Shown in pieces: positions 1 through 64,000 of a stretch of 64,000 bases of DNA. Position numbers and translations under genes: made by a program. Numbering within the stretch: position 1 is the stretch's first letter; each line of letters opens with the position of its first letter. The notes beneath the pieces are model-generated. The model worked only from the letters and a program-made list of their open reading frames with translations, did no database searches and was not told where the DNA came from. The DNA comes from Cyanobacteriota bacterium (GTDB taxonomy: Bacteria; Cyanobacteriota; Cyanobacteriia; PCC-6307; Cyanobiaceae). The stretch spans positions 256,001 to 320,000 of the forward strand of contig JBJOMY010000004.1 in assembly GCA_046052125.1 (NCBI GenBank). Reading direction: 5' to 3'.

Positions 1-1109
1 TGCAGCGGCTGCCAGTACGCGCTGAGCCCCAAGGCGGTGGTGAGCCCCGGGTTGTTGAAGCTATTGAGCGTGAAGTTGGTGGCGTAATCAATCACTCCGC
101 CCAGGTTCTGCACCGCGCTCACCACCGCGGCTGCTCCCCATTGAGCTGTTTTGAAGCCCAACTGCACGCTGCCGGTGCTGGCGGAAGCGGCGTTGCCGAT
201 GCCCCCCTCCCCCGGATCGCCTTCGGCGCCATGGCCAGCCACGTAGTTGGCGCTGATGCTGAAGCCCCGGCTGGATTGCCACCACAGCCCTGCTCCTGCG
301 CCCAATTGGTAGTTGTAGGCAGCGGGTGCGCCTTTGAGCGTGAACCAATCGAGGATGGTTTCTTCCGGATAAACGCTCGGGCGCAAGGCAAACAGATCCA
401 GTTGGCCGACGCGCGGCCCAAGGCTTGCGGTGAATCCTTTGCCGAGGGGAAACTGGTAATAGAGGCGGTTGATCGCTACACGATCAGGGCCTGATTGTTC
501 CTGGAACGCTGTTTCGAGTGTGGAGAGTTTGCTCGGGCCAGCTCCGTGGAATGTGTTGTTGGTGGTGTTGAAGTTGCCGCCTCGCAGGCGTGCACGCAGG
601 AGGTCTTGGCCCGTGAAGCTGGTGTCAAGGATGAGCTTCAGGTCGTAGTTGAACAGCGTGGCTCCGTAATCACTCCGGCTGCGTTGAACTTCGCTGGTGT
701 CAGTGCCTTCAAAGCGGTTGCTGCCCACCACGAAGCTGGCCAACCCCCTCAGCTTCGTGGTGGCGGAGAAGCGGGTGGCTTCCAGCTCATCAAGGGTGCT
801 TTTGAGACGGTTCAGCTCCGGGCGCAGGTGCTCCATCAGAGCGGTGAGTCCCGGATCCTTGTTCCCGCTCTGCTGCACACAGCTGTTGAGTAGCTCCGCA
901 GCGCTGAAGCGGCTGATCGCTTCCCCGCCGTTTAGCACTGGTTCCGTGGCGGTTGTGGCACAGCCATGCCGGAGCCGTAAGGAGTTCAGGGTCTGGTAGG
1001 CCCAGTCGTCCGGTTGAAGCTGAGACGCGCCCACCGTTCCCTGGGCCTGGGCCGCAGCGAGCCACAGCCAGGTGGCGCTTCCGGCAAGTGCGGCGGTCCG
1101 GCGGCGCAT
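1..1109 (-). CDS. Cyanobacterial outer-membrane porin (SLH domain + OprB/Som-type barrel), 3' end outside window
   Basis: Not in ORF track (no stop in window). Manual translation from ATG at 1109: MRRRTAALAG...QPDDWAYQTL (SLH start)...LEATRFSATTKLRG (porin motif)...GLSAYWQPL. Confidence 0.85.
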   Translation of the reverse strand, partial: MRRRTAALAGSATWLWLAAAQAQGTVGASQLQPDDWAYQTLNSLRLRHGCATTATEPVLNGGEAISRFSAAELLNSCVQQSGNKDPGLTALMEHLRPELNRLKSTLDELEATRFSATTKLRGLASFVVGSNRFEGTDTSEVQRSRSDYGATLFNYDLKLILDTSFTGQDLLRARLRGGNFNTTNNTFHGAGPSKLSTLETAFQEQSGPDRVAINRLYYQFPLGKGFTASLGPRVGQLDLFALRPSVYPEETILDWFTLKGAPAAYNYQLGAGAGLWWQSSRGFSISANYVAGHGAEGDPGEGGIGNAASASTGSVQLGFKTAQWGAAAVVSAVQNLGGVIDYATNFTLNSFNNPGLTTALGLSAYWQPL

Positions 1110-1181
1110 TGGCGGAGCACTTGCAGTCGGCTGATTCAAGCGCGCAGCCTCATTAACGTGATTGCAGTGAGATGCGCAGCG

Positions 1182-1874
1182 GTGCTCAGCGTTCAGCAGC
1201 TGTGTGTGCACCGTGGGTCTGACCTGGTGCTGGATCGGGTGTCGTTCGCGCTGCGGCCGGGCAGTCTGACGGCGCTGGTGGGCCCCAATGGGGCTGGGAA
1301 AAGCACCCTGCTCCAAGCCTTGGAGGGGCAGCTCAAGCTCGCCTCCGGCGTCGTCGAATGGGATGGGGCACCACTGACCCGCTCCAGGGCGCGCCAGTTG
1401 CTGGCGCTGATGCCTCAGCGAGGTGAGATCGCCTGGAGTTTTCCCATCACCGTGCGGGAGCTGGTGGCCTTGGGGCGTGTGGCGGCCCAGCGCCCTGGTT
1501 GCTGCGATGTGGAAGCGGCCTTGCAGCGGGTTGGTCTGGCGGGTCTGGCGCGCCGCCGCCTCGATCAGCTCTCGGGCGGCCAGCAGCAGCGGGCTCTACT
1601 GGCCCGCACGCTGGTGCAACCGGCCCAGCTCTTGCTGCTGGATGAACCCTGCGCGGCGATCGATCCGCCCTCGCGCACGGAGCTGCTGCGGGTGATGCGT
1701 CAGCTCAGTGATGCAGGCCTCACGCTCTTGGTGAGCAGCCATGACTGGGGCCACGATCTTGATGCCTATGACCGGGTGCTGGTGCTCGATCGCCAGCTGC
1801 TGGCCGATGGCAGCCCTCAAGAGGTGCGGCAGGCCCTTGGCGACTTGCGGGTGGGCAACCACTGCTGCGGTTAG
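1182..1874 (+). CDS. znuC: Zn/Mn ABC transporter ATP-binding subunit (ZnuC-like)
   Basis: Walker A GPNGAGKS, LSGGQQQR signature, LLLDEP, SSHD; start uncertain (GTG 1158 or 1182). Confidence 0.85.
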   Translation: MLSVQQLCVHRGSDLVLDRVSFALRPGSLTALVGPNGAGKSTLLQALEGQLKLASGVVEWDGAPLTRSRARQLLALMPQRGEIAWSFPITVRELVALGRVAAQRPGCCDVEAALQRVGLAGLARRRLDQLSGGQQQRALLARTLVQPAQLLLLDEPCAAIDPPSRTELLRVMRQLSDAGLTLLVSSHDWGHDLDAYDRVLVLDRQLLADGSPQEVRQALGDLRVGNHCCG

Positions 1875-2272
1875 CTGCTTTGACGCTGCTGGCAGGCGTT
1901 GCACAACCCGAAGAACTCGAGGGTGTGAAAGAGCATCTGAAACCCATCGGCTTGTTCGCCGTGGAGTTCCACGTTGTGCATGGGGCAGTGCTCCAGCACC
2001 AGGGTGGTGCCGCAGTCCACACAGGTGAGGTGGTGCTCATCGCGCTCCACCGGGGCAAACAGGGCTTCACCGCTGGGTAGATGGCGGCAGCGGATCAATC
2101 CGCGCTGCTGTAGCTGCCGCAGGTGGCGATACACCGTGGCCAAACCCATCGGCTGCGGCCCCTGGCGCAGCAGGGCGTGGAGGTCCTGGCCGGAGAGTTC
2201 ACGATCGGCCAGCTTCAGTTGCTCCAGCAGCAGCTGCTGGCGATCGCTTGAGGCGGCAACCTGGGGTGGCAT
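1871..2272 (-). CDS. zur: Fur-family regulator, Zur type
   Basis: MGLATVYR helix, HHLTCVDCG, FHTLEFFGLCNAC; flanked by metal ABC genes. Confidence 0.8.
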   Translation of the reverse strand: MPPQVAASSDRQQLLLEQLKLADRELSGQDLHALLRQGPQPMGLATVYRHLRQLQQRGLIRCRHLPSGEALFAPVERDEHHLTCVDCGTTLVLEHCPMHNVELHGEQADGFQMLFHTLEFFGLCNACQQRQSS

Positions 2273-2304
2273 GGCCGATCCAGCAAGGCAGGGGCCCCGA
2301 TCTT

Positions 2305-3096
2305 ATGGAGAGTGTGTGGTGGCTGCTGCCTCTGCTGGTGGCCCTTGTGGTCGGCGCCTTATGCCCCTTGGCCGGCAGTCTGCTGTTGGTGCAGCGCCGC
2401 CTGTTTCTGGCCAACTTGGTGTCGCACGCGGTGTTGCCCGGCCTGGCCCTGGCCCTCGCCTTGCGTATTGATGCCGGTGTGGGCGGTGTGATCAGCGGGG
2501 TGGCTGGGGCCCTGCTCGCTGAGCGTTTCAGCAATGCCTCCCGACCTGGTCAGCCCGGTGATGAGGCCGTGCTGAACACCGTTCTGGCCGGTTTTCTTGG
2601 CTTGGGTGTGCTGCTGATTCCCTTATTGGGGATCCGGGTGAACCTGGAGGCGGTGCTGTTCGGGGATCTGCTGGCCGCAGGGCCGGTGGATCTGCTGCGC
2701 AGCCTGCTGGCCCTGGCGGCCATGGTGCTGCTGCTGGGGTTTCGCTATCGCCATTACGTGTACCTGGGGGTTGATCCTCTTGGAGCCGCCAGCGCCGGCT
2801 TGCCAGTGCAGCGCTTGCGGCTGCTGCTCACCTTGGTCACCGCCTTCACGGTGGTGAGTGCGATGACCGCCGTTGGGGTGGTGTTGGTGATCGGGTTGAT
2901 GGGTGCCCCGGCTCTGCTGGCCCTGCCGGGTGCCCAGAGTCTCAGGCGGGCGCTCTGGCGCTCTGCCGCTCTGGGAACACTTCTCAGTGGCGGAGGTTTT
3001 GTGTTGGCGATTCAGCCTTGGCTGAACCTGCCTCCGGGGCCCATGATCGGTGTGTTGTGCCTGGTGCTGCTGCCGTTGCAGCTCTTTCGGCGCTAG
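2305..3096 (+). CDS. znuB: Zn/Mn ABC transporter permease (ZnuB-like)
   Basis: SHAVLPG and LFGDLL motifs, multiple TM helices. Confidence 0.85.
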   Translation: MESVWWLLPLLVALVVGALCPLAGSLLLVQRRLFLANLVSHAVLPGLALALALRIDAGVGGVISGVAGALLAERFSNASRPGQPGDEAVLNTVLAGFLGLGVLLIPLLGIRVNLEAVLFGDLLAAGPVDLLRSLLALAAMVLLLGFRYRHYVYLGVDPLGAASAGLPVQRLRLLLTLVTAFTVVSAMTAVGVVLVIGLMGAPALLALPGAQSLRRALWRSAALGTLLSGGGFVLAIQPWLNLPPGPMIGVLCLVLLPLQLFRR

Positions 3097-3526
3097 CCAA
3101 TGCGCTGGGCGAGCCGCCAATGGCTACCGGCAGCTTGGGGAGGGCATTAGCAGGGAGCTCGTTGCGGATTAGGGATCCGAGCAGCTCGGGACGGTTGGAT
3201 GCGAAATGCAGATGGGGGCCACTGCTCCAAATGCCGGTGCTACCGCAGGTGCCGATCAGGTCGCCCCGCTTGTAGTTTCCGGAAGGCATCGCGGTATTGA
3301 GGTGGCTGTAGCTGGTGATCAGCCCATCAGCACCCTGTAGCTCAAAGGTGATGCCGTGGGTGTAGCTGCGCCGAACTTGCCCCTGGCCGTCATGGGCAGC
3401 GCGCACCGGGGTGCCAACGAAGCAGGCGATATCGATCGCGGGATGGCCCTCTCTCACTCCCTGGGTGATCACCCCGGGCATGGGGTTCAGCAGCTGCAGG
3501 GCAGGGAGGAAGAGGGCAATGGGCAA
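2984..3526 (-). CDS. M23 family metallopeptidase
   Basis: HPAIDIA, GTPVRAAHDG, YSHL, SSGPHLHF (HxxxD and HxH zinc motifs). Confidence 0.8.
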   Translation of the reverse strand: MPIALFLPALQLLNPMPGVITQGVREGHPAIDIACFVGTPVRAAHDGQGQVRRSYTHGITFELQGADGLITSYSHLNTAMPSGNYKRGDLIGTCGSTGIWSSGPHLHFASNRPELLGSLIRNELPANALPKLPVAIGGSPSALASAERAATAAAPGTTHRSWAPEAGSAKAESPTQNLRH

Positions 3527-3640
3527 CAGGCTCCCGCGGCAACGAACTTCCGCGACGAAAATCTGAAGCGAATCTTAAGTTGCGACCCGCTGGACCCTTC
3601 TGTTGCTTATGCGACTGATGGCTCTCCTGGTCTGGCTGTT

Positions 3641-3937
3641 TCAGTGGTGCTGGTGAGCGGGAGCCGTTGGGTGTTCTGAGCAGGGCATCCACTGGCTCCC
3701 CATCCGGGGGGCGCCGCTGCAGTGGAAGTGCTGCTTGGCGGCTGCCTCTGCCTCGGCCTGGGTGGCGTACATCGCTGGTACCCCGCCTGCTGCAGGCTTG
3801 GTGTTGGCCAGGGTGTTCGAAGCGGTTTGCCCTGCGGCCAGAAGAAGGGCCGCGCTTTGAATCACTGCACGACCAAAGCGCCATTGGCGGAAAGGGATCA
3901 GCACGGATGCGATGGGGCTTGGACGTGGCGGCGCCAT
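3641..3937 (-). CDS. DUF3721-like small secreted protein
   Basis: MYATQAEAEAAA...CSGAxxMGSQWMPC motif; start uncertain. Confidence 0.65.
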   Translation of the reverse strand: MAPPRPSPIASVLIPFRQWRFGRAVIQSAALLLAAGQTASNTLANTKPAAGGVPAMYATQAEAEAAAKQHFHCSGAPRMGSQWMPCSEHPTAPAHQHH

Positions 3938-4000
3938 CCAAGGCCATCAGACGTTTGTGATCACCCCCGCCGTTAGGAATCCGACATCGCTCGGCAGGCT

Positions 4001-4468
4001 TTAGGGCGTGGCTCGAAACCAGTCAGGCGTTTGCTCAAAGCAAGCGGCGTTCTTCTCGTTTTCGCGGGCTTCCACCTTCCAGCAGCAGCTGCGTCCGGCG
4101 TCGCGGGTCTGCAGCAGTTGATTGGCCCACTCCCAGACCAGCTGAGCGCTGGCCTCCATGCCCACATTGGTCATCACGCGCAGATCCAGGGCCCCTTGCT
4201 CGTGCAGGCTCTGCCACTGCTTCAGCAGGGGGTCGTCGGCGTTCACCAGGAAGGTGTGATCGAACTGCTCGGTGAGCTGCTGCTCCAGTTGCTTGAGGCT
4301 GGAGAAATCCACCACAAAGCCGTGCTCATCAAGCTCCGTGGCCCGAAACCAAAAGGTGAAGCTGCGGCTGTAGCCGTGCACGAAGCGGCAATGACCGCTG
4401 TGGCGCCACTGGCGATGGCAGCAGGGGTAGCCGCTGAAGGTTTTGCTGCAGGTAAACGCGGCGGTCAT
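4001..4468 (-). CDS. 6-pyruvoyl/6-carboxy-tetrahydropterin synthase family protein
   Basis: CCHRQWRHSGHCRFVHGY, VVDFSSLK, FDHTFL. Confidence 0.85.
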   Translation of the reverse strand: MTAAFTCSKTFSGYPCCHRQWRHSGHCRFVHGYSRSFTFWFRATELDEHGFVVDFSSLKQLEQQLTEQFDHTFLVNADDPLLKQWQSLHEQGALDLRVMTNVGMEASAQLVWEWANQLLQTRDAGRSCCWKVEARENEKNAACFEQTPDWFRATP

Positions 4469-4528
4469 GCCAGGGGATGTCGGGCGGGCTGGGCTTGCGG
4501 GAGGATCGGTAGAGATGGATGAAGGCCC

Positions 4529-5209
4529 TTGCAGGCATCATTTCAGCCGCTCGATCCGGGCTTGATTCAGGCGCTGCGTTTCAACGAAGCCGGTCTGATT
4601 CCCGCGGTGGCGCAGGACTGGCTGGATGGCGCCGTGTTGATGGTGGCCTGGATGAACCGGCAGGCCATCGAGCACACCCTTTCCACCTGCGAGGTGCACT
4701 ACTGGAGTCGCTCACGCCAGGAGCTTTGGCATAAAGGGGCCACCAGCGGTCACACCCAGCGTCTGCGGGGTCTCCGCTACGACTGTGATGCCGACGTGCT
4801 GCTGCTCACAATCGAGCAGAGCGGCGATGTGGCCTGTCACACCGGGGCCCGCAGTTGTTTCTACGACCAAGGCCCGACCCCAAGCTCTGGCGGTCCATCG
4901 GCCATGGCACCCCCCGCCGATGTGTGTACCGAAGTGATGCGTGTGATCGAAGGTCGGCGCGACCAGCCTGAACCCGGGAGTTACACCAACAAGCTGCTTG
5001 AGGGCGGCGACAACCGCATCCTCAAAAAGATCGGTGAGGAGAGCGCTGAATTCGTGATGGCCTGCAAAGACGGCAATGCCGCCGAGATCGCCGGTGAGGC
5101 GGCCGACATCGTCTTCCATCTGCAGGTGGCGCTGGCCCATCACGGTGTGAGCTGGCGTGATGTGCAACGCGTGCTGTCGGATCGCCGCGGGGCGCCGCGT
5201 CGCGAGTGA
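4529..5209 (+). CDS. hisIE: Bifunctional PR-AMP cyclohydrolase / PR-ATP pyrophosphatase
   Basis: YWSRSRQELWHKGATSG, DCDAD, ACHTGARSCF, KKIGEE. Confidence 0.95.
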   Translation: MQASFQPLDPGLIQALRFNEAGLIPAVAQDWLDGAVLMVAWMNRQAIEHTLSTCEVHYWSRSRQELWHKGATSGHTQRLRGLRYDCDADVLLLTIEQSGDVACHTGARSCFYDQGPTPSSGGPSAMAPPADVCTEVMRVIEGRRDQPEPGSYTNKLLEGGDNRILKKIGEESAEFVMACKDGNAAEIAGEAADIVFHLQVALAHHGVSWRDVQRVLSDRRGAPRRE

Positions 5210-5234
5210 TCCTTCGGATCACAGTCGCGAATGA

Positions 5235-6341
5235 TCAGCGTTTGAGCAGGATCGGGCTTCCATGGCGGAGGCCCGCGCTGCCGTTCTGGATCACCCGATC
5301 GCTGGGCTTGATCCCCGACAGCACGGGATACACATCACCCTGGAGTGCTCCCAGGCTGACGGGCTGCTGCAGGGCAACGAGGGTTCCCTTCGGCAGCCGC
5401 CGGATGGCCTGCAGGTCGGCTTTGCCGGGGTCGCGCTCAAGGTCGGCCACGCTGCCCACCACGAACACGAAGCTTTGGCCAAAGCTGCGGGTCACCGCTG
5501 AAAACGGAACCGCCAGTTGCCGCTTCGAGCCGAGGATCACGCGGGTGCGAAGGCGCTGGCCATTGCGGAGCAGCCCCTTGGGATTGCTGATCGTGGCCTT
5601 AGCCAGCAGCGTCTGACTGGCGGCATTGACTCCTGGGTCAATCAGATTGATTCGCCCTTCTGCCAGGGGACGTGGGTTGATGCCATCCAGTAGTTCAACC
5701 CGTTGTCCAATGCTGATGCTGCTGCCCTGGTTGGCAGGAACATCAATACGTGCCTGGAGCTGGTTGTTTCGGATGATGCGGCTGAAGGGTGTGCCCGCTT
5801 GGATCACGTCTCCCGGTTTGATGCTCACGTCCCCCATCACTCCGCCGATGGGGGCTCTCACATCCTTGTAGGAGAGGTCGGCTTGCTTGGCTCGCAGCGC
5901 TTCCTTGGATCCAATCGCTTTGGCCCGCAGCTCGTCGCGCTGTAGGCCGGTGGCTGCGCCCTGGTTCACCAGGCTTTCAAAGCGCTGATAGGCGATGGCA
6001 TAGGTCTGGGCGGCTGCTCGCAGCGCCGCTACATCAGCCCGTAGCTGGGTTTGATCGAGCACCACCAGCAGCTGGCCAGCGCTGACGCTGTCGCCTCCCT
6101 GCACCAGCACCTGCTGCACCCTTCCTCCCGCTTGAGCGGCCAGTTCAATCTCTTTCGTGGCCTCCAGGCTGCTTACGGTTTCCAAGGTGCTCTGGAAGGA
6201 GGCCAAGCGTGGCGGTTCCGCTTGCACCGTTGGGATCGGCCTGCGCCCAGCGCTGCTGCATCCCACAAGAGCCAAGGCGATCGCGCTGCTGATCGCCAGC
6301 TTCGAAGTGGTGAACATCGCAGCGGAATGGGATCTATCCAT
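5235..6341 (-). CDS. RND efflux periplasmic adaptor (lipoprotein)
   Basis: LVGC lipobox, [17 protein letters not shown]; coupled to RND permease. Confidence 0.9.
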
Positions 6342-9300
6342 GCTGGCGCGCTCCAGTCCGGGACTGAGGCCGTGCCAGCTCCCAGCCCTTGATGATCCGG
6401 TAGACCCCCGGCACCACGAACAGGCTGAGCACGGTGGCCACCAGTAGGCCTGAGAACACCACCGTGCCGATGCTGATGCGACTACTGGCGCTGGCCCCGC
6501 TGGCGAGCAGCAGCGGTAGGAAGCCGGCCAGGGAGGAGATGGCAGTGAGCAGGATTGGCCGCAGGCGGCTGATCGAGGCCTCTCGGATCGCCTTATCCAA
6601 AGGCAGGCCTTCCCGTAGACGCTGGTTGGCGAATTCCACGATCAAGATTCCGTTCTTGGCCGCTAGAGCCACCAGCACCAGCAAGCCCATCTGGCCGTAG
6701 ACGTCGAGCGGTAGTCCCCTGAGAATCAGCCCCACCACAGCGCCTAAGAGGGCCAGGGGCACGGTGATCAGGATGATCAGTGGATCCAGCAGGTTTTCGT
6801 AGAGGGCTCCCAACACCAGGCCCATCACCACCACCGCCAGCACAAACGCTCGAACGCTGCCGCCACTGGCCTGACGCTCTTCGCGGGCGAGGCCGGTCCA
6901 TTCCAGGGCCACGTTGCTGCCGCCCTGGTCCCGTTCGATCTGCTCCAGGGTGTCCATGGCTTGACCTGTGCTCACCCCCGGCGCGGGTAGGGCCCGAATC
7001 GCGATGGATCGCACCAGACGGGTGTGGTTGATCGCACTGGGCCCCGTGGATGGCACCACCTGCACCAGCTGAGCAACGGGGATCAACTGCCCGCTGCTGT
7101 TGCGCACCTGCAGCGCCAGCACATCCTGCACATCGCGCCGCCCCTGGCCCTCGAGCTGCACGATCACTCGCCTCACCTGGTCGCCTTCAAAGCTGTCATT
7201 CACATAGGTGCTGCCGAAGCTGGCCTGCAGCGTGGAGACGAGCTCGTTGAGCTCCACCCCCAGGGAGGCCATCTGCAGGCGGTCGGGCTGCAGGCGCAGC
7301 AGCGGAGCATCGGCCGTGAAGCGGGTGGACACACGGCTGAAGCGGCCGCTGGCATTCGCCGCCTGGATGAACCGCTGCGCCTCCTGGGCGAACTGCTGAA
7401 TGCTGAGCTGGCCGTTGCTGGTGTCGAGCAGTTCCACCTCGAGGCCGCTTTCGCTGCTGAAGCCGCGCACGGTGGGGGCCTCGCTCAGCACCACCACGGC
7501 GTCCTGAATGCGTTGCGAAAGTTGGCGGTTCAGCCGCTCGGCGATCGCTGCGGTGGAGGGATTGCCGGGTCCCCGTTCGCCGATGCGGTGCAGCCGCACA
7601 AACACCGTGCCCTTGTTGGGGCTGCTGTCTCCGAACGAGCGTCCGGCGTAGAGGTTGGCGCTGCGCAGGGCCGGCTCGGAGGCAATGGTGCTGCGCACCT
7701 GCTCCATCACGGCCTGGGTGCGCTGCAGGGAGGAGCCTTCTGGCAATACCACCACCCCGCGCAGTTGCCCGTTGTCCTCCTGGGGAATGAAGGCAGTGGG
7801 GCGAAGGCTGAGGGCAACGGCCGTGAGCAGCAGTCCCAGGACGAGGGTGATCACCAGGCGGCCGCGGTGCTGCAGGCTGCGATCGAGCCAACGGCCGTAA
7901 GGCCCCTCCAGCCCTTCCAGCCAGCGTCGGGGCGGATCGATCCAGCGCAGCAGCCAGGCCGGTTCCCGCTGCTCGGCGTGCAGGATCCGACTGGCGGCCA
8001 CCGGCGTGAAGCTGATGGCATTGATCGTGGACACCACGATGGCCGCGCCGATGCTGATGGCGATCGGCGCGTAGAGCCTGCCCACGCTCCCTTCCAGTCC
8101 GAGCACGGGCAAGAACACCACCACCAGCACCAGGGAGGTGGCCACCACCGCCCCGCCCAGCTCAGCCATGGCTCCGCGGGCTGCGGCCAGGGGTGAATCG
8201 CCTCGTTCGAGGCGCCGTCCGATGTCTTCGCTCACCACGATCGCGTCGTCGACCACCAGGCCGGAGGCCAGCACCATCCCGAACAGGCTGAGGGTGTTGA
8301 TCGAGGTGCCGCTCAGGTTGAGCAGGGTGATCGAGCCAAGCAGCGAGACCGGCACCGCCAGGGCGCTGATCAGAGCCAGGCGGCTGTTGCCCAGACCCAG
8401 GAGCAGCGTGAGAAACACGAGCAGCACGGCATCGCGGAGGCTGCCCGCCGCCTCACCGATGCTCTCGCGCACCGTGTCGGCCTCATTCACGATGATCTGG
8501 AGGTCAATGCCCGGCGGCAGAGACGGCTCGAGTTCCGCCAGGGCCAGTTCCAGGCCTTCATTCACCTGCAGGGCGTTGCTGCCATCGCGCTGATACACCC
8601 CCAGGGCCACGGTGGGATCGCCCTTGAGGTTGGTGGCGATGCTGCCGTAGCTCTCACTGCCCAAGCTCACGCGGCCGATTTCGCGCAGCAGCACCACGCC
8701 GCCATCCGGCCCTTTGCCCACCACCAGCTGTTCCAGTTCTTCGGGGCTGCGAAGCCGCCCCTCCATCTGCAACGGCAGGGTGGTGGCCTGTCCCGCGGGC
8801 ACCGGTTCATCCCCCACCTGGCCCAGGGCCGCCAACACGTTTTGCGCCTCAAGGGCACTGCGCACATCGCTGATGGTGAGCTGCCGCTCCAGCAAGGCCG
8901 CTGGATTCAGCCAGAGGCGGAAGGCCAGAGGGCTGCCGCCAAACAACGTCACGGTCGCCACGCCCTCCACGCGTTCCAGCCGCTCCTTCGCCACCTGGTT
9001 CACCCAGCCGCTCAGAAACACCTCGCTGTAGCGGCCCCGCTCAGCGCTGAAACTCAGCACCATCAGCAGATCGTCGGAGCTGCGGCGCACCTGAACCCCC
9101 AGGCGCGCCACCTGAGCCGGAAGTGAGCGCAACACCTGGCTCACTTCGTTCTGGGCATTCACCTGATTGAGCTCAGGGGCGCCGCCCCGGAAACTCAGGC
9201 TGATGGTGCTGCCATTGGACGTGCTGGTGGAGCGGATGCTGTCGAGCCGCTCCAGTCCGTTGAGCTGGCGCTCCAGCAGGGCGGTGACCCCTTGCTCCAC

Positions 9301-9489
9301 CACCTCCGGACTGCCGCCTGGGTAGGTGCTGCTCACGCTCACCCGCCCCGGAGCGATCGGTGGCAGGTTTTCCACCTGCAGCTGCACCAGGCTCAGGCCG
9401 CCCAACAGCAGGAGCAGCACACTGAGCACCAGGCTCAGCACGGGCCGGCGCAGAAACAGATCTGAGATCGTGCGTCGGTGTTGCGTCAT
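6334..9489 (-). CDS. RND efflux permease (AcrB/HAE1 family)
   Basis: FLRRPV start, [32 protein letters not shown] at 9489 overlaps upstream stop. Confidence 0.93.
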
Positions 9490-10139
9490 GGCGTGGCCAC
9501 AGGGCGTAGCCCGGGCTGCTGCTGGAGCCACTGCAGGCTGCGGCGATCCCGTTCACTCAGCTGCAGGACCGGCTGGGCGCCGGGCTGTACCGCCATCACA
9601 TCGCCAGGCTGATCGCTATGGCCCCAGAGGCCGAAGGCATGACCCAGCTCATGGAGCGCGTTGGCTTGGATCGCAGCCGGGCTCTGCCCGGGACTGATCA
9701 GCACGGCAACCTTTGGCTCGAGCTGCCAGCGTCCCTCGCGCTTCACCTCAAGCAGCTGCAGAGTGGCCCTGCCGTGGCTGGCTCTGTTGTGGAGGATCGG
9801 CGGGCGGCGACGCTCCACCAACACCTGCGCTTGTTCGGGTTGGTCCACCAGCGTGATCGCTAAATCCCGCTGCCAAGTGGTGATCGCCTGAATCACGGCC
9901 TGATGCCAGCGCTGTTCCCAGATGCCAGTGGGGCCAGCCTCACGAACCGGTTCAACCCAGACACACCAATGCGGGCGATGCGGCCATCCCGCAGGCGTGG
10001 GTTTGAGCCGATGGCGGTAGTCGCTCAGGCTGCTGGCTGCAGCCGCAACCGGCGCTGAATCAGGGGTCTGAGGAGCCACCCAGGGGCGGGTTTCCGTGGC
10101 GATCGCGCACGGAACAGAGCTGGGGGGTGGCAGTTCCAC
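9486..10139 (-). CDS. Matrixin-like zinc metallopeptidase
   Basis: [13 protein letters not shown]...DVM metzincin motif. Confidence 0.8.
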
Positions 10140-10146
10140 CGCCGCT

Positions 10147-10659
10147 TCAGGCGCCGACGCCGCCCGGCAGGCCCACGCCCCGGGCCATCAGGGTGGCGAG
10201 CAGGGGGATCAGGGCAAAGCCCACCAGTTCGATGTTGAGGATCCAGGCCAGGCGTTTGGCCAGGGCCTCACTCACCTGGGGCAGTTCGCCTTTGCGCAGG
10301 GGAATCGCCCAGAGGATGTAGGTGATGGTGGGATAGAGCGACAAGCCGCCCACGCTCAGGTAGAGGCCCACCTTCCACCAGAACAGAGGGTTTTCGGTGT
10401 AGAAGCTGCCGCCCTGCCCGAAATACATCACCCGCAGGATGCCGCTCACCAGCAGGGCCAGGGCGGCCATGCCGTACACCACGTCGGTGATCACCATCAA
10501 GGTGGCGTCCTGCTTGCTCGGGTTGGGGCGGATCAGCCTGCGCTCCAGCACCAGAGCCCCGAAACAGAGCATGAAGCTCAGGTAGTGCACATAAGCAACG
10601 CCGGCCCGCGGCAACACGTCGTTGGAAAGGTCGTTGAGCAAAGCCGCGAAGGCGGGCAT
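10147..10659 (-). CDS. DUF2214-like membrane protein
   Basis: AYVHYLS...FWWKVGL...MARGVG pattern; ATG at 10659. Confidence 0.75.
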   Translation of the reverse strand: MPAFAALLNDLSNDVLPRAGVAYVHYLSFMLCFGALVLERRLIRPNPSKQDATLMVITDVVYGMAALALLVSGILRVMYFGQGGSFYTENPLFWWKVGLYLSVGGLSLYPTITYILWAIPLRKGELPQVSEALAKRLAWILNIELVGFALIPLLATLMARGVGLPGGVGA

Positions 10660-10900
10660 GGCCGGGTGCGTGCACGAATCCCTGACCGTAGCGGCCCTCT
10701 TCGCGCCATTGCCGTGAAGTGTGATGCGCATCCCATCGAGGCCAGGGCACTGCACCAGAAAACTTTCGCTTTTGATGTGGATTTGTGCGTCTGGCGTTGT
10801 GGTGAATTTGGGAAGCAAAGTTGAAACCTGGAAGTCTTTTGGATGCTTTTTTCTTTGAGCGAAAAAGCTTCTAGGTTCAATTCAGTGGATTGGATCCTGC

Positions 10901-11824
10901 ATGGCCAGCTCGTTGAGTGCCTTCCTGGGTGAAATCGGCCGCCATCAGCTACTCACGCCGGAGCAGGAGCTGATGTTGGGGCGCAAAGTGCAGGCCATGG
11001 TGGCTCTGCATGAACGCTGCGCTACTGCTGGTGGTGTGGGCGATGCCTGCGACTACAACGACATCGAAAAGCGCACGATGCGCGTTGGTGAGCGTGCCAA
11101 AGATCAGATGATCACCGCCAATCTGCGCCTGGTGGTGAACCTGGCCAAGCGCTATCAGGGCAAGGGGCTGGACCTGCTGGATCTGATCCAGGAAGGAACC
11201 CTGGGGCTCACCAGGGCTGTCGAGAAGTACGACCCCACCCGCGGCCATCGCTTCAGTACCTATGCCTATTGGTGGATTCGTCAGGGTTTGAACCGCGCTC
11301 TCTCCACCCAGAGCCGCACCATTCGCATTCCAGTGAATGTGAACGAAAAACTCACCCGTTTGCGGGCAGCAAAAGCGCGGCTGCTGCAGCGCAATGGCAT
11401 TCAGGCCACAGCGCAGCAGCTGTCCACGGCGATGGATCTACCGCTGGACGAGGTGGAAGATCTACTCGGCTGTGAACTCCGCAGTGTCACGGTCAGCCTG
11501 CAGGGAGTGGTGAAGTCGAAATCTGATCCCACGGAGCTGGTGGATGTTCTGCCCAGTGAGGATCTGCCACCGATGGAGCGCTGTGAATTGGCCGAGCGCA
11601 ATGCAGCCGTTTGGAAATTGCTGGATCAGTCCAATCTCACGCCCAAGGAGCGCACGGTGGTGATGCTGCGTTTCGGCCTGGATGGCAGCCATGAATGGCG
11701 CACCCTGGCTGAAGTGGCCCGTCTGCTCGGCTGCAGCCGCGAATACTGCCGCCAGGTGGTGCAACGGGCTCTGCGCAAATTGCGCAAGGCCGGCATTCAG
11801 ACTGGGCTGGTGGAAGTGGAGTGA
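10901..11824 (+). CDS. Group-2 sigma-70 factor (RpoD/SigA family)
   Basis: ANLRLVV, DLIQEG, RFSTYAYWWIRQ, region 4 TLAEVA. Confidence 0.92.
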   Translation: MASSLSAFLGEIGRHQLLTPEQELMLGRKVQAMVALHERCATAGGVGDACDYNDIEKRTMRVGERAKDQMITANLRLVVNLAKRYQGKGLDLLDLIQEGTLGLTRAVEKYDPTRGHRFSTYAYWWIRQGLNRALSTQSRTIRIPVNVNEKLTRLRAAKARLLQRNGIQATAQQLSTAMDLPLDEVEDLLGCELRSVTVSLQGVVKSKSDPTELVDVLPSEDLPPMERCELAERNAAVWKLLDQSNLTPKERTVVMLRFGLDGSHEWRTLAEVARLLGCSREYCRQVVQRALRKLRKAGIQTGLVEVE

Positions 11825-11884
11825 GCTTTCGCCGCCAGCTCGGGCGGCCCATGATGGGGGAATCGCGTTTGGAAGGCACGGTTC

Positions 11885-12262
11885 ATGGCCAGCGATTCCT
11901 CCGCCCGGATGGATGCTGACTGCGTGGATGCCGAGGTGCTGGGCAGCTCGGAGGTGGATGAAGGAGCCCTGCGCCGTTTGCTGCGCCGCTCCGGTCGCAG
12001 CTTGGCCCGTCCGGCTCTGGAATGCCTGGAGCTGATGCTTGATGCCAACACCCCGCCGCAGGTGCGGCTCACGATGCTGGCGGCCCTCACCTATTTACTG
12101 GTGCCCACGGATCTGATCCCGGATTTCATCCCCGCGGCAGGATTCAGTGATGATCTGGTGGCGCTCACCGCTCTGTTGGGGCTGTGCACCACCCACATCA
12201 GTGATGACATCCGCTTGCGGGCACAGCGCAAACTGGATCGCTGGTTTCCCCTGGGGCGCTGA
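11885..12262 (+). CDS. DUF1232/YkvA family protein
   Basis: YLLVPTDLIPDFIPAAGFSDD motif. Confidence 0.8.
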   Translation: MASDSSARMDADCVDAEVLGSSEVDEGALRRLLRRSGRSLARPALECLELMLDANTPPQVRLTMLAALTYLLVPTDLIPDFIPAAGFSDDLVALTALLGLCTTHISDDIRLRAQRKLDRWFPLGR

Positions 12263-12591
12263 TGGCCGCACTCACCGCCGAGCAGCTGGATGATCTGCAG
12301 TCCTTCCTGAAGGACTGGTTGCGCCATTGCGGCCGCACCCAGGCGGATCTGCGCCGTGCCCTGCATGCCAGTTCGATTCGCATGCCCGTGCTGCTCGATG
12401 CCTTGGCCCGTGTTTACAGCCACGACGGCCTCACCGGCCTGGCCCAGCGCTTGTGCGAGATCGAATCGCTCTGGCAGGGAGAGGATCAGGGCTTGGAAGG
12501 CGACGCTCAAGTGCCGATCTCTCTCGACGACTCGCTGGGACAGCTGGATCTCCTACTGCAGGAGATCCGCCTCGATGTCGGCGACGCCTGA
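12262..12591 (+). CDS. Hypothetical protein (possible HTH)
   Basis: Translationally coupled (TGATG) to upstream gene; host-like codon usage. Confidence 0.65.
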   Translation: MAALTAEQLDDLQSFLKDWLRHCGRTQADLRRALHASSIRMPVLLDALARVYSHDGLTGLAQRLCEIESLWQGEDQGLEGDAQVPISLDDSLGQLDLLLQEIRLDVGDA

Positions 12592-12638
12592 CGCATCCTC
12601 CTGGACGCGTCAGAGTGGGGAGACGCTCCGCTGCCGTC

Positions 12639-12911
12639 ATGCCGCTGCCTCGCCTGTTGTTGTCCGCCTCGGTCGTGGGCCTCGGCCTCAGCTTGTCCAC
12701 GGGCACCGTGGTGGCTGGCCTGTCGTTGCCCGCCCGCGCTCAGGTGGAGAGCTTCCTCTGGGGCCCCGGCAGCAATGTGGGCCCGGAAACCAAGATCGAG
12801 CCCAGCAACTGCATCACCGCCGCCGATGGCAGCATCACCTGCGACACCAAGGTGGTGAATCCTCCCGGCGATACGCCTGCCAAGCCGCAGTACCGGCCGT
12901 TCAATAACTGA
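12639..12911 (+). CDS. Small secreted hypothetical protein
   Basis: Signal peptide ending PARAQ; Cys pair NCITAADGSITCD. Confidence 0.65.
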   Translation: MPLPRLLLSASVVGLGLSLSTGTVVAGLSLPARAQVESFLWGPGSNVGPETKIEPSNCITAADGSITCDTKVVNPPGDTPAKPQYRPFNN

Positions 12912-12925
12912 TTGCCCTGAAGCGG

Positions 12926-13408
12926 ATGCAGTGGTTCAGCGACCGCGCTTATTTACAGGCGATCACCTCATTTGAGCGCGCCCTGGCCAAGGTGCTCTCC
13001 CTGGTGCTCAGCGGTGTACTCGTGGTGGCCGGCCTTCAATTGCTGCTGTTTCTCGGCAACGATCTGCTGGATCTCAGCGTGAACTGGACCGGCGAGGGCT
13101 TGATCCGCTTGCTGGATGAAGTGCTGGTGATTCTGATCGCCTTGGAGGTGCTCCAGAACCTCACCGCCTATCTCCGTGAGCATGCGGTGCAGATCGAGCT
13201 GGTGCTGGTTACCGCGCTCACCGCCGTTGCCCGCAAAGTGATCGTGATGCCGCCCGGCGTTCAGAAGAACCCCGCCGATCTGATTGGTCTTGGCTTCGCG
13301 GTGCTATCGCTGGCGGCCGCCTATTGGCTGGTGCGTCAGTCGCACATCACGCGGTTGCCGTCCAGAAGAGAGCCAGCCACAGCGTTCCAGGATCGGGATC
13401 GGTTGTGA
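12926..13408 (+). CDS. PsiE family membrane protein
   Basis: LIALEVLQN...LVTALTAVARKVI. Confidence 0.8.
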   Translation: MQWFSDRAYLQAITSFERALAKVLSLVLSGVLVVAGLQLLLFLGNDLLDLSVNWTGEGLIRLLDEVLVILIALEVLQNLTAYLREHAVQIELVLVTALTAVARKVIVMPPGVQKNPADLIGLGFAVLSLAAAYWLVRQSHITRLPSRREPATAFQDRDRL

Positions 13409-13892
13409 TCAGCCGGTGGCGGCGATGGGGGGTGATCAGCAGGGTGTCTCCCACACACAAATCCCGCGGCTGAGCTTCATCTTCAAACTGCAGTTGCGCA
13501 CTGCCCCTCAACAGCAGCACCCATTCCGATTCGCTCTGGTCGTACCAGAACCCCTCGGGGCTGCTGGCCAGGCAGGAGTGGATTCTCTCTAAGCGCCACC
13601 GCTCACCGGCCATCAGTTGCTCCACCCGTTCTTCACCAGCTGGCGGGCAGGCACTGGAGAAGAGGTTGGTTTGATCACGGGCGATCGCTGTTGAAGATCC
13701 AGCTGTGCTGGAGCGATCTCCCCAACGGCGACCGATGTCGAAGCCGAATTGTGAGGCGAGGGCCACCACCTCGTGGTGTTGATCGCACGCCCGCAGGGCT
13801 TCCCGCAGCTCAGGCTGGGCTTCGCTCAAGGCCACGAAGGCGTTGAGCTGGCGCACTTTCTCTAGAAATTGCTGCAGCTGGGCTTCGGCCAT
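13347..13892 (-). CDS. Nif11-domain/cupin fusion protein
   Basis: N-term MAEAQLQQFLEKV...ASQFGF; C-term WYDQSESEWVLLLRGSA...PHRRHR cupin. Confidence 0.75.
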   Translation of the reverse strand: MAEAQLQQFLEKVRQLNAFVALSEAQPELREALRACDQHHEVVALASQFGFDIGRRWGDRSSTAGSSTAIARDQTNLFSSACPPAGEERVEQLMAGERWRLERIHSCLASSPEGFWYDQSESEWVLLLRGSAQLQFEDEAQPRDLCVGDTLLITPHRRHRLITTDPDPGTLWLALFWTATA

Positions 13893-13896
13893 CCGC

Positions 13897-14370
13897 TCAG
13901 TATCCCGGGCGGAGGGGCTTGTGCATGCGAAATCGCAGGAAGTGCACGCCGCCGATCCGCAGCTCCTCACGCCAGCTCACCTGCCAGCCCATCGCTTCAA
14001 ACAGTGGCTTGGAGATCAGGCTGGCTTCGGTGCGCAACATGCTGATGCCATCGCTGCGGGCCTCCTGTTCCGTCGCTTGCAACAGTGCTTTGGCGCAACC
14101 TTGGCGTTGCACGCTCGGGTGGCTGTAAAGCAGGGCAACACGATCGTTCGGGTGTCGCAGGCAGAAGGCTTCTGCCTGATCCTGAGGATTACAGCTCACC
14201 CAACCCTGGCCTTGGCTGAGTAAAGGCCTGAGCGCTTCGCTCTGGTTGGCCCAGGCCCATTGCTGCTGCTTGCTGTAGAGCGCGGCGGTGGAACAGTGCA
14301 CGGCCTGCCGATAAACCTCTAGGAGTGCATCGTGATCCCTGGTTTCAAGCCGCCGCACCTGATCACGCAT
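13897..14370 (-). CDS. GNAT family N-acetyltransferase
   Basis: LLYSHPSVQRQGCAKALL, TEASLISKPLFE. Confidence 0.85.
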   Translation of the reverse strand: MRDQVRRLETRDHDALLEVYRQAVHCSTAALYSKQQQWAWANQSEALRPLLSQGQGWVSCNPQDQAEAFCLRHPNDRVALLYSHPSVQRQGCAKALLQATEQEARSDGISMLRTEASLISKPLFEAMGWQVSWREELRIGGVHFLRFRMHKPLRPGY

Positions 14371-14497
14371 GTTCACTGCCACACAGTGTTGCTCCATTCT
14401 CGATCAGTCGGTGCTGGATCTTCGCTTTGGGAGGGATGGCAATGATCAACTTGATGTTGTAGGTTCAGATTGTCTTGTTAATCAACCCACTCCAACA

Positions 14498-14863
14498 ATG
14501 CTCATCGGATCGGAACTACTGGCCAAGGTCAAAGAGCTGGGCGATGTGGGTAAATCGGAGATCGTCCGGGCCTGTGGCTACGTCTCCACCAAGAAAGATG
14601 GCGGCGAGCGGCTGAATTTCACGGCCTTCTACGAAGCCCTTCTCGAGGCCAAGGGTGTGGAGCTTGGCGGCACCAGCAAGGTGGGCAAGGGCGGCCGCAA
14701 GCTCAGCTATGTGGCCACCGTGCAAGGCAATGGGAATCTGCTGATCGGTAAGGCCTACACCGCCATGCTGGATCTTCAGCCCGGCGATGAGTTTGAAATC
14801 AAGCTGGGCCGCAAGCAGATCCGTTTGATTCCTGTGGGCGGCAGCGACGAAGACGAAGAGTGA
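14498..14863 (+). CDS. Cyanobacterial AbrB-like regulator (cyAbrB)
   Basis: ACGY, LNFTAFYEALLEAKG, VQGNGNLLIGKAYT, PGDEFEIKLGRKQI. Confidence 0.92.
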   Translation: MLIGSELLAKVKELGDVGKSEIVRACGYVSTKKDGGERLNFTAFYEALLEAKGVELGGTSKVGKGGRKLSYVATVQGNGNLLIGKAYTAMLDLQPGDEFEIKLGRKQIRLIPVGGSDEDEE

Positions 14864-14877
14864 TCGCAGCCCGCTGA

Positions 14878-17568
14878 TCAGCTCAGCGTCACGAGCATCC
14901 GCTCCATCCCCCCGACCACCTCGGGGGGATTTTTGTTGGCATCGTTCAGTAGCGACAGGTAGTCGTCCGAGTGGCAGGTGAGCAGCACGATCTGGATGCC
15001 CTGATCCATGCCTCGCAGGAGCATCTGCTTCAAGCCGCCCTGCCGCTCGCGGTCGCTGTTGGTGAAGGCGTCATCGAACACCAGGGGCAGCACATCTCCG
15101 TAGGCGGGCTTCAGCAGTTCAGCCATGGCCAGGCGTACGGCGGCGGCGAGCTGTTCGCGCATGCCACCACTCAAACGTTCAAACGCGAAGGCTTCTTCAC
15201 CCTGGTGCAGTTGCAGGTCGTGGAAGCCCTGTTGGGGATCAAAGGCCAGTAGGGGTTGTTGAGCCGCACGGGCTCCCTCCGCGGCCAATGCGCTCAGATA
15301 GGGGCTGATCGCTGCCTGCAGCGGTTCGCTGTAGCGCGCGGCCAGGCTGCTCTGGGCGCGATGAAACCGCTCCAGCAACAGCTGCAAGGCTTGAGCGCGC
15401 CGCTCGAGGTTTTGGCGCTCCGCCTCAGCGTCTTCCCAGGCCGCCTGTCGATGCTCCAATTCGGCGATCGGGTTGTTGGCCCCCAGGCTCTGGCAGCGCT
15501 GTTCGGTTTGACCGCGTTGGCTGAGCAGCTGATCTTTCTCCTGCTCCAGAGCCTGCAGCTGCTCAGCAGCGTTAACAGCGCTGCGGCGCGCGGCCTGAAG
15601 GGTTTGCAGTTCAACTTGCCAGCGCTGCAGCTGTTGTTGCTGGCTCTTCAGGGCCTGGTCTTCAGGCTGCTGTTTGCCCAGGGTTTGCAGCCGCTGCCCC
15701 ACCACCTTCAGGGATCCATCGAGTTCGCTTTTGCGGTTGCGCAGTTGCACCTGGCTGGTTTGTTGTCGCTGCAGCCCCTGCTCAAGCTCCTGCAGGTTTC
15801 GCTCGCAGCTGCTCAACTCCTCGCTGCGCTCGCGCTTGAGGCGGCGCAGCTGTTCCTGCAGGTTGTGCAGCCTGTCTGGATCCAGATGGCCGGGCTCACG
15901 GCCTCCCAGTTGCTCGGCCATGGACTTGAGCAATGGCTGCTGGGTATCGAGGGCCTGCAGCAGGCTCTGGCGCCTGGGTTCCAGTTGATCCAGGCGCTGT
16001 TGGAGCCCCGACCAGGGAATGCTCTTGGCGGCCTGGCGCAGGTTGTTCAGGTCGCGCTCCAGGCGTTGACGTTCCCGCTCGGTCGTCTCGGCCTGCTCGC
16101 TGTTGTTGAGATGGAGCGCCTGCTGCAGCTGCTCGAGTTGTTGCCGGCAGTGTTGCTGCTGGGCAAGAGCCTGGGGCAACGCCTCGCCGCCGCCCGGGCT
16201 GATCTCAATCAATACGCCACTGCCCACCTGCAGCTGGGCCGAAGCCTCGAGGCGTCGCCGTTCACCGGCGTTGAGCATCTCCCCGTTGAGCAGGATGCTC
16301 TGATCGCTGCTCAGTACTTCGAGGCTGGCGGCCATTGCTTCACAGCGGGCGGTGGCCTGCGCCAGGCCCTGTTCAGCCTGGCGCAGCTGCCGCACCTGAT
16401 CGGCTGTGATCTCCGGTAGAGCGGCGAGCTGTTGTTTGAGCAGCTCAGCCTCGGCCTGCAACTGCTGCAATCTGCGCTGGTGTTCGCGCGATTGCTCGGC
16501 TTCGGCCTCCAACTGCTGCAGATCCAGCAGCAGTTGGAGCAGTTCCTGGCGCTGCGTGAGTTGCTGCAGTTGCTCAGCGAGCTCCTGCCGCTGGCCCACC
16601 CTTTGATCCCGCTGCTGGATCTGGTCGTTGTGCTGTTTGATCAGGCCTGCCAGCTGGTCCTCCAGGCGCTGGTGCTCTTGCTGCCCCTGCTCCTGTTGGC
16701 GTAGGAGCTGATCGCGTTCCTGCTCCTGTTGCAGCAGTGGTTGCAGTTGGGCCTGCAGCAGGTTGATCGAGCGTTGGAGTTCCAGCTCCCGCTGCAGGGC
16801 AGGGCGCAGATCTTGCTCGATCGTCTCCAGGCGTTCGTTGAGCTGGCGCCATTGCTCCATCGCCGCCTCGAGATCGGCGAGCTGTTGTTGGGCGATGGCG
16901 AGAGCTTGTGTGGCGTCGTTGCTGCGGCGCTGGGCTTCCGCCAGGGGCGATCCCGCTTTCACGCGTCCCGTGGCGGTGTAGAGCTCTGCCACCTGCTGTT
17001 GGATCTGCTCGAGCACCAACTGATCCACGCCTGATTCCAGTGCGGTGCTGGTGCCCTGGAGCTGCAATTGCTCCACCAGTCGGTTGTGGTCGTAGCGCTC
17101 CTGGCTGCCGCTGAGGGGATTGAGGCCGGCGTCGCCCTGGCGCACCCAGAGGTGGGCCCAGCGCTCCGGCAGCTGTGCGATCCGCCGGCCCTCCACCGGC
17201 GCCTCGAATCCCAGCAGCGCAGCCAGGCGGTCTTCCGCTGCGGGGCCGCTCAAGGCCTCGCCACTGGCATTGCTCAGCTGGCAGGTGCCTCCTGCCCCTG
17301 CGAAGCGCTTGCGCAGCCGCCAGGTGTCAGCCTCAGCCTCAAAGCTGATCTCCACCTCGGGCAGGCCGGCATGCAGGCGCGAGCGCAGCTCATCCACGCC
17401 GCGACCGGTGGCCGTTGCTCGCAGAAAGAGGCCTTTGTGCAAGGCCTCCACCAGGGTGCTCTTGCCGCTTTCATTGGCGCCGGCGATCAGGGTGAGCTCT
17501 CGCCCGAAGCTCAGCTCCAGCACGCGGTGTCGCCGCACGTTTTGCAGCCGGCAGGCGATCAGCCGCAT
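14878..17568 (-). CDS. SbcC/Rad50/YhaN-like coiled-coil ATPase
   Basis: Walker A GANESGKST, long Gln/Leu coiled coil, LSGGMREQ, LVFDDAF, LLTCH. Confidence 0.85.
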   Translation of the reverse strand: MRLIACRLQNVRRHRVLELSFGRELTLIAGANESGKSTLVEALHKGLFLRATATGRGVDELRSRLHAGLPEVEISFEAEADTWRLRKRFAGAGGTCQLSNASGEALSGPAAEDRLAALLGFEAPVEGRRIAQLPERWAHLWVRQGDAGLNPLSGSQERYDHNRLVEQLQLQGTSTALESGVDQLVLEQIQQQVAELYTATGRVKAGSPLAEAQRRSNDATQALAIAQQQLADLEAAMEQWRQLNERLETIEQDLRPALQRELELQRSINLLQAQLQPLLQQEQERDQLLRQQEQGQQEHQRLEDQLAGLIKQHNDQIQQRDQRVGQRQELAEQLQQLTQRQELLQLLLDLQQLEAEAEQSREHQRRLQQLQAEAELLKQQLAALPEITADQVRQLRQAEQGLAQATARCEAMAASLEVLSSDQSILLNGEMLNAGERRRLEASAQLQVGSGVLIEISPGGGEALPQALAQQQHCRQQLEQLQQALHLNNSEQAETTERERQRLERDLNNLRQAAKSIPWSGLQQRLDQLEPRRQSLLQALDTQQPLLKSMAEQLGGREPGHLDPDRLHNLQEQLRRLKRERSEELSSCERNLQELEQGLQRQQTSQVQLRNRKSELDGSLKVVGQRLQTLGKQQPEDQALKSQQQQLQRWQVELQTLQAARRSAVNAAEQLQALEQEKDQLLSQRGQTEQRCQSLGANNPIAELEHRQAAWEDAEAERQNLERRAQALQLLLERFHRAQSSLAARYSEPLQAAISPYLSALAAEGARAAQQPLLAFDPQQGFHDLQLHQGEEAFAFERLSGGMREQLAAAVRLAMAELLKPAYGDVLPLVFDDAFTNSDRERQGGLKQMLLRGMDQGIQIVLLTCHSDDYLSLLNDANKNPPEVVGGMERMLVTLS
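14906..14934 (+). terminator. Intrinsic terminator of the cyAbrB gene
   Basis: Perfect 10-bp stem ATCCCCCCGA/TCGGGGGGAT, 5-nt loop, followed by TTTT. Confidence 0.75.
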
Positions 17569-18755
17569 GTCACGGCTCCTGCTGCGCGATGCAGCTCCGC
17601 CAGGGCCAGCTGCAGGAGTTGCCGTTGTTGGGGATCGGCGGACTCTTCAGCCTGCTGCAGTTCGGCCTGAAGGCCGGCGGCCACGCGGGCGATCAGCGGA
17701 TCATCGGCGCGGTTGATCAGCTCCTGCAGCTCGCTGGGGTCAGGGCTCTGCTCGATCACGCCCCGGCGTTTCAGCCGCAGCAGCTGGGCCTCCAGCCTCT
17801 CCAGGAGCTCTGCATAGCGCTGATGCTCCTCCAGGCTGAGGCTGCCGTTCTGCTCCAGCAGCAGCAGCTGCTGGCCCGGCTCAGCCTGGAGCAGGGGCTC
17901 GAGTTGTTGTTCGAGTCGCTCAAGGTCGCCAGGGCTTTGAAGCCTCACCTGCAGCTGCTGCCACTCCAGGGCAGCGGTGGCGTGGGCTTCAACCCGGGGC
18001 GCATCCCCACGACGCACGCTCACAGCCAACACCTGTCCGCCTTGGTAGTCGTTGGTGCGGGGAAAGCGATCGGGTTCCGGCGTGCCGCTGTACCAGGTGC
18101 GCGGGTTGATCTGCTTGAGCCCATGCCAGTCGCCGAGGGCGATGTAATCGAGTTGCTCGAGCAGGGAGGCATCCAGTTGCAGGCGGTTGTTGCTGCTCGC
18201 CTGTTGATCGTCGTCGGCGTCGAAATCGCTGGCTTCGAAGCCGTGCACCGATCCATGGGCCAGCAGGATGCGGGGCTTATCGGGAGGCAGCTCAGCCCAC
18301 TGGAGTTGGCGCACCCAGGCGGTGGGGTCGCTGTTGTCGCTGCGGCGCAGCAGGGGGCAGGGCAGCACCACAGCCGAATCGAGCTCCAGCACCTGGCGCT
18401 CCAGCAGCACAATCAGGTTTGGCGCCCGCCGCTGCTGCTCAGCCTGGAAGAACGCGCTGTGCCACACGCTGCCTGGAGCCCCATGGTCATGGTTGCCAGG
18501 GATCACGAGCACGGGGATCTCAAGCTTGCCGATCGCCTGGCACACCGCGCTCACGTCACTGCTGCTCGGGGTGGGGGAGTCGAACAGGTCGCCAGCCACC
18601 AGCAGGAAGCTGGGGTTGCACCGGGGGATCAGGGCGCCGATGCGGCCGATCGCTTCGATGCGTGCCTGCCGCAGCCGAGCCCGTTTATCGGGATCCTGAA
18701 CGCGGGCGTAGGGCTTGCCGATCTGCCAGTCGGCGCTGTGCAGAAAGGTGAGCAT
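17559..18755 (-). CDS. SbcD/Mre11-like metallophosphoesterase nuclease
   Basis: HSADWQIG, AGDLFD, PGNHD, AHGS, ALGDWH. Confidence 0.88.
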   Translation of the reverse strand: MLTFLHSADWQIGKPYARVQDPDKRARLRQARIEAIGRIGALIPRCNPSFLLVAGDLFDSPTPSSSDVSAVCQAIGKLEIPVLVIPGNHDHGAPGSVWHSAFFQAEQQRRAPNLIVLLERQVLELDSAVVLPCPLLRRSDNSDPTAWVRQLQWAELPPDKPRILLAHGSVHGFEASDFDADDDQQASSNNRLQLDASLLEQLDYIALGDWHGLKQINPRTWYSGTPEPDRFPRTNDYQGGQVLAVSVRRGDAPRVEAHATAALEWQQLQVRLQSPGDLERLEQQLEPLLQAEPGQQLLLLEQNGSLSLEEHQRYAELLERLEAQLLRLKRRGVIEQSPDPSELQELINRADDPLIARVAAGLQAELQQAEESADPQQRQLLQLALAELHRAAGAVTCG

Positions 18756-18831
18756 GCAGGCGTGTTTGAGCGCTTCTATTTCAGCGTGCCTGGGCAGGTC
18801 TGCAGACTGATGGCGAACCTGCCACTCACCT

Positions 18832-19191
18832 GTGACTGTGCTGTTGCCCCTTTGGCGCCGCTGCGTTGCATCGGTTCTGGTGGTCCTGACGCTGGTGGTG
18901 CTGGCTTGTCCAGGCCAGGCCCAAGCCGATGGGGGGCAGCTGTTTGAGCAGCACTGCGCCGGTTGTCATGTGAATGGCGGCAACATCATTCGCCGCGGCA
19001 AAACCCTGAAGCTGGCCGCCCTCGAGCGCCAAGGCCTGGCCTCCGAGCAGGCGATTGCCACGATCGCCGCTCAAGGCCTGGGGCAGATGAGCGGCTACGG
19101 CTCAGTGCTGGGGGAACAGGGAACCCAGGAGGTGGCGGCGTGGGTGTGGCAGCAAGCTCTGGCGGATTGGCCCAAAAATCAGAAGGCCTGA
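18832..19191 (+). CDS. petJ: Cytochrome c6-like protein (probably c6B/c6C subtype)
   Basis: Signal peptide, CAGCH heme motif, GGNIIRRGKTL, axial Met in GQMSGY. Confidence 0.8.
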   Translation: MTVLLPLWRRCVASVLVVLTLVVLACPGQAQADGGQLFEQHCAGCHVNGGNIIRRGKTLKLAALERQGLASEQAIATIAAQGLGQMSGYGSVLGEQGTQEVAAWVWQQALADWPKNQKA

Positions 19192-19445
19192 ATCCAGGGG
19201 TACACCTTCAGCTCGGTCCAGATGCCGTTGCGCCAATACACGTCGTTGTGGAGCAGCTGCTCCACCTCGGCTTGGCTGGCTGCTTCGTAGATGCCGAACA
19301 CATGGGTGCTGCCCTCGGTGGGGCCGAGGGTGATCAGCACGCCCGATTCCTTCTGCTGTTGCAGACCAGCGAGGTGCTCCTCCCGGTAGGGGGTGCGCTT
19401 CTCCAGTGCATTGGCGCAGTAGGTGCCCCAGAGAACAAAACGCAT
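19179..19445 (-). CDS. YciI family protein
   Basis: RTPYREEHL, LGPT, DVYWRNGIW. Confidence 0.85.
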   Translation of the reverse strand: MRFVLWGTYCANALEKRTPYREEHLAGLQQQKESGVLITLGPTEGSTHVFGIYEAASQAEVEQLLHNDVYWRNGIWTELKVYPWIQAF

Positions 19446-19472
19446 GCTGAACGCGCGGCCGAGGGCCGCAAC

Positions 19473-19793
19473 TTACAGCCAGCCAGCGGCGAAGATCGGC
19501 TGACGAATGCGCGAGGGGAACAGGATCGGGCGGTTGCTGGCCTTGGCACCGGCCTTGTCGCTCCAGCGCACCTTGCAGCGGAACTGATTGCCGCTCTTGT
19601 TTGTTGAGGTGCTGGTGCGGAACTCCTGCACCACTGCCTGCTCAGGCATCAGATACTGCGCCTGGTTACAGGCATCCACCTCGGAGATGCTGGAGGTGTA
19701 ATGGCTCCAACCAGCCTCTGCCGCCTGGGGTGCCAGCGCGATGCTGCCGAGCATTAGGCCGGAGGCAAGCAGGACTCGACGAACCATGGCCAT
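19473..19793 (-). CDS. Secreted hypothetical protein
   Basis: Signal peptide ending AEA; two Cys. Confidence 0.6.
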   Translation of the reverse strand: MAMVRRVLLASGLMLGSIALAPQAAEAGWSHYTSSISEVDACNQAQYLMPEQAVVQEFRTSTSTNKSGNQFRCKVRWSDKAGAKASNRPILFPSRIRQPIFAAGWL

Positions 19794-19854
19794 GGGCGCG
19801 GATAAAGCTGGCCAGATTCTGACGGCTTCAGCAACAACCAGCCGGTGCAGCTGT

Positions 19855-20667
19855 TCAGGCGTCGAGGGCTGAACGCAACTGGCTGCAGAACTCCTCTGCC
19901 GCTCCGGCGATATCGCTCTGCTGACTGTGGGCCTGGGCCATCACTTTCACCAGAGCGCTTCCCACGATCGCTCCATCGGCGCCCCAGTCGCGCACTTGCC
20001 GGGCTTGCTCGGGCCCCGAGATCCCAAAGCCAACGGCCACTGGCGTCGGACCCATCGCTTTGAGTTGCTGCACCAGATCGGCCACGCGGCTTTCGAGGCT
20101 GGTGCGTACACCCGTCACGCCGGTCACGCTCACCAGGTAGGTGAAACCGCGGCTGGCCGCGGCGATGCGGCCCATGCGATCGGCGGGTGTGGTGGGAGCC
20201 ACCAGCAACACCAGGTCGAGCCCGTGGTCGCTGGCGATGCTGGAGAGTTTCTCCGCTTCCTCAAGCGGCAGATCGGGCACAACGAGCCCTGCGGCGCCAG
20301 CGGCGGCAGCATCGCGGCAGAACGCCTCCATGCCGCGGTTGAGTAGCGGGTTGCTGTAGGTGAACAGGATCACCGGAATCTGCAGCTCGCCCTTGAGGCT
20401 GGTGAGCATCTCGAGCACGCGCCCAGGGGTGGTGCCCGAGCCCAGCGCACGACTGGCGGCGGCCTGGATCACAGGACCATCGGCCAGAGGATCGCTGTAG
20501 GGGATGCCGAGTTCAATCAGGTCGGCACCGGCGGCCTGCAGCGACAGCAGGGTGGAGCGGGTACTGGAGAGATCCGGGTCCCCCGCCATGAGAAATGGCA
20601 TCAGGGCGCATCGGCCCTGTTGCTGAAGCTGGCTGAAACGCTGCTGGATGGGGGTGCTCTGGCTCAC
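19855..20667 (-). CDS. trpA: Tryptophan synthase alpha subunit
   Basis: [32 protein letters not shown]. Confidence 0.97.
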
Positions 20668-20717
20668 GGCAGCGCAGGATCTGACCGTGAGCCTATGGGG
20701 TCGCAGACAGGGGCGAT

Positions 20718-21053
20718 CTACTGCTCGCTGCTGTCCTGCAGCTGGCCCAGCTCCTTGAGCAGCTTGGCTTGCTCTTCAGGTGGCAGAGCGTCGAAGCGCT
20801 GCTGCAGTTCCTCGTCGGTGGCGGCTTCGTAGGCGGAGCGGTAGCGGCGCCGCTGCTCCATGTAGGTCATGTTTCCGGTCACCACCCGAAACAGGTAGGA
20901 GCTCGTCCAGATCAACACCACCGCCACAAGCACGGCCTGGGCAGCGATGCCGGCGGAGAACCCCTCCAGGCCAGCAGCCTGAAATCCCCAATACCCCAGC
21001 CCCCCCAGGCCAAAGATCGCCAGCCCTGCAATCAGGGCCTTGCCTCGGGTCAT
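20718..21053 (-). CDS. DUF3007 family membrane protein
   Basis: [20 protein letters not shown]; usual ndhL-DUF3007-trpA order. Confidence 0.8.
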
Positions 21054-21061
21054 GCCAGCGC

Positions 21062-21316
21062 TCATCCCACTTGCCCCTGACCCTGCAGGCGCAGATTCAC
21101 GAAGGGAGCAAACACGATCAGGCCCGGGAAGAACAGGAACACCAGCCCGTAGATCGCTGTCCGCTCGATCTTGCCCATCACCGTCCAGCGTTTTGCCATC
21201 CAGGCCATCAGGGCTAGGGGCACCACCACCAGGTAGGCACCGCCGAGTGCGATGTAAGCCGCAATCACCAGCAGCGTTTCGCTCGACAGAGAGCTCAGGA
21301 ACCCAGGCAGCGGCAC
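21062..21316 (-). CDS. ndhL: NDH-1 subunit L
   Basis: AYLVVVP...[10 protein letters not shown]...VFLFFPG...APFVNLR; start approximate. Confidence 0.88.
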
Positions 21317-21383
21317 GGTGACGAGGCGGTTGCAGAACGAATCTAGGATGGGTAACAGGAAGCGTTGGGTCGTTTCCGGCGCC

Positions 21384-21467
21384 GGGAGCATGGCGGAATT
21401 GGTAGACGCAGCGGACTTAAAATCCGCAGACGGCAACGTTGTGGGGGTTCAAGTCCCCCTGCTCCCA
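21384..21467 (+). tRNA. trnL-UAA: tRNA-Leu(UAA), intronless, CCA not encoded
   Basis: Acceptor GGGAGCA/TGCTCCC+A, D-loop GGAATTGGTAGAC, anticodon arm GCGGA-CTTAAAA-TCCGC, long variable arm, GGTTCAAGTCC. Confidence 0.97.
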
Positions 21468-21485
21468 TCTCTGCCTGGCGATTGA

Positions 21486-21995
21486 TCACTCCGGGGAGCG
21501 CAAGTGCATCAGGGCCTGCAGGATCGCTTCGATGCTGCTGGCGTGGGCGGGCTTGTTGTTGTTCGCGATCAGCTGCCTGCCCACCACATGGGCGCCCAGG
21601 TGGGCTAGCTGGATTCTTAGGGCGGTGAGCACCTCATAACCACCGCTGCCCGAGTGGCTGGCCATGGCGATGGGACGGCCGTTGAACAGGGCTCTGAAGT
21701 CGTCTCCCAGCACGGACAGCCAGGCGAAGGCACTGGTGAGCACCGGTGGGATGGAGCCGTTGTATTCGGGTGCGCAGATGATCCAGCGCTGCCCCTGTTG
21801 CAGTCGAGCCTGCAGCGCCAGCAAGCCCTCAGGTTGACCGGCATCCCGGCGTCTCGGGGTGAATAGGGGTAGGTCCAGCTCGGTGAGATCGATCAGATCG
21901 ATGCTCAACCCCTGGGCTTTGGCTGCATCAGCGAACCGGTTGGCGAGGTTGAGGTTCTCCCCGTTGCTCGCCGCCACGATCAGGATGTCGTTCAT
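21486..21995 (-). CDS. NADPH-dependent FMN reductase
   Basis: APEYNGSIPPVL, SHSGSGG. Confidence 0.88.
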   Translation of the reverse strand: MNDILIVAASNGENLNLANRFADAAKAQGLSIDLIDLTELDLPLFTPRRRDAGQPEGLLALQARLQQGQRWIICAPEYNGSIPPVLTSAFAWLSVLGDDFRALFNGRPIAMASHSGSGGYEVLTALRIQLAHLGAHVVGRQLIANNNKPAHASSIEAILQALMHLRSPE

Positions 21996-22356
21996 GGGTG
22001 TGGATGGCAGGCCTCACCACGATCAAGCAACTCCTAGAGCTCTGCAAGCTGATTGACCTCAGAGGCATCTGCTCTCCGCCGATCGCGGTAGTCGCTGTGG
22101 ACGATGCAGTGGCTGTTTGATCCTGGAGAGCACATCACCAAGCGTTGCTCAACGCTAAGTAGTTTTGGTTGAAAACCAAGCACATTCGAGCGTTGTTGTT
22201 GATCGGCATTCTCTGGGTCGTTAGTCCATTGTTTTAGCCGTTGCGTTGTCCCCATGGACCTCTTTGTGTTCAGGGATTGCGGCTTGGTTGCTCTTTGTTC
22301 GCTTCCGTGGTCTATCGCAAGAGCTTTGGATGGGTATCCAAGCGTTGGGCGTTCAG

Positions 22357-22509
22357 TCATCGCTGGCCTGAGCAGGGGCTCTGCGCGGCTTTGGAGCTCC
22401 CGGCTCGGGGATTGTTTAAACGCTTTGGAGCTGGCTGCCGGGCCTGGCCATTGGGCCTTCTGAATATTTTCTTTATGAATCCGGCCTCGCGCTGCTCTTT
22501 GTCGGACAT
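22357..22509 (-). CDS. Possible small hypothetical protein (50 aa)
   Basis: MSDKEQREAGFIKKIFRRP...; in a lower-GC stretch, weak support. Confidence 0.3.
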   Translation of the reverse strand: MSDKEQREAGFIKKIFRRPNGQARQPAPKRLNNPRAGSSKAAQSPCSGQR

Positions 22510-22707
22510 TTGTTTGTTGGTGCTAACCAGGTTCTGGTCAGTGTCGGCCTGTTTTGGCGAACACACCTGGCAGGTCTGCCGGGTGGCTTAGGCGTAAGTC
22601 GTCGATTGCTGTTTGCGGCTCTCTCGGTAGTTGGCAATTCATCACAGCTCCATGCGCATCCGAGCCGAGCTGGTCAAGCTGTGACAAGTGTTGTCTGGCC
22701 CATCCCC

Positions 22708-23205
22708 ATGCTTGAGCTGCTGCCGCCGCTCAACGACCACAACCTGCCTTGGATGGACACGATCCATCCCATCGTCGTTCACTTCGTGATCTCGATGGCG
22801 TTGATCGGCTTCGTCTTTGACGCGATCGGCGTTGTCTGGCGCAAGCCAGCCCTGTTCGAGGTGAGTTTCTGGAACCTGCTCTTCGCCACTGGCGCCATCT
22901 TTGTGGCGATCATCTTTGGTCAGGTTGAGGCTGGCTTGGCCGCCCCCTACGGAGCTGCCCGCAACATCCTCGACATTCACACCACGATCGGCTGGTCGCT
23001 AGCTGGGGTCCTATCCCTCCTCTCCGGTTGGCGTTACGTGCTGAGGAGCCGTGATCCTCAGATCCTGCCGGTCTCCTTCCTAGGGGCCGGGTCCGTGGTT
23101 AGCGCCTTGATCGTGGTTCAGGTGATCTTGGGCGACAAGCTCATTTGGACCTATGGCCTGCACACCGTGAAGGTGGTGGCTGCGATGCGGGAGGGCCTGA
23201 TCTGA
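22708..23205 (+). CDS. DUF2231-like membrane protein 1
   Basis: IHPIVVHFVI motif, 4 TM helices. Confidence 0.8.
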   Translation: MLELLPPLNDHNLPWMDTIHPIVVHFVISMALIGFVFDAIGVVWRKPALFEVSFWNLLFATGAIFVAIIFGQVEAGLAAPYGAARNILDIHTTIGWSLAGVLSLLSGWRYVLRSRDPQILPVSFLGAGSVVSALIVVQVILGDKLIWTYGLHTVKVVAAMREGLI

Positions 23206-23834
23206 TGCTTTTTGCCCTTGCTTACACGCCTGAAAAGGCGCCCATCGACCAGATCGCAGCTGGTCTTGGACCCAATGGCTTGCCCTACAGCCTGCCGATC
23301 CACCCCAACCTGGTGCACCTCACGATCGGCTTATTCGTGATTGCCATTGCCTTTGATGTGGTTGGAGCCCTCTATCCGTTGGAAAAGCGGGTGTTCCGCT
23401 TTTTGGCGCTCCCCATTACCCGCGGCGGTTTTCACGATGTGGGCTGGTACAACCTCCTGGCCTGTTGTCTGGTTTCCTTTTTCACCGTCGCGGCCGGTTT
23501 CTACGAAATGCTCACGGCCGTGCCCCTCCCTGGGGTGAAGAGCACGTTTGGTCTCGGTGGCATGACCACCATGCTTTGGCACGGCGTTGGCGGCGTGTTG
23601 GTGCTGGCGGTGATTGTCGGCATGACGGTTTGGCGTGGCTTCCAGCGCTTCTTTTGGAGGCGTGACATGGGTCGTCAGGTGCAGTGGCTGTATCTCGGTG
23701 TTGGGATCGTGATGTTTGCGGTCATTGGCCTGCACGGAACGCTTGGTGCCCAGCTCGCCGCTGAATTTGGTGTGCACATTGCTGCCGATCAGCTGCTTCA
23801 GGCCGGCGCTGACTTGCATACGGCTCTGCCCTGA
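23205..23834 (+). CDS. DUF2231-like membrane protein 2
   Basis: IHPNLVHLTI motif; TGATG coupling. Confidence 0.8.
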   Translation: MLFALAYTPEKAPIDQIAAGLGPNGLPYSLPIHPNLVHLTIGLFVIAIAFDVVGALYPLEKRVFRFLALPITRGGFHDVGWYNLLACCLVSFFTVAAGFYEMLTAVPLPGVKSTFGLGGMTTMLWHGVGGVLVLAVIVGMTVWRGFQRFFWRRDMGRQVQWLYLGVGIVMFAVIGLHGTLGAQLAAEFGVHIAADQLLQAGADLHTALP

Positions 23835-23846
23835 GGAGATATCCCG

Positions 23847-24785
23847 ATGACGAGTTCCTCATCCCGTTCGATCAATGCGCCTGCGGTGGCAGGTGTCAGC
23901 CTCTGGGTCGGCCTAACTGTGGTGTTCAGCCACTGGATGGGCCAACAGGCTCACCGCTGGCTGCCGGTTCAAGCGTCAACCGCAGCCCCGTTGGTTGACG
24001 ACCTCTTCAGCTTTGAGACGTCCATCGGCACCTTTGTGTTTGTCGGTGTGGTGTCGGTGATGCTGTGGGTGATGTTGTTTAACCGCGCTGAGAAATACGA
24101 CGACAGCGACGCCGTGCCGATCGAGGGCAACACGCGCCTGGAGATCATCTGGACAGCGGTTCCCTTCGTGTTGGTGATGGCGATCGCCTTCTACACCATT
24201 CGAGCGACCAGCGAGCTCGGTGTCTTAGGCCCGATGGAGCACATCCACCCTCGCAACCAACAGGAGGAGCTAGGCGGCTACCCCGGCGATCGTCTGCCTG
24301 CTGAGCAGGTGGAAGTGATTGCACGCCAATGGTCCTGGGAGTTTCGCTATCCCGATGGCAACGTCTCCTCCACGGAGCTCCATCTGGCGGTTGATCAACC
24401 AGTGACGTTCCGTCTGGTTTCAGAGGACGTGTTGCACGGCTTCTACATTCCGGCCTTCCGAATCAAGCAGGATGTGATTCCTGGTCGCGCGATCGATCTC
24501 AACATCACCCCCACACGCGAGGGTGTCTATCGCTTGCGTGACTCCCAGTTCAGCGGCACCTGGTTTGCTGCCAACCAGGCCGATGTGGTGGTGGAGAGCG
24601 ATGAGGTGCATCGTGCCTGGCTTGAGCAGGCTGCGCGAGCTCCCCTGCAGCCAGGGTTGACGCTCGCTGTCTCTGAATACGCCACCCGTCAGGCCCGGCC
24701 AAATCCAGGTTGGGCGACTGTGCCGCCTGCTCCGCCCCCTCAGGTGAATGTGCCTGGTTCCCCCGATCAACCCCACGACGCCTGA
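23847..24785 (+). CDS. ctaC: Heme-copper oxidase subunit II, ARTO type (no CuA ligands)
   Basis: IEGNTRLEIIWT, QWSWEFRY, DVLHGF...KQDVIPG; CuA loop replaced by DSQFSGTWFAAN. Confidence 0.9.
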   Translation: MTSSSSRSINAPAVAGVSLWVGLTVVFSHWMGQQAHRWLPVQASTAAPLVDDLFSFETSIGTFVFVGVVSVMLWVMLFNRAEKYDDSDAVPIEGNTRLEIIWTAVPFVLVMAIAFYTIRATSELGVLGPMEHIHPRNQQEELGGYPGDRLPAEQVEVIARQWSWEFRYPDGNVSSTELHLAVDQPVTFRLVSEDVLHGFYIPAFRIKQDVIPGRAIDLNITPTREGVYRLRDSQFSGTWFAANQADVVVESDEVHRAWLEQAARAPLQPGLTLAVSEYATRQARPNPGWATVPPAPPPQVNVPGSPDQPHDA

Positions 24786-26461
24786 TGACCATCGCCACCT
24801 TCCCACCTGATCCCAAGCCGGAACCCGGCTGGAGCCGTTACTTCGGCTTCTGCACCGATGCCAAGGTGATTGGCATTCAGTACATCGTGACCGCCTTTTT
24901 CTTCTTTTTGATTGGCGGCTTGCTGGCGATGGTGATCCGCGGAGAGCTGATCACGCCGGAATCAGATCTGGTTGACCGTGCTGTGTACAACGGCATCTAC
25001 ACGATGCACGGAACAATCATGTTGTTCCTGTTCATCTTCCCGGTGCTCAATGGGCTCAACAATCTGTTGATTCCCACCATGATCGGTGCGCCCGACATGG
25101 CTTTCCCCCGCCTAAACGCGGTGGCTTTCTGGCTGGTTCCCATCTTCGGCTTCCTGTTGATGGCCAGTTTTCTCGTGCCAGGTGGACCGGCGTATTCAGG
25201 ATGGTGGAGCTATCCGCCCGTGAGTATCCAGAACCCTGTGGGCCATCTCCTCAACGGTCAGGGTTTGTGGATTACGGCCGTCGCTCTATCGGGCGTGTCG
25301 TCGATCATGGGTGCGATCAATTTCGTCACCACGATCCTGCGGATGCGGGCTCCGGGGATGACGATCACCCGCATGCCTGTCTACTGCTGGACTGCTCTTG
25401 CGGCCCAGTCGTTGCAGCTGATCGGCCTGCCAGCTCTCACGGGTGGAGCGATCATGCTCCTGATGGACTTGAGCTTTGGCACCAGCTTCTATCGACCTGA
25501 AGGTGGTGGTGATCCAGTCCTTTATCAGCACTTCTTCTGGTTCTATTCGCATCCGGCGGTCTATGTGATCATCCTGCCGGTCTTTGGAATCTTCTCTGAG
25601 CTTTTTCCGGTCTATTCCCGTAAGCCCCTCTTTGGCTACCTGTATGTGGCTCTGGCCTCGTTCATCATCGTTGGCCTGGGCTTGATCGTGTGGGTTCACC
25701 ACATGTTCCCCAGTGGTGTTGCTCAGTGGATGCGCAATTTGTTCATGGTCACCACCATGCTGATCGCCGTTCCCACTGGCGTGAAGGTGTTTGCCTGGCT
25801 TGGCACGCTCTGGGGAGGCAAGATCCGGCTCACCACGCCGATGTTGTTCAGTCTTGGTGGGCTGTTCAACTTCGTTTTTGCTGGCATCACCGGTGTGATG
25901 CTGGCAACTGTCCCGGTCGACATTCACGTGTCGAACACCTACTTCGTGGTTGGTCACTTCCACTACGTGATCTACGGCGCCGCTGTGATGGGGATCTTCG
26001 CTGCGATTTACCACTGGTTCCCCAAGTTCACTGGTCGGATGCCCTACGAGGGCCTGGGCAAGCTCCACTGCCTGCTCACCTTTGTGGGTGCAAACCTCAA
26101 CTTCCTGCCCATGCACCCTTTGGGGCTGATGGGCATGCCTAGGCGAGTCTCCAGCTACGACCCTGAGTTCACCTTCTGGAATGTGATCGCCAGCCTGGGA
26201 GCGTTCCTGCTTGGGGTTTCGATCATTCCTTTCCTGCTCAATATGGTGAGTTCCTGGATCCGTGGTCCTAAAGCCACCCACAACCCGTGGAATGCCATCG
26301 GTCTTGAATGGCTGTTGCCGTCACCGCCGCCGGAAGACAACTTCGGTGAGGAGGTGCCCACGGTGATTAGTCGCCCCTATGGCTACGGCACCGGTGAGCC
26401 TTTGGTGGAACACCAGGCCGAGATTGAGCGTCGCCTTGAACTGCAGGAGGCTGCGGCATGA
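24785..26461 (+). CDS. ctaD: Heme-copper oxidase subunit I (YS-type A2 motif)
   Basis: TMHGT, WFYSHPAVY, WVHHMF, GHFHYV, GMPRR. Confidence 0.95.
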   Translation: MTIATFPPDPKPEPGWSRYFGFCTDAKVIGIQYIVTAFFFFLIGGLLAMVIRGELITPESDLVDRAVYNGIYTMHGTIMLFLFIFPVLNGLNNLLIPTMIGAPDMAFPRLNAVAFWLVPIFGFLLMASFLVPGGPAYSGWWSYPPVSIQNPVGHLLNGQGLWITAVALSGVSSIMGAINFVTTILRMRAPGMTITRMPVYCWTALAAQSLQLIGLPALTGGAIMLLMDLSFGTSFYRPEGGGDPVLYQHFFWFYSHPAVYVIILPVFGIFSELFPVYSRKPLFGYLYVALASFIIVGLGLIVWVHHMFPSGVAQWMRNLFMVTTMLIAVPTGVKVFAWLGTLWGGKIRLTTPMLFSLGGLFNFVFAGITGVMLATVPVDIHVSNTYFVVGHFHYVIYGAAVMGIFAAIYHWFPKFTGRMPYEGLGKLHCLLTFVGANLNFLPMHPLGLMGMPRRVSSYDPEFTFWNVIASLGAFLLGVSIIPFLLNMVSSWIRGPKATHNPWNAIGLEWLLPSPPPEDNFGEEVPTVISRPYGYGTGEPLVEHQAEIERRLELQEAAA

Positions 26462-27042
26462 CCAGCACCACACTCTCGCAAGAAGGCCAGCATGAGGCCC
26501 ATCTCAAGCACAACCTCACAGGGTTCATCATCTTCCTGTGCTCGGAAAGTGTGATTTTTCTGGCCTTCTTCAGTGGCTATGCCCTGTTGAAGACCAGTGC
26601 TCTTAATTGGTTGCCCGCCGGTGTGGATGGTCTGGAGTGGCGCACCCCGCTGGTGAACACCGTGGTGTTGGTGTCGAGTTCAGGCACCATTGCGCTGGCG
26701 GAGCACTTCAAGGGCCGGGAGAACATGGCCTTGTTCCGCGGCTTCTGGCTGCTCAGCATGGCGATGGGCGCTTACTTCCTCTATGGCCAGGCCGTGGAGT
26801 GGAGCGGGCTGAAGTTCGGCTTCACCTCGGGCACCTTCGGCGGCACCTTCTATCTCCTCACAGGATTCCACGGATTGCACGTTGCCACCGGCATCCTGTT
26901 GATGGGTTTGATGTTGATCAAATCCTTCATCCCTGGCAATTACAGCGGCGGTGAACAGGGTGTTCAGGCCACATCTTTGTTCTGGCACTTCGTGGATGTG
27001 ATTTGGATCATCCTCTTCTTGCTGATTTACGTGTGGCAGTAA
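26458..27042 (+). CDS. ctaE: Heme-copper oxidase subunit III
   Basis: FLCSE, LTGFHGLHV, FWHFVDVIW. Confidence 0.93.
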   Translation: MTSTTLSQEGQHEAHLKHNLTGFIIFLCSESVIFLAFFSGYALLKTSALNWLPAGVDGLEWRTPLVNTVVLVSSSGTIALAEHFKGRENMALFRGFWLLSMAMGAYFLYGQAVEWSGLKFGFTSGTFGGTFYLLTGFHGLHVATGILLMGLMLIKSFIPGNYSGGEQGVQATSLFWHFVDVIWIILFLLIYVWQ

Positions 27043-27055
27043 ACGGAGCTGAATC

Positions 27056-28570
27056 ATGATTATCGACGACAACCATTACAACGTGATCGTGATCGGCAGT
27101 GGTGCCGGTGGAGGAACCCTCGCCGGTCAACTGGCCCGCTCCGGCAAAACCGTTCTGCTGTTGGAGCGTGGTGGCCAACTGCCCCTCGTTGATCAGAACG
27201 TTGCTGATGTGGATCTGTTTCGCAAAGACCGCTATCACCCCGGTGAGCAATGGTTTGGGACAGACGGCGATCCCTTCTCTCCTCAGACGGTGTATGCCCT
27301 AGGCGGCAACACCAAGATCTGGGGCGGTGTGCTCGAGCGGATGCGCGAGCGTGAGTTCAGCGGTCTGCCTCTGCAGGACGGACCTTCTCCCGGTTGGGAA
27401 ATCAGCTATGGCGATCTAGCGCCTTACTACGAGCGGGCCGAAACGCTTTACCGCGTGCATGGCAAGGCCGGTCTGGATCCCACCGAGCCCGCCCGCACCG
27501 CTGGCTATGCCCATGGCCCGAAGCCAATCGAGCCGTTCATGCAGGAACTGCGCAGCAGCCTGCAGCGGCAAGGACTCCATCCCTACGACCTGCCGATCAG
27601 TTGGTCGGACTCCCAGGTGGATCCCAGTGGAGATGCCGAGCTTTTTGGTGTTGAGTTGGCCCGGCAGGACTCCAACATTTGTGTGCGCGAACGTGCTCGA
27701 GTGCGTCGGCTGCATGTGAATCCGAGCGGCACGGAAGTGCGTGGTGTGGAGGCCGAAATCGATGGCAACCAGTGGTTGTTCACCGGTGATGTTGTTGTGC
27801 TGGCAGCCGGCGCGATCAACACCGCTGAACTTCTACTGCGTTCCGCCACTGAACATCACAGCCGCGGTTTGTCGAATGGATCGGATCAGGTGGGCCGCAA
27901 CCTGATGAAGCCGCAGCTCACCTCCGTGATTCAGCTGGCCGCCGAACCCAATTCCGGCCGCTACGGCCGAAGCCTCGGTATCACCGATTTCTACTGGGGC
28001 GATCAGAACGTGAATTTCCCGCTGGGTTCGGTGGCCACAGGTGGTGGCGTGCTGCAGGACGCTCTCTTTGCCGAGTCGCCGCCGGTGTTGTCACTGGTGA
28101 CCAAGCTGATGCCCAGTTTTGGTCTTGAGCAACTGGCCGCACGCTCGGTGGCCTGGTGGGCCATGAGTGCGGTGCGGCCTGACCCCCACAACCGCGTGAC
28201 CCTGCGAGGTAACCACCTGCAGATCCACTACCTGCCGAACAACCGTGAGGCCCACGACCGCTTGGTGTACCGCTGGATCGACACCCTGAAGCAGGTGGAG
28301 AACGATCCCGAGTGCCATGTGGTGAAGCCTGCTCCCACCCACCCGCGGGGAGAAGCACCGCTCACGGTGATGGGCAGCGTTTGCGGGACCTGCCGGATGG
28401 GCTCCAATCCGGCCACATCGGTTGTTGATCTTCAGGGTCGCAGTCACGAGCTCAGCAATCTGTTCATCGCCGATGCGAGCATCTTTCCGAGTTGTCCTGC
28501 CGTTGGTTTTGGGCTCACGGTGATCGCCAATGCCCTTCGCATTGCTGATCGCGTGTTGGAGGTTCTGTGA
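27056..28570 (+). CDS. GMC oxidoreductase homologue (degenerate active site)
   Basis: IGSGAGG FAD motif, VGRNLM, GTCRMG; lacks the Cys cluster and His/Asn pair of its paralogue. Confidence 0.88.
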   Translation: MIIDDNHYNVIVIGSGAGGGTLAGQLARSGKTVLLLERGGQLPLVDQNVADVDLFRKDRYHPGEQWFGTDGDPFSPQTVYALGGNTKIWGGVLERMREREFSGLPLQDGPSPGWEISYGDLAPYYERAETLYRVHGKAGLDPTEPARTAGYAHGPKPIEPFMQELRSSLQRQGLHPYDLPISWSDSQVDPSGDAELFGVELARQDSNICVRERARVRRLHVNPSGTEVRGVEAEIDGNQWLFTGDVVVLAAGAINTAELLLRSATEHHSRGLSNGSDQVGRNLMKPQLTSVIQLAAEPNSGRYGRSLGITDFYWGDQNVNFPLGSVATGGGVLQDALFAESPPVLSLVTKLMPSFGLEQLAARSVAWWAMSAVRPDPHNRVTLRGNHLQIHYLPNNREAHDRLVYRWIDTLKQVENDPECHVVKPAPTHPRGEAPLTVMGSVCGTCRMGSNPATSVVDLQGRSHELSNLFIADASIFPSCPAVGFGLTVIANALRIADRVLEVL

Positions 28571-31257
28571 TGGTTCTCTCCAGCTCCCTCCCGGGTGGTT
28601 CGGAACATCGCCGCATGGCGGAGCGGGATCACGAGCACGTTCCTTGGAATCGTTGGGGGAGTTACCTGCCTGAACGCCAGTGGGGAACGGTCCGCGAGGA
28701 CTACTCCGCCGATGGCAACGCCTGGGCCTCATTTCCCCACGACCATGCCCGCTCGCGTGTGTACCGCTGGGGTGAGGACGGATTGCTCGGCATCTGTGAT
28801 GACCAGTGCCGCTTGTGTTTTTCCGTTGCTCTCTGGAACGGTGAGGACGCCATCCTCAAGGAGCGACCGTTCGGCCTTGCCAACGAAGAGGGCAACCACG
28901 GCGAAGACATCAAGGACTACTACTTCCACCTCGCCAATACGCCCACCCATAGCTTTATGCGGGGCTTGTACAAGTACCCGCAGCAGCGCTTCCCCTACCA
29001 GGAGCTGATCGACGAGAACCGGCGCCGGGGACGCGAGCAGCCCGAGTACGAGCTGGTGGATACGGGCATCTTTAACCAGAGCCGCTACTTCGATGTGTTC
29101 ATCGAATATGCCAAGGCTTCTCCTGATGACATCGCCATCCGGGTCCGGGCGATTAATCGCGGCCCCGACCCTGCGCCGCTCACCCTGCTGCCCACCCTAT
29201 GGCTGCGGAACACCTGGAGCTGGGGCTATCCCGATGAGCACGCACAACCGATGCGCCTCGATGGCGACAGCGTGCTGGCTTCAGTGGGCGGAGGTTTAGG
29301 TGACTACCGCTTGCATGCGGCAGGTGGCGGTGAGTGGATCTTCACCGATAACGAAACCAATACGGAGCGTCTTTACCAGGAGCCCAACCAGAAATCCTTC
29401 CAGAAAGACGGCTTTCACCGCTATCTCTGTGACGGCGAATCAACAGCGATTAACCCGGCCCAGCAGGGCACCAAAGTGGCTCGCCTGTTGCAACGCACCC
29501 TGCAACCCGGCGAGGAATGGCAGGTGGAGCTGCGGCTCGTGGGGCCGGAGAGTTCCCCTCCGCCACAACCTTTCGGTGCTGAGTTTGAAGCGCTCTTTCG
29601 AGAAAGGGAACAGGAATGGCACGACTTTTTTGAAACCATCGTCCCCAACCTCTCTGAGGACGACCGTCTGATCCACACCACTGGGTTAGCCGGTTTGCTC
29701 TGGTGCAAGAAGTATTACGGCTGGAGTGTGCTGCGCTGGCTCGATGGCGATCCCAACGCACCCACACCACCGAGCCAGCGCTGGCATACCCAGAACGCGG
29801 CCTGGCAGCGCTTGCATGCCCATGATGTGATTTCCATGCCCGATGCATGGGAGTACCCCTATTTCTGCCAGTGGGACCTGATGTTCCATGCGGTGGCGTT
29901 CGCGATTGTTGATCCCGCCACGGCTAAGGAGCAATGCATGTTGCTGCGTTCGCCGCATTACACCGCACCGAATGCGCAGACGCCTGCCTATGAGTGGGCC
30001 CTCTCCGATCCCAATCCACCCATCGGTGCCTGGGCAGCGATGCGTGTGTTTCAGATTGAGCGAAAAGCCACCGAAGAGCCTGATCTCGGCTTCCTTCGCG
30101 CCGCCTTGCGCAAGCTGATCCTTGAATACGGCTGGTGGGCCAACCGCAATGACCGCTCCGGCGACAATGTGTTTGAGGGTGGCTTCCTCGGGCTCGACAA
30201 TATTGCTGTCTTCGATCGGCGTTTCCCTCTTGCTGACGGCAGTCGGATTGAGCAGTGCGATGGCACGGCCTGGATGGCATCGCTCAGCCTCAACCTGCTC
30301 AATATCAGTGTTGAGCTGAGCCGGGAGGAGCCTGAGTATGCCGATATTTGTGAACGCTTCGTTTACGACTTTGTTCAACTCGCTCTCACGCTGAATACGG
30401 CGGGGAATCGCGGCTATGTGAACTGGGACGAGGAGGACGGCTTCTATTACGACGTGATCAAGCGTCCCGACGGCAGCAGCACTTACTTGCGCTCGCGTTC
30501 GGTGTCGGGCTTGGTGCCGTTGCTTGCGGTGGCCAGTTTTGATGTGGATACGGTGAAACGGTTGCCGGTGTTGAATGTCTCCGAGAGCTTGAAGTGGTTC
30601 CTGCACGAGCGCACAAAGCCTGCCTGGCTGATCCACAACTTTGGTCAATGGCGCAACGACCGGCTGCTGTTCTCCCTGGTTCCTGAGGATCGCCTGCGCC
30701 GCATCTGTGAGCGCTTGTTTGATGAGGATGAGTTCCTCTCACCCTATGGCATTCGTGCACTCTCCAAGGTGTACGCCGACCACCCCTACACCTTTACCGA
30801 GGGGAGTGATAGTCAGACCCTGGCCTATAGCCCAGCCGATAGCCCGGTGCCGATGTTCGGTGGTAATTCCAACTGGCGAGGACCGGTGTGGATGCCGATC
30901 AATCACCTGTTGATCGAAGCGCTGCAGAAATTCGGCCACTACTACGGCGATACCTTCCAGGTGGAGTTCCCGACCCGTTCCGGGAACTGGGTGAACCTCT
31001 GGGATGCCTCACTGCTGCTTGAACATCGGCTGGCCAACATCTTCCGCCGCGATGAACAGGGTCGTCGCCCGTTCAACGGTGAGGTTGAACTGTTCCAGAA
31101 CGATCCCCATTGGCGTGATCTGATTCTGTTCAATGAGTATTTCCACGGTGATAACGGATCCGGTGTGGGTGCTAGTCATCAAACCGGTTGGACCGCCATG
31201 GTTTGCAAGATGATCAATCAGTTGAGCCGCTATTCCACTCCGTCCCAAGGCTCATGA
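28567..31257 (+). CDS. GH63/MGH1-like glycoside hydrolase
   Basis: RQWGTVREDYS, GNHGED, SMPDAWEYP, GFLGLDNI, NSNWRGPVW, EYFHGDNG.G.GASHQTGWT. Confidence 0.88.
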   Translation: MMVLSSSLPGGSEHRRMAERDHEHVPWNRWGSYLPERQWGTVREDYSADGNAWASFPHDHARSRVYRWGEDGLLGICDDQCRLCFSVALWNGEDAILKERPFGLANEEGNHGEDIKDYYFHLANTPTHSFMRGLYKYPQQRFPYQELIDENRRRGREQPEYELVDTGIFNQSRYFDVFIEYAKASPDDIAIRVRAINRGPDPAPLTLLPTLWLRNTWSWGYPDEHAQPMRLDGDSVLASVGGGLGDYRLHAAGGGEWIFTDNETNTERLYQEPNQKSFQKDGFHRYLCDGESTAINPAQQGTKVARLLQRTLQPGEEWQVELRLVGPESSPPPQPFGAEFEALFREREQEWHDFFETIVPNLSEDDRLIHTTGLAGLLWCKKYYGWSVLRWLDGDPNAPTPPSQRWHTQNAAWQRLHAHDVISMPDAWEYPYFCQWDLMFHAVAFAIVDPATAKEQCMLLRSPHYTAPNAQTPAYEWALSDPNPPIGAWAAMRVFQIERKATEEPDLGFLRAALRKLILEYGWWANRNDRSGDNVFEGGFLGLDNIAVFDRRFPLADGSRIEQCDGTAWMASLSLNLLNISVELSREEPEYADICERFVYDFVQLALTLNTAGNRGYVNWDEEDGFYYDVIKRPDGSSTYLRSRSVSGLVPLLAVASFDVDTVKRLPVLNVSESLKWFLHERTKPAWLIHNFGQWRNDRLLFSLVPEDRLRRICERLFDEDEFLSPYGIRALSKVYADHPYTFTEGSDSQTLAYSPADSPVPMFGGNSNWRGPVWMPINHLLIEALQKFGHYYGDTFQVEFPTRSGNWVNLWDASLLLEHRLANIFRRDEQGRRPFNGEVELFQNDPHWRDLILFNEYFHGDNGSGVGASHQTGWTAMVCKMINQLSRYSTPSQGS

Positions 31258-31314
31258 CAATTGGGCGACAACCGCCTTAATTGTTTCTAGCTTGCGGGTA
31301 CTGACGGTATCCCT

Positions 31315-32913
31315 GTGGACCTACTCCAGTCTCTCGGTCAGCTGCAGAAGCCCGAGGCCACCCATTTCGATGTGTTGATCATCGGCAGTGGTGCGGGCGG
31401 TGGAACGTTGGCCCGTGTGCTGGCACCAACTGGGTTGAGAATCCTCATCCTGGAGCGCGGCGACTGGCTCCCACAGGAAGCGCAGAACTGGGATGCGGAT
31501 GCCGTGTTCCAGAAGGGCCGTTATCTCTCCAAGGACATCTGGTACGACGGCAAGGGGAATCCATTTCAGCCCGGCACCCACTACTTCGTTGGTGGTGCCA
31601 CAAAGATGTATGGCGCCCACCACTTCCGCCTCAGGCAGCGCGATTTTGAGGAGCTGGAGCACCACGATGGTGTTTCGCCGGCTTGGCCTCTGCGCTACAG
31701 CGATTTTGAGCCTTGGTATCAACAAGCCGAAGCCATGTATCACGTGCATGGCCTGCGTGGCGAGGACCCAACAGATCCGCCCAGCTCATCGCCTTATCCC
31801 CACCCGCCGATCTCTCACGAGCCTCGGATTCAGAAGCTGGCTGATGATCTGCGCAGTGCCGGGTTGCACCCGTTCCATGCACCCAGTGGGGTGATGCTCG
31901 ATGAAAGCAACATGCCCTACAGCCGTTGCCGGCGTTGTAACAACTGCGATGGATTCCCTTGTCTGGTGCACGCCAAGGGGGATGCGGAGGTGTGCGGCGT
32001 GCGGCCGGCGCTTGCCGCCAGCGCCAATGTGTCGCTGCTCACCCGCGCTGAGGTGAAACGACTGATCACCGATGCTGCCGGCACCACGGTGACTGGTGTT
32101 GACTTGGTGCGTGATGGAGAAAAGCTCCACTACTCCGCTGATCTGGTGGTGGTGAGCTGTGGTGCCTCCAATAGCGCCCGCTTGCTGTTGATGTCGGCGA
32201 ATGACAAGCATCCGCGCGGCCTGGCCAACGGCTCTGATCAAGTGGGCCGCAACTACATGTTCCACAACAGCAAGGCGGCGGTGGCCCTCTCCCATGAGCC
32301 CAACCCCACCATCTTCCAGAAGACGATCTCGATCAACGACTGGTATTTCGGCGACGCCGACTACGACTATCCCATGGGAAATATTCAGATGACTGGCAAG
32401 ACCCGGGGCGCGATCATGAAGGGCTATGCGCCGCTGGAAACCTTCCTGATGCCCAACTGGTCGATGGACCAGATCGCGGAACATGCGCTGGATTTCTGGC
32501 TCACCACCGAAGATCTGCCTGATCCCAACAACCGCGTCACGATTGATTCAGCCGGCCATATCCACCTGAACTACAAGGTGAACAATCAAACCTCGGCCAA
32601 TCGCCTCTGGGGCCGGCTCCAGGGCATTCTCGACAAGCTCTATCTGAAGAATCACCTGGTGGAACGCCAGATCTACGTCAAAAATCCGATGGGTTTGTCA
32701 GCTGTTGGTCACCAGGCGGGCACCTGCCGCTTCGGCACAGATCCCTCCACCTCAGTGCTCGATGTGAACTGCAAGGCCCACGAACTCGACAATCTCTACG
32801 TGGTCGATACCAGCTTCTTCCCCAGCATCGGCGCAGTGAATCCCTCACTCACGGCGATCGCCAATGCGATCCGGGTGGGTCATCACCTCAAGGAACGGCT
32901 CGCGGTGTCGTGA
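31315..32913 (+). CDS. GMC oxidoreductase with Cys cluster
   Basis: IGSGAGG, CRRCNNCDGFPC, HQAGTCRFG, AVNPSLTAIANA. Confidence 0.9.
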   Translation: MDLLQSLGQLQKPEATHFDVLIIGSGAGGGTLARVLAPTGLRILILERGDWLPQEAQNWDADAVFQKGRYLSKDIWYDGKGNPFQPGTHYFVGGATKMYGAHHFRLRQRDFEELEHHDGVSPAWPLRYSDFEPWYQQAEAMYHVHGLRGEDPTDPPSSSPYPHPPISHEPRIQKLADDLRSAGLHPFHAPSGVMLDESNMPYSRCRRCNNCDGFPCLVHAKGDAEVCGVRPALAASANVSLLTRAEVKRLITDAAGTTVTGVDLVRDGEKLHYSADLVVVSCGASNSARLLLMSANDKHPRGLANGSDQVGRNYMFHNSKAAVALSHEPNPTIFQKTISINDWYFGDADYDYPMGNIQMTGKTRGAIMKGYAPLETFLMPNWSMDQIAEHALDFWLTTEDLPDPNNRVTIDSAGHIHLNYKVNNQTSANRLWGRLQGILDKLYLKNHLVERQIYVKNPMGLSAVGHQAGTCRFGTDPSTSVLDVNCKAHELDNLYVVDTSFFPSIGAVNPSLTAIANAIRVGHHLKERLAVS

Positions 32914-32940
32914 CGAGGTGATCAACGAGCTGGGGGAGGC

Positions 32941-33441
32941 TCACACCCCCAGCCACACCCGCAGGAGATCGTCGATCAGGAGAGTGTCGAGCGAGAGCAG
33001 ACCGCCGCCACAGAAGATCAGCACCGCGCACATCACCACATACATCGCCGCTTTTTCCCAGCTGGGCGGTTCCCCCACTCCCATTGGGCCGGCGTAGTCG
33101 CCATCCGGGATCAGATAGGGATCGGCAGCGATAAAGGGAAAGCCGCTGCGAATCTCCAACACCATGGCGTAGGCCATCGAAACGAGAATCGCGAAGGACG
33201 CCAGCGGTGTGAGCAGACCCACGATCAGAGCGATGCCACCGGCCCACATCGAGCCTGCCGAGAGAAAACACAGCCACGCCGGCGTGTTCAGCATCTGCGC
33301 CCAGGTCTGCAGGTTGCGCAGCTTGGGCCAACCATGGCGAATAAAGCAGATCCCCATGAACAATCGCAGGATGAACAGGGCTGTTTGTGCCAGGGGGGAT
33401 GGTGCCGCAGGCACCAACAACTCCACCACCGTGATGTCCAT
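32941..33441 (-). CDS. DoxX family membrane protein
   Basis: LRLFMG..F..HGWPKL, GGIALIVGLLTPLAS, GGGLLSLD. Confidence 0.85.
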   Translation of the reverse strand: MDITVVELLVPAAPSPLAQTALFILRLFMGICFIRHGWPKLRNLQTWAQMLNTPAWLCFLSAGSMWAGGIALIVGLLTPLASFAILVSMAYAMVLEIRSGFPFIAADPYLIPDGDYAGPMGVGEPPSWEKAAMYVVMCAVLIFCGGGLLSLDTLLIDDLLRVWLGV

Positions 33442-33503
33442 CAGGATTGTTCGCGATGATGGCAACCTAGATGGGTTGCTTCATCCCTGCATCCCAGCTG
33501 TGA

Positions 33504-34478
33504 TCAGCTGCAGACCAATTGCAACTGGTGGCCATCGGGGTCGCGGATCTGTAGGGCCTGCCCAAAGCCCAGGGCCTTGGCTTGGGTTGCCTCAAGCGTC
33601 ACGATGCCTGGGCTGACCAGGCTTCCGCCGTAGGTCTCCACTTCCTTAGCAATGCCCGCCAAATCGCTCACATTCAGTCGAATTTGCCAGTGGGCGAGGT
33701 CGGCGGCGTTTTGATCCGTGGCCATGGGCCGCCCGATGTTCGGGTGTTGGTAGTTGAGGCATTCGATGCCGGCGCCCTCGGGGCAGCGGTGCGAGGTGAT
33801 GCGCACGCTGGTGTCGCTGAGGCCATCGAGCTGATCCTGTTCGATGCCACTGTTCACACCATCGCCCCCGAGCCTTAACCCCAGCAGTTCTTCGTAGAAG
33901 CGGCAGCTCCTTGGCGTATCGGCGTTGGCGATGGCGCTGTGGTCGATGCCCAGCACAGGCGTGCTCTGCTGCCGGTGCCAGCGAGGCTCGCCTTTATCGG
34001 CGGGGAACTGCAGTAGTTCCAGGCAATGCCCATCGGGATCGTGAAATTTGAACGCCACGATGCCCGCTGCCGCTGTGTTCCAGCTCGGCAACGTCTGCGG
34101 CGCAGAGGAGATGGTCTGCAGCTCGGCGTTGTTGATCAACCCACTGATCGGTGCTGCAGCTGCAGCCATGTCATTCACCACGATGCAGATGTGCTGAAAC
34201 CACAGATCGCAGCTGCGCGAATCCGGCGGAATGGTGCGCCCGGGTGGGAACCCGGCGCCGAGGCGCTGCACCTCCGTGAGCTCCAGGGTCTCCTCCCCCA
34301 GCCGCAGGCGCACCAGCTTGAGTTGGCTCCCTGGCAGGCCGATCAGCTGGCCGTAACTCCCCCCATCCACCAGCAGGGTTTCAAGCCGCTGGCAGCCCAG
34401 GTGCTGCTCATAGAAGTTGGCGATGGCATCGCTATCGCTGCAGGTGAATCCGATGCTGCGGATGTGGGGGCTGTGCAT
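33504..34478 (-). CDS. Tandem VOC/glyoxalase-family protein
   Basis: FQHICIVV, FHDPDGHCLEL, IDHSAI, RDPDGHQLQL. Confidence 0.85.
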   Translation of the reverse strand: MHSPHIRSIGFTCSDSDAIANFYEQHLGCQRLETLLVDGGSYGQLIGLPGSQLKLVRLRLGEETLELTEVQRLGAGFPPGRTIPPDSRSCDLWFQHICIVVNDMAAAAAPISGLINNAELQTISSAPQTLPSWNTAAAGIVAFKFHDPDGHCLELLQFPADKGEPRWHRQQSTPVLGIDHSAIANADTPRSCRFYEELLGLRLGGDGVNSGIEQDQLDGLSDTSVRITSHRCPEGAGIECLNYQHPNIGRPMATDQNAADLAHWQIRLNVSDLAGIAKEVETYGGSLVSPGIVTLEATQAKALGFGQALQIRDPDGHQLQLVCS

Positions 34479-34511
34479 GGTGTTCGTTGAGGCTTTGGTG
34501 CTGGACAAGGC

Positions 34512-34934
34512 CTAGAGGCTGGATAAGGCCGCCGCCGCTGCCGTGGCGATCGCCGCATCGAGGTCAGGTGTCATCCCTGAGACGCCAACAGCCCCGATAC
34601 AACTGCCGTTCACCAGCAGAGGCAATCCGCCACCCATGGCCACGGCGCCTTCTTTAAACACACCCGCCAGTTGCAGCAGGGCTGGGCGTGAGCTGTTGAT
34701 CGCGGCTTCTTGATCGGCGGTGGGCTTTCCGTTGAGCGCGGCCATGCGCGCTTTGGCCATGGCCACTGCTGCACTGGAGGGACTGGCGCCATCCAGCCGC
34801 ACCAATAGCAAGGGGTGGCCTCCGCCATCACAGATGGCAAGGCTCACCGTGGCTTGATGTTGGGCCGCTATCGCCTCGGCCGCCGCGGCGATCCGGCGGC
34901 AATCGTCGAGCTCAAGGGCTTGAATCGATCGCAT
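34512..34934 (-). CDS. GlcG/HbpS-like heme-binding protein
   Basis: AICDGGGH, AMAKARMA, GGGLPL...IGAVGVSG...D. Confidence 0.85.
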   Translation of the reverse strand: MRSIQALELDDCRRIAAAAEAIAAQHQATVSLAICDGGGHPLLLVRLDGASPSSAAVAMAKARMAALNGKPTADQEAAINSSRPALLQLAGVFKEGAVAMGGGLPLLVNGSCIGAVGVSGMTPDLDAAIATAAAAALSSL

Positions 34935-34941
34935 CGTTCGC

Positions 34942-35199
34942 TCAGCGCCACACAATTTTCATGAGCCAGAGATGGCCTTCCAGTTCCACGCCGGCGGCTG
35001 CTGCCTCCAGGTCGCTCTCGCTGAGCCGCAGGGTGGCTTCGGCCTGGTGTTTCACGAGGTCGACCCCGCTGAATTGAAAGCCCAGTTCCGCCCCAAGGGC
35101 TGCAATGGCATTGAGGTTGGGGCAGGCGCTGAAACGCTGTAGCAGGGCTGGGTCGCCCTTCACCTGCTTGAGGAAGGTTTCGAGCTGGGGATTGGCCAT
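34942..35199 (-). CDS. Nif11-like leader peptide family protein (85 aa)
   Basis: MANPQLETFLKQVKGDPALLQRF...AELGFQFS...LSESDLEAAAAG then VELEGHLWLMKIVWR; ATG at 35199. Confidence 0.8.
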   Translation of the reverse strand: MANPQLETFLKQVKGDPALLQRFSACPNLNAIAALGAELGFQFSGVDLVKHQAEATLRLSESDLEAAAAGVELEGHLWLMKIVWR

Positions 35200-35252
35200 G
35201 GTTGTTGCGAGCGGGAGGAGCAGGTTGAGATTCAGTGCGGATTCGGGGGGCG

Positions 35253-36173
35253 TCAGTGCGGCCAGGTGGCGCCACGGGTGGCTGTGAACAGGCTGTACAG
35301 GGCTGTGGAGGCACACAGGAACAGGCGGCTGCCGTAGCGGTCGCCGAAGCACACGTTGGACACCCGCTTCGGCACCAGCACCTTGCCGATCAGGACCCCG
35401 TCGGGTGCGATCACATGCACCCCATCGGCAGCTCCGCACCAGAGGTTGCCGTGTTCATCCACACGGAAGCCATCGGCCCAGCCTGGGCTGATCTTGTGGA
35501 AGATCTCTCCGCCGCTGAGGCTGCGCCCATCGGCGTTCACCTGGAAGCGTCGGATGTACTGCCTCGGCTCTCTGGCACCGGGGGCCCCGGATTCGGCCAC
35601 ATACAGCAGTTGTTCATCCGGGGAGAAACCCAGTCCATTGGGGCCATCGAAGTCCGTGGCGACGGCCTGGGCCTGACCGCTCTCGGGATCGAACCTGTAG
35701 AGCGCAGGCGCTTGCTCCGAACTCTGCTGACCTCCCTCGTAGTCGTTCATCAGGCCGTAGAGAGGATCGCTGAACCAGATCGATCCATCGCTCTTCACCA
35801 CCACGTCGTTGGGGGCGTTCAGGCGACGGCCGTTCGCTTCAGACACCAGCGTGGTGGTGCTGCCGTTGTGCTCCAGGCGGGTAAGGCAGCGGCTGCGGTG
35901 GTGGCATTGGATCAGTCGACCCTCGCGATCGCGGGTTTGCCCGTTGGCGAACTCCGATGGCTCCTGAAAGGTGCTGACACCGTGCTGTTCACTCCAGCGC
36001 AGCGTGCGGTTGTTGGGGATGTCGTTGAACAGCAGGCAGCGGTGATCGCCGTACCACACGGGACCCTCCAGCCAGCGGAAGCCCTCCGCCAGCAGTTCGA
36101 GCTCGGCGTTGAACAGCACGAGCTGCTCGAAGCGCGGGTCGTAGCTCTCGGTGCAATCCGAGGGTTTGTTCAT
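35253..36173 (-). CDS. SMP-30/gluconolactonase family protein
   Basis: WLEGPVW, LNAPNDV, PNGLGFSPDE, ADGFRVD. Confidence 0.9.
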   Translation of the reverse strand: MNKPSDCTESYDPRFEQLVLFNAELELLAEGFRWLEGPVWYGDHRCLLFNDIPNNRTLRWSEQHGVSTFQEPSEFANGQTRDREGRLIQCHHRSRCLTRLEHNGSTTTLVSEANGRRLNAPNDVVVKSDGSIWFSDPLYGLMNDYEGGQQSSEQAPALYRFDPESGQAQAVATDFDGPNGLGFSPDEQLLYVAESGAPGAREPRQYIRRFQVNADGRSLSGGEIFHKISPGWADGFRVDEHGNLWCGAADGVHVIAPDGVLIGKVLVPKRVSNVCFGDRYGSRLFLCASTALYSLFTATRGATWPH

Positions 36174-36631
36174 TGGAAGAAGCCCGGAGGTGCGCAGCGC
36201 CAGGCGTCGTCGTTGCGCTGGATGATCAGTTGCACGCAGGGTTCATCGCCCACCTGGGCGGAGAGGTGCCCTTTGTGCCCCTCAGGGGAGGCGATGCAGC
36301 CCTGATCGCCACCGAAGGAATACTCACCGGCGCGCATGATGGCGATCTGGCCATCCATGCTCTGCACCGACCAGGCGCCCCGGAGCACATAGATCCACTT
36401 TGGGATGTGGTTTTCGTGCCAATCAGCCGTCCACCCCACCGGCAGGTAGGTGACAAAGGCATTGCCCTGATCAAACAGTGGCCTCGAAAACTGGGGTGAA
36501 TCGCCTGGCCCGAGCTGTCCGAGCTGAAACTGGCTGATCGTGCACTGCTGCTGGCGGCTGATGCCGTCTTCACCGGTCCAGAGGTGCCAGTAGGTCTCCG
36601 GGAGAGGAGCCAGGCTGAAGGGGTCGCTCAT
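36170..36631 (-). CDS. Cupin domain protein
   Basis: DWHENHIPKWIYVLRG...GHLS; ATGA coupling to lactonase. Confidence 0.75.
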   Translation of the reverse strand: MSDPFSLAPLPETYWHLWTGEDGISRQQQCTISQFQLGQLGPGDSPQFSRPLFDQGNAFVTYLPVGWTADWHENHIPKWIYVLRGAWSVQSMDGQIAIMRAGEYSFGGDQGCIASPEGHKGHLSAQVGDEPCVQLIIQRNDDAWRCAPPGFFQ

Positions 36632-36642
36632 CGCTGGTGTGT

Positions 36643-37047
36643 TCAGTCTTTGATGGCGATGGCTGAGATCTCCAGCTGGATGCCCAGCACCAGAGCCGAC
36701 ACCTCCACCACAGCGCGGGAGGGATAGGCCTGCGGATCAGGGAAATACTCCTGCCACACGGCGTCGAAGGTGTCGAGTTTGTCGATGTCGGTGAGGTACA
36801 CCGTGGCGCTCACCACGTGCTCGAAACCGAAACCGGCTTCCTCCAGCACCGCCTGCATGTTGCACATCACCTGACGCGATTCCAGGGTGATGTCGCCATC
36901 GCCCACCTTCAGGTTGGTGGCCGGGTCGACGGGGAGCTGTCCGGTGATGAACAGCATGTTTCCCCGCTGAAACCCCTGGCTGTAGGAGGCCACAGGCGTG
37001 GGAAAACGGTCGCTGTGAATGGCTCTGCGGATTACTGCTTCAGACAA
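36643..37047 (-). CDS. RidA/YjgF family protein
   Basis: YSQG, ITGQLP, YPSRA, LEISAIA. Confidence 0.9.
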   Translation of the reverse strand: MSEAVIRRAIHSDRFPTPVASYSQGFQRGNMLFITGQLPVDPATNLKVGDGDITLESRQVMCNMQAVLEEAGFGFEHVVSATVYLTDIDKLDTFDAVWQEYFPDPQAYPSRAVVEVSALVLGIQLEISAIAIKD

Positions 37048-37213
37048 CGTCGTGCAGTCAAGAACGGTGACTTCACCGTAGGGATGGCGCTGGAATTGTC
37101 ATCGCACTGTCATGGGCGTGACGGCTCATCCGTTTGGTGTTGCAGTGGCCGGCACGATCACGTACTTCGCCCTAGCGTCCCAGCATTCAGCCCTTTGCGG
37201 CAGCTGCTTCGCC

Positions 37214-38020
37214 ATGACCACCACCAACCCCTACGCCCTCGAAACCCTCGCCAACTTCCTGAAAGGCAAGGTGATCATCGTGACCGGCGGCAACAGCGGG
37301 ATCGGTAAATCGATCGTGGAGGAGGTGGCCCGTCTCGGTGCCCGGGTGGTGATCGACTACCGCTCCCACCCGGAGGCTACCGCCGCCATCGAGCAGGAAA
37401 TCGGCGAGCTCGGTGGCACTTGCGTGGGTGTGCAGGCGGATGTCTCCAATCTCGACGATCTGCAACGGCTGGTGCAGGAGGCGGTGAACCGCTACGGCCG
37501 GCTCGACGTGATTGTGAACAACGCCGGCATCGAAACCCGCACCTCCATCCTCGACACCACGCCCGAGGATTTCGACAAGGTGCTGAATGTGAACCTGCGC
37601 GGTGTGTTCTTCGCCACCCAGTACGCCGCCAAGCAAATGATTGCCCAGGGCACCGGCGGGCGAATCATCAATATCTCGTCCGTGCACGAAGACTGGCCCA
37701 TGCCCAACAACACGCCTTACTGCGTGGCCAAGGGCGGCGTGCGCATGCTCACCCGCACCGCGGGTGTGGAACTGGCGTCGAAGGGCGTGTCGATCGTGAA
37801 CGTGGGCCCCGGTGCCGTGGCCACGCCGATCAACGACTCCACGATGAACAACCCCGAGCTGCTGGCCAAGCTGAACTCGGCGATTCCGATGGGGCGCATG
37901 GCTCAGCCGGAAGAGATCGCCAAGGTGGTGGCCTTCCTGGCCAGCGATGCCGCCAGCTACATCACGGCCACCAGCATCTTTGCCGACGGCGGCATCATGC
38001 AGAGCAGCCCTGGTCTGTGA
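37214..38020 (+). CDS. SDR, glucose 1-dehydrogenase-like
   Basis: TGGNSGIG, NNAGIE, SSVHE.WP, YCVAKGG, PGAVATPIN, as in Bacillus-type GDH. Confidence 0.85.
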   Translation: MTTTNPYALETLANFLKGKVIIVTGGNSGIGKSIVEEVARLGARVVIDYRSHPEATAAIEQEIGELGGTCVGVQADVSNLDDLQRLVQEAVNRYGRLDVIVNNAGIETRTSILDTTPEDFDKVLNVNLRGVFFATQYAAKQMIAQGTGGRIINISSVHEDWPMPNNTPYCVAKGGVRMLTRTAGVELASKGVSIVNVGPGAVATPINDSTMNNPELLAKLNSAIPMGRMAQPEEIAKVVAFLASDAASYITATSIFADGGIMQSSPGL

Positions 38021-38730
38021 GGCTGACCCGCGAACAACTCAGGCAGATCCGTGGCCGCCATCTCGGCTATCGGATCTGCCTTGTCTATGAGCTCACGATG
38101 GTGTTGTTGCTGCCGGTTGCGCAGCGGTTCCCATGGTTGCTCTCGCTGCTGTTGATCCTGGAGGCCGCGGTCTTCATGATCTTCGTGACTCGCTTCAGTT
38201 CCCTTAAAGCCACACGCCCGCTGATGTTGACCCTCGGTTCCATGGCGATCGCCATGGAGCTGATCTGGCATGCGGCGATGGCGTTCAATCCTGTCTTGGC
38301 ACGGCACCTCACGATGCCCCACGTGGTGGTGTGGGTGATGTTCCTCGTGCTCACGGTGCTTCGGAAGGTGAAGTCGTTGATTCGTGAGCCTTACGTCACC
38401 ACGTCGGTGGTGCTTGGCGCGGCTGCGGGCTACCTCACGGTGGGCATCGCTGGGGGTGTGATGCTCACGGCCCTATGGGTGCTTCAGCCCTCGGCATTCG
38501 TGGCTTCGGCGCTGCCACCCGTCAGCTCTGCAGGCGCGATCCCCGTCTTCGCTGGCCCTTCGCTGATGGCCGCCTCCTTTGGCTTGCTCACCACCGTAGG
38601 CACGTCTGTGCTCACCCCAAGCAATATCAACGCTCAGGTGATCGCCAACGTGATCACCATCTCGGGTCAGCTATACGTGGCCATCTTGATCGCGCTGATT
38701 CTTGGGCGCGCTCAGAAACGGCTGTCATGA
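38017..38730 (+). CDS. Potassium-channel-family membrane protein with altered filter
   Basis: SFGLLTTVGTSVLTP...GQLYVAILIA pore region; GTG at 38017 overlaps upstream stop. Confidence 0.7.
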   Translation: MRLTREQLRQIRGRHLGYRICLVYELTMVLLLPVAQRFPWLLSLLLILEAAVFMIFVTRFSSLKATRPLMLTLGSMAIAMELIWHAAMAFNPVLARHLTMPHVVVWVMFLVLTVLRKVKSLIREPYVTTSVVLGAAAGYLTVGIAGGVMLTALWVLQPSAFVASALPPVSSAGAIPVFAGPSLMAASFGLLTTVGTSVLTPSNINAQVIANVITISGQLYVAILIALILGRAQKRLS

Positions 38731-40040
38731 CGTCACTGAAGGATCTGATCCAGCGGCTGGTGCAGCTGGCGGTGCTGGGTTTGTTTGTGGGGCTGTTGTG
38801 CTGGCCCTTCAACCTGGTGGATCGCTGGGGTGATCAGCTGCTCAGTCTGTTGCCGGCCTTCAGTGGTTCGGCTTGGCGGCCTCTCACCCTGCTCTTGGCC
38901 TGTTCACCACTGGTGGTGTTTCCGCTGCTGATGGTGTTGAAGGGCGGTGCGTTCCGCCGCGGCAAAGGGTCGGGCATCCCCCAGACGATGACCAGCATTG
39001 AGGAGCCGGAGCAGGCGGCTGCGCTGTTGGGCCTGTTGCCCACCCTGCAGCGGCTGGTGTTGTGGAGCCTGGCCAGCCTCAGCCTGATGCCGATGGGCCG
39101 GGAAGGTCCGGTGGTTCAGATCGGTGCGTCGGCCGCCTTCTGGTTGCGGCGTCGCTTTCCGCGTTGGCTGGGTGATCTGCGCCACAGCGATCTCATGGCA
39201 GTGGCCGGGGGCGCTGGTCTTGCCGGTGGGTTCAACACACCCCTGATGGGTGTGGTGTTTGTGGCCGAGGAGTTTCTGGGCACCTTTTCAATGCGCCTGA
39301 TCTGGCCGGCTTTGGTGATCAGCGCCATGGCGGCGGCCGTGAGCAGTGCCGTCGGCGAACCGGAGTTTGCGCTGGGCATGGTGGGCGTTGCTCCTGCGGA
39401 GCTGATCCAGTTGGCCTGGGCGATCCCCATCGGCGTATTGGCCGGTGGGCTCGGAGCTGTTTTTGCGCGCATGTTGCTGGCCGCAACGCGCCTGTTCGGG
39501 GGGGTGGTGCAGCGTCAGCCACTGCGGCTGGGCCTGCTGCTGGGGGGCGCACTCAGCTTGTTCCTGCTACTGAGCGGCGGTGCCTCCGGCTGCGATGGCG
39601 AGCTGCTGATGCGGCACATGATCGAAGGCGGATCGCCCACCAATCAGCTGCTGCCGGGGGTGGCGGGTGACCTGTTCACCTTGCTGCTCCGGGTGATCGG
39701 CCCGGTGCTCGCCCTTGGCGCAGGTATCCCGGGCGGATTGATTGATCCCTCGTTTGCCTTCGGCGCCGTGCTCGGTCAGAGCTTGGGCGATGCCGGCATG
39801 GTGCCCCAGATGGGGCTGGCCTTCGGGATGGTGGCTGGCCTGGCTGGCGCCACCCAGTTACCGGTGATGGCGGTGCTGTTTGCCGTTCGCATGGCCGGCG
39901 ACCAACAGCTCCTGCCTGGGTTGCTGTTGGCCTCCGTGTTGGGGGCCTATGTGAGCCGTTTGCTGGTGGATCAGCCCGTGTATCACGCCCTCAAGGGCAT
40001 CGCCGATGAGGCGACGCCCCCCGCGCCAAGCGGCTCATGA
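38727..40040 (+). CDS. CLC chloride channel / Cl-/H+ antiporter
   Basis: GSGIP, GREGP, FNTPL.G..F..EE, VYHAL. Confidence 0.9.
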   Translation: MTSLKDLIQRLVQLAVLGLFVGLLCWPFNLVDRWGDQLLSLLPAFSGSAWRPLTLLLACSPLVVFPLLMVLKGGAFRRGKGSGIPQTMTSIEEPEQAAALLGLLPTLQRLVLWSLASLSLMPMGREGPVVQIGASAAFWLRRRFPRWLGDLRHSDLMAVAGGAGLAGGFNTPLMGVVFVAEEFLGTFSMRLIWPALVISAMAAAVSSAVGEPEFALGMVGVAPAELIQLAWAIPIGVLAGGLGAVFARMLLAATRLFGGVVQRQPLRLGLLLGGALSLFLLLSGGASGCDGELLMRHMIEGGSPTNQLLPGVAGDLFTLLLRVIGPVLALGAGIPGGLIDPSFAFGAVLGQSLGDAGMVPQMGLAFGMVAGLAGATQLPVMAVLFAVRMAGDQQLLPGLLLASVLGAYVSRLLVDQPVYHALKGIADEATPPAPSGS

Positions 40041-41357
40041 AGGCGCTTCAGTGATCACCAGTGCCGACCGCTCGCGGGTGAAGATCACCCAGAGCCATTT
40101 GGTGAGCACGGTGAGGCGGTTTTCGGCGTCAGGCATGAAGGCCAGGTGAGCCAGGCCCCAGAGCAACCAGCCGAAGGGGCCGGTGAACTTCAAGCCGCGC
40201 AGGTCAGCCACGGCGAAGAGAGGCCCCACCACCGCCATCGTGCCGAAATCAGTGAAGGCAAAGGGCTGGTGGCTCTGGTTCTGCGTTTTGGCCAGAATGT
40301 CTTTGGCCACCCACACCCCCATCTGCACAGCTGGGCCCGCCATGCCGGGTAGGGGTTTGCCGTCTTTGGTGTGGCTGTAGCTGCAGAGATCACCCACCAC
40401 GCGGATTTCCGGGTGGCCGGGGATCGAGAAATCGGCTTCCACCGGAATGCGGCCGCCGCGATCAATCGCGCATCCGGTGTGATCAGCCAGCAGCTTGCCC
40501 AGGGGTGAAGCGGCCACACCGGCTGTCCAGCAGATCGTTTTGGCCTCCAAGGTCACCTCGGACTCTTGGGTGGTGAGCACCAGCTTTCCGGCTTCGATCG
40601 ATTTCACGCGCCCGCCCAGCAACAGCTCCACACCGCTCCGCCTGAGGTGGTCGCCAGCCGCTTTGGAGAGCTCAGGATCCATGGCGCGCAGCACCCGATC
40701 ACCCGGATCCACCAGGGTGACCTTGCACAGGTTGGGATCGATCTGTTTGAAATCGCGCTCCAGGGTGTGGCGCATCAGGTCGTTGAGGGAGGCCGCCAGC
40801 TCACAGCCGGTGGGGCCACCTCCCACTACAACCACCGATTGCAAGAGGCGCCGCTGTTCTGGATCGGGCGTTTGCTCGGCTTCTTCGAGGGCGCCGAGCA
40901 CACGCTTGCGAATGCCGTAGGCATCCTCCAACGTCTTCATCGGGGTCGCGAACTCAGCCCATTCGTCGTGCCCGAAGAAGGTGCTCGCTGCACCAGCGGC
41001 AACGATCAGGTGGTCGTAGCGCAGGCGCCGTTCGTTGAACACCACCTCCTTGGCGGTGGGATCAATCTCCTCCACTTCCCCCAGCAGGATCTGGATGTTC
41101 GGTGCTTTGCCGAGCATGATCCGTAGCGGCGAGGCCACATCGGTCTGCGACACCAGCCCCGAAGCCACCTGATACAGCATCGGCTGGAACAGGTTGAAAT
41201 TGCGCTTGTCAATCAGCGTCACCCGTACGGTCTTGCCGGCGAGGGTCTGGGCTGCTTTGAGCCCTGCAAATCCAGCGCCCACGATCACCACGTGGGGGGC
41301 ATCCCGTAGCAATTCAGAGGGTGGGGTGAGTTCGAGGAAGAACCGCTCCGGAGCCAT
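40035..41357 (-). CDS. Type-II NAD(P)H:quinone oxidoreductase (NDH-2)
   Basis: GAGFAG, FQPMLYQV, GGGPTGCE, WTAGV, A.PA.QMG. Confidence 0.9.
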   Translation of the reverse strand: MAPERFFLELTPPSELLRDAPHVVIVGAGFAGLKAAQTLAGKTVRVTLIDKRNFNLFQPMLYQVASGLVSQTDVASPLRIMLGKAPNIQILLGEVEEIDPTAKEVVFNERRLRYDHLIVAAGAASTFFGHDEWAEFATPMKTLEDAYGIRKRVLGALEEAEQTPDPEQRRLLQSVVVVGGGPTGCELAASLNDLMRHTLERDFKQIDPNLCKVTLVDPGDRVLRAMDPELSKAAGDHLRRSGVELLLGGRVKSIEAGKLVLTTQESEVTLEAKTICWTAGVAASPLGKLLADHTGCAIDRGGRIPVEADFSIPGHPEIRVVGDLCSYSHTKDGKPLPGMAGPAVQMGVWVAKDILAKTQNQSHQPFAFTDFGTMAVVGPLFAVADLRGLKFTGPFGWLLWGLAHLAFMPDAENRLTVLTKWLWVIFTRERSALVITEAPS

Positions 41358-41402
41358 CAGTGCCAACTGCGTTGGCTTCAAGCTAACGAGACCTGTTCTG
41401 AA

Positions 41403-41780
41403 TCACAGGCCGATCTTTACGTTCACCGGTGCTTTGGGCTGAACGTCGACTTCCATCGGTTTCTCTTCATCGACTTTGACCGTGATCGGATCGGGATTGC
41501 TCACCTGTACCTGAACCGGTGTGGTGTTTTTCACGCTTAGGTCGATCGGGGCATGCTCGGTGACCTGAACTCCCAGATCCCTGGTGGGTTCAATGTTCAC
41601 GCCTTTCGGCATGCTCAACACTCCCTGGACCTGCCCCGACAGCTTGAGGGGCTCAGCAAAGCTATGAACCAATCGCAGTTGGATCGGATGCTGGCTGGTC
41701 CGCACCACCAAGCCGATCACCATGGAGCCGAGGGCTAACACGGTGATCGGCCAGCGCAGCTTCAGCCAGTGGGGTTCCAT
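41403..41780 (-). CDS. Membrane-anchored hypothetical protein with 10-aa quasi-repeats
   Basis: N-terminal TM helix; repeated P-[IVM]-x-[VL]-x-V units. Confidence 0.65.
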   Translation of the reverse strand: MEPHWLKLRWPITVLALGSMVIGLVVRTSQHPIQLRLVHSFAEPLKLSGQVQGVLSMPKGVNIEPTRDLGVQVTEHAPIDLSVKNTTPVQVQVSNPDPITVKVDEEKPMEVDVQPKAPVNVKIGL

Positions 41781-41835
41781 GGGGACCGCGTATCAGTGCC
41801 CCATTCAAGCGAGTGCTGGTCGCCGTTGATCTGGA

Positions 41836-41955
41836 TCAGCGACGACCCAACAGTTCTTCCCAGCTGGGTTGATGGGGGTGCGGCCGTTGTTGTTGCGGTT
41901 GGGGACGGGGGGTGGATGTGTGAGCTGGTCTGTGCGGAGGTGTGTTGATCGTCAT
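41836..41955 (-). CDS. Small protein (39 aa) ending SWEELLGRR
   Basis: Manual translation MTINTPPHRPAHTSTPRPQPQQQRPHPHQPSWEELLGRR*; AC-rich leader upstream. Confidence 0.5.
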   Translation of the reverse strand: MTINTPPHRPAHTSTPRPQPQQQRPHPHQPSWEELLGRR

Positions 41956-42141
41956 GGTTTGTGTCGTGTTGCTTTATCTATCGCCGTGCCTCGATGACAA
42001 CCGAAATGACGGCTGCCTTTTGAACTGCGGTTCGATCTTCGATCGTTTTGCTTGGATCGATCGTTGAGCGGTGCGGCGCGTTGGTGCTCGCCGGCCTGCT
42101 CAAGACATCACCATAGACCCTGTTCGCCGCTTGAACCACCG

Positions 42142-42819
42142 GTGGTTGCGCAACCCGTGTTGATCCTGGGGGGATTTCTGATCACTGATGAGGCCTATCA
42201 GCCGATGTGCAGCTGGCTGCGGCAGCACACGCAGCAGCCCGTTGAGCTGGTGCCGGCCAGCCGCTTCGATTGGCTCCTCACCTCCTGGGCCTTCGGTTGG
42301 CGGCGCTTGCTGGATCGGGTGGCCGCCCGCGCTGAGGCGTTGGCTGCCCATTCCGCCACCGGCCGGGTCACCCTGATCGGCCACAGCTCCGGTGGTGTGA
42401 TGTTGCGGTTGTTCCTGGCGGACGATCTGTTTGCCGGGCGCCGCTACAACGGCAGGCAGTGGGCGAATCGTCTCTACAGCCTGGGTAGCCCCCACACGGC
42501 TGTGCGGGCCACGCCGCTGAGGCAACTGGTGGATCGCCGTTATCCCGGTGCCACCTTCGCCGACACGGTCGACTACGTCTCCGTGGCAGGAGCGTTAAAC
42601 CCTGGGGATGGCTCCGCCCTCAGTGAGCGGATGGCGCCCCGCTCTTATCAGGCGATTGCTGGGCGCAGCGACCTCGATGGCGATGGTCTGGTGCCGGTGC
42701 AGTCGGCGTTGCTGCGGGGATCCGAGGCGATCACGCTGCCGGGCGTGGCCCACGGCGGTGCGTTCGGTGATCGCTGGTATGGCACGCCCGAGGTGGTGCA
42801 GCAGTGGCGGCGCGGCTGA
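42142..42819 (+). CDS. Alpha/beta hydrolase (esterase/lipase)
   Basis: GHSSGG elbow, LGSPH, GDGLVPVQSA, H. Confidence 0.85.
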   Translation: MVAQPVLILGGFLITDEAYQPMCSWLRQHTQQPVELVPASRFDWLLTSWAFGWRRLLDRVAARAEALAAHSATGRVTLIGHSSGGVMLRLFLADDLFAGRRYNGRQWANRLYSLGSPHTAVRATPLRQLVDRRYPGATFADTVDYVSVAGALNPGDGSALSERMAPRSYQAIAGRSDLDGDGLVPVQSALLRGSEAITLPGVAHGGAFGDRWYGTPEVVQQWRRG

Positions 42820-42823
42820 CCCC

Positions 42824-44365
42824 TCAGCTGCGCTCAAGCCGCTCCAGGCTAGGAATCAGGGCCACGGCTGCCACGATCCCCAGCGCCAGGATCAGCAGGG
42901 CTGGCACCAGAGCGGCACCCACCCGTTCATCGCTGCCGTACTGATACACCCGCACCGCCAGGGTGTCGAAGTCGAACGGGCGCAGAGCAAAGGTGAGCGG
43001 CAGTTCCTTCACCGTGTCCACGAACACCAGCAGGGCTCCCACCAGCAGGGGGCCGCGCAGCAGGGGCAGGTGCACCCGTTGCAGCACCCCCAGCCAGCTG
43101 TTGCCCAAGGAGGTGGCGGCCTCATCCACGCTCGGTGGAATGCGCTCGAGGGCTGCATCCAACCCGCCTTTCGACACCGCCAGGAAGCGATCCGCGTAGC
43201 CCCACACCAACAGCAGCAGCGGTGCCAGGGCCAGGGGACCCCCGATCAGCATCAGCGCCAGGGCGAGCACCGTGCCGGGGATGGCGTAGCCGAGGCCCGA
43301 GATGAAGGTGAGGCGTTGCAGCAGGGCGTTGGGGATCCAGCGTTTGGCAATGGCCAACAGCAGCCCTCCCGCCACGGTGAGGGCAGCGGCAAGCAGCGCT
43401 AGGCCAAAGCTGCGGCTGCCGAGGGCCAATAGTTCGCTGCTGTCTTCGCTGCGGATTTGATCCCAGCTGAGTGCGGCCCAGAGCAGGGGCAGCCCGAGGG
43501 TGATCAGCGGCGGTACCGCGCAAAGCGCTTGGCTGAGCCAGCGCCGCTGGGTGGTGAGAGTCCACTGGGGATCCGCATCACCATCGCTGCCCAGGTTCCA
43601 GCAGCGGCTGCGTTGGCGCAGGCTGCGCTCGGCCCCCACCAGCAACGCCACGATCACCAGTGCCATCAGGGCCAGCGCAACAGAGCCCTGGGGATCACCG
43701 TCCTGCTGCCAGCGCATCAAGATGCCGCTGGAGAGTGTGGGGACGCCGAGCAGTTGCACGGCACCGAGTTCATTCACCACCTCCATGCCCCCCAGGGCCA
43801 CTCCGGCTCCGATGGCCGGCAGGGCCATCGGCAGGGCCACCCGCCAGAAGCTGCCCCAGGGGCCAACCCCCAGGCTGCGGCAGGCTTCCAGTTGGCGACG
43901 CCCGCTCACCGAGAAGCTCTCGGTGGAGAGCAGAAACACGTAGCTGTAGGTGCTGAGCACCAGCACGATCAGCGTGGGGAGGAAGCCATGCACCCGCAGG
44001 CTGAAGCGACTGCCGAGGTCAATCCAAGTGGCAGCCAGCAGATAACTCGGTGTGGCCAAGGGCAAGAGCTGGGCGATGCGCAGCCAGCGGCGCCCGGGGA
44101 AGGCGCAGCGGGCAGTGATCCAGCCGTTGGCGGTGCCGAGCACCGCGCTGAGGAGGCCCACCAGCGCCACAAGAGCCAGGGTGTTGCGCACCTGTGCCGG
44201 GCCATCGCTGCCCAGGTCAAACGAAATCCCGGTTCCGGCCCCGAAGGCAAACCAGCCCAGCCCAAACACAGGAGCCAGTGCCATGGCGCAGAGCAGCAGC
44301 ACAACCGCTGCCAGCACGCTGCGATGGGGGCGACGCGACGGAGCCTGAACGCTGAAGGGAACCAT
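42824..44365 (-). CDS. futB: Fe(III) ABC transporter permease
   Basis: Two EAA-like loops, LPLATPSY, GYAIPGTV, KELPLTFALRPFDFDTLA. Confidence 0.9.
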   Translation of the reverse strand: MVPFSVQAPSRRPHRSVLAAVVLLLCAMALAPVFGLGWFAFGAGTGISFDLGSDGPAQVRNTLALVALVGLLSAVLGTANGWITARCAFPGRRWLRIAQLLPLATPSYLLAATWIDLGSRFSLRVHGFLPTLIVLVLSTYSYVFLLSTESFSVSGRRQLEACRSLGVGPWGSFWRVALPMALPAIGAGVALGGMEVVNELGAVQLLGVPTLSSGILMRWQQDGDPQGSVALALMALVIVALLVGAERSLRQRSRCWNLGSDGDADPQWTLTTQRRWLSQALCAVPPLITLGLPLLWAALSWDQIRSEDSSELLALGSRSFGLALLAAALTVAGGLLLAIAKRWIPNALLQRLTFISGLGYAIPGTVLALALMLIGGPLALAPLLLLVWGYADRFLAVSKGGLDAALERIPPSVDEAATSLGNSWLGVLQRVHLPLLRGPLLVGALLVFVDTVKELPLTFALRPFDFDTLAVRVYQYGSDERVGAALVPALLILALGIVAAVALIPSLERLERS

Positions 44366-44405
44366 GGGCAAAAAGCCTACGGGGCGGGGCCTTTGCACCG
44401 TTTGG

Positions 44406-44421
44406 TGTAACCAATGTCACA
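44406..44421. promoter_or_regulatory. Crp/Fnr-family binding site candidate between futB and futA
   Basis: TGTAA-CCAATG-TCACA versus CRP consensus TGTGA-N6-TCACA. Confidence 0.55.
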
Positions 44422-44502
44422 CCCTGGCGTGGGCAATGATCGCCGGGCTGCAGGAGGGGGCGGCACCCTGTCCATAGTGCCCTGCAGCGTTGTTCTGATC
44501 CT

Positions 44503-45567
44503 TTGAACTCCTCTCTTCTGCGAACGCTGCGGCAACCGGAGCGCTTGGGTGCGCTGGTCCTGCTGGCGGTGAGCGCGGCAGGCGCGGCGATCGCCTCCAT
44601 CGGTGTGGAAACGGCCCAGGCCCAGATCCAGGAGATCGGCGTGTACTCCGGCCGCCACTACAACACCGATAAGAAGCTCTATCAGGAGTTCACGGCGCGC
44701 ACCGGCATCAAGGTGCGCTTGCTGGAAGCCAAGGACGACGCCCTGATTGAGCGGGTGCGCACCGAGGGCAAGAACAGTCCGGCGGATGTGCTGGTGCTGG
44801 TAGATGCCGCTCGGCTCGACAAGGCGGCCGACATGGGCCTGTTCCGGGCAAGCCCGTCCGCGGCTCTGTTGCGCGATGTGCCCCTGAATCTGCGGGACGC
44901 CAAAGGTCGCTGGTATGGCCTCACCCGCCGGGTGCGCGTGGCGGTCGTGAATCCGAAGCTGGTGAACCCAGCCAGCATCCGCACCTACGCCGATTTGGCG
45001 AATCCCGCCTTCAAAGGAAAGCTCTGCCTGCGCGACAGCAAGAGCGTTTACAACCAGTCGTTGGTGGCCGACCAGATGATCCTGCGCGGCGATGCAGCTG
45101 CCGCGAAGTGGGTGAAAGGGATGACGACCAACGTGACCAAGCCGTATTTCACCTCTGACACCCCCCTGATCCGCGCCGTTGCCAACGGTGAGTGCGGTGT
45201 GGGCCTGGTGAACACCTACTACGTGGCGCGGATGCTCTCCGGTGAGAGTGGTGCCGCCGACAAGGCTCTGGCCAGCAAGTTGAAGGTGGTCTTCCCCAAT
45301 CCCGCCCACGTGAACATCAGTGGAGCCGGTGTGGTGAAAACCTCCAAGAACCCCCAGGCGGCCCTGAAGCTGATTGAGTTTCTGGCTTCGCCGAGCGGCG
45401 GCCGCGGCTATGCCGAGGCCAATCACGAATACCCGCTCAAGGGCTACGGCAATAACCCCATCCTCAAGCGCTTCGGCAGTTTCAAGGCCGATGGGGTTTC
45501 TGCCGAGCAGATGGGCGCCAAGAACAAGGCGGCCGTGCAGCTGATGGCCCGCAACGGCTGGAAGTAA
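44503..45567 (+). CDS. futA: Fe(III) ABC substrate-binding protein (FutA/IdiA)
   Basis: YSGRHYNTD, SPADV, YNQSL, VNTYY, HVNISG, NHEYP. Confidence 0.92.
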   Translation: MNSSLLRTLRQPERLGALVLLAVSAAGAAIASIGVETAQAQIQEIGVYSGRHYNTDKKLYQEFTARTGIKVRLLEAKDDALIERVRTEGKNSPADVLVLVDAARLDKAADMGLFRASPSAALLRDVPLNLRDAKGRWYGLTRRVRVAVVNPKLVNPASIRTYADLANPAFKGKLCLRDSKSVYNQSLVADQMILRGDAAAAKWVKGMTTNVTKPYFTSDTPLIRAVANGECGVGLVNTYYVARMLSGESGAADKALASKLKVVFPNPAHVNISGAGVVKTSKNPQAALKLIEFLASPSGGRGYAEANHEYPLKGYGNNPILKRFGSFKADGVSAEQMGAKNKAAVQLMARNGWK

Positions 45568-45716
45568 GGCGCTTGCACGGGGGAGCGTGGTGTTGAGCCG
45601 CCTGCACCGCACCCCCATGAGCCGCCCTGAGCTCATGCTCAAGGTGGCTTTGTTGTGCCAAGAAGCACCCGCTTCCCCATCGACCGCCCCAGCCCGGTTC
45701 GCAGCTAACAGTTGTT

Positions 45717-45774
45717 ATTGAGAATCGCTTGCAAAAAGCTCGGGACCTTCTCTACATTGCGACGCATTCGCAAT
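45717..45774. promoter_or_regulatory. Two Fur-box-like sites upstream of the Crp regulator
   Basis: ATTGAGAATCGCTTGCAAA (45717-45735) and perfect inverted repeat ATTGCGA-CGCAT-TCGCAAT (45756-45774). Confidence 0.55.
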
Positions 45775-45796
45775 TAGCCCTGGCTGCTCCGGGTTC

Positions 45797-46393
45797 ATGA
45801 GCTTCCGTTCCTCGATCGATACCCCTGTCAACGCCGTGCGCATGCCCGTGGGGCAAACCGTGCTGCTCGATCCCGCCCTGCGCCCGGAGGGCAGCTGCAT
45901 TGAGGTGCTGGAGGGGATGGCCCGCGTGTATTGCCCCTGTGAGGAAACCGAGGGCATGACCCTGGCGTTCCTGCAGCCCGGCGATCAGCTGCGCACCGAT
46001 CGCCTCTGCAGTGAAGGGGTGTGCGTGGAGGCGCTCACCCCGCTGTTGTTCAGCACTGAAGCTCGCCCCTCCGCCGCGTCTGGTTTCGACCCGGTGAATG
46101 AGTGGACACTGCAGCTGCTGCGCATCCGCCACCTGGGCAATGCCGAGCAGCGCTTGCATGCGCTGCTGAGTTTGCTGGTGCGGCGCCTGGGCCGGCGCCG
46201 CGGCGATTGGTGCGATCTGCCCTTCCGGCTCACCCACGAACGCATCGGCGAGCTGATCGGCGCAACACGGGTCACCACCACCCGCATGATCTCCAAAATT
46301 CGCCAGGCACAGCTGATCGAGGTGCCGGCGGGAGACACCTGCCTGCGCCTGGCTCCTGAGCTGGTGGAATCGGCGCCGCTGGCGGCGGCCTGA
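45797..46393 (+). CDS. Crp/Fnr family regulator (IdiB-like by context)
   Basis: LTHERIGELIGATRVTTTR HTH; adjacent to futA. Confidence 0.85.
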   Translation: MSFRSSIDTPVNAVRMPVGQTVLLDPALRPEGSCIEVLEGMARVYCPCEETEGMTLAFLQPGDQLRTDRLCSEGVCVEALTPLLFSTEARPSAASGFDPVNEWTLQLLRIRHLGNAEQRLHALLSLLVRRLGRRRGDWCDLPFRLTHERIGELIGATRVTTTRMISKIRQAQLIEVPAGDTCLRLAPELVESAPLAAA

Positions 46394-46396
46394 GGG

Positions 46397-46639
46397 CTAG
46401 TCCTCAGGGTCTTCAGGAAATTCCCTGTGGTGCAGGGCCTTCAGCTGGTCGGCCTCAAAGCGCCGCCTGTCCTCCTCCTGCCGCCTCAGGGCTTTGGCCA
46501 TCGGGCACCAGTCTTCGAAGGGGGGCTCGTTGAGCCTGTAGCTGCCGAACTCAGCCCGCATGCGCTCCATGCACTCCAACGAGCAGTGCTCAGGGAAGCG
46601 CGGGCAGTGCTCGACGGGCTGCGTGGTGGGTTCGGCCAT
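46397..46639 (-). CDS. Small Cys-containing hypothetical protein
   Basis: ATG 7 nt after tauE stop; four Cys. Confidence 0.55.
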   Translation of the reverse strand: MAEPTTQPVEHCPRFPEHCSLECMERMRAEFGSYRLNEPPFEDWCPMAKALRRQEEDRRRFEADQLKALHHREFPEDPED

Positions 46640-46646
46640 GGGCTGA

Positions 46647-47483
46647 TCAGCAGCGGATCTGCTTGATTCTCTGCCCACTAGCCAGGGTTTGGGCCTTGTC
46701 CTGGTGCGGGGCTTCCGGCTGGCGTTTCCAGGCCTCCAGACCGCTCATCAGTGCTGAGCTGATCAGCAAGATCGAGAAGCCCTGGCGCAGGCGGTGCTCG
46801 CTCAGGCGGGGCGCCAGCCATTGGCCCACCACTGCACCCAGGGCGCCGCCCGCAAGCAGAGGCAGCATCAGCGGCAGGCTCCGCTCCGGCCAATGCCCGA
46901 GGGCGGCAAGGGCCACAAGGGCATTCACGGCGATCAGTAACAGGCTGGTGCCACTGGCCAGCTGCATCGGCAGGCCCGCCAGAAGCACGAGGGCCGGCAC
47001 GATCGCGAACCCTCCACCAACTCCGGCAATCCCAGTGAGCAGGCCGACCAGAACACCCTGAAGGGCCAGAAGAGCTGGGCGTTGCTTGGCGGCGGTGTTG
47101 GCAGCTTGGCTGCTTTGGCCGCGGCTGAGTAGCCAGGACGCCACCAGGGCTGCCGCACTGAAGACCCCCAACTGCACCCCTTCAGGGATCAGGCCGGCCT
47201 TCACCCAACTCCCCCCAAGCCAGCTGCCTGCCAGGGCGGGAACGCCGAGGATCAGTGCCGGCTTGAAGGCGAATTGGCCGCGGCGCACATAGGGCCCCAG
47301 GTTCGCCAGGGCCAGCAGGATCACCACCAGCAACGACAGGGGCACTGCTTCGCGGGTGGGTAGTGCGGCGCCGCTCACCAGCAAGGGGAGCAACAGGATT
47401 GAGCCGCCTGCTCCCAGTACGGAGAGCAGGAATCCAATCAGCCCACCGCCCAGCCCCAGCAGCAACAAAGCGCTGAGGGCCAT
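46647..47483 (-). CDS. Sulfite exporter TauE/SafE family
   Basis: GAGGSILL, GVGGGFAIVP, ASGTSL. Confidence 0.88.
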   Translation of the reverse strand: MALSALLLLGLGGGLIGFLLSVLGAGGSILLLPLLVSGAALPTREAVPLSLLVVILLALANLGPYVRRGQFAFKPALILGVPALAGSWLGGSWVKAGLIPEGVQLGVFSAAALVASWLLSRGQSSQAANTAAKQRPALLALQGVLVGLLTGIAGVGGGFAIVPALVLLAGLPMQLASGTSLLLIAVNALVALAALGHWPERSLPLMLPLLAGGALGAVVGQWLAPRLSEHRLRQGFSILLISSALMSGLEAWKRQPEAPHQDKAQTLASGQRIKQIRC

Positions 47484-48004
47484 CAGGGCGACACCCGATT
47501 CCAGGGCATCACGGCCAGCAGTCGCGCCATGCCGCAGAAGCCGCTCACGCCGGCGAAGGTGAGCCCGGCTCCCACGAACCAGGCGATCGCGATCCAGCCG
47601 GGAGCCACGGTGTTACTGAGAATCAGGCCCAGCAGGATCAGCGAACCGGCGGCGATCTGCACCTGGCGCATCAGGGGCAGCGGAGCGTTCTTGAGCTTGC
47701 GCACCGGGTAGCTGGCCTGCTCCCAGGCGGGCAAGCCGCCGGCGAGGTCGGCCACGGGATGGGGGTGGCCGCGATCGAGCAGGCGGTTGAGGCCTTGGGC
47801 GCTGCGCTTGCCGCTCTGGCACACCAACACCAGCGGGCCCTGGGGCAGGTCGGCCTGATGCAACCGGCTCAGGGGCAGGTTGAGGCTCCCGGCGATGTGG
47901 CCGCTGGCGTATTCCATGGGCTCACGCACATCGATCACGGTGATGCGCTGGCTGGCCAGCTGCTCAGCGAGGTCGTGGGCGGAAATGCTTCGGGTGGAGG
48001 TCAT
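47483..48004 (-). CDS. Rhodanese + DUF2892 (YgaP-like) membrane sulfurtransferase
   Basis: IDVREPMEY..GHI, CQSGKRS, RQVQIAAG...GFCGMARLL..MPWN. Confidence 0.88.
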   Translation of the reverse strand: MTSTRSISAHDLAEQLASQRITVIDVREPMEYASGHIAGSLNLPLSRLHQADLPQGPLVLVCQSGKRSAQGLNRLLDRGHPHPVADLAGGLPAWEQASYPVRKLKNAPLPLMRQVQIAAGSLILLGLILSNTVAPGWIAIAWFVGAGLTFAGVSGFCGMARLLAVMPWNRVSP

Positions 48005-48044
48005 GGGACGTCGGATGCAAATGGAATCACGGTGCGGCTGCCGA

Positions 48045-49163
48045 TCAGCCGTGGGCTCTGGCCAGGGGGTAGCCCTCATCGCTCCAGCGGCTCAGGCCGC
48101 CGCGCAGGTTGGCCACCTCGCCAAAGCCCTCTTTGAGCAGCTGCTGGGTGGCGAGGGCTGAGCGGCTGCCGGAATGACACACCACCACCAGCGGTTTGCC
48201 GGAAGGAATCTCCTGGCGGCGGTGCTCCAGCTCCGGCAGGGGGATGTTGAGGCTGCCGCTGATGTGGCCATCGGGGCCTTGCAGCTCCTCCGGGCTGCGC
48301 ACATCGAGGATCGTGAGCTCCTGCTGATGCGCCGCGACCCAGGCGGGTGCGAGTTCGGGCAGACCGGCATAGCTGCGTTGAACCGGTGCCCAGGCCGCAC
48401 CCGCCTGCTCCTCCCGCGGTTTGCCGGAGCGCAGGTTGCCCGGCAGGGCCTCCGCGATCTTGTGAGGGTGCGGGAGCTTCATGTTCTCCATGTGGCCCAC
48501 GAAGTCGCGCTCGGTGGCGGCGCCGCCGAGGCGGGCATTGAAAGCTTTTTCTTCCGCGACTGATGTCACGGTGCGGCCGGTGTAGTCGTGACCCGGGTAG
48601 AGCAAGCAGGAATCGGGCAGCGAGAAAAGTTGCTCGGTGATCGATCGCCACAGGGTGTGGGCATCGCCCTGCTGGAAGTCGCAACGGCCGCAACCGCGCA
48701 CCAGCAGCGCATCGCCGCTGAAGGCCATCGAGTGGTCGTCGAGCACGAAGCTGATGCAGCCATCGGTGTGGCCGGGGGTGCTGCGCACCTCCAGGAAGCG
48801 GTTGCCGAACGCGACGCGATCACCGTGCGACAAGGGCTGGGTGACGTTTTCGGCGCGGGCGGCGGCGGCCAGGCCAATGGCGCAGCCGGTGGCTTGGTGC
48901 ATCAGCCAGCTGCCGGTCACATGGTCGGCATGGGCGTGGGTGTCGATTGAAGCCATGAGCTCGATCCCCAGTTCCTGGATCAGCGAGAAGTCACGGCTGT
49001 GTTGTTCGAACACCGGATCGATCAACACCCCCTGGCGGCTCGTTACGTCGGCGAGCAGGTAGGTGAAGGTGCCGGTGGCGGCGTCGAACAGCTGGCGGAA
49101 CAGCAGCTGGCTGCCGCCGGCTGCTGCGGCCAGGGAGACCGGAGCGCGGGAGGTCACTGCCAT
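48045..49163 (-). CDS. Persulfide dioxygenase (ETHE1-like)-rhodanese fusion
   Basis: THAHADHVTG, TPGHT, RGCGRCDF, YPGHDY; C-terminal CHSGSRS. Confidence 0.9.
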   Translation of the reverse strand: MAVTSRAPVSLAAAAGGSQLLFRQLFDAATGTFTYLLADVTSRQGVLIDPVFEQHSRDFSLIQELGIELMASIDTHAHADHVTGSWLMHQATGCAIGLAAAARAENVTQPLSHGDRVAFGNRFLEVRSTPGHTDGCISFVLDDHSMAFSGDALLVRGCGRCDFQQGDAHTLWRSITEQLFSLPDSCLLYPGHDYTGRTVTSVAEEKAFNARLGGAATERDFVGHMENMKLPHPHKIAEALPGNLRSGKPREEQAGAAWAPVQRSYAGLPELAPAWVAAHQQELTILDVRSPEELQGPDGHISGSLNIPLPELEHRRQEIPSGKPLVVVCHSGSRSALATQQLLKEGFGEVANLRGGLSRWSDEGYPLARAHG

Positions 49164-49298
49164 GGGTGAACCATCACACAGTGGTATGACGTTAAACGCA
49201 TAAGCGCGTCTTGCGCAAGTGCGCCTGAGGCTTGGTCTTGGCGCTGGTGTGCCTTGGAGGTGGCGGGCATAATGCGCCTATCGACATACATGCGTGTC

Positions 49299-49637
49299 AT
49301 GGGTGCCTCGAGCTCCATGCCGTCTCCTCAGTTGCTTGAGGAGTTCAGCCAGTTCTTCCGGCTGTTGAGTGAGCCGGCGCGGCTGCAGTTGCTCTGCCAT
49401 CTCAAGCAGGGGCCCACCGATGTGGCCACGCTGATCGAGCGCACCGGCTTTTCTCAGTCGCACATCAGTCGGCAGCTCGGCCAGTTGCAGCGCGCCGGTT
49501 TGGTGCGTTGTGAGCGCGATGGGGCGCGCACGATCTGGCAGACGGAGGGCGACCTCGTGGATGAGCTCTGCCAGCTGGTGCAGGGGCGGCTTCGGCAGCG
49601 GCTTGAGGCTCAGCTGCAGGAGCTCAGAACGGCCTGA
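49299..49637 (+). CDS. ArsR/SmtB family regulator
   Basis: LSEPARLQLLCHL, SQSHISRQL; divergent from the dioxygenase. Confidence 0.85.
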   Translation: MGASSSMPSPQLLEEFSQFFRLLSEPARLQLLCHLKQGPTDVATLIERTGFSQSHISRQLGQLQRAGLVRCERDGARTIWQTEGDLVDELCQLVQGRLRQRLEAQLQELRTA

Positions 49638-49997
49638 TCAGCAGTTTCCGAAGAGGCGGCTGTCGGCTTCGAGAAAGAGTCGATAGGTCTCGTCGTTGTT
49701 GGTTCCCGACACAGCGATCGAAACGGTTTGTCGAGCCGGGCAAACCTCTACGGCCAGGGCGACGCAGGCGTCTCGATGCTGGGCGTGAAACGTGGCGCTT
49801 CGAGCGTCTGCTGAATACACCGTTTCAGCGTCCTGCTCAAAGCCGATCTCTCTGGAGATCAGCGTGATTCCTGCGAGGGATCGGGTGAGGCCGGCCGCTG
49901 ATTGGATCGCCGTGACGTACACGAATGGGGAGGGGAGTCGGGGCTCTGCGAGGCCGGCCTCAAGTCCGTTGCGAACGCTCTGCAGGAAGTCGCGCAT
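49638..49997 (-). CDS. Hypothetical protein
   Basis: 119-aa ORF filling the gap; no motif recognised. Confidence 0.5.
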   Translation of the reverse strand: MRDFLQSVRNGLEAGLAEPRLPSPFVYVTAIQSAAGLTRSLAGITLISREIGFEQDAETVYSADARSATFHAQHRDACVALAVEVCPARQTVSIAVSGTNNDETYRLFLEADSRLFGNC

Positions 49998-50112
49998 GAC
50001 CGTTCGATGGGTCCGGACAGTTGCCGAAAATCTAGGCTTGGCACGCTAGATCTGCACGGCCGCGACTCCAAGGCTCCACAGATAGCGTTTGTTGGTGTGT
50101 TGATGTCTGGTG

Positions 50113-50757
50113 ATGCACCCTGCTCCCGATACCGGTTCCTGGTGGGATCAGCGCTACCGCGAGGGCAGTGATCGTTGGGAACTCGGTGCCCCGGCTCCGC
50201 CGCTAGAGCAGTTTCTTGGTGAGCACCCTCTGGCTCCGCGGCCACCAGGCCGTGTGCTCGTGCCGGGTTGTGGCCGCGGCCATGAGGCGGCTTTGCTGGC
50301 CTCCATGGGGTTCGCGGTGGTGGGCCTGGATTTCAGCGCTGAAGCCTTGCGAGAGGCGCGGCGTTTGCATGGTGAACAGCTGGGGCAGCTGAGCTGGCTG
50401 CAGGCGGATTTGCTCGATCCAGAGGCTTTGGTGGCCGCAGGGTTGGGCCCCGGCAGCTGTGATGGCGTGCTCGAGCACACCTGTTACTGCGCCATCGATC
50501 CGGCGCTGCGGCCGGCTTATCGCCAAGCGGTGGCTCAATTGTTGCGGCCCCAGGCCTGGCTCTTGGGCCTGTTCTGGTGTCATGGCCGCCCGGGTGGACC
50601 GCCTTACGGCAGCGATGCGGAGGTTTTGCAGAGCGACTTTCGAGCGGCTGGGTTCACTCAGGAGCTGTGGAGTCCAGCGACCCATTCCGGGCCGGGGCCC
50701 GATGGTGAGCCGCGCGACAACGAATGGCTGGGGCTCTGGCGCCGGGCTGCACACTGA
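50113..50757 (+). CDS. TPMT-family thiol/halide methyltransferase
   Basis: WDQRY, VLVPGCGRGHE, CAI.P..R..Y, GGPPY. Confidence 0.82.
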   Translation: MHPAPDTGSWWDQRYREGSDRWELGAPAPPLEQFLGEHPLAPRPPGRVLVPGCGRGHEAALLASMGFAVVGLDFSAEALREARRLHGEQLGQLSWLQADLLDPEALVAAGLGPGSCDGVLEHTCYCAIDPALRPAYRQAVAQLLRPQAWLLGLFWCHGRPGGPPYGSDAEVLQSDFRAAGFTQELWSPATHSGPGPDGEPRDNEWLGLWRRAAH

Positions 50758-50778
50758 ACAGGTGCGTGCTGATCTGCC

Positions 50779-52314
50779 CTGAAGCCTGATCTGATCGTTG
50801 TGGGTAGCGGCCTCGGGGGCCTCTGCTGCGGGGCTCTGGCCGCCCGCCATGGGCTTGAGGTGCTGGTGCTCGAGGCCCACGACCGCCCGGGTGGTGCCGC
50901 CCATGGTTTTGAACGGCGCGGTTTTCAGTTCGAGTCGGGACCTTCGCTGTGGAGCGGTTTGGGGCGTTGGCCCTCGAGCAATCCCCTGGCCCAAGTGTTG
51001 CGGGCGGTGGGGGAGATGGTGCCGGTGGTGTCTTACGAGGAGTGGGGCCTGTTGTTGCCGGAGGGGCAGCTGCGCATCGGCGTGGGCGCGGAGCCGTTTC
51101 TCCAGGCTGTGCAGCAGCTCAGGGGAGCGGCGGTGGTGGCCGAATGGCGAGCCTTCATGGCTTGGCTCGAGCCCTATTGCCGAGCCGCCGGATCGTTGCC
51201 GTTGCTGGCCATGCGGCCTGGCCTGGGCACCGCCGGGGTGTTGGGCGCCCGCGGCTCGGCGGCACTGCTGCGTCATGCGCCGCGCCTGGCGAGCCTCGCG
51301 GGAGCCTTTGGGCCGATGGCGCGGCGCCATCTGCGCGATCCCTTCCTCCTCCATTGGGTGGAGATGCTGTGCTTCCTGATCTCCGGCTTGCCGATGGATC
51401 AGACCAGCGCCGCCGCCATGGCCACGCTGTTTGGCGAATGGTTTGAGCCGAACGCCAGCCTCGACTACCCCGTGGGCGGCAGTGCGGCGGTGGCCGAGGC
51501 GTTGGTGCGCGGCCTACGCCGCCACGGCGGTGAGCTGCGCTGCAGGGCGGCCGTGCGGGAGATCCGGCTCGAGGGCAACCGCGCCGTTGGCGTGGAGCTC
51601 GAGAGCGGTGAGCGCCTGGAGGCGCGCTTGGGGGTGGTGAGCAATGCCAGCCCCTGGGACACCCTGGCCTTGCTGCCCCAGGACGCCGTGCCATCGCGCT
51701 GGCGCCGTCAGACGGCTGACACTCCGGCCTGCAACAGCTTTCTGCACTGGCATGTGGGGTTGCGCGGCGCAGGGTTGGACTCACTGCCGATCCATCACGT
51801 GTGGGTGGGCGACTGGCAGCGGGGCATCGGCGCCGAGCGCAACATGCTCGTGTTCTCGATGCCCTCCCTGCTGGATCCGCAGCTGGCCCCCGAGGGGCAC
51901 CACGTGCTCCACGCCTACAGCCCCGCCAATGAACCATGGGAGCTGTGGCGCGATCTCGAGCCCGGCTCCAGTGCCTATGAAGCCCTCAAGGCCGAGCGCT
52001 GCGGTCTCTTCCGCGAGGTGTTCAGCCAACTGGTGCCCGACCTCGCTGATCGGATCGTGCTCGAGCTTCAGGGCACACCCCACACCCATCGGCGTTATCT
52101 GCGGGTGCATCAGGGGAGCTATGGCCCGGCGATCGGCGCCGATCGGTCGCCGTTTCCTGGGGGGAGTACGCCAATTGAGGGGCTACAGCTCTGCGGCGCC
52201 GGCGTGTTTCCGGGCATCGGCGTACCACCGGTCGCCGTGAGCGGGGCGATGGCGGCCCATAGCTTTGTGCTGGCGGCGCAGCAGAAGGCGTTGGTGCGGG
52301 AGCTGGGCCTCTAG
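50779..52314 (+). CDS. Phytoene desaturase/CrtH-like FAD oxidoreductase
   Basis: DLIVVGSGLGG, FESGPSL, GTPHTH.RY...GSYGP, FPGIGVP; start uncertain (CTG 50779 or GTG 50800). Confidence 0.85.
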   Translation: MKPDLIVVGSGLGGLCCGALAARHGLEVLVLEAHDRPGGAAHGFERRGFQFESGPSLWSGLGRWPSSNPLAQVLRAVGEMVPVVSYEEWGLLLPEGQLRIGVGAEPFLQAVQQLRGAAVVAEWRAFMAWLEPYCRAAGSLPLLAMRPGLGTAGVLGARGSAALLRHAPRLASLAGAFGPMARRHLRDPFLLHWVEMLCFLISGLPMDQTSAAAMATLFGEWFEPNASLDYPVGGSAAVAEALVRGLRRHGGELRCRAAVREIRLEGNRAVGVELESGERLEARLGVVSNASPWDTLALLPQDAVPSRWRRQTADTPACNSFLHWHVGLRGAGLDSLPIHHVWVGDWQRGIGAERNMLVFSMPSLLDPQLAPEGHHVLHAYSPANEPWELWRDLEPGSSAYEALKAERCGLFREVFSQLVPDLADRIVLELQGTPHTHRRYLRVHQGSYGPAIGADRSPFPGGSTPIEGLQLCGAGVFPGIGVPPVAVSGAMAAHSFVLAAQQKALVRELGL

Positions 52315-53540
52315 GCCGCGGCAGGCAGCAGCGGCAAGAGCCCCTCCGCCAGCGCTTCAGCGCTGCGCAGGGCTCCTTCCACCCGCCCGAAGCCCAGCCC
52401 GGCGATCGCATCACCGCAGAAGCCGATGCGGCTGAGCGGGCAGAGGCTCAGCTCGGGGGGTAGACCGGGAGCCTGCGGGAACGCAGCGCCCCAGCGCATC
52501 AGTTGCCGTTCGCTGGCGGCGGTGCTCAGGCCGAGGGCCTGCTGCAGGGCGCGTTCGAGGTCCTCGATTACCTCGGCTTCCGCCTGGGGCTCCGGCGCGG
52601 CTCCTAAGAGCTGGGCGGCTGAGGACCGCGAGCCGTACACCTGCAGATGGCGCTCGGCGAACGCGGCGCTGGATTCCACCACCACACCCCAGCGCCCGGC
52701 CGCCATGGCCTGCAGTGACACCCGACGGATGCCCCAGCGCTCCTGAGCCGCGGCGGTGAACTGCAGGATCCGCCAGGGTTGCTGCCGCCAAGCCGCCGCA
52801 GAGGCGTCATTCAGGCTCAGCAGGAGATTGCTGCTGGCTGCCGATGGGATGGCGGCCAGGGCGCTGGCGGCTTGCTGCAGTTGGGGCTCCTGAAGCTGCA
52901 GCGCGGCCTGTTGGAGCGGCAGTTCAGGCCACCCGAACACGCTCTGGCAGCGCGGGTGGGCGAGCAGGGTGCCGCTGAGCACCAGCCAGCGGCAGTGCAG
53001 CAGCACTTCACCCGATGCCCCCCGCAGAATCCAGCCCTCTCCATTGGGCTTGGGCTCCAGTTCACGCACCAGGGTGCTGCTGCGCAGCGCGATCGGTGCC
53101 GCCTGATCCGCCAGGGCGAGCAAGCCGCGGCAGAGCCCATCCATCTGGGGGATGCCCTGCCAGAGCTGGCCGCTGCAAAGCGGATCAGCAAGGGCGCTGC
53201 CCAGACGGCCCTGGCCATCAAGGCTGCAGATCGCTTCGCTGAAGGGTGCGATCCAGCCCGCCTGCCGCAGCGGCTCAAGCAGCAGCGGCTCGGGATGGGC
53301 GGTGATGTTGAACAGCGGGGCACCGTGCTTGAGCGCTAGGCCGGGATCGCTGCGGGAGCGGCGAGTGGCGGTGCGGCCCCCCGGGCCGCGGCCGATCTCC
53401 AGCAGGGTTATGGAGCCGTTCCAGCCCTGCAGGCGCAGAGCTGCGGCCAGGGCGCAACCGGCGGCGCCAGCTCCGATCACCGCCAGATCCACCGCGGTGC
53501 GTGTGTCGGCAGAGAGTGGCGCAGGGTTGATCGGCCCCAT
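52311..53540 (-). CDS. Renalase-like FAD-dependent oxidoreductase
   Basis: IGAGAAG, GPGGR.ATRR, RWGAAFP, CGD...RVEGA..SA. Confidence 0.82.
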   Translation of the reverse strand: MGPINPAPLSADTRTAVDLAVIGAGAAGCALAAALRLQGWNGSITLLEIGRGPGGRTATRRSRSDPGLALKHGAPLFNITAHPEPLLLEPLRQAGWIAPFSEAICSLDGQGRLGSALADPLCSGQLWQGIPQMDGLCRGLLALADQAAPIALRSSTLVRELEPKPNGEGWILRGASGEVLLHCRWLVLSGTLLAHPRCQSVFGWPELPLQQAALQLQEPQLQQAASALAAIPSAASSNLLLSLNDASAAAWRQQPWRILQFTAAAQERWGIRRVSLQAMAAGRWGVVVESSAAFAERHLQVYGSRSSAAQLLGAAPEPQAEAEVIEDLERALQQALGLSTAASERQLMRWGAAFPQAPGLPPELSLCPLSRIGFCGDAIAGLGFGRVEGALRSAEALAEGLLPLLPAAA

Positions 53541-53619
53541 CGCGGCTGGGCTGCTGCTGGCAGTGTGGCCGCTCGCCAGCTATGGCGCAGCGTTAGCGTC
53601 GCGCCTTCGATCGGTGGCG

Positions 53620-54270
53620 ATGGTGGCGGTTCAGGTGCTCAATGAGGCCCAGCGCCGCAAGTGGGACAGCAGCGACGACCAGCTGTTCTATGCAGAGCCG
53701 CGCTTCGTGCAGCACCTGGACGATGCCTTTCGGGAGCGGCTCACCCAGCTCTATCGCGAGCGCCTTCCGGCCCGGGCGGTGGTGCTTGATCTGATGTCGA
53801 GTTGGGTGTCGCATCTGCCCGACGATGTGATCTACGAGCGGGTGATCGGCCATGGGCTCAACGAGAAAGAGCTGGCCGCCAACAAGCGCCTCGATAGCCA
53901 TTGGCTGCAGAACCTCAACCTGAATCAGGAGATTCCGCTCAAGAACGAGAGCGTGGATGCTGTGTTGATCGTGGCCGGCTGGCAATACCTGCAATACCCG
54001 GAAGCGGTGGCAGCTGAACTGCTGCGGATCACCCGCCCGGGCGGCCAGCTGATCGTGTCGTTCTCCAATCGGATGTTCTTCACCAAGGCCCCGCAGATTT
54101 GGGCCGATGGCAGCGATCGCGATCACCTCACCTACGTGGCGGAGGTGTTGATGGCCCAGGGTTGGCCGAAGCCCGAGATCGTGGCCGAGCAAACCCGCGC
54201 CAAGGGCTTGAAGGGTCTCGTGGGCGGTCAGGGTGATCCCTTCTTCTCCGTGATTGCCACCAAGCCGTGA
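53620..54270 (+). CDS. Class I SAM-dependent methyltransferase
   Basis: FYAEPRFVQHLD, LDLMSSWVSHLP, SFSNRMF. Confidence 0.85.
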   Translation: MVAVQVLNEAQRRKWDSSDDQLFYAEPRFVQHLDDAFRERLTQLYRERLPARAVVLDLMSSWVSHLPDDVIYERVIGHGLNEKELAANKRLDSHWLQNLNLNQEIPLKNESVDAVLIVAGWQYLQYPEAVAAELLRITRPGGQLIVSFSNRMFFTKAPQIWADGSDRDHLTYVAEVLMAQGWPKPEIVAEQTRAKGLKGLVGGQGDPFFSVIATKP

Positions 54271-54797
54271 TGAGCGCCCCTGCCACTGCAGAGGAGCTGT
54301 TGGCTCTGGAGCGTCAGGCCCGCGCGAGTGGCACTGGTCTGGACGCCTCACGACTGGAGGGCAGCTGGCAGCTGGAGCTGGTCTGGCCGAAGGGAAGCAG
54401 CCGGGCCTCGGCTTTCAGTGGCTGGTTGCTCCGAGGGTTGTCGGCTCGCCTGGAGATCGTTGCCAAGCCCGATGCGGCGGAGCCCCAAGCCTTGCTGCTC
54501 AGCAATGCGGTGAACCTGGGTGCACTTGAGCTGCGTTTCAACGGCCATGGCCGGTTGCAGGGCAAGCGGCCGCTGCTGCTATTCAGTTTTGATCAGCTGC
54601 GGCTGAGCCTTACCGGTCGCTGTTTGCTGCAGCGCAACCTGCCGGCGCCAAAGCCCCAGCGCATGCCGTTTTTTGCCTTGATTCACCGCGATGCCAGCGG
54701 TTGGCTGGCGGCACGGGGCCGCGGCGGGGGCCTGGCCCTCTGGCGTCTGGCCGATGGCGCGGTTTCCGTTGCCAACATGGCCCCAACCGCTCCCTGA
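54267..54797 (+). CDS. Conserved hypothetical protein (fibrillin/lipocalin-like)
   Basis: LEGSWQL...ARGRGGGLALW; coupled to upstream gene. Confidence 0.6.
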   Translation: MMSAPATAEELLALERQARASGTGLDASRLEGSWQLELVWPKGSSRASAFSGWLLRGLSARLEIVAKPDAAEPQALLLSNAVNLGALELRFNGHGRLQGKRPLLLFSFDQLRLSLTGRCLLQRNLPAPKPQRMPFFALIHRDASGWLAARGRGGGLALWRLADGAVSVANMAPTAP

Positions 54798-54804
54798 GCT
54801 CCCG

Positions 54805-55080
54805 ATGGCGTGTCCGCAGTGCGGCAGCTGGTCTGTTCGGGCCGATCGCAGCCTGGCGGGTCGCATGGTGTGCGGCCGCTGCGGCGTTCCCTTGCAAGGG
54901 GTGAAACGCCGGGGCCGGGGTGCACGATTCCTGCCGGCAGTGCCTGGCCGCGGCCGTTGGCGTTGGTGGATTTTGGCCCTGGTGGTGGCCGCCGCATTGT
55001 TGGCGGCGCTTGATTCAGGATCGCGTCAGCCCCTGATCCCCCATGGTTCCAGCGATCGCCTTAACGATCGGTGGCAGTGA
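54805..55080 (+). CDS. Small Zn-ribbon membrane protein
   Basis: CPQCG...CGRCG plus a TM helix. Confidence 0.65.
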   Translation: MACPQCGSWSVRADRSLAGRMVCGRCGVPLQGVKRRGRGARFLPAVPGRGRWRWWILALVVAAALLAALDSGSRQPLIPHGSSDRLNDRWQ

Positions 55081-55846
55081 TTCCGGCGGCGGTGCCGGGA
55101 TTCAGGCCGATCTGAAAACGTTTTTGGCCCTACAGGTGCATGGCTGCTCGGCGCTCACCTGCGTCACCGCGCAGAACACCTGTGGCGTCAGCCGTGTGGA
55201 TGCCCTGCCGCCTGAGGCCCTCACCGCTCAGGCGGAGGCGGTGCTGAGCGATCTGCCCGTGACGGCCCTGAAAACCGGAATGCTGCTCAACCGGTCGTTG
55301 ATCGAAGCCACCGCCCGTGCTTTGGAACCGTTGTCGATTCCCAAGCTGATCGATCCGGTGATGGTGTCGCGGGCGGGATCGGTGCTGCTGGAGCCCGAAG
55401 CGATCGAGGCCTATCGCCAGCTGCTGTTGCCCCTGGCGGAGCTGATCACCCCGAACCTGCATGAGGCTCGGCTGTTGAGCGGCGAGCTGATCGAAGCGGC
55501 AGACGATGTGGAGCGGGCCGCCGTAAGGCTCCTGGAGCTCGGCCCTGCCGCCGTTCTGATCAAAGGGGGTGGTCTGGCGGAGCTGCGAGGGCGCGACTAT
55601 CTGCTCGAGCCAAACGGATGCGGCCAGTGGCTGGAGCATGCGCCGGTGGACACCTCCAATAGCCACGGCAGTGGCTGCACCCTGGGCGCTGCGATCACCG
55701 CTGAACGCGCCAAGGGCCAATCGCTCCTGGAGGCAGTGCGAACAGCCAAAACCTTCGTGCAAAACGGTTTGCGCAAAGGGCTAGCCATCGGGTCAGGCCA
55801 AGGCCCACTGTGTCACTGGCACCCGTTGCTCTCCTCCCATGGCTGA
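55043..55846 (+). CDS. thiD: Hydroxymethylpyrimidine/phosphomethylpyrimidine kinase
   Basis: [36 protein letters not shown]. Confidence 0.95.
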
Positions 55847-56228
55847 TGCTCCGTATCTGATTGCGCTGGCGTTGCTGGAGCAAAACGGCGAGCGAGCGAT
55901 GCCCTTGCAGGGCAAATCCTTGCGAGAACCCTTGCCAGCTGATGGTGATCCCGGAGAGGTGGGGCGTGAGCAGGTGCTCGATCTGTTGATGCGGGTGTGG
56001 CAACGCAGCGACGCCGGTGCCCTCAACCGAGCCGCCGGCGATCAGAGCCTGTTGCTGGTGACCGTGCCGATCGAAGCGCTGCAGGAAGCCATTCCCGCCA
56101 TCAAGGCGCAATGGCTCAACAGTGGAGATCAAGCCGCTCTGTTGAACGAGCTCAAGGCTTTGGCCAGCGGGGTTTGGAGCCTCACATTGCAGCCCCGTCA
56201 ACCAAGCACTTACACCAGGTTGGATTGA
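55839..56228 (+). CDS. Hypothetical protein
   Basis: Overlaps thiD end; host-like codon usage. Confidence 0.7.
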   Translation: MADAPYLIALALLEQNGERAMPLQGKSLREPLPADGDPGEVGREQVLDLLMRVWQRSDAGALNRAAGDQSLLLVTVPIEALQEAIPAIKAQWLNSGDQAALLNELKALASGVWSLTLQPRQPSTYTRLD

Positions 56229-56245
56229 TCAAAGGCCGCTGCTTT

Positions 56246-56461
56246 TCAGTTGTATTCGCCGGGGATGTCGTTTTTGCGAACGGTGACCCGGTCAAACTTT
56301 TTGCCGGATACCCGCAGAAGCTCATCGCCTGAAAACTCAAAGCCCAGCTTCAGGGCTATCTGAGCCACGTCGTCGGCGGTGGCCGCGGCCAACACCTGTT
56401 GCTTCAGCGCTTCATCGGCCTGCAGCTTGGCCAGGAACGCTTTCAGTTGATCGAGCGACAT
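56246..56461 (-). CDS. Nif11-like leader peptide family protein (71 aa)
   Basis: MSLDQLKAFLAKLQADEALKQQV...LGFEFSGDEL. Confidence 0.85.
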   Translation of the reverse strand: MSLDQLKAFLAKLQADEALKQQVLAAATADDVAQIALKLGFEFSGDELLRVSGKKFDRVTVRKNDIPGEYN

Positions 56462-56487
56462 GACACGCGAGCGTTGCGGCCAGTGTC

Positions 56488-57195
56488 TCAGTTCGCCTCA
56501 CCAGCAGCAGCGGGTGGGTGGAGATAGGGGGCTAGGAAGCTGAGGGGGCGATTCATCGTGGTGGAGAAGCCCAGGATTCCTTCGTCGCGGTGGGAATAGA
56601 GCAGGCTGTCGTCGGCATCGATCAAGAAGGTACCGCCCCGCTGGGTGATGAAGTCGTCATTGGGCACGTAGGTGCGCCAGTGGCTCAGCACCTCTTGCAT
56701 GTTGCGGAGCCGCACCGTGGCCAACTCAAACGGCCGCTGAAATCCTTCGCCGCCCGCCAGCTTGAACAGGGGGCTGTCGATGCGCTGGGGCGCATTGCGA
56801 TCGCCCCGGTAGCCGCGGAATACCTCCGCCAGGGTGCCCGGCGAGCCAATGCCGGCGCACATCAGCAGCAGCCCTGGCCAGGGGCCGCCGGGCGTTTTCA
56901 GTCCTTCGTAGAGCCCGAGCGCGCGATGCAAGGCAGGCTCTGCATCCACCTCCAGGGCCTCGCGTGGAAAGCCGGTGTAGTGGCAGAAGCGATCGGCACC
57001 CGCGGTGTCGCCGATGGCGATCGCCCGCACCCGAATGCCCGCTGCATCCAGTTGCGGCAGCACTGGCACCAGGGCCTGGGCGTATTCCATCGAATCAAAG
57101 TCGCCCAGCTGGGTGAGCAGCAGCACCAGGCGGCGGCCCTGATCCATCCCCGGGGTTGCTTGGAGGCGCCGGAGGAGAGGCTCAGGGGCTTGCAT
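56488..57195 (-). CDS. AhpC/TSA-2 (peroxiredoxin-like) family protein
   Basis: QLGDFDSMEYA, MCAGIGSPGTL, QRPFELAT, TQRGGTF. Confidence 0.8.
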   Translation of the reverse strand: MQAPEPLLRRLQATPGMDQGRRLVLLLTQLGDFDSMEYAQALVPVLPQLDAAGIRVRAIAIGDTAGADRFCHYTGFPREALEVDAEPALHRALGLYEGLKTPGGPWPGLLLMCAGIGSPGTLAEVFRGYRGDRNAPQRIDSPLFKLAGGEGFQRPFELATVRLRNMQEVLSHWRTYVPNDDFITQRGGTFLIDADDSLLYSHRDEGILGFSTTMNRPLSFLAPYLHPPAAAGEAN

Positions 57196-58133
57196 CAGCG
57201 CACGTTCAGGTCCTGGCGTACATCCTCCAGTGGCCGGTTGATCCATGTCCAGAAATCCCAGTGCAGGTCACGGATTGGACCGATCACCTCCGAGCCACGC
57301 TGCAGGGCTGAAGCAAAGGCCGGGGCCTGTAATTGATCCTTCAGCTTGGGGGCCACGCTGCCAGCCAGGGGGTCGGCAATTCCCATCTGGAACTGCAACA
57401 GAGCTGGGATCGCGATCAGCAGGGCGTGCTCCGGGAAGAGACCCATGCTGAAGGCCAGCACTTGAAGCTCTCCATCGGGATCTGTGGCGTACCCCCCGAT
57501 CACGTGATGCACGTCATGGGTGGCCACGTAGTCGTAGGGCAGTCCTTTGCGACTGCCTGGGTAGGGGAAGCCGTTCTGTTCGTAGTAGTGATGGAGCGCT
57601 TGCCCCAGGCTTCCCGGTGCTGAGCGCACCAGAGCCGCGTAGCGCTCCTGATGGCGCTGGTCGATACCCAGCCCCAGCATCGGAAGGATGAAGCGGGCGT
57701 AGCCCTGCAGCGTGCTGTCGTGGTTGAGCTCGCGAAAGGTGCGGCGATAGAGATCGCCGAATGACCTGAGCACATGGCCGCGGCACACCTCCTCCAGGTC
57801 GGCCATCACCGCCGGCTCGATCTCAAGCTCCTCCGCCAGCTGCTTGAGCAGGGCCACTTTCTGGGGTTCAAGTTCGGGTTCCAGAAAGGCCAGAAGAGTG
57901 AACAGCTGCATCGTTTCCTGCCGCTGCCGCTGGTCTCTGATCAGATCTGACAAGCCCAGAGGAAGCTGGGGCGGCAGAGAACCAGGCCAGGGTGAGCCCA
58001 CCAGAGCGGGAAACAGCTCGCGTAACTGGAGTTCCTCGCGGGCGCTGGGCGTTGCACTGACCAGGGCGCTACAGGCCTGGGCCAGCCCTTGCACAGCGGC
58101 GGGGGAGAGGGAGTCGAGGGCGTGAAACGCCAT
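57195..58133 (-). CDS. Coq4-like metal-binding protein
   Basis: PGSLG..L..Y...GF, HDVHHVIGGYATDPDGE, PLEDVRQDLN. Confidence 0.65.
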   Translation of the reverse strand: MAFHALDSLSPAAVQGLAQACSALVSATPSAREELQLRELFPALVGSPWPGSLPPQLPLGLSDLIRDQRQRQETMQLFTLLAFLEPELEPQKVALLKQLAEELEIEPAVMADLEEVCRGHVLRSFGDLYRRTFRELNHDSTLQGYARFILPMLGLGIDQRHQERYAALVRSAPGSLGQALHHYYEQNGFPYPGSRKGLPYDYVATHDVHHVIGGYATDPDGELQVLAFSMGLFPEHALLIAIPALLQFQMGIADPLAGSVAPKLKDQLQAPAFASALQRGSEVIGPIRDLHWDFWTWINRPLEDVRQDLNVR

Positions 58134-58244
58134 AACGGTGCAGGTGGTCGCCTCAGCACAGGTTGGCCAGCGCAGCGCTGAAGCGCAGCCAGGCTGTGCA
58201 GAATCGGGCGAGGGCTCCGTTCACCCCACGCCAGGCTGTCGCTG

Positions 58245-58397
58245 ATGGATCGCCGCCACTGGATGCTGTTAGTCGTCGCCTTGGCCTGCATCGCTGGGCT
58301 GGTTCTCTGGATCGGTGAAATCGATCTGGGGATGGAGGAATCGATCGCTCCCCCCACCACGCCCTCCACTGCTCCTGCTGCCCCAGCCCAGCCATGA
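58245..58397 (+). CDS. Small single-TM protein (50 aa)
   Basis: MDRRHWMLLVVALACIAGLVLWIGE...; stop overlaps next ATG (ATGA). Confidence 0.6.
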   Translation: MDRRHWMLLVVALACIAGLVLWIGEIDLGMEESIAPPTTPSTAPAAPAQP

Positions 58398-58789
58398 CCC
58401 ACCTGTTGCTCACCCTCACCCTGGCGCTGTTCCACCTGGTGGGTCCGGTTCCTGCCGATCTGGGCGTGAACCAGGGTGCTCTGGCGCCTTGCCCCAGCCC
58501 GGCCCACTGCGCCCGGGCCAATTGGTCGGTGGCTGATCCGGAGGCGGCGCTGGCGGCCCTGGTGCCGGTGGTGGTCGCCACACCCCGCACCGAGGTGGTG
58601 GAGCACAGCTCCGACTATCTCCACGCCACAGCGAGCAGTGCCCTGTTTGGCTTTGTGGACGATCTCGAGCTCTACGCCGATACCGCCCACGGTTTGCTGC
58701 AGGCCCGCTCGGTGTCGCGCCTGGGGGATTCGGATCTGGGGGTCAACGCGAATCGCTTGGCGGCGTTACGCGATCAGCTCAAGGGTTGA
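58394..58789 (+). CDS. DUF1499 family protein
   Basis: LAPCP.P..C, LFGFVDDLE, SRLGDSDLGVN..R. Confidence 0.85.
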   Translation: MTHLLLTLTLALFHLVGPVPADLGVNQGALAPCPSPAHCARANWSVADPEAALAALVPVVVATPRTEVVEHSSDYLHATASSALFGFVDDLELYADTAHGLLQARSVSRLGDSDLGVNANRLAALRDQLKG

Positions 58790-59345
58790 GCCGTTCTTCC
58801 TGCCACCCCTGATCGGCGCGCCAGCGGCGGCGTTCGTGGGGGTGGCCCTTCAGCTCGAGCAGCTCCACCTGCTCCAACTGGATGCGCACTAGCTCGAAAC
58901 AAGCTGGCAGTGGTGTTCCATCCGCCAGCTCCGCTGGAAACACCCCATCGTCTTCGAAGGCGGCACCCGGTTCCGGCCAACCCCAGAGGGCGCGTGCGCC
59001 AGGGTTGAGTTGCTCCCAGTGGTGGCTTCGCGCGGCCAGGTGGGCCTCTGGGCTCAGCTCCAGCCGCCGCCCCCGCAGCCGGAATTGGGAGCGGGCCTTC
59101 GGTAGTAGCCAGCAGAGTTCCACTCGAGGCTCCTGAAGGAGTTCATTGGATTTCGCGCTGCGGCCATCGGTGAGTAGATCGAGGCTGTCGGCTCCGGCCC
59201 AGCCGCGAAACACCAGCGTGCGTACCCGTGGCGCCCCATCGGCTCCGAGGGTGGCGAGCTGCAGCCAGCGAGCCTGGGGCGATCGTCCTTCTCGTTGTCG
59301 CGCGCCCCGCAGCAGCTGCCGCCAGGGAGGCAAGGCCGTGCTCAT
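58779..59345 (-). CDS. Pyridoxamine 5'-phosphate oxidase family protein
   Basis: QLATL...PRVRTLVFRG, TDGRSAK, QFRLRG, LNP. Confidence 0.85.
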   Translation of the reverse strand: MSTALPPWRQLLRGARQREGRSPQARWLQLATLGADGAPRVRTLVFRGWAGADSLDLLTDGRSAKSNELLQEPRVELCWLLPKARSQFRLRGRRLELSPEAHLAARSHHWEQLNPGARALWGWPEPGAAFEDDGVFPAELADGTPLPACFELVRIQLEQVELLELKGHPHERRRWRADQGWQEERLNP

Positions 59346-59716
59346 GCGGAGGATTCACAGCTGTAGAACTCCCAATCGTCCCGGCGTTGGGCAAACTCCG
59401 GATGCGCGGGATCGAGCGCCTGCCACCACCAGCGGCCATCGCTGTAGCTGGGGGTGCCGGCGTTGTTGGTGCGCGGCAGCTGCAGGCTCACGCCGCGCCA
59501 CTGCAGCACGATGAAGGCGCCTGGCACCGTGCCGCTGGCGGTGTTGGGAATGCCTGGGGCATCCACGGCGCCGATGTGCACCGCGGCGAGCAGTGGCTCG
59601 CCCTCGCAGAGGAAGTGCTCAGGGGCCGGATCCATCGCCGCCAGGCTCTGTGGCGGTGAGATCAGACCCCACAGGGGCAGCAGCAAGGCCATCACCACGG
59701 CGAGGAGCTGGGTCAC
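59342..59716 (-). CDS. Secreted hypothetical protein (weak MliC-like resemblance)
   Basis: Signal-like N-terminus, F.C, LQLPRT..AG..SYSDG.WWW; start uncertain. Confidence 0.55.
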   Translation of the reverse strand: MTQLLAVVMALLLPLWGLISPPQSLAAMDPAPEHFLCEGEPLLAAVHIGAVDAPGIPNTASGTVPGAFIVLQWRGVSLQLPRTNNAGTPSYSDGRWWWQALDPAHPEFAQRRDDWEFYSCESSA

Positions 59717-59757
59717 GGCAGCAGAGCAGCGATGGCCAGGATGGCGCAAAGTCCCTG

Positions 59758-60141
59758 GTGCTCGTTTACGACGGCGGCTGTCCGTTCTGCCGCCACTTCG
59801 CGCTCCGCAGTGAGCTGGTGGGCGGGCTGCCTGATCTGGTGATCCGCGATGGTCGGGCCGATCACGCCTTGCGGGCGGCGTTAAAGGAGCGAGGCCTGGA
59901 TCTAGCCCGTGGTGCGGTGCTGCTGGAGGGGGAGCAGGCCTGGCATGGGGCCGAGGCGATCGCCGAACTCTGCGGGCGGCTGCAGGCCAGCGATCCGCTG
60001 TTGGCTCTCCTGCATCAACTGTTTGCTGCCCCGCCCCGGGCCCGGCGCGTTTATCCGCTGCTGCTCTGGGCACGCCGCACGGCCCTGCAATGGAAAGGCC
60101 TGCCGGAGGATCCCGATCAAGCGGGTCTCCGGCAGGCCTGA
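59758..60141 (+). CDS. DCC1/DUF393 thiol-disulfide oxidoreductase family
   Basis: VYDGGCPFC motif. Confidence 0.8.
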   Translation: MLVYDGGCPFCRHFALRSELVGGLPDLVIRDGRADHALRAALKERGLDLARGAVLLEGEQAWHGAEAIAELCGRLQASDPLLALLHQLFAAPPRARRVYPLLLWARRTALQWKGLPEDPDQAGLRQA

Positions 60142-60162
60142 GGGATCAGCAATCAGCTGCGA

Positions 60163-60681
60163 TCAGGCAACAGCAGCAGCAGCGCGATCGAAGTAGGTGC
60201 CGATCTCGCTCATCAGAGCGGAGCAGTCGCCGGGGGTGATGCCGTTGCGATCGTTGGCGATCGAAATGGCGGCGTCCTTCATCTTGCGGATGCCTTCTGC
60301 CACGGAAGCGCCAGGCACGCCCAGAGCCAGGTAGGTCTCACGCAGGCCGTTCAGGCAGCGGTCTTCCAGCACGGAAGCGTCGCCGGTGAACACGGCATAG
60401 GTGATGTAGCGGAGCACGATCTCCATGTCGCGCAGGCAAGCAGCCATGCGACGGTGGGTGTAAGCGTTACCGCCGGGAGCGATCAGCGCAGGCTGCTGGT
60501 CGAACAGTTCGCGAGCAGCGTTGGTGACGATCTTGGAAGCGTTGGAGGTGATCCGGTTCACGGAATCCATACGCTTGTTGCTCTCGGCCACCATGGCGGA
60601 GAGAGCATCAATTTGACCTGCGTTCAGGAATTCGCCGCGGGCATCAGCCTGAGCAACGACCTTGGTGAAGGCGTCGAACAT
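60163..60681 (-). CDS. cpcB: Phycocyanin beta subunit (stand-alone copy)
   Basis: [38 protein letters not shown]. Confidence 0.96.
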
Positions 60682-60746
60682 GAAGAACTGTGTTCACAGT
60701 CTCATCAATGTAGTGAGTCGCCTTGCGCCGTCGCGAGTCTGAGGGG

Positions 60747-61172
60747 ATGAAGCCTCTCCACGCCTGGCTCGGCCTGGCCGCGGCCCTCTTGGTTGCCTTG
60801 GCGCCGGTTCGGGCCGAGCTCCCGCCCTGGGTCTACGCCGAGGAGCAACGCAGTGCTCCCCTGGTGGTGGAGCTGCAGGTGGGCAGTGTGAAAGCGGATG
60901 CCTCGCCTGTGGTGGTGAAGGCTCGGGTGCTGCGGGTGCAGCGCAAGCCCGCTGCGGTTCAGCTGCGCCCTGGCGACAGCCTCGAGATTCGCTATCCCTT
61001 GCCGCCCCAGCGTCCGGAGGGTTGGGTGGGCCCATCGCCCGTGCCGCTGCTGCGTTCTGGCCAGCAGGTCACCGCTTGGTTGGCGGTGGATCCGGAGGTT
61101 CCGGAGGTATGGGCACCTGCAGCCGGTGGACGCTCCTTTGGCCCTTCGCTGGAAGACCTCCCCAGCCGTTGA
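60747..61172 (+). CDS. Secreted hypothetical protein
   Basis: Signal peptide ending VRA-ELPP. Confidence 0.65.
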   Translation: MKPLHAWLGLAAALLVALAPVRAELPPWVYAEEQRSAPLVVELQVGSVKADASPVVVKARVLRVQRKPAAVQLRPGDSLEIRYPLPPQRPEGWVGPSPVPLLRSGQQVTAWLAVDPEVPEVWAPAAGGRSFGPSLEDLPSR

Positions 61173-61234
61173 GGCGTTGCGCCTGTTGATCCTGTCCTTC
61201 CCTACGTTTTGGGGACCATGAGGGACCCAGGGCG

Positions 61235-62287
61235 ATGACGACCCAGGAGCTGGTGCAGGCCTATTACGGCCAGGAGCTGCAGAGCAGCGCCGATCTCAAA
61301 ACCAGCGCCTGCTGCGATGCCGATGCGGTGCCTGGCTGGCTGAAGCCGTTGCTGGCCCGGGTGCACCCGGAGGTGAGCAGCCGCTACTACGGCTGCGGGC
61401 TGGTGTGCCCGCCGTTGTTGGAGGGCTGCCGGATCCTGGATCTGGGCAGTGGCAGCGGTCGCGATGTGTATCTGCTGGCGCAACTGGTGGGATCCAGCGG
61501 TGAGGTGGTGGGGGTGGATATGACCCCGGAACAACTCGAGGTGGCGCGCCGGCACCAGGCGTTTCATGCCGAGCAGTTTGGCTTCGCCAATGTGCGCTTC
61601 CTCGAGGGGCAGATCGAAGCGCTGGAAGCCTTGGATCTCGAGCCCGCCAGCTTCGATGTGATCGTGAGCAACTGCGTGCTCAACCTCTCCACCGATAAGC
61701 CGGCGGTGCTGCGCGGGGCGCAGCGGCTGTTGAAGCCGGGTGGTGAGTTCTATTTCTCCGATGTGTACGCCGATCGGCGGCTACCGGAGGCCGTGCAGAG
61801 CCATCCGGTGCTCTACGGCGAATGCCTCGGCGGGGCGCTCTACTGGAACGACTTCCTGCGCATGGCCCGCGCTGCCGGCTTCGCCGATCCCCGGCTGGTG
61901 AGCGACCGCCCTCTCGAGATCACGGAGCCACAGCTGGCCGCTCTGGTGGGTGAAGCGCGCTTCTATTCCGCCACCTATCGCCTGTTCAATATTCCTGAAT
62001 TGGAAGATGCCTGCGAAGACCACGGCCAGGCTGTGATCTACCGCGGCTCGATCCCAGAGGCCCCCACCCGTTTGGAGTTCGACAAGCACCACAGCATCGA
62101 AGCGGGGCGCGTGTTTCCGGTGTGTGGCAACACCTATCGGATGTTCCAACAAACACGCTTTGCAGCGCACTTTGAGTTCATCGGCGGCTTTGATCAGCAC
62201 TACGGCTTGTTTGAAGGCTGCGGCAGTGCGATTCCGTTTGATGCCACGACTGCTTCCGCTGCCTCAGCACCAGCGAGTTGCTGTTGA
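61235..62287 (+). CDS. arsM: Arsenite methyltransferase (AS3MT/ArsM-like)
   Basis: DLKTSACC, YYGCG, LDLGSGSGRD, SNCVLNL, GECLGGAL. Confidence 0.82.
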   Translation: MTTQELVQAYYGQELQSSADLKTSACCDADAVPGWLKPLLARVHPEVSSRYYGCGLVCPPLLEGCRILDLGSGSGRDVYLLAQLVGSSGEVVGVDMTPEQLEVARRHQAFHAEQFGFANVRFLEGQIEALEALDLEPASFDVIVSNCVLNLSTDKPAVLRGAQRLLKPGGEFYFSDVYADRRLPEAVQSHPVLYGECLGGALYWNDFLRMARAAGFADPRLVSDRPLEITEPQLAALVGEARFYSATYRLFNIPELEDACEDHGQAVIYRGSIPEAPTRLEFDKHHSIEAGRVFPVCGNTYRMFQQTRFAAHFEFIGGFDQHYGLFEGCGSAIPFDATTASAASAPASCC

Positions 62288-62301
62288 TGAACGGGTGAGA
62301 T

Positions 62302-62457
62302 TCAGCCGAAGAACCCTTTGCTGTTGAGCCACAGCCCCAGGGCCGCCATCGGCACGAACACTGTGGCGGCGATTTGAATTTTGATCTTTAGCCCCGAGGG
62401 TCTGTCGTCTGGGATCGGAGCCGATGGGGCCTTGGCTTTCGATTTGGATTTGGCCAT
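62302..62457 (-). CDS. Small membrane protein (51 aa)
   Basis: MAKSKSKAKAP...IAATVFVPMAALGLWLNSKGFFG*. Confidence 0.55.
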   Translation of the reverse strand: MAKSKSKAKAPSAPIPDDRPSGLKIKIQIAATVFVPMAALGLWLNSKGFFG

Positions 62458-62490
62458 GCGTTGCAGTGAAGGGAAGGATGGGATCGGGGT

Positions 62491-63138
62491 TCAGCGGTGC
62501 TCGATCAGATCGCTCGCTGAGTAGCGCACCTTGGCGAGGCTGGCGTACTTGTCGTCGGTGCTGCGATAGCCACAGGCGCACACCACGCAGCTTTGGTAGT
62601 CGCTGTTCTCGAGCCCCAGGATGCGGTCGTAGTCCGCAGGGCTGAAGCCTTCGATGGCGCAGGTGTCGACCCCCAGCAGAGCGGCGCTGGTGAGCAGGTT
62701 GCCCAGGGCGATGTACACCTGATTGCCAGCCCACTGCCCGATGAGTTGGCTGCGGGGGCCATCGATCAGATCCACCTGGATCATCTGCCTGTAGCCATCG
62801 AGCACATTTGCTTCGATGCCGCGAGTGGTGGCGATGCTGTGGATCAGGCGGTCGGCATCGGCGGCGGTGATCGTGCGTTTCTTCAGCAGCACCACCAGAT
62901 GGGAGCAGTCGGTGATCTGGCTTTGGTTCCAGGAGTGGGGCCGCAGTTCCGATCGGATCGCCGCATCGGTGATCACCAGAAACTTCCAGGGCTGCAGGCC
63001 GTAGCTCGAGGCGGTGAGCACCAGGGATTGTTCAAGCGCCCCCCAGGTGGCGGCATCGATCTGGCGGCTGGCATCGAAGGCCTTGGTGGCGTAGCGCCAT
63101 TCGAGTGCCTTGAGCAGCGTGTCGGAGCTGGCGAACAT
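62491..63138 (-). CDS. Nitroreductase (NfsB-like)
   Basis: WRYATKAFD, SSYGLQPWKF, DTCAIEGF, GYRS...K.R. Confidence 0.9.
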   Translation of the reverse strand: MFASSDTLLKALEWRYATKAFDASRQIDAATWGALEQSLVLTASSYGLQPWKFLVITDAAIRSELRPHSWNQSQITDCSHLVVLLKKRTITAADADRLIHSIATTRGIEANVLDGYRQMIQVDLIDGPRSQLIGQWAGNQVYIALGNLLTSAALLGVDTCAIEGFSPADYDRILGLENSDYQSCVVCACGYRSTDDKYASLAKVRYSASDLIEHR

Positions 63139-63199
63139 TCCGGGATCGGGCCCATGGCGGTCTGAACGGCATTCTCTGCCTTGGCAGGCCCCGAACGCG

Positions 63200-63222
63200 A
63201 AAAACCCCGGCTTGCGCCGGGG
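63200..63222 (-). terminator. Intrinsic terminator
   Basis: CCCCGG-CGCAAG-CCGGGG followed by TTTTT on minus strand. Confidence 0.75.
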
Positions 63223-63261
63223 CGGGGGGTGTGAGGAATGGTGCAGTTCTGTGAGCTGCCC
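63200..63261 (-). ncRNA. Yfr1-like small RNA candidate
   Basis: 5' hairpin, single-stranded ATTCCTCACAC (one mismatch to Yfr1 ACTCCTCACAC), terminator hairpin with U run. Confidence 0.55.
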
Positions 63262-63341
63262 ATTGCCGCCGGCTTGGAGCAGTGGGGCGCTGGTGGCCGC
63301 GCCCCCACCTCGGCGGTACTCCATCCCTAGCAACGCTTTCG

Positions 63342-63815
63342 CTACTGCGCCACAACCAGCGTTGCGGTTCCGCTGCGCTGTACCAGCTCGGCCAGGGTGC
63401 GCATGTCGTGGGGGCGGATCAGGCCGATGCAGCCGGAGGTGCCGCTGTTCCAGTTGCGGCCGGCGCTCGGGTCGAGGTGAATGCCCAGCACCCGCCGCCC
63501 GGTCTGGAATTGCGGTTCGATGCCGATCCAGATCGGCCCCAATTCCCGCGGACCATTCACCCCCAACGGTTCGATCGCACCAATCCGGTAGAGCCCCACA
63601 GGCAGCGGTGCTTCGCTGCCCATTTGATGGCGATTGGCGAGCTGCCGGTCGGCCCGGCCACTCACCGCCTCGAAATGGCGCACGGGTTCCCCTGGGATGT
63701 CGAGCCTGAGATCCCAGATCGGATCACCCGTTCGCTCCAGCCGGCGCGTGGTGCGCTCCAGCGTGAGCACAGGCGTGGCTTGCAGCGCGGCCGCCAGCAG
63801 CAGGGGCACAGCCAT
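63342..63815 (-). CDS. L,D-transpeptidase (YkuD)-like protein
   Basis: PLPVGLY, LGIH...GTSGCIG. Confidence 0.75.
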   Translation of the reverse strand: MAVPLLLAAALQATPVLTLERTTRRLERTGDPIWDLRLDIPGEPVRHFEAVSGRADRQLANRHQMGSEAPLPVGLYRIGAIEPLGVNGPRELGPIWIGIEPQFQTGRRVLGIHLDPSAGRNWNSGTSGCIGLIRPHDMRTLAELVQRSGTATLVVAQ

Positions 63816-63918
63816 CGGTTGTCAGCAGCTGGGGCTGAAGACAACTACGTGGCTTTCTTTTCTGCTGGGGGATCGAAATCCGGTTGCACGGCTGGCACTG
63901 CTGCCAGGCCTGGTGAAC

Positions 63919-64000
63919 TCAGAAGCCGAACGGCAGGCAGGCCTGCTGCACATCCGCCACGGATGCCATCAGCTCAGTTGGCAGGGCATCGCGCATCGGC
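63919..64000 (-). CDS. 3' end of an unidentified gene
   Basis: Open frame ...MRDALPTELMASVADVQQACLPFGF*. Confidence 0.45.
   Translation of the reverse strand, partial: PMRDALPTELMASVADVQQACLPFGF

Follow-up and report, generated by a model that had tools for sequence, protein, structure and literature searches.

An ARTO oxidase operon joined to predicted glucoside-splitting and sugar-oxidation genes in a freshwater picocyanobacterium

In a freshwater picocyanobacterium, the known operon for ARTO, an "alternative" respiratory oxidase, is joined directly to genes predicted to split glucosides and oxidize sugars. Comparative genomics of this block, which lies in a 64,000-nucleotide stretch of contig JBJOMY010000004.1 (the window), shows that it is made of two separately conserved units. 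Unit A is the type-1 ARTO operon in a complete and widely distributed form, DUF2231a-DUF2231b-ctaC-D-E-GMC1, with NDH-2 as a frequent neighbor. Unit B combines a probable glucose dehydrogenase of the SDR family, a GH63-like glucosidase and GMC2, a flavoprotein with an Fe-S motif, and varies in its DoxX, VOC, lactonase, cupin, and MIP members. Our best explanation, to which we give a probability of about one half, is that the two units are kept side by side in this lineage and partly co-transcribed, with the sugar unit feeding ARTO via quinone. The junction between them would then be a testable lead to what feeds the poorly understood ARTO oxidase.

Layout of the block

Open reading frames and Pfam matches place eight genes in one tight plus-strand run, from two DUF2231 genes through the CuA-less ctaC, ctaD, ctaE, GMC1, and the GH63-like gene to GMC2 (Table 1). 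Spacing within this operon is at most 57 bases; the DUF2231b ATG overlaps the DUF2231a stop, and the GH63-like start overlaps the GMC1 stop by 4 bases. A preliminary description of the DNA had reported this operon correctly, together with the lactonase, SDR, CLC, and NDH-2 genes, while leaving out six intervening genes (DoxX, two-domain VOC, HbpS-like, Nif11, cupin, and RidA) and treating the whole as a single unit. Since the genes are spread over both strands, the 19 kb comprise one operon and at least four further transcription units. The eight-gene arrangement is more than chance, and its order is retained in 54 of 57 related loci with enough flank, a count that overstates independence because the compared genomes are kin. 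Four environmental RNA libraries, drawn from three studies, yield contigs that cover the block and run across DUF2231a/b-ctaC-ctaD, GMC1/GH63, and GH63/GMC2, with the proviso that such contigs may contain DNA and cannot demonstrate one transcript.

Table 1. Genes of the block, with positions in the window.
Gene or product	Position	Strand	Evidence or remark
DUF2231a, four-helix membrane protein, first ARTO operon gene	22708..23205	+	PF09990 111.6 bits; ATG at 22708
DUF2231b, paralogous membrane protein	23205..23834	+	PF09990 123.7 bits
ctaC-II, ARTO subunit II without CuA site	23847..24785	+	COX2 and COX2_TM
ctaD-II, haem-copper oxidase subunit I, start codon uncertain	24710..26461	+	COX1 509 bits
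ctaE-II, subunit III	26458..27042	+	COX3 105.8 bits
GMC1, ARTO-linked GMC-fold flavoprotein	27056..28570	+	Pfam GMC_oxred_N/C
GH63-like (MGH1-like) putative cytoplasmic glucosidase, 896 aa	28567..31257	+	PF22422, PF03200
GMC2, putative flavoprotein dehydrogenase	31315..32913	+	C-x2-C-x2-C-x4-C loop and His/Asn pair
DoxX-family membrane protein	32941..33465	-	PF07681
Two-domain VOC (glyoxalase/dioxygenase superfamily) protein	33504..34508	-	PF00903
HbpS-like protein	34512..34955	-	PF03928
Nif11-type leader peptide ORF, true start probably near 35199	34942..35439	-	PF07862, TIGR03798
SMP-30/gluconolactonase-family (SGL) lactonase	35253..36173	-	PF08450 151 bits
Cupin-like protein	36170..36631	-	weak Cupin_2 match, below cut-off
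RidA	36643..37047	-	PF01042, TIGR00004
SDR, probable NAD(P)+ glucose 1-dehydrogenase; start may be ~45 codons later	37112..38020	+	1GCO-type PDB matches
CLC-family transporter	38475..40040	+	PF00654
NDH-2-type NAD(P)H:quinone oxidoreductase	40035..41381	-	Pyr_redox_2 170.9 bits; NDH2_C 21.7 bits, below cut-off

The ARTO operon and its partners

As the preliminary description had stated, the window CtaC lacks the CuA ligands; a conserved RLRDSQFSGTWFA stands in their place, likewise in 23 of 23 ARTO orthologues, and the genome's other CtaC retains H...CAELCGPYHGGM. The genome carries a second COX1 gene besides ctaD-II. Cyanobacterial type-1 ARTO (Synechocystis CtaCII-DII-EII; Anabaena qox/cox3) is likewise the genome's second haem-copper oxidase, with a CuA-less subunit II and two conserved genes before ctaC, whereas the window operon continues through GMC1, the GH63-like glucosidase, and GMC2. 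A review gives the Anabaena operon as alr2729-alr2730-coxB3-coxA3-coxC3; alr2729 and alr2730 are probably DUF2231 proteins, judging by the genes that occupy this position in the loci of another family (f7).

Unit A corresponds to Pro-eCAG_016/Syn-eCAG_015 of Dore et al. (2023, ISME J, supplement file 5), in which the two DUF2231 genes, ctaC2, and ctaE2 carry the numbers 16 and 15 in the eCAG columns, and the flavoprotein row carries the Prochlorococcus number 16 only. The DUF2231, ctaC2, ctaE2, and flavoprotein rows share nearly one phyletic pattern, such that, of 256 genomes, 110 have both ctaE2 and the "choline dehydrogenase-like flavoprotein", 143 have neither, 3 have the flavoprotein without ctaE2, and 0 have ctaE2 without the flavoprotein. 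Labels of the GMC, glucose-methanol, choline dehydrogenase, or DUF2231 kind in that supplement are limited to the two DUF2231 rows and the flavoprotein row, and the main text, in the portions available, speaks only of ctaC2-D2-E2 and gives the extra genes no role. The set of ARTO, two DUF2231 proteins, and a flavoprotein is thus already known; the earlier remark that the block had no description as a unit holds for its sugar part, for which our literature searches found no published account.

GMC1 was initially taken for a sugar oxidizer, an assignment we reject: neither the Fe-S loop nor the catalytic His/Asn pair survives in its motif columns, and its orthologues occur in ARTO loci without any GH63, as conserved partners of the operon (mean column identity 70% over 15 sequences). 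Without the canonical catalytic pair, GMC1 may be something other than a dehydrogenase. Its best NCBIfam match, far below the cut-off, is mycobacterial MftG, a GMC-fold flavoprotein that, from the available part of its description, links a redox cofactor to respiration and feeds the respiratory chain rather than oxidizing sugar. The block holds no mycofactocin genes, and we regard the resemblance as analogy, not membership.

In 20 DUF2231-pair loci, hand-picked from different cyanobacterial families outside the GH63 set, ctaC-D-E is present in 17 and a GMC1 orthologue directly follows ctaE in 12, with GH63, GMC2, VOC, SGL, cupin, and DoxX in 0. NDH-2 lies divergently and directly upstream of DUF2231a in 21 related loci (summed over locus patterns) and adjoins three other DUF2231-pair loci at 42-46% identity. 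It is a frequent neighbor of ARTO and not of the sugar genes.

Five residues are invariant in each DUF2231 protein: H20, H25, E74, H91, and H152 in DUF2231a (26 orthologues), and H33, H38, E101, H126, and H191 in DUF2231b. Helix order and the positive-inside rule would put these four His and one Glu on the outer face of each protein, which is consistent with an ARTO set (CtaCDE, two DUF2231 proteins, GMC1) whose chief function would be that of a metal reductase or redox valve facing outward, as in reductive iron uptake, with the sugar unit and NDH-2 supplying reductant. Ferric-reductase-like genes adjoin the GH63-like gene in 6 loci of 6 families; according to work cited in the available portions of Dore et al. 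(2023), a Synechocystis ctaDII/ctaEII mutant reduces and takes up Fe(III) poorly, and the same paper reports ARTO as enriched in low-Fe ocean populations. We nonetheless consider this role improbable, as metal binding by DUF2231 is putative and the AF2 model of DUF2231b (four long helices, pLDDT 78.9) matches generic four-helix bundles only. Moreover, the window's operon contains no iron transporter, and the window's two-domain ABC permease (42824-44398) matches no specific family.

Predicted enzymes of unit B

The GH63-like protein has profile matches to yeast glucosidase I and YgjK, and has the Pfam GH63 C-terminal and MGH1-like domains in common with GH63 hydrolases (yeast glucosidase I, E. 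coli YgjK, Thermus MgH, and mycobacterial GgH). It is twice as long as GgH (446 aa), shows no signal peptide when read from sequence, and is matched by no NCBIfam model. An identity with GghA/Slr1670 was rejected, because GghA belongs to the GHL5 family and the block has no GHL5 Pfam match. The alpha-glucoside from which the enzyme would free glucose may be a compatible solute or an oligosaccharide derived from glycogen.

The SDR protein is closest to 1GCO, the Bacillus megaterium glucose 1-dehydrogenase (E 4e-64), followed by 1RWB and 1GEE (up to 1.4e-63), the next family not named as a glucose dehydrogenase standing at 4e-49. For the SGL protein, the nearest matches are gluconolactonases (PDB 3e5z, E 2e-55; 3dr2, E 3e-49). 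These matches agree with the names first given to both proteins, and suggest that glucose would be converted to gluconolactone and NAD(P)H and the lactone then opened. 1GCO was also the bait in a study of the glucose 1-dehydrogenase/gluconate kinase bypass, which in the portions available reports cyanobacterial homologues, including those of Spirulina and Lyngbya, as active NAD(P)+ glucose dehydrogenases and does not mention a GH63, GMC, or ARTO context (preprint 10.64898/2026.04.01.715859). In contrast to that bypass, the window genome (99.96% complete) has no detectable gluconokinase (TIGR01313 at best 20 bits against a cut-off of 114; TIGR01314 no match), and the self-contained character originally envisaged for the block is therefore not supported.

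GMC2 is most like the catalytic subunits of Burkholderia cepacia FAD-GDH (gamma-alpha-beta) and Gluconobacter fructose dehydrogenase, its closest PDB matches being FAD-GDH alpha and the FDH large subunit (E 4e-30). It keeps the His/Asn pair and has four cysteines in the loop that holds the 3Fe-4S cluster in those subunits, spaced C-x2-C-x2-C-x4-C rather than CC-x4-C-x3-C; both motifs are conserved in 10 orthologues. Unlike the FAD-GDH/FDH complexes, GMC2 has no cytochrome c subunit among its neighbors and no N-terminal signal, and is thus probably cytoplasmic. We hypothesize that the substrate of GMC2 is a sugar or sugar acid, from which it transfers electrons to membrane quinone, that NDH-2 re-oxidizes NAD(P)H, and that ARTO burns the quinol in the cytoplasmic membrane. 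The route from glycoside through sugar and aldonic acid to quinone and ARTO, as first proposed, is partly supported, and by association only.

Conservation of unit B and of the junction

Unit B was followed through 89 GH63-like loci from 75 genomes of 22 families. At a distance of up to 8 kb, the SDR gene accompanies 33 of them (14 families), GMC2 19 (9 families), VOC 14 (5 families), and MIP, which the window genome lacks, 11; 50 of the 89 have none of the listed neighbors. Of 48 GMC2-type genes, 21 have a GH63-like gene no more than 10 kb away. Unit B recurs across 14 cyanobacterial families, and its best-conserved core is SDR-GH63-GMC2, not DoxX-VOC. DoxX follows GMC2 in 25 of 54 related loci, cupin orthologues adjoin the GH63-like gene in families f1 and f3, and the two-domain VOC has no PDB match at E 0.001. 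In the same 54 loci, CLC (12), Nif11 (13), HbpS-like (11), and RidA (6) are variable passengers, contrary to the place given to CLC in the module; metatranscriptome contig depth over the CLC stretch (38209-39542) is almost nil.

The genes around this core might instead suggest that unit B with DoxX, VOC, cupin, RidA, and HbpS-like serves to detoxify reactive quinones or carbonyls. In Bacillus subtilis mhqNOP, a VOC dioxygenase is paired with a DoxX protein in hydroquinone resistance, and damage control is a typical task of enzymes of the RidA and VOC families. DoxX adjoins VOC in the window and in a distant locus of family f3, L179 (GH63-cupin-VOC-DoxX-SGL-GMC2). The composition of the core, the good matches of SDR and SGL to sugar enzymes, and the scarcity of RidA and HbpS-like make such a role, in place of an energy-yielding sugar pathway, unlikely.

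In support of the preliminary description, DoxX, VOC, cupin, lactonase, SDR, and GMC2 recur with the GH63-like gene in distant cyanobacteria. ARTO adjoins the GH63-like gene in 10 of the 89 loci, which belong to only two of the 22 families, the window's own and one distant. Unit B stands without ARTO in the other 79 loci, and unit A without unit B in all 20 picked ARTO loci. In five f1 genomes the DUF2231 pair is present and the GH63-like gene absent, and in one locus (L083) SDR-GH63-GMC2 is upstream of the ARTO operon, not inside it. Further, a tRNA-Leu (21384-21467) lies beside the operon, and GC content is 0.58-0.61 across 22-34 kb against 0.64-0.67 around it, so that the co-location could reflect island structure. 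Together with other neighbors of unit B that resemble osmotic or carbohydrate-stress genes (MIP, MscS, CLC, glycogen debranching enzyme, and invertase), these observations make it possible, if rather doubtful, that the units are functionally unrelated, and that a GH63/GDH/GMC2 stress or carbohydrate-turnover set was inserted behind ARTO in a flexible tRNA-flanked region and is transcribed by accidental read-through.

Against such chance neighborhood, and in favor of a sugar unit that feeds ARTO through some physical or regulatory coupling, GMC2-type enzymes normally pass electrons to a membrane chain, as the available part of one source has it (PMC6719666). The adjacency also arose or persisted in two families, f1 and f3, whose GH63 proteins are only ~50% identical; besides the f3 locus L179, two loci (L115, L219) read ARTO-SDR-GH63-cupin-VOC, where L179 has the order given above. 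Within f1 the adjacency outlasts several rearrangements, the gene order being shuffled (for example in G354) and the neighborhood retained.

An eight-gene operon and its surroundings

Open reading frame listing together with Pfam and NCBIfam scans placed every gene named in the preliminary description where it had been reported, and recovered others that it had omitted between GMC2 and the SDR glucose dehydrogenase gene (DoxX, a two-domain VOC gene, an HbpS-like gene, a Nif11 leader ORF, a cupin-like gene, and RidA). By Pfam assignment these genes and the lactonase gene all lie on the minus strand, so the 19 kb comprise one eight-gene operon and several other transcription units. The operon is compact: the DUF2231b ATG (23205) overlaps the DUF2231a stop, 12 bases separate DUF2231b from ctaC, ctaD and ctaE each overlap the preceding gene, 13 bases lie between ctaE and GMC1, GMC1 and the GH63-like gene overlap by 4 bases, and GMC2 follows after 57 bases.

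Features of the operon and its flanks, with coordinates in the window
Feature	Coordinates	Strand	Remark
ndhL	21062-21436	-	just upstream of operon
tRNA-Leu(TAA)	21384-21467	+	single tRNA, sole Rfam match in the whole window
NADPH-dependent FMN-reductase-family gene	21486-21995	-	just upstream of operon
DUF2231a	22708-23205		first gene of the eight-gene operon
Weak hairpin	31263-31277		between GH63-like gene and GMC2
Nif11-type RiPP leader ORF	34942-35439	-	wedged between HbpS-like and lactonase genes

Metatranscriptomic contigs from four libraries in three studies cover all or nearly all of the 30 bins of 22201-42200. Near-identical RNA-library pieces bridge DUF2231a/b-ctaC-ctaD (23151-24871, 9 differences), GMC1/GH63 (28312-28826), and GH63/GMC2 (30988-31694), although contigs of this kind can neither prove a single transcript nor rank genes. 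Depth over the CLC bins (38209-39542) is nearly nil in all four libraries; such uneven coverage is weak evidence against simple carry-over of DNA. At 22702 one contig terminates in an adapter-like tail, which hints weakly that a 5' end lies immediately upstream of the DUF2231a ATG. A promoter/terminator scan was uninformative (promoter-like sites, 0 against 4.4 expected; terminator-like sites, 25 against 16.3 +/- 3.9 expected), and the hairpin in the table was its sole site of note.

The host genome (2.64 Mb in 10 contigs, 99.96% complete; window GC about 0.64) is that of a freshwater-type picocyanobacterium. Among the best 80 of 219 stretches matching the GH63-like gene, the closest named records are Vulcanococcus, Cyanobium, and freshwater Synechococcus contigs (74-85% protein identity), and most DNA runs that hold the stretch are labelled as freshwater metagenomes. 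Metagenome-assembled records titled Asaia, Klebsiella, Bordetella, Tabrizicola, and Bradyrhizobium also carry this operon at 74-85% identity (L010, L031, L035, L044, L049, L070); these are probably mislabelled bins.

Conservation of gene order was scored from a scan with the GH63-like protein over one genome per species, which gave 219 confirmed stretches, the best 80 of which were kept. Among the 57 of these with at least 5.95 kb upstream and at least 1.75 kb downstream, the complete series DUF2231a-DUF2231b-ctaC-ctaD-ctaE-GMC1-GH63-GMC2 is preserved in 54. The exceptions are L030, where GMC2 is missing at the expected place, L078, which is rearranged or partial, and L083, which reads SGL- SDR+ GH63+ GMC2+ NDH2- DUF2231a+ ... 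ctaE+ GMC1+; this last arrangement indicates that SDR-GH63-GMC2 can be separated from the ARTO operon as one piece. Downstream content is variable across the 54 of the best 80 with at least 9.5 kb of downstream sequence: DoxX occurs in 25, VOC and SDR in 16 each, SGL and Nif11 in 13 each, cupin, CLC, and NDH-2 in 12 each, HbpS-like in 11, and RidA in 6. CLC had been proposed as a member of the module; judged by its occurrence it is instead a passenger, as are Nif11, HbpS-like, and RidA. The Nif11 leader keeps its place in its 13 loci, and no maturation enzyme for it is evident nearby. SDR and NDH-2 often stand on the other side of the operon, as (VOC) SDR+ NDH2- DUF2231a+ with NDH-2 divergent from DUF2231a, in 19 of 50 loci of at least 22 kb; a count of patterns in the same 50 finds SDR anywhere in 36 and NDH-2 in 33.

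The ARTO operon and its candidate extra subunits

COX2, COX1, and COX3 domains are encoded together in the operon, and the genome has two COX1 loci. The CuA motif (H...C-x-E-x-C-x3-H-x2-M) is missing from the CtaC of the window and from all 23 ARTO orthologues and is present in the genome's canonical CtaC: at the expected position the ARTO protein reads ...RLRDSQFSGTWFAANQ..., and the CtaC of the second oxidase locus keeps H...CAELCGPYHGGM. All 23 ARTO CtaC proteins share (R/T/Q/M)D(S/A)x(F/Y/L)SG(T/A)xF(A/S), most commonly as RLRDSQFSGTYFA.

The oxidase with the DUF2231 pair and the GMC1 flavoprotein is already known as a gene set, and the published sources, in the portions available to us, give the extra members no proposed role. 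The accessible part of a review lists the Anabaena operon as alr2729-alr2730-coxB3-coxA3-coxC3 and leaves unclear whether such oxidases have further subunits. In Dore et al. (2023), supplement file 5 groups ctaC2 and ctaE2 with two DUF2231 proteins and a "choline dehydrogenase-like flavoprotein" as a single adjacent-gene cluster, while the available portion of the main text mentions only ctaC2-D2-E2. Counted from the 256-genome table of that study, 110 genomes have both ctaE2 and the flavoprotein and 143 lack both; the flavoprotein occurs without ctaE2 in 3, and ctaE2 without the flavoprotein in 0. Literature searches on DUF2231 returned nothing relevant, and those combining ARTO or ctaDII/ctaEII with GMC returned no paper treating both among those listed.

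Of 401 genomes sampled from the phylum, 151 gave a DUF2231 match. From the listed matches we selected, not at random, 20 loci with a DUF2231 pair that represent at least ten families, and read 20 kb around each. ctaC, ctaD, and ctaE follow the pair in 17 of the 20, and a GMC1 orthologue stands directly after ctaE in 12 (46-52% identity; 68-70% in two marine-type genomes). NDH-2 (42-46% identity) adjoins three. None of the 20 has GH63, GMC2, VOC, SGL, cupin, or DoxX within the region read. Among five genomes whose picked locus lacks GMC1, one (G268) has it at a second ARTO locus and three had no match at E 1e-30. A second, more divergent type of DUF2231 pair (48-51% identity) was seen at L160, L166, and L172, with an NDH-2-like gene (28-31% identity) next to it and a set of oxidase genes that is either incomplete or divergent. 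The NDH-2-like protein of the window itself matches Pyr_redox_2 (170.9 bits) and falls under the Pfam cut-off for NDH2_C (21.7 against 27.7 bits).

DUF2231a and DUF2231b each contain four invariant histidines and one invariant glutamate across 26 orthologues. AlphaFold models DUF2231b as four long helices (pLDDT 78.9), with Arg- and Lys-rich loops at 56-72 and 152-160; under the positive-inside rule these loops would put the His/Glu set on the outer face, the same side as the CuA-less CtaC domain. Foldseek found nothing in the PDB at E 0.001 or better (best E 0.28), a wide VIA-align search returned generic four-helix bundles only (best Z 14, designed proteins; cytochrome b561, Z 10.3), and a protein atlas returned DUF2231 clusters only, such that no specific fold relation can be claimed from the predicted model. 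Prediction of a complex of DUF2231a, DUF2231b, and GMC1 scored 0.00 and 0.01 for GMC1 as partner against a mark of 0.32, which gives no answer either way.

Two unlike GMC proteins and the putative sugar-oxidizing set

GMC1 and GMC2 (38% identical) both contain the FAD-binding GxGxxG motif and GMC_oxred_N/C domains, and for each the nearest matches are the catalytic subunits of Burkholderia FAD-glucose dehydrogenase (BcGDH) and Gluconobacter fructose dehydrogenase (FDH). The available part of a study of the BcGDH class describes a 3Fe-4S cluster held by Cys212, Cys218, and Cys222 and a catalytic pair, His476/Asn519 (PMC6719666). GMC2 and nine of its ten orthologues have C-x2-C-x2-C-x4-C in the loop aligned to the 3Fe-4S loop (the remaining one has Phe at the third Cys), and GMC2 and all ten have GH(Q) and VNP at the positions aligned to His476/Asn519. 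The four conserved cysteines, known from sequence alone, are spaced differently from those of BcGDH and FDH, and whereas those enzymes have a multi-haem cytochrome c partner and a Tat hitch-hiker small subunit, no ORF of 22.5-41.8 kb contains a cytochrome c domain by Pfam. Enzymes of the GMC2 kind normally pass electrons to a membrane chain.

In GMC1 and all 14 of its orthologues the cysteine loop is deleted. The catalytic His position holds S in the window protein and N, H, Y, or S across the family, and the Asn position holds S, P, T, G, or M. The family retains the FAD motif and is strongly conserved (mean column identity 70%), which argues that GMC1 is under selection. Absence of the loop and of the His/Asn pair makes an ordinary sugar dehydrogenase role unlikely. 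The natural reading of both GMC genes as sugar oxidases, adopted in the preliminary description, is therefore corrected for GMC1, which follows ctaE in the 12 loci without GH63 and belongs with the oxidase.

Among PDB structures the SDR protein is most similar to Bacillus megaterium glucose 1-dehydrogenases (1GCO, E 4e-64), and the next family that does not bear the GDH name follows at E 4e-49. The SDR protein scores above the NCBIfam cut-off for PRK07231 (228.7 bits, cut-off 215) and below that for PRK08936 (253 bits, cut-off 420). The available part of a preprint that used 1GCO as bait (10.64898/2026.04.01.715859) reports NAD(P)+ glucose dehydrogenase activity for the Spirulina and Lyngbya homologues and no such route in Synechocystis. 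The SGL protein (PF08450, 151 bits) matches putative and characterized gluconolactonase (3e5z, 3dr2), and the VOC protein had no match in the PDB. Neither type of gluconokinase was found in the 99.96% complete genome, which counts against a simple glucose-to-6-phosphogluconate bypass.

The GH63-like protein matches PF03200 (32.2 bits, cut-off 22.4) and the MGH1-like PF22422 (68.7 bits, cut-off 27). Profile matches include YgjK and yeast glucosidase I (4j5t, E 6e-10), and a C-terminal block with the invariant E857 aligns to glucosidase I residues 765-807. No signal peptide was apparent by eye. Identity with GghA (Slr1670) was rejected because GghA belongs to another family, GHL5, for which the protein has no Pfam match; close kinship with mycobacterial GgH was ruled out on size (896 against 446 aa). 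According to the GgH paper, two marine cyanobacteria, Synechococcus PCC 7002 and Prochlorococcus marinus, lack GgH homologues, and literature searches on GH63 or GgH with cyanobacteria found nothing about this protein. Its neighbors in other genomes include MIP (absent from the window's genome), debranching enzyme, isoamylase, and invertase, which loosely suggests a compatible-solute glucoside or an oligosaccharide derived from glycogen as candidate substrate.

The GH63-like protein occurs in 76 of the 401 sampled genomes and in 56 of 155 genera. The sample of about 400 genomes was drawn from a larger set, and flanks were read for 129 loci: 89 around GH63-like genes, the 20 picked DUF2231 pairs, and the remainder from close relatives. 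The 89 come from 75 genomes, 55 genera, and 22 families and were read for up to 20 kb. In the same genome sample, 21 of 48 GMC2-type genes have a GH63-like gene no more than 10 kb away, and for one more the distance is 14.4 kb.

Genes within 8 kb of a GH63-like gene (89 loci)
Neighbor	Loci	Families
SDR orthologue	33/89	14
GMC2	19/89	9
VOC	14/89	5
MIP channel	11/89	6
ARTO	10/89	2 (f1, the window's family, and f3)
Ferric-reductase-like gene	6/89	6
Cupin	6/89	2
DoxX	6/89	2
SGL	5/89	3
Glycogen debranching enzyme	5/89	3
None of these	50/89

A possible link between the sugar set and ARTO

The preliminary description had treated the whole block as a single candidate sugar-oxidation and alternative-respiration module. 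The arrangement is real and non-random, but the two units are separable and usually separate, with ARTO near only 10 of the 89 GH63-like loci. The two are joined again in a second cyanobacterial family, f3, and this carries weight since GH63 there shares only about 50% identity with that of the window. Two f3 loci (L116 and L178) read VOC NDH2-like SDR GH63 DUF2231a DUF2231b ctaC ctaD ctaE ... GMC2, two (L115 and L219) read ARTO(-) SDR GH63 cupin VOC, and L179 reads GH63 cupin VOC DoxX SGL GMC2. G354 has GH63-GMC2-DoxX-VOC-SDR-SGL-cupin as a set about 10 kb away from the DUF2231 pair. On a FastTree phylogeny of 78 GH63-like proteins, a single 34-row group contains both the ARTO-linked f1 clade and that of f3 but does not resolve the branching inside it, and the ARTO label takes three changes. 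A second GH63-like paralogue of the genome (G000:C4:3528-6167, L142; 45% identical), on the same contig outside the window, is without module neighbors and falls in a separate 16-row clade that also lacks them. DUF2231 is found in 62 of 76 GH63-positive and 89 of 325 GH63-negative genomes, a comparison set aside as a test, since lineage and genome size confound it.

Co-location of the island type is a serious rival explanation for this neighborhood, given that the tRNA-Leu gene lies 1.2 kb upstream of the operon and GC falls to 0.58-0.61 over the ARTO/GH63 part (22001-34000) from 0.64-0.67. The Prochlorococcus ARTO cluster is likewise filed under a genomic island label in a table of Dore et al. 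(2023). Set against chance placement are the sugar sets found repeatedly beside ARTO and NDH-2 in two distant lineages. To this extent the proposal that a glucoside may feed ARTO stands in part, supported by association.

We hypothesize that ARTO is more than a plain plastoquinol oxidase and that DUF2231a, DUF2231b, and GMC1 would be true subunits of it. The four-His/one-Glu sites would lie on the outer membrane face beside the CuA-less CtaC domain, and GMC1, remodeled with loss of its sugar-oxidizing residues, would together with the DUF2231 pair give the oxidase its own electron entry. A private cytoplasmic chain would convert glucoside to glucose and then to gluconolactone or gluconate through glucose dehydrogenase and GMC2 as a putative Fe-S flavoprotein, and in Cyanobium-type and some filamentous cyanobacteria this chain would be wired to the ARTO entry. 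The outcome would be a "sugar-to-oxygen" branch located in the plasma membrane and circumventing the thylakoid pool. We consider this joint reading improbable as a whole, at roughly 15%.

ARTO is widespread in cyanobacteria, including 85% of marine Synechococcus reference genomes (Dore et al., 2023), and published work, in the portions available, credits it with no more than a partial chain in that membrane, the cytoplasmic one. The locus and the comparative data name three candidate extra oxidase proteins (the two DUF2231 proteins and GMC1), a putative NDH-2, and, in some lineages, a glucose-releasing and -oxidizing set that possibly feeds ARTO. A genuine link would have a bearing on how abundant freshwater picocyanobacteria survive darkness and stress, on the disputed non-phosphorylative glucose routes of cyanobacteria, and on the engineering of electron export.

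The genes downstream of the block (42824-49163) look sulfur-related and do not belong to it; they comprise a two-domain ABC permease that matches no specific family, a Crp-family regulator, TauE, and rhodanese/metallo-beta-lactamase genes. Elsewhere, at L126, L138, L192, L195, L201, and L222, in six families, a ferric-reductase-like (NOX-type) membrane flavocytochrome gene adjoins the GH63-like gene, and its product is a possible second membrane electron outlet for the sugar unit.
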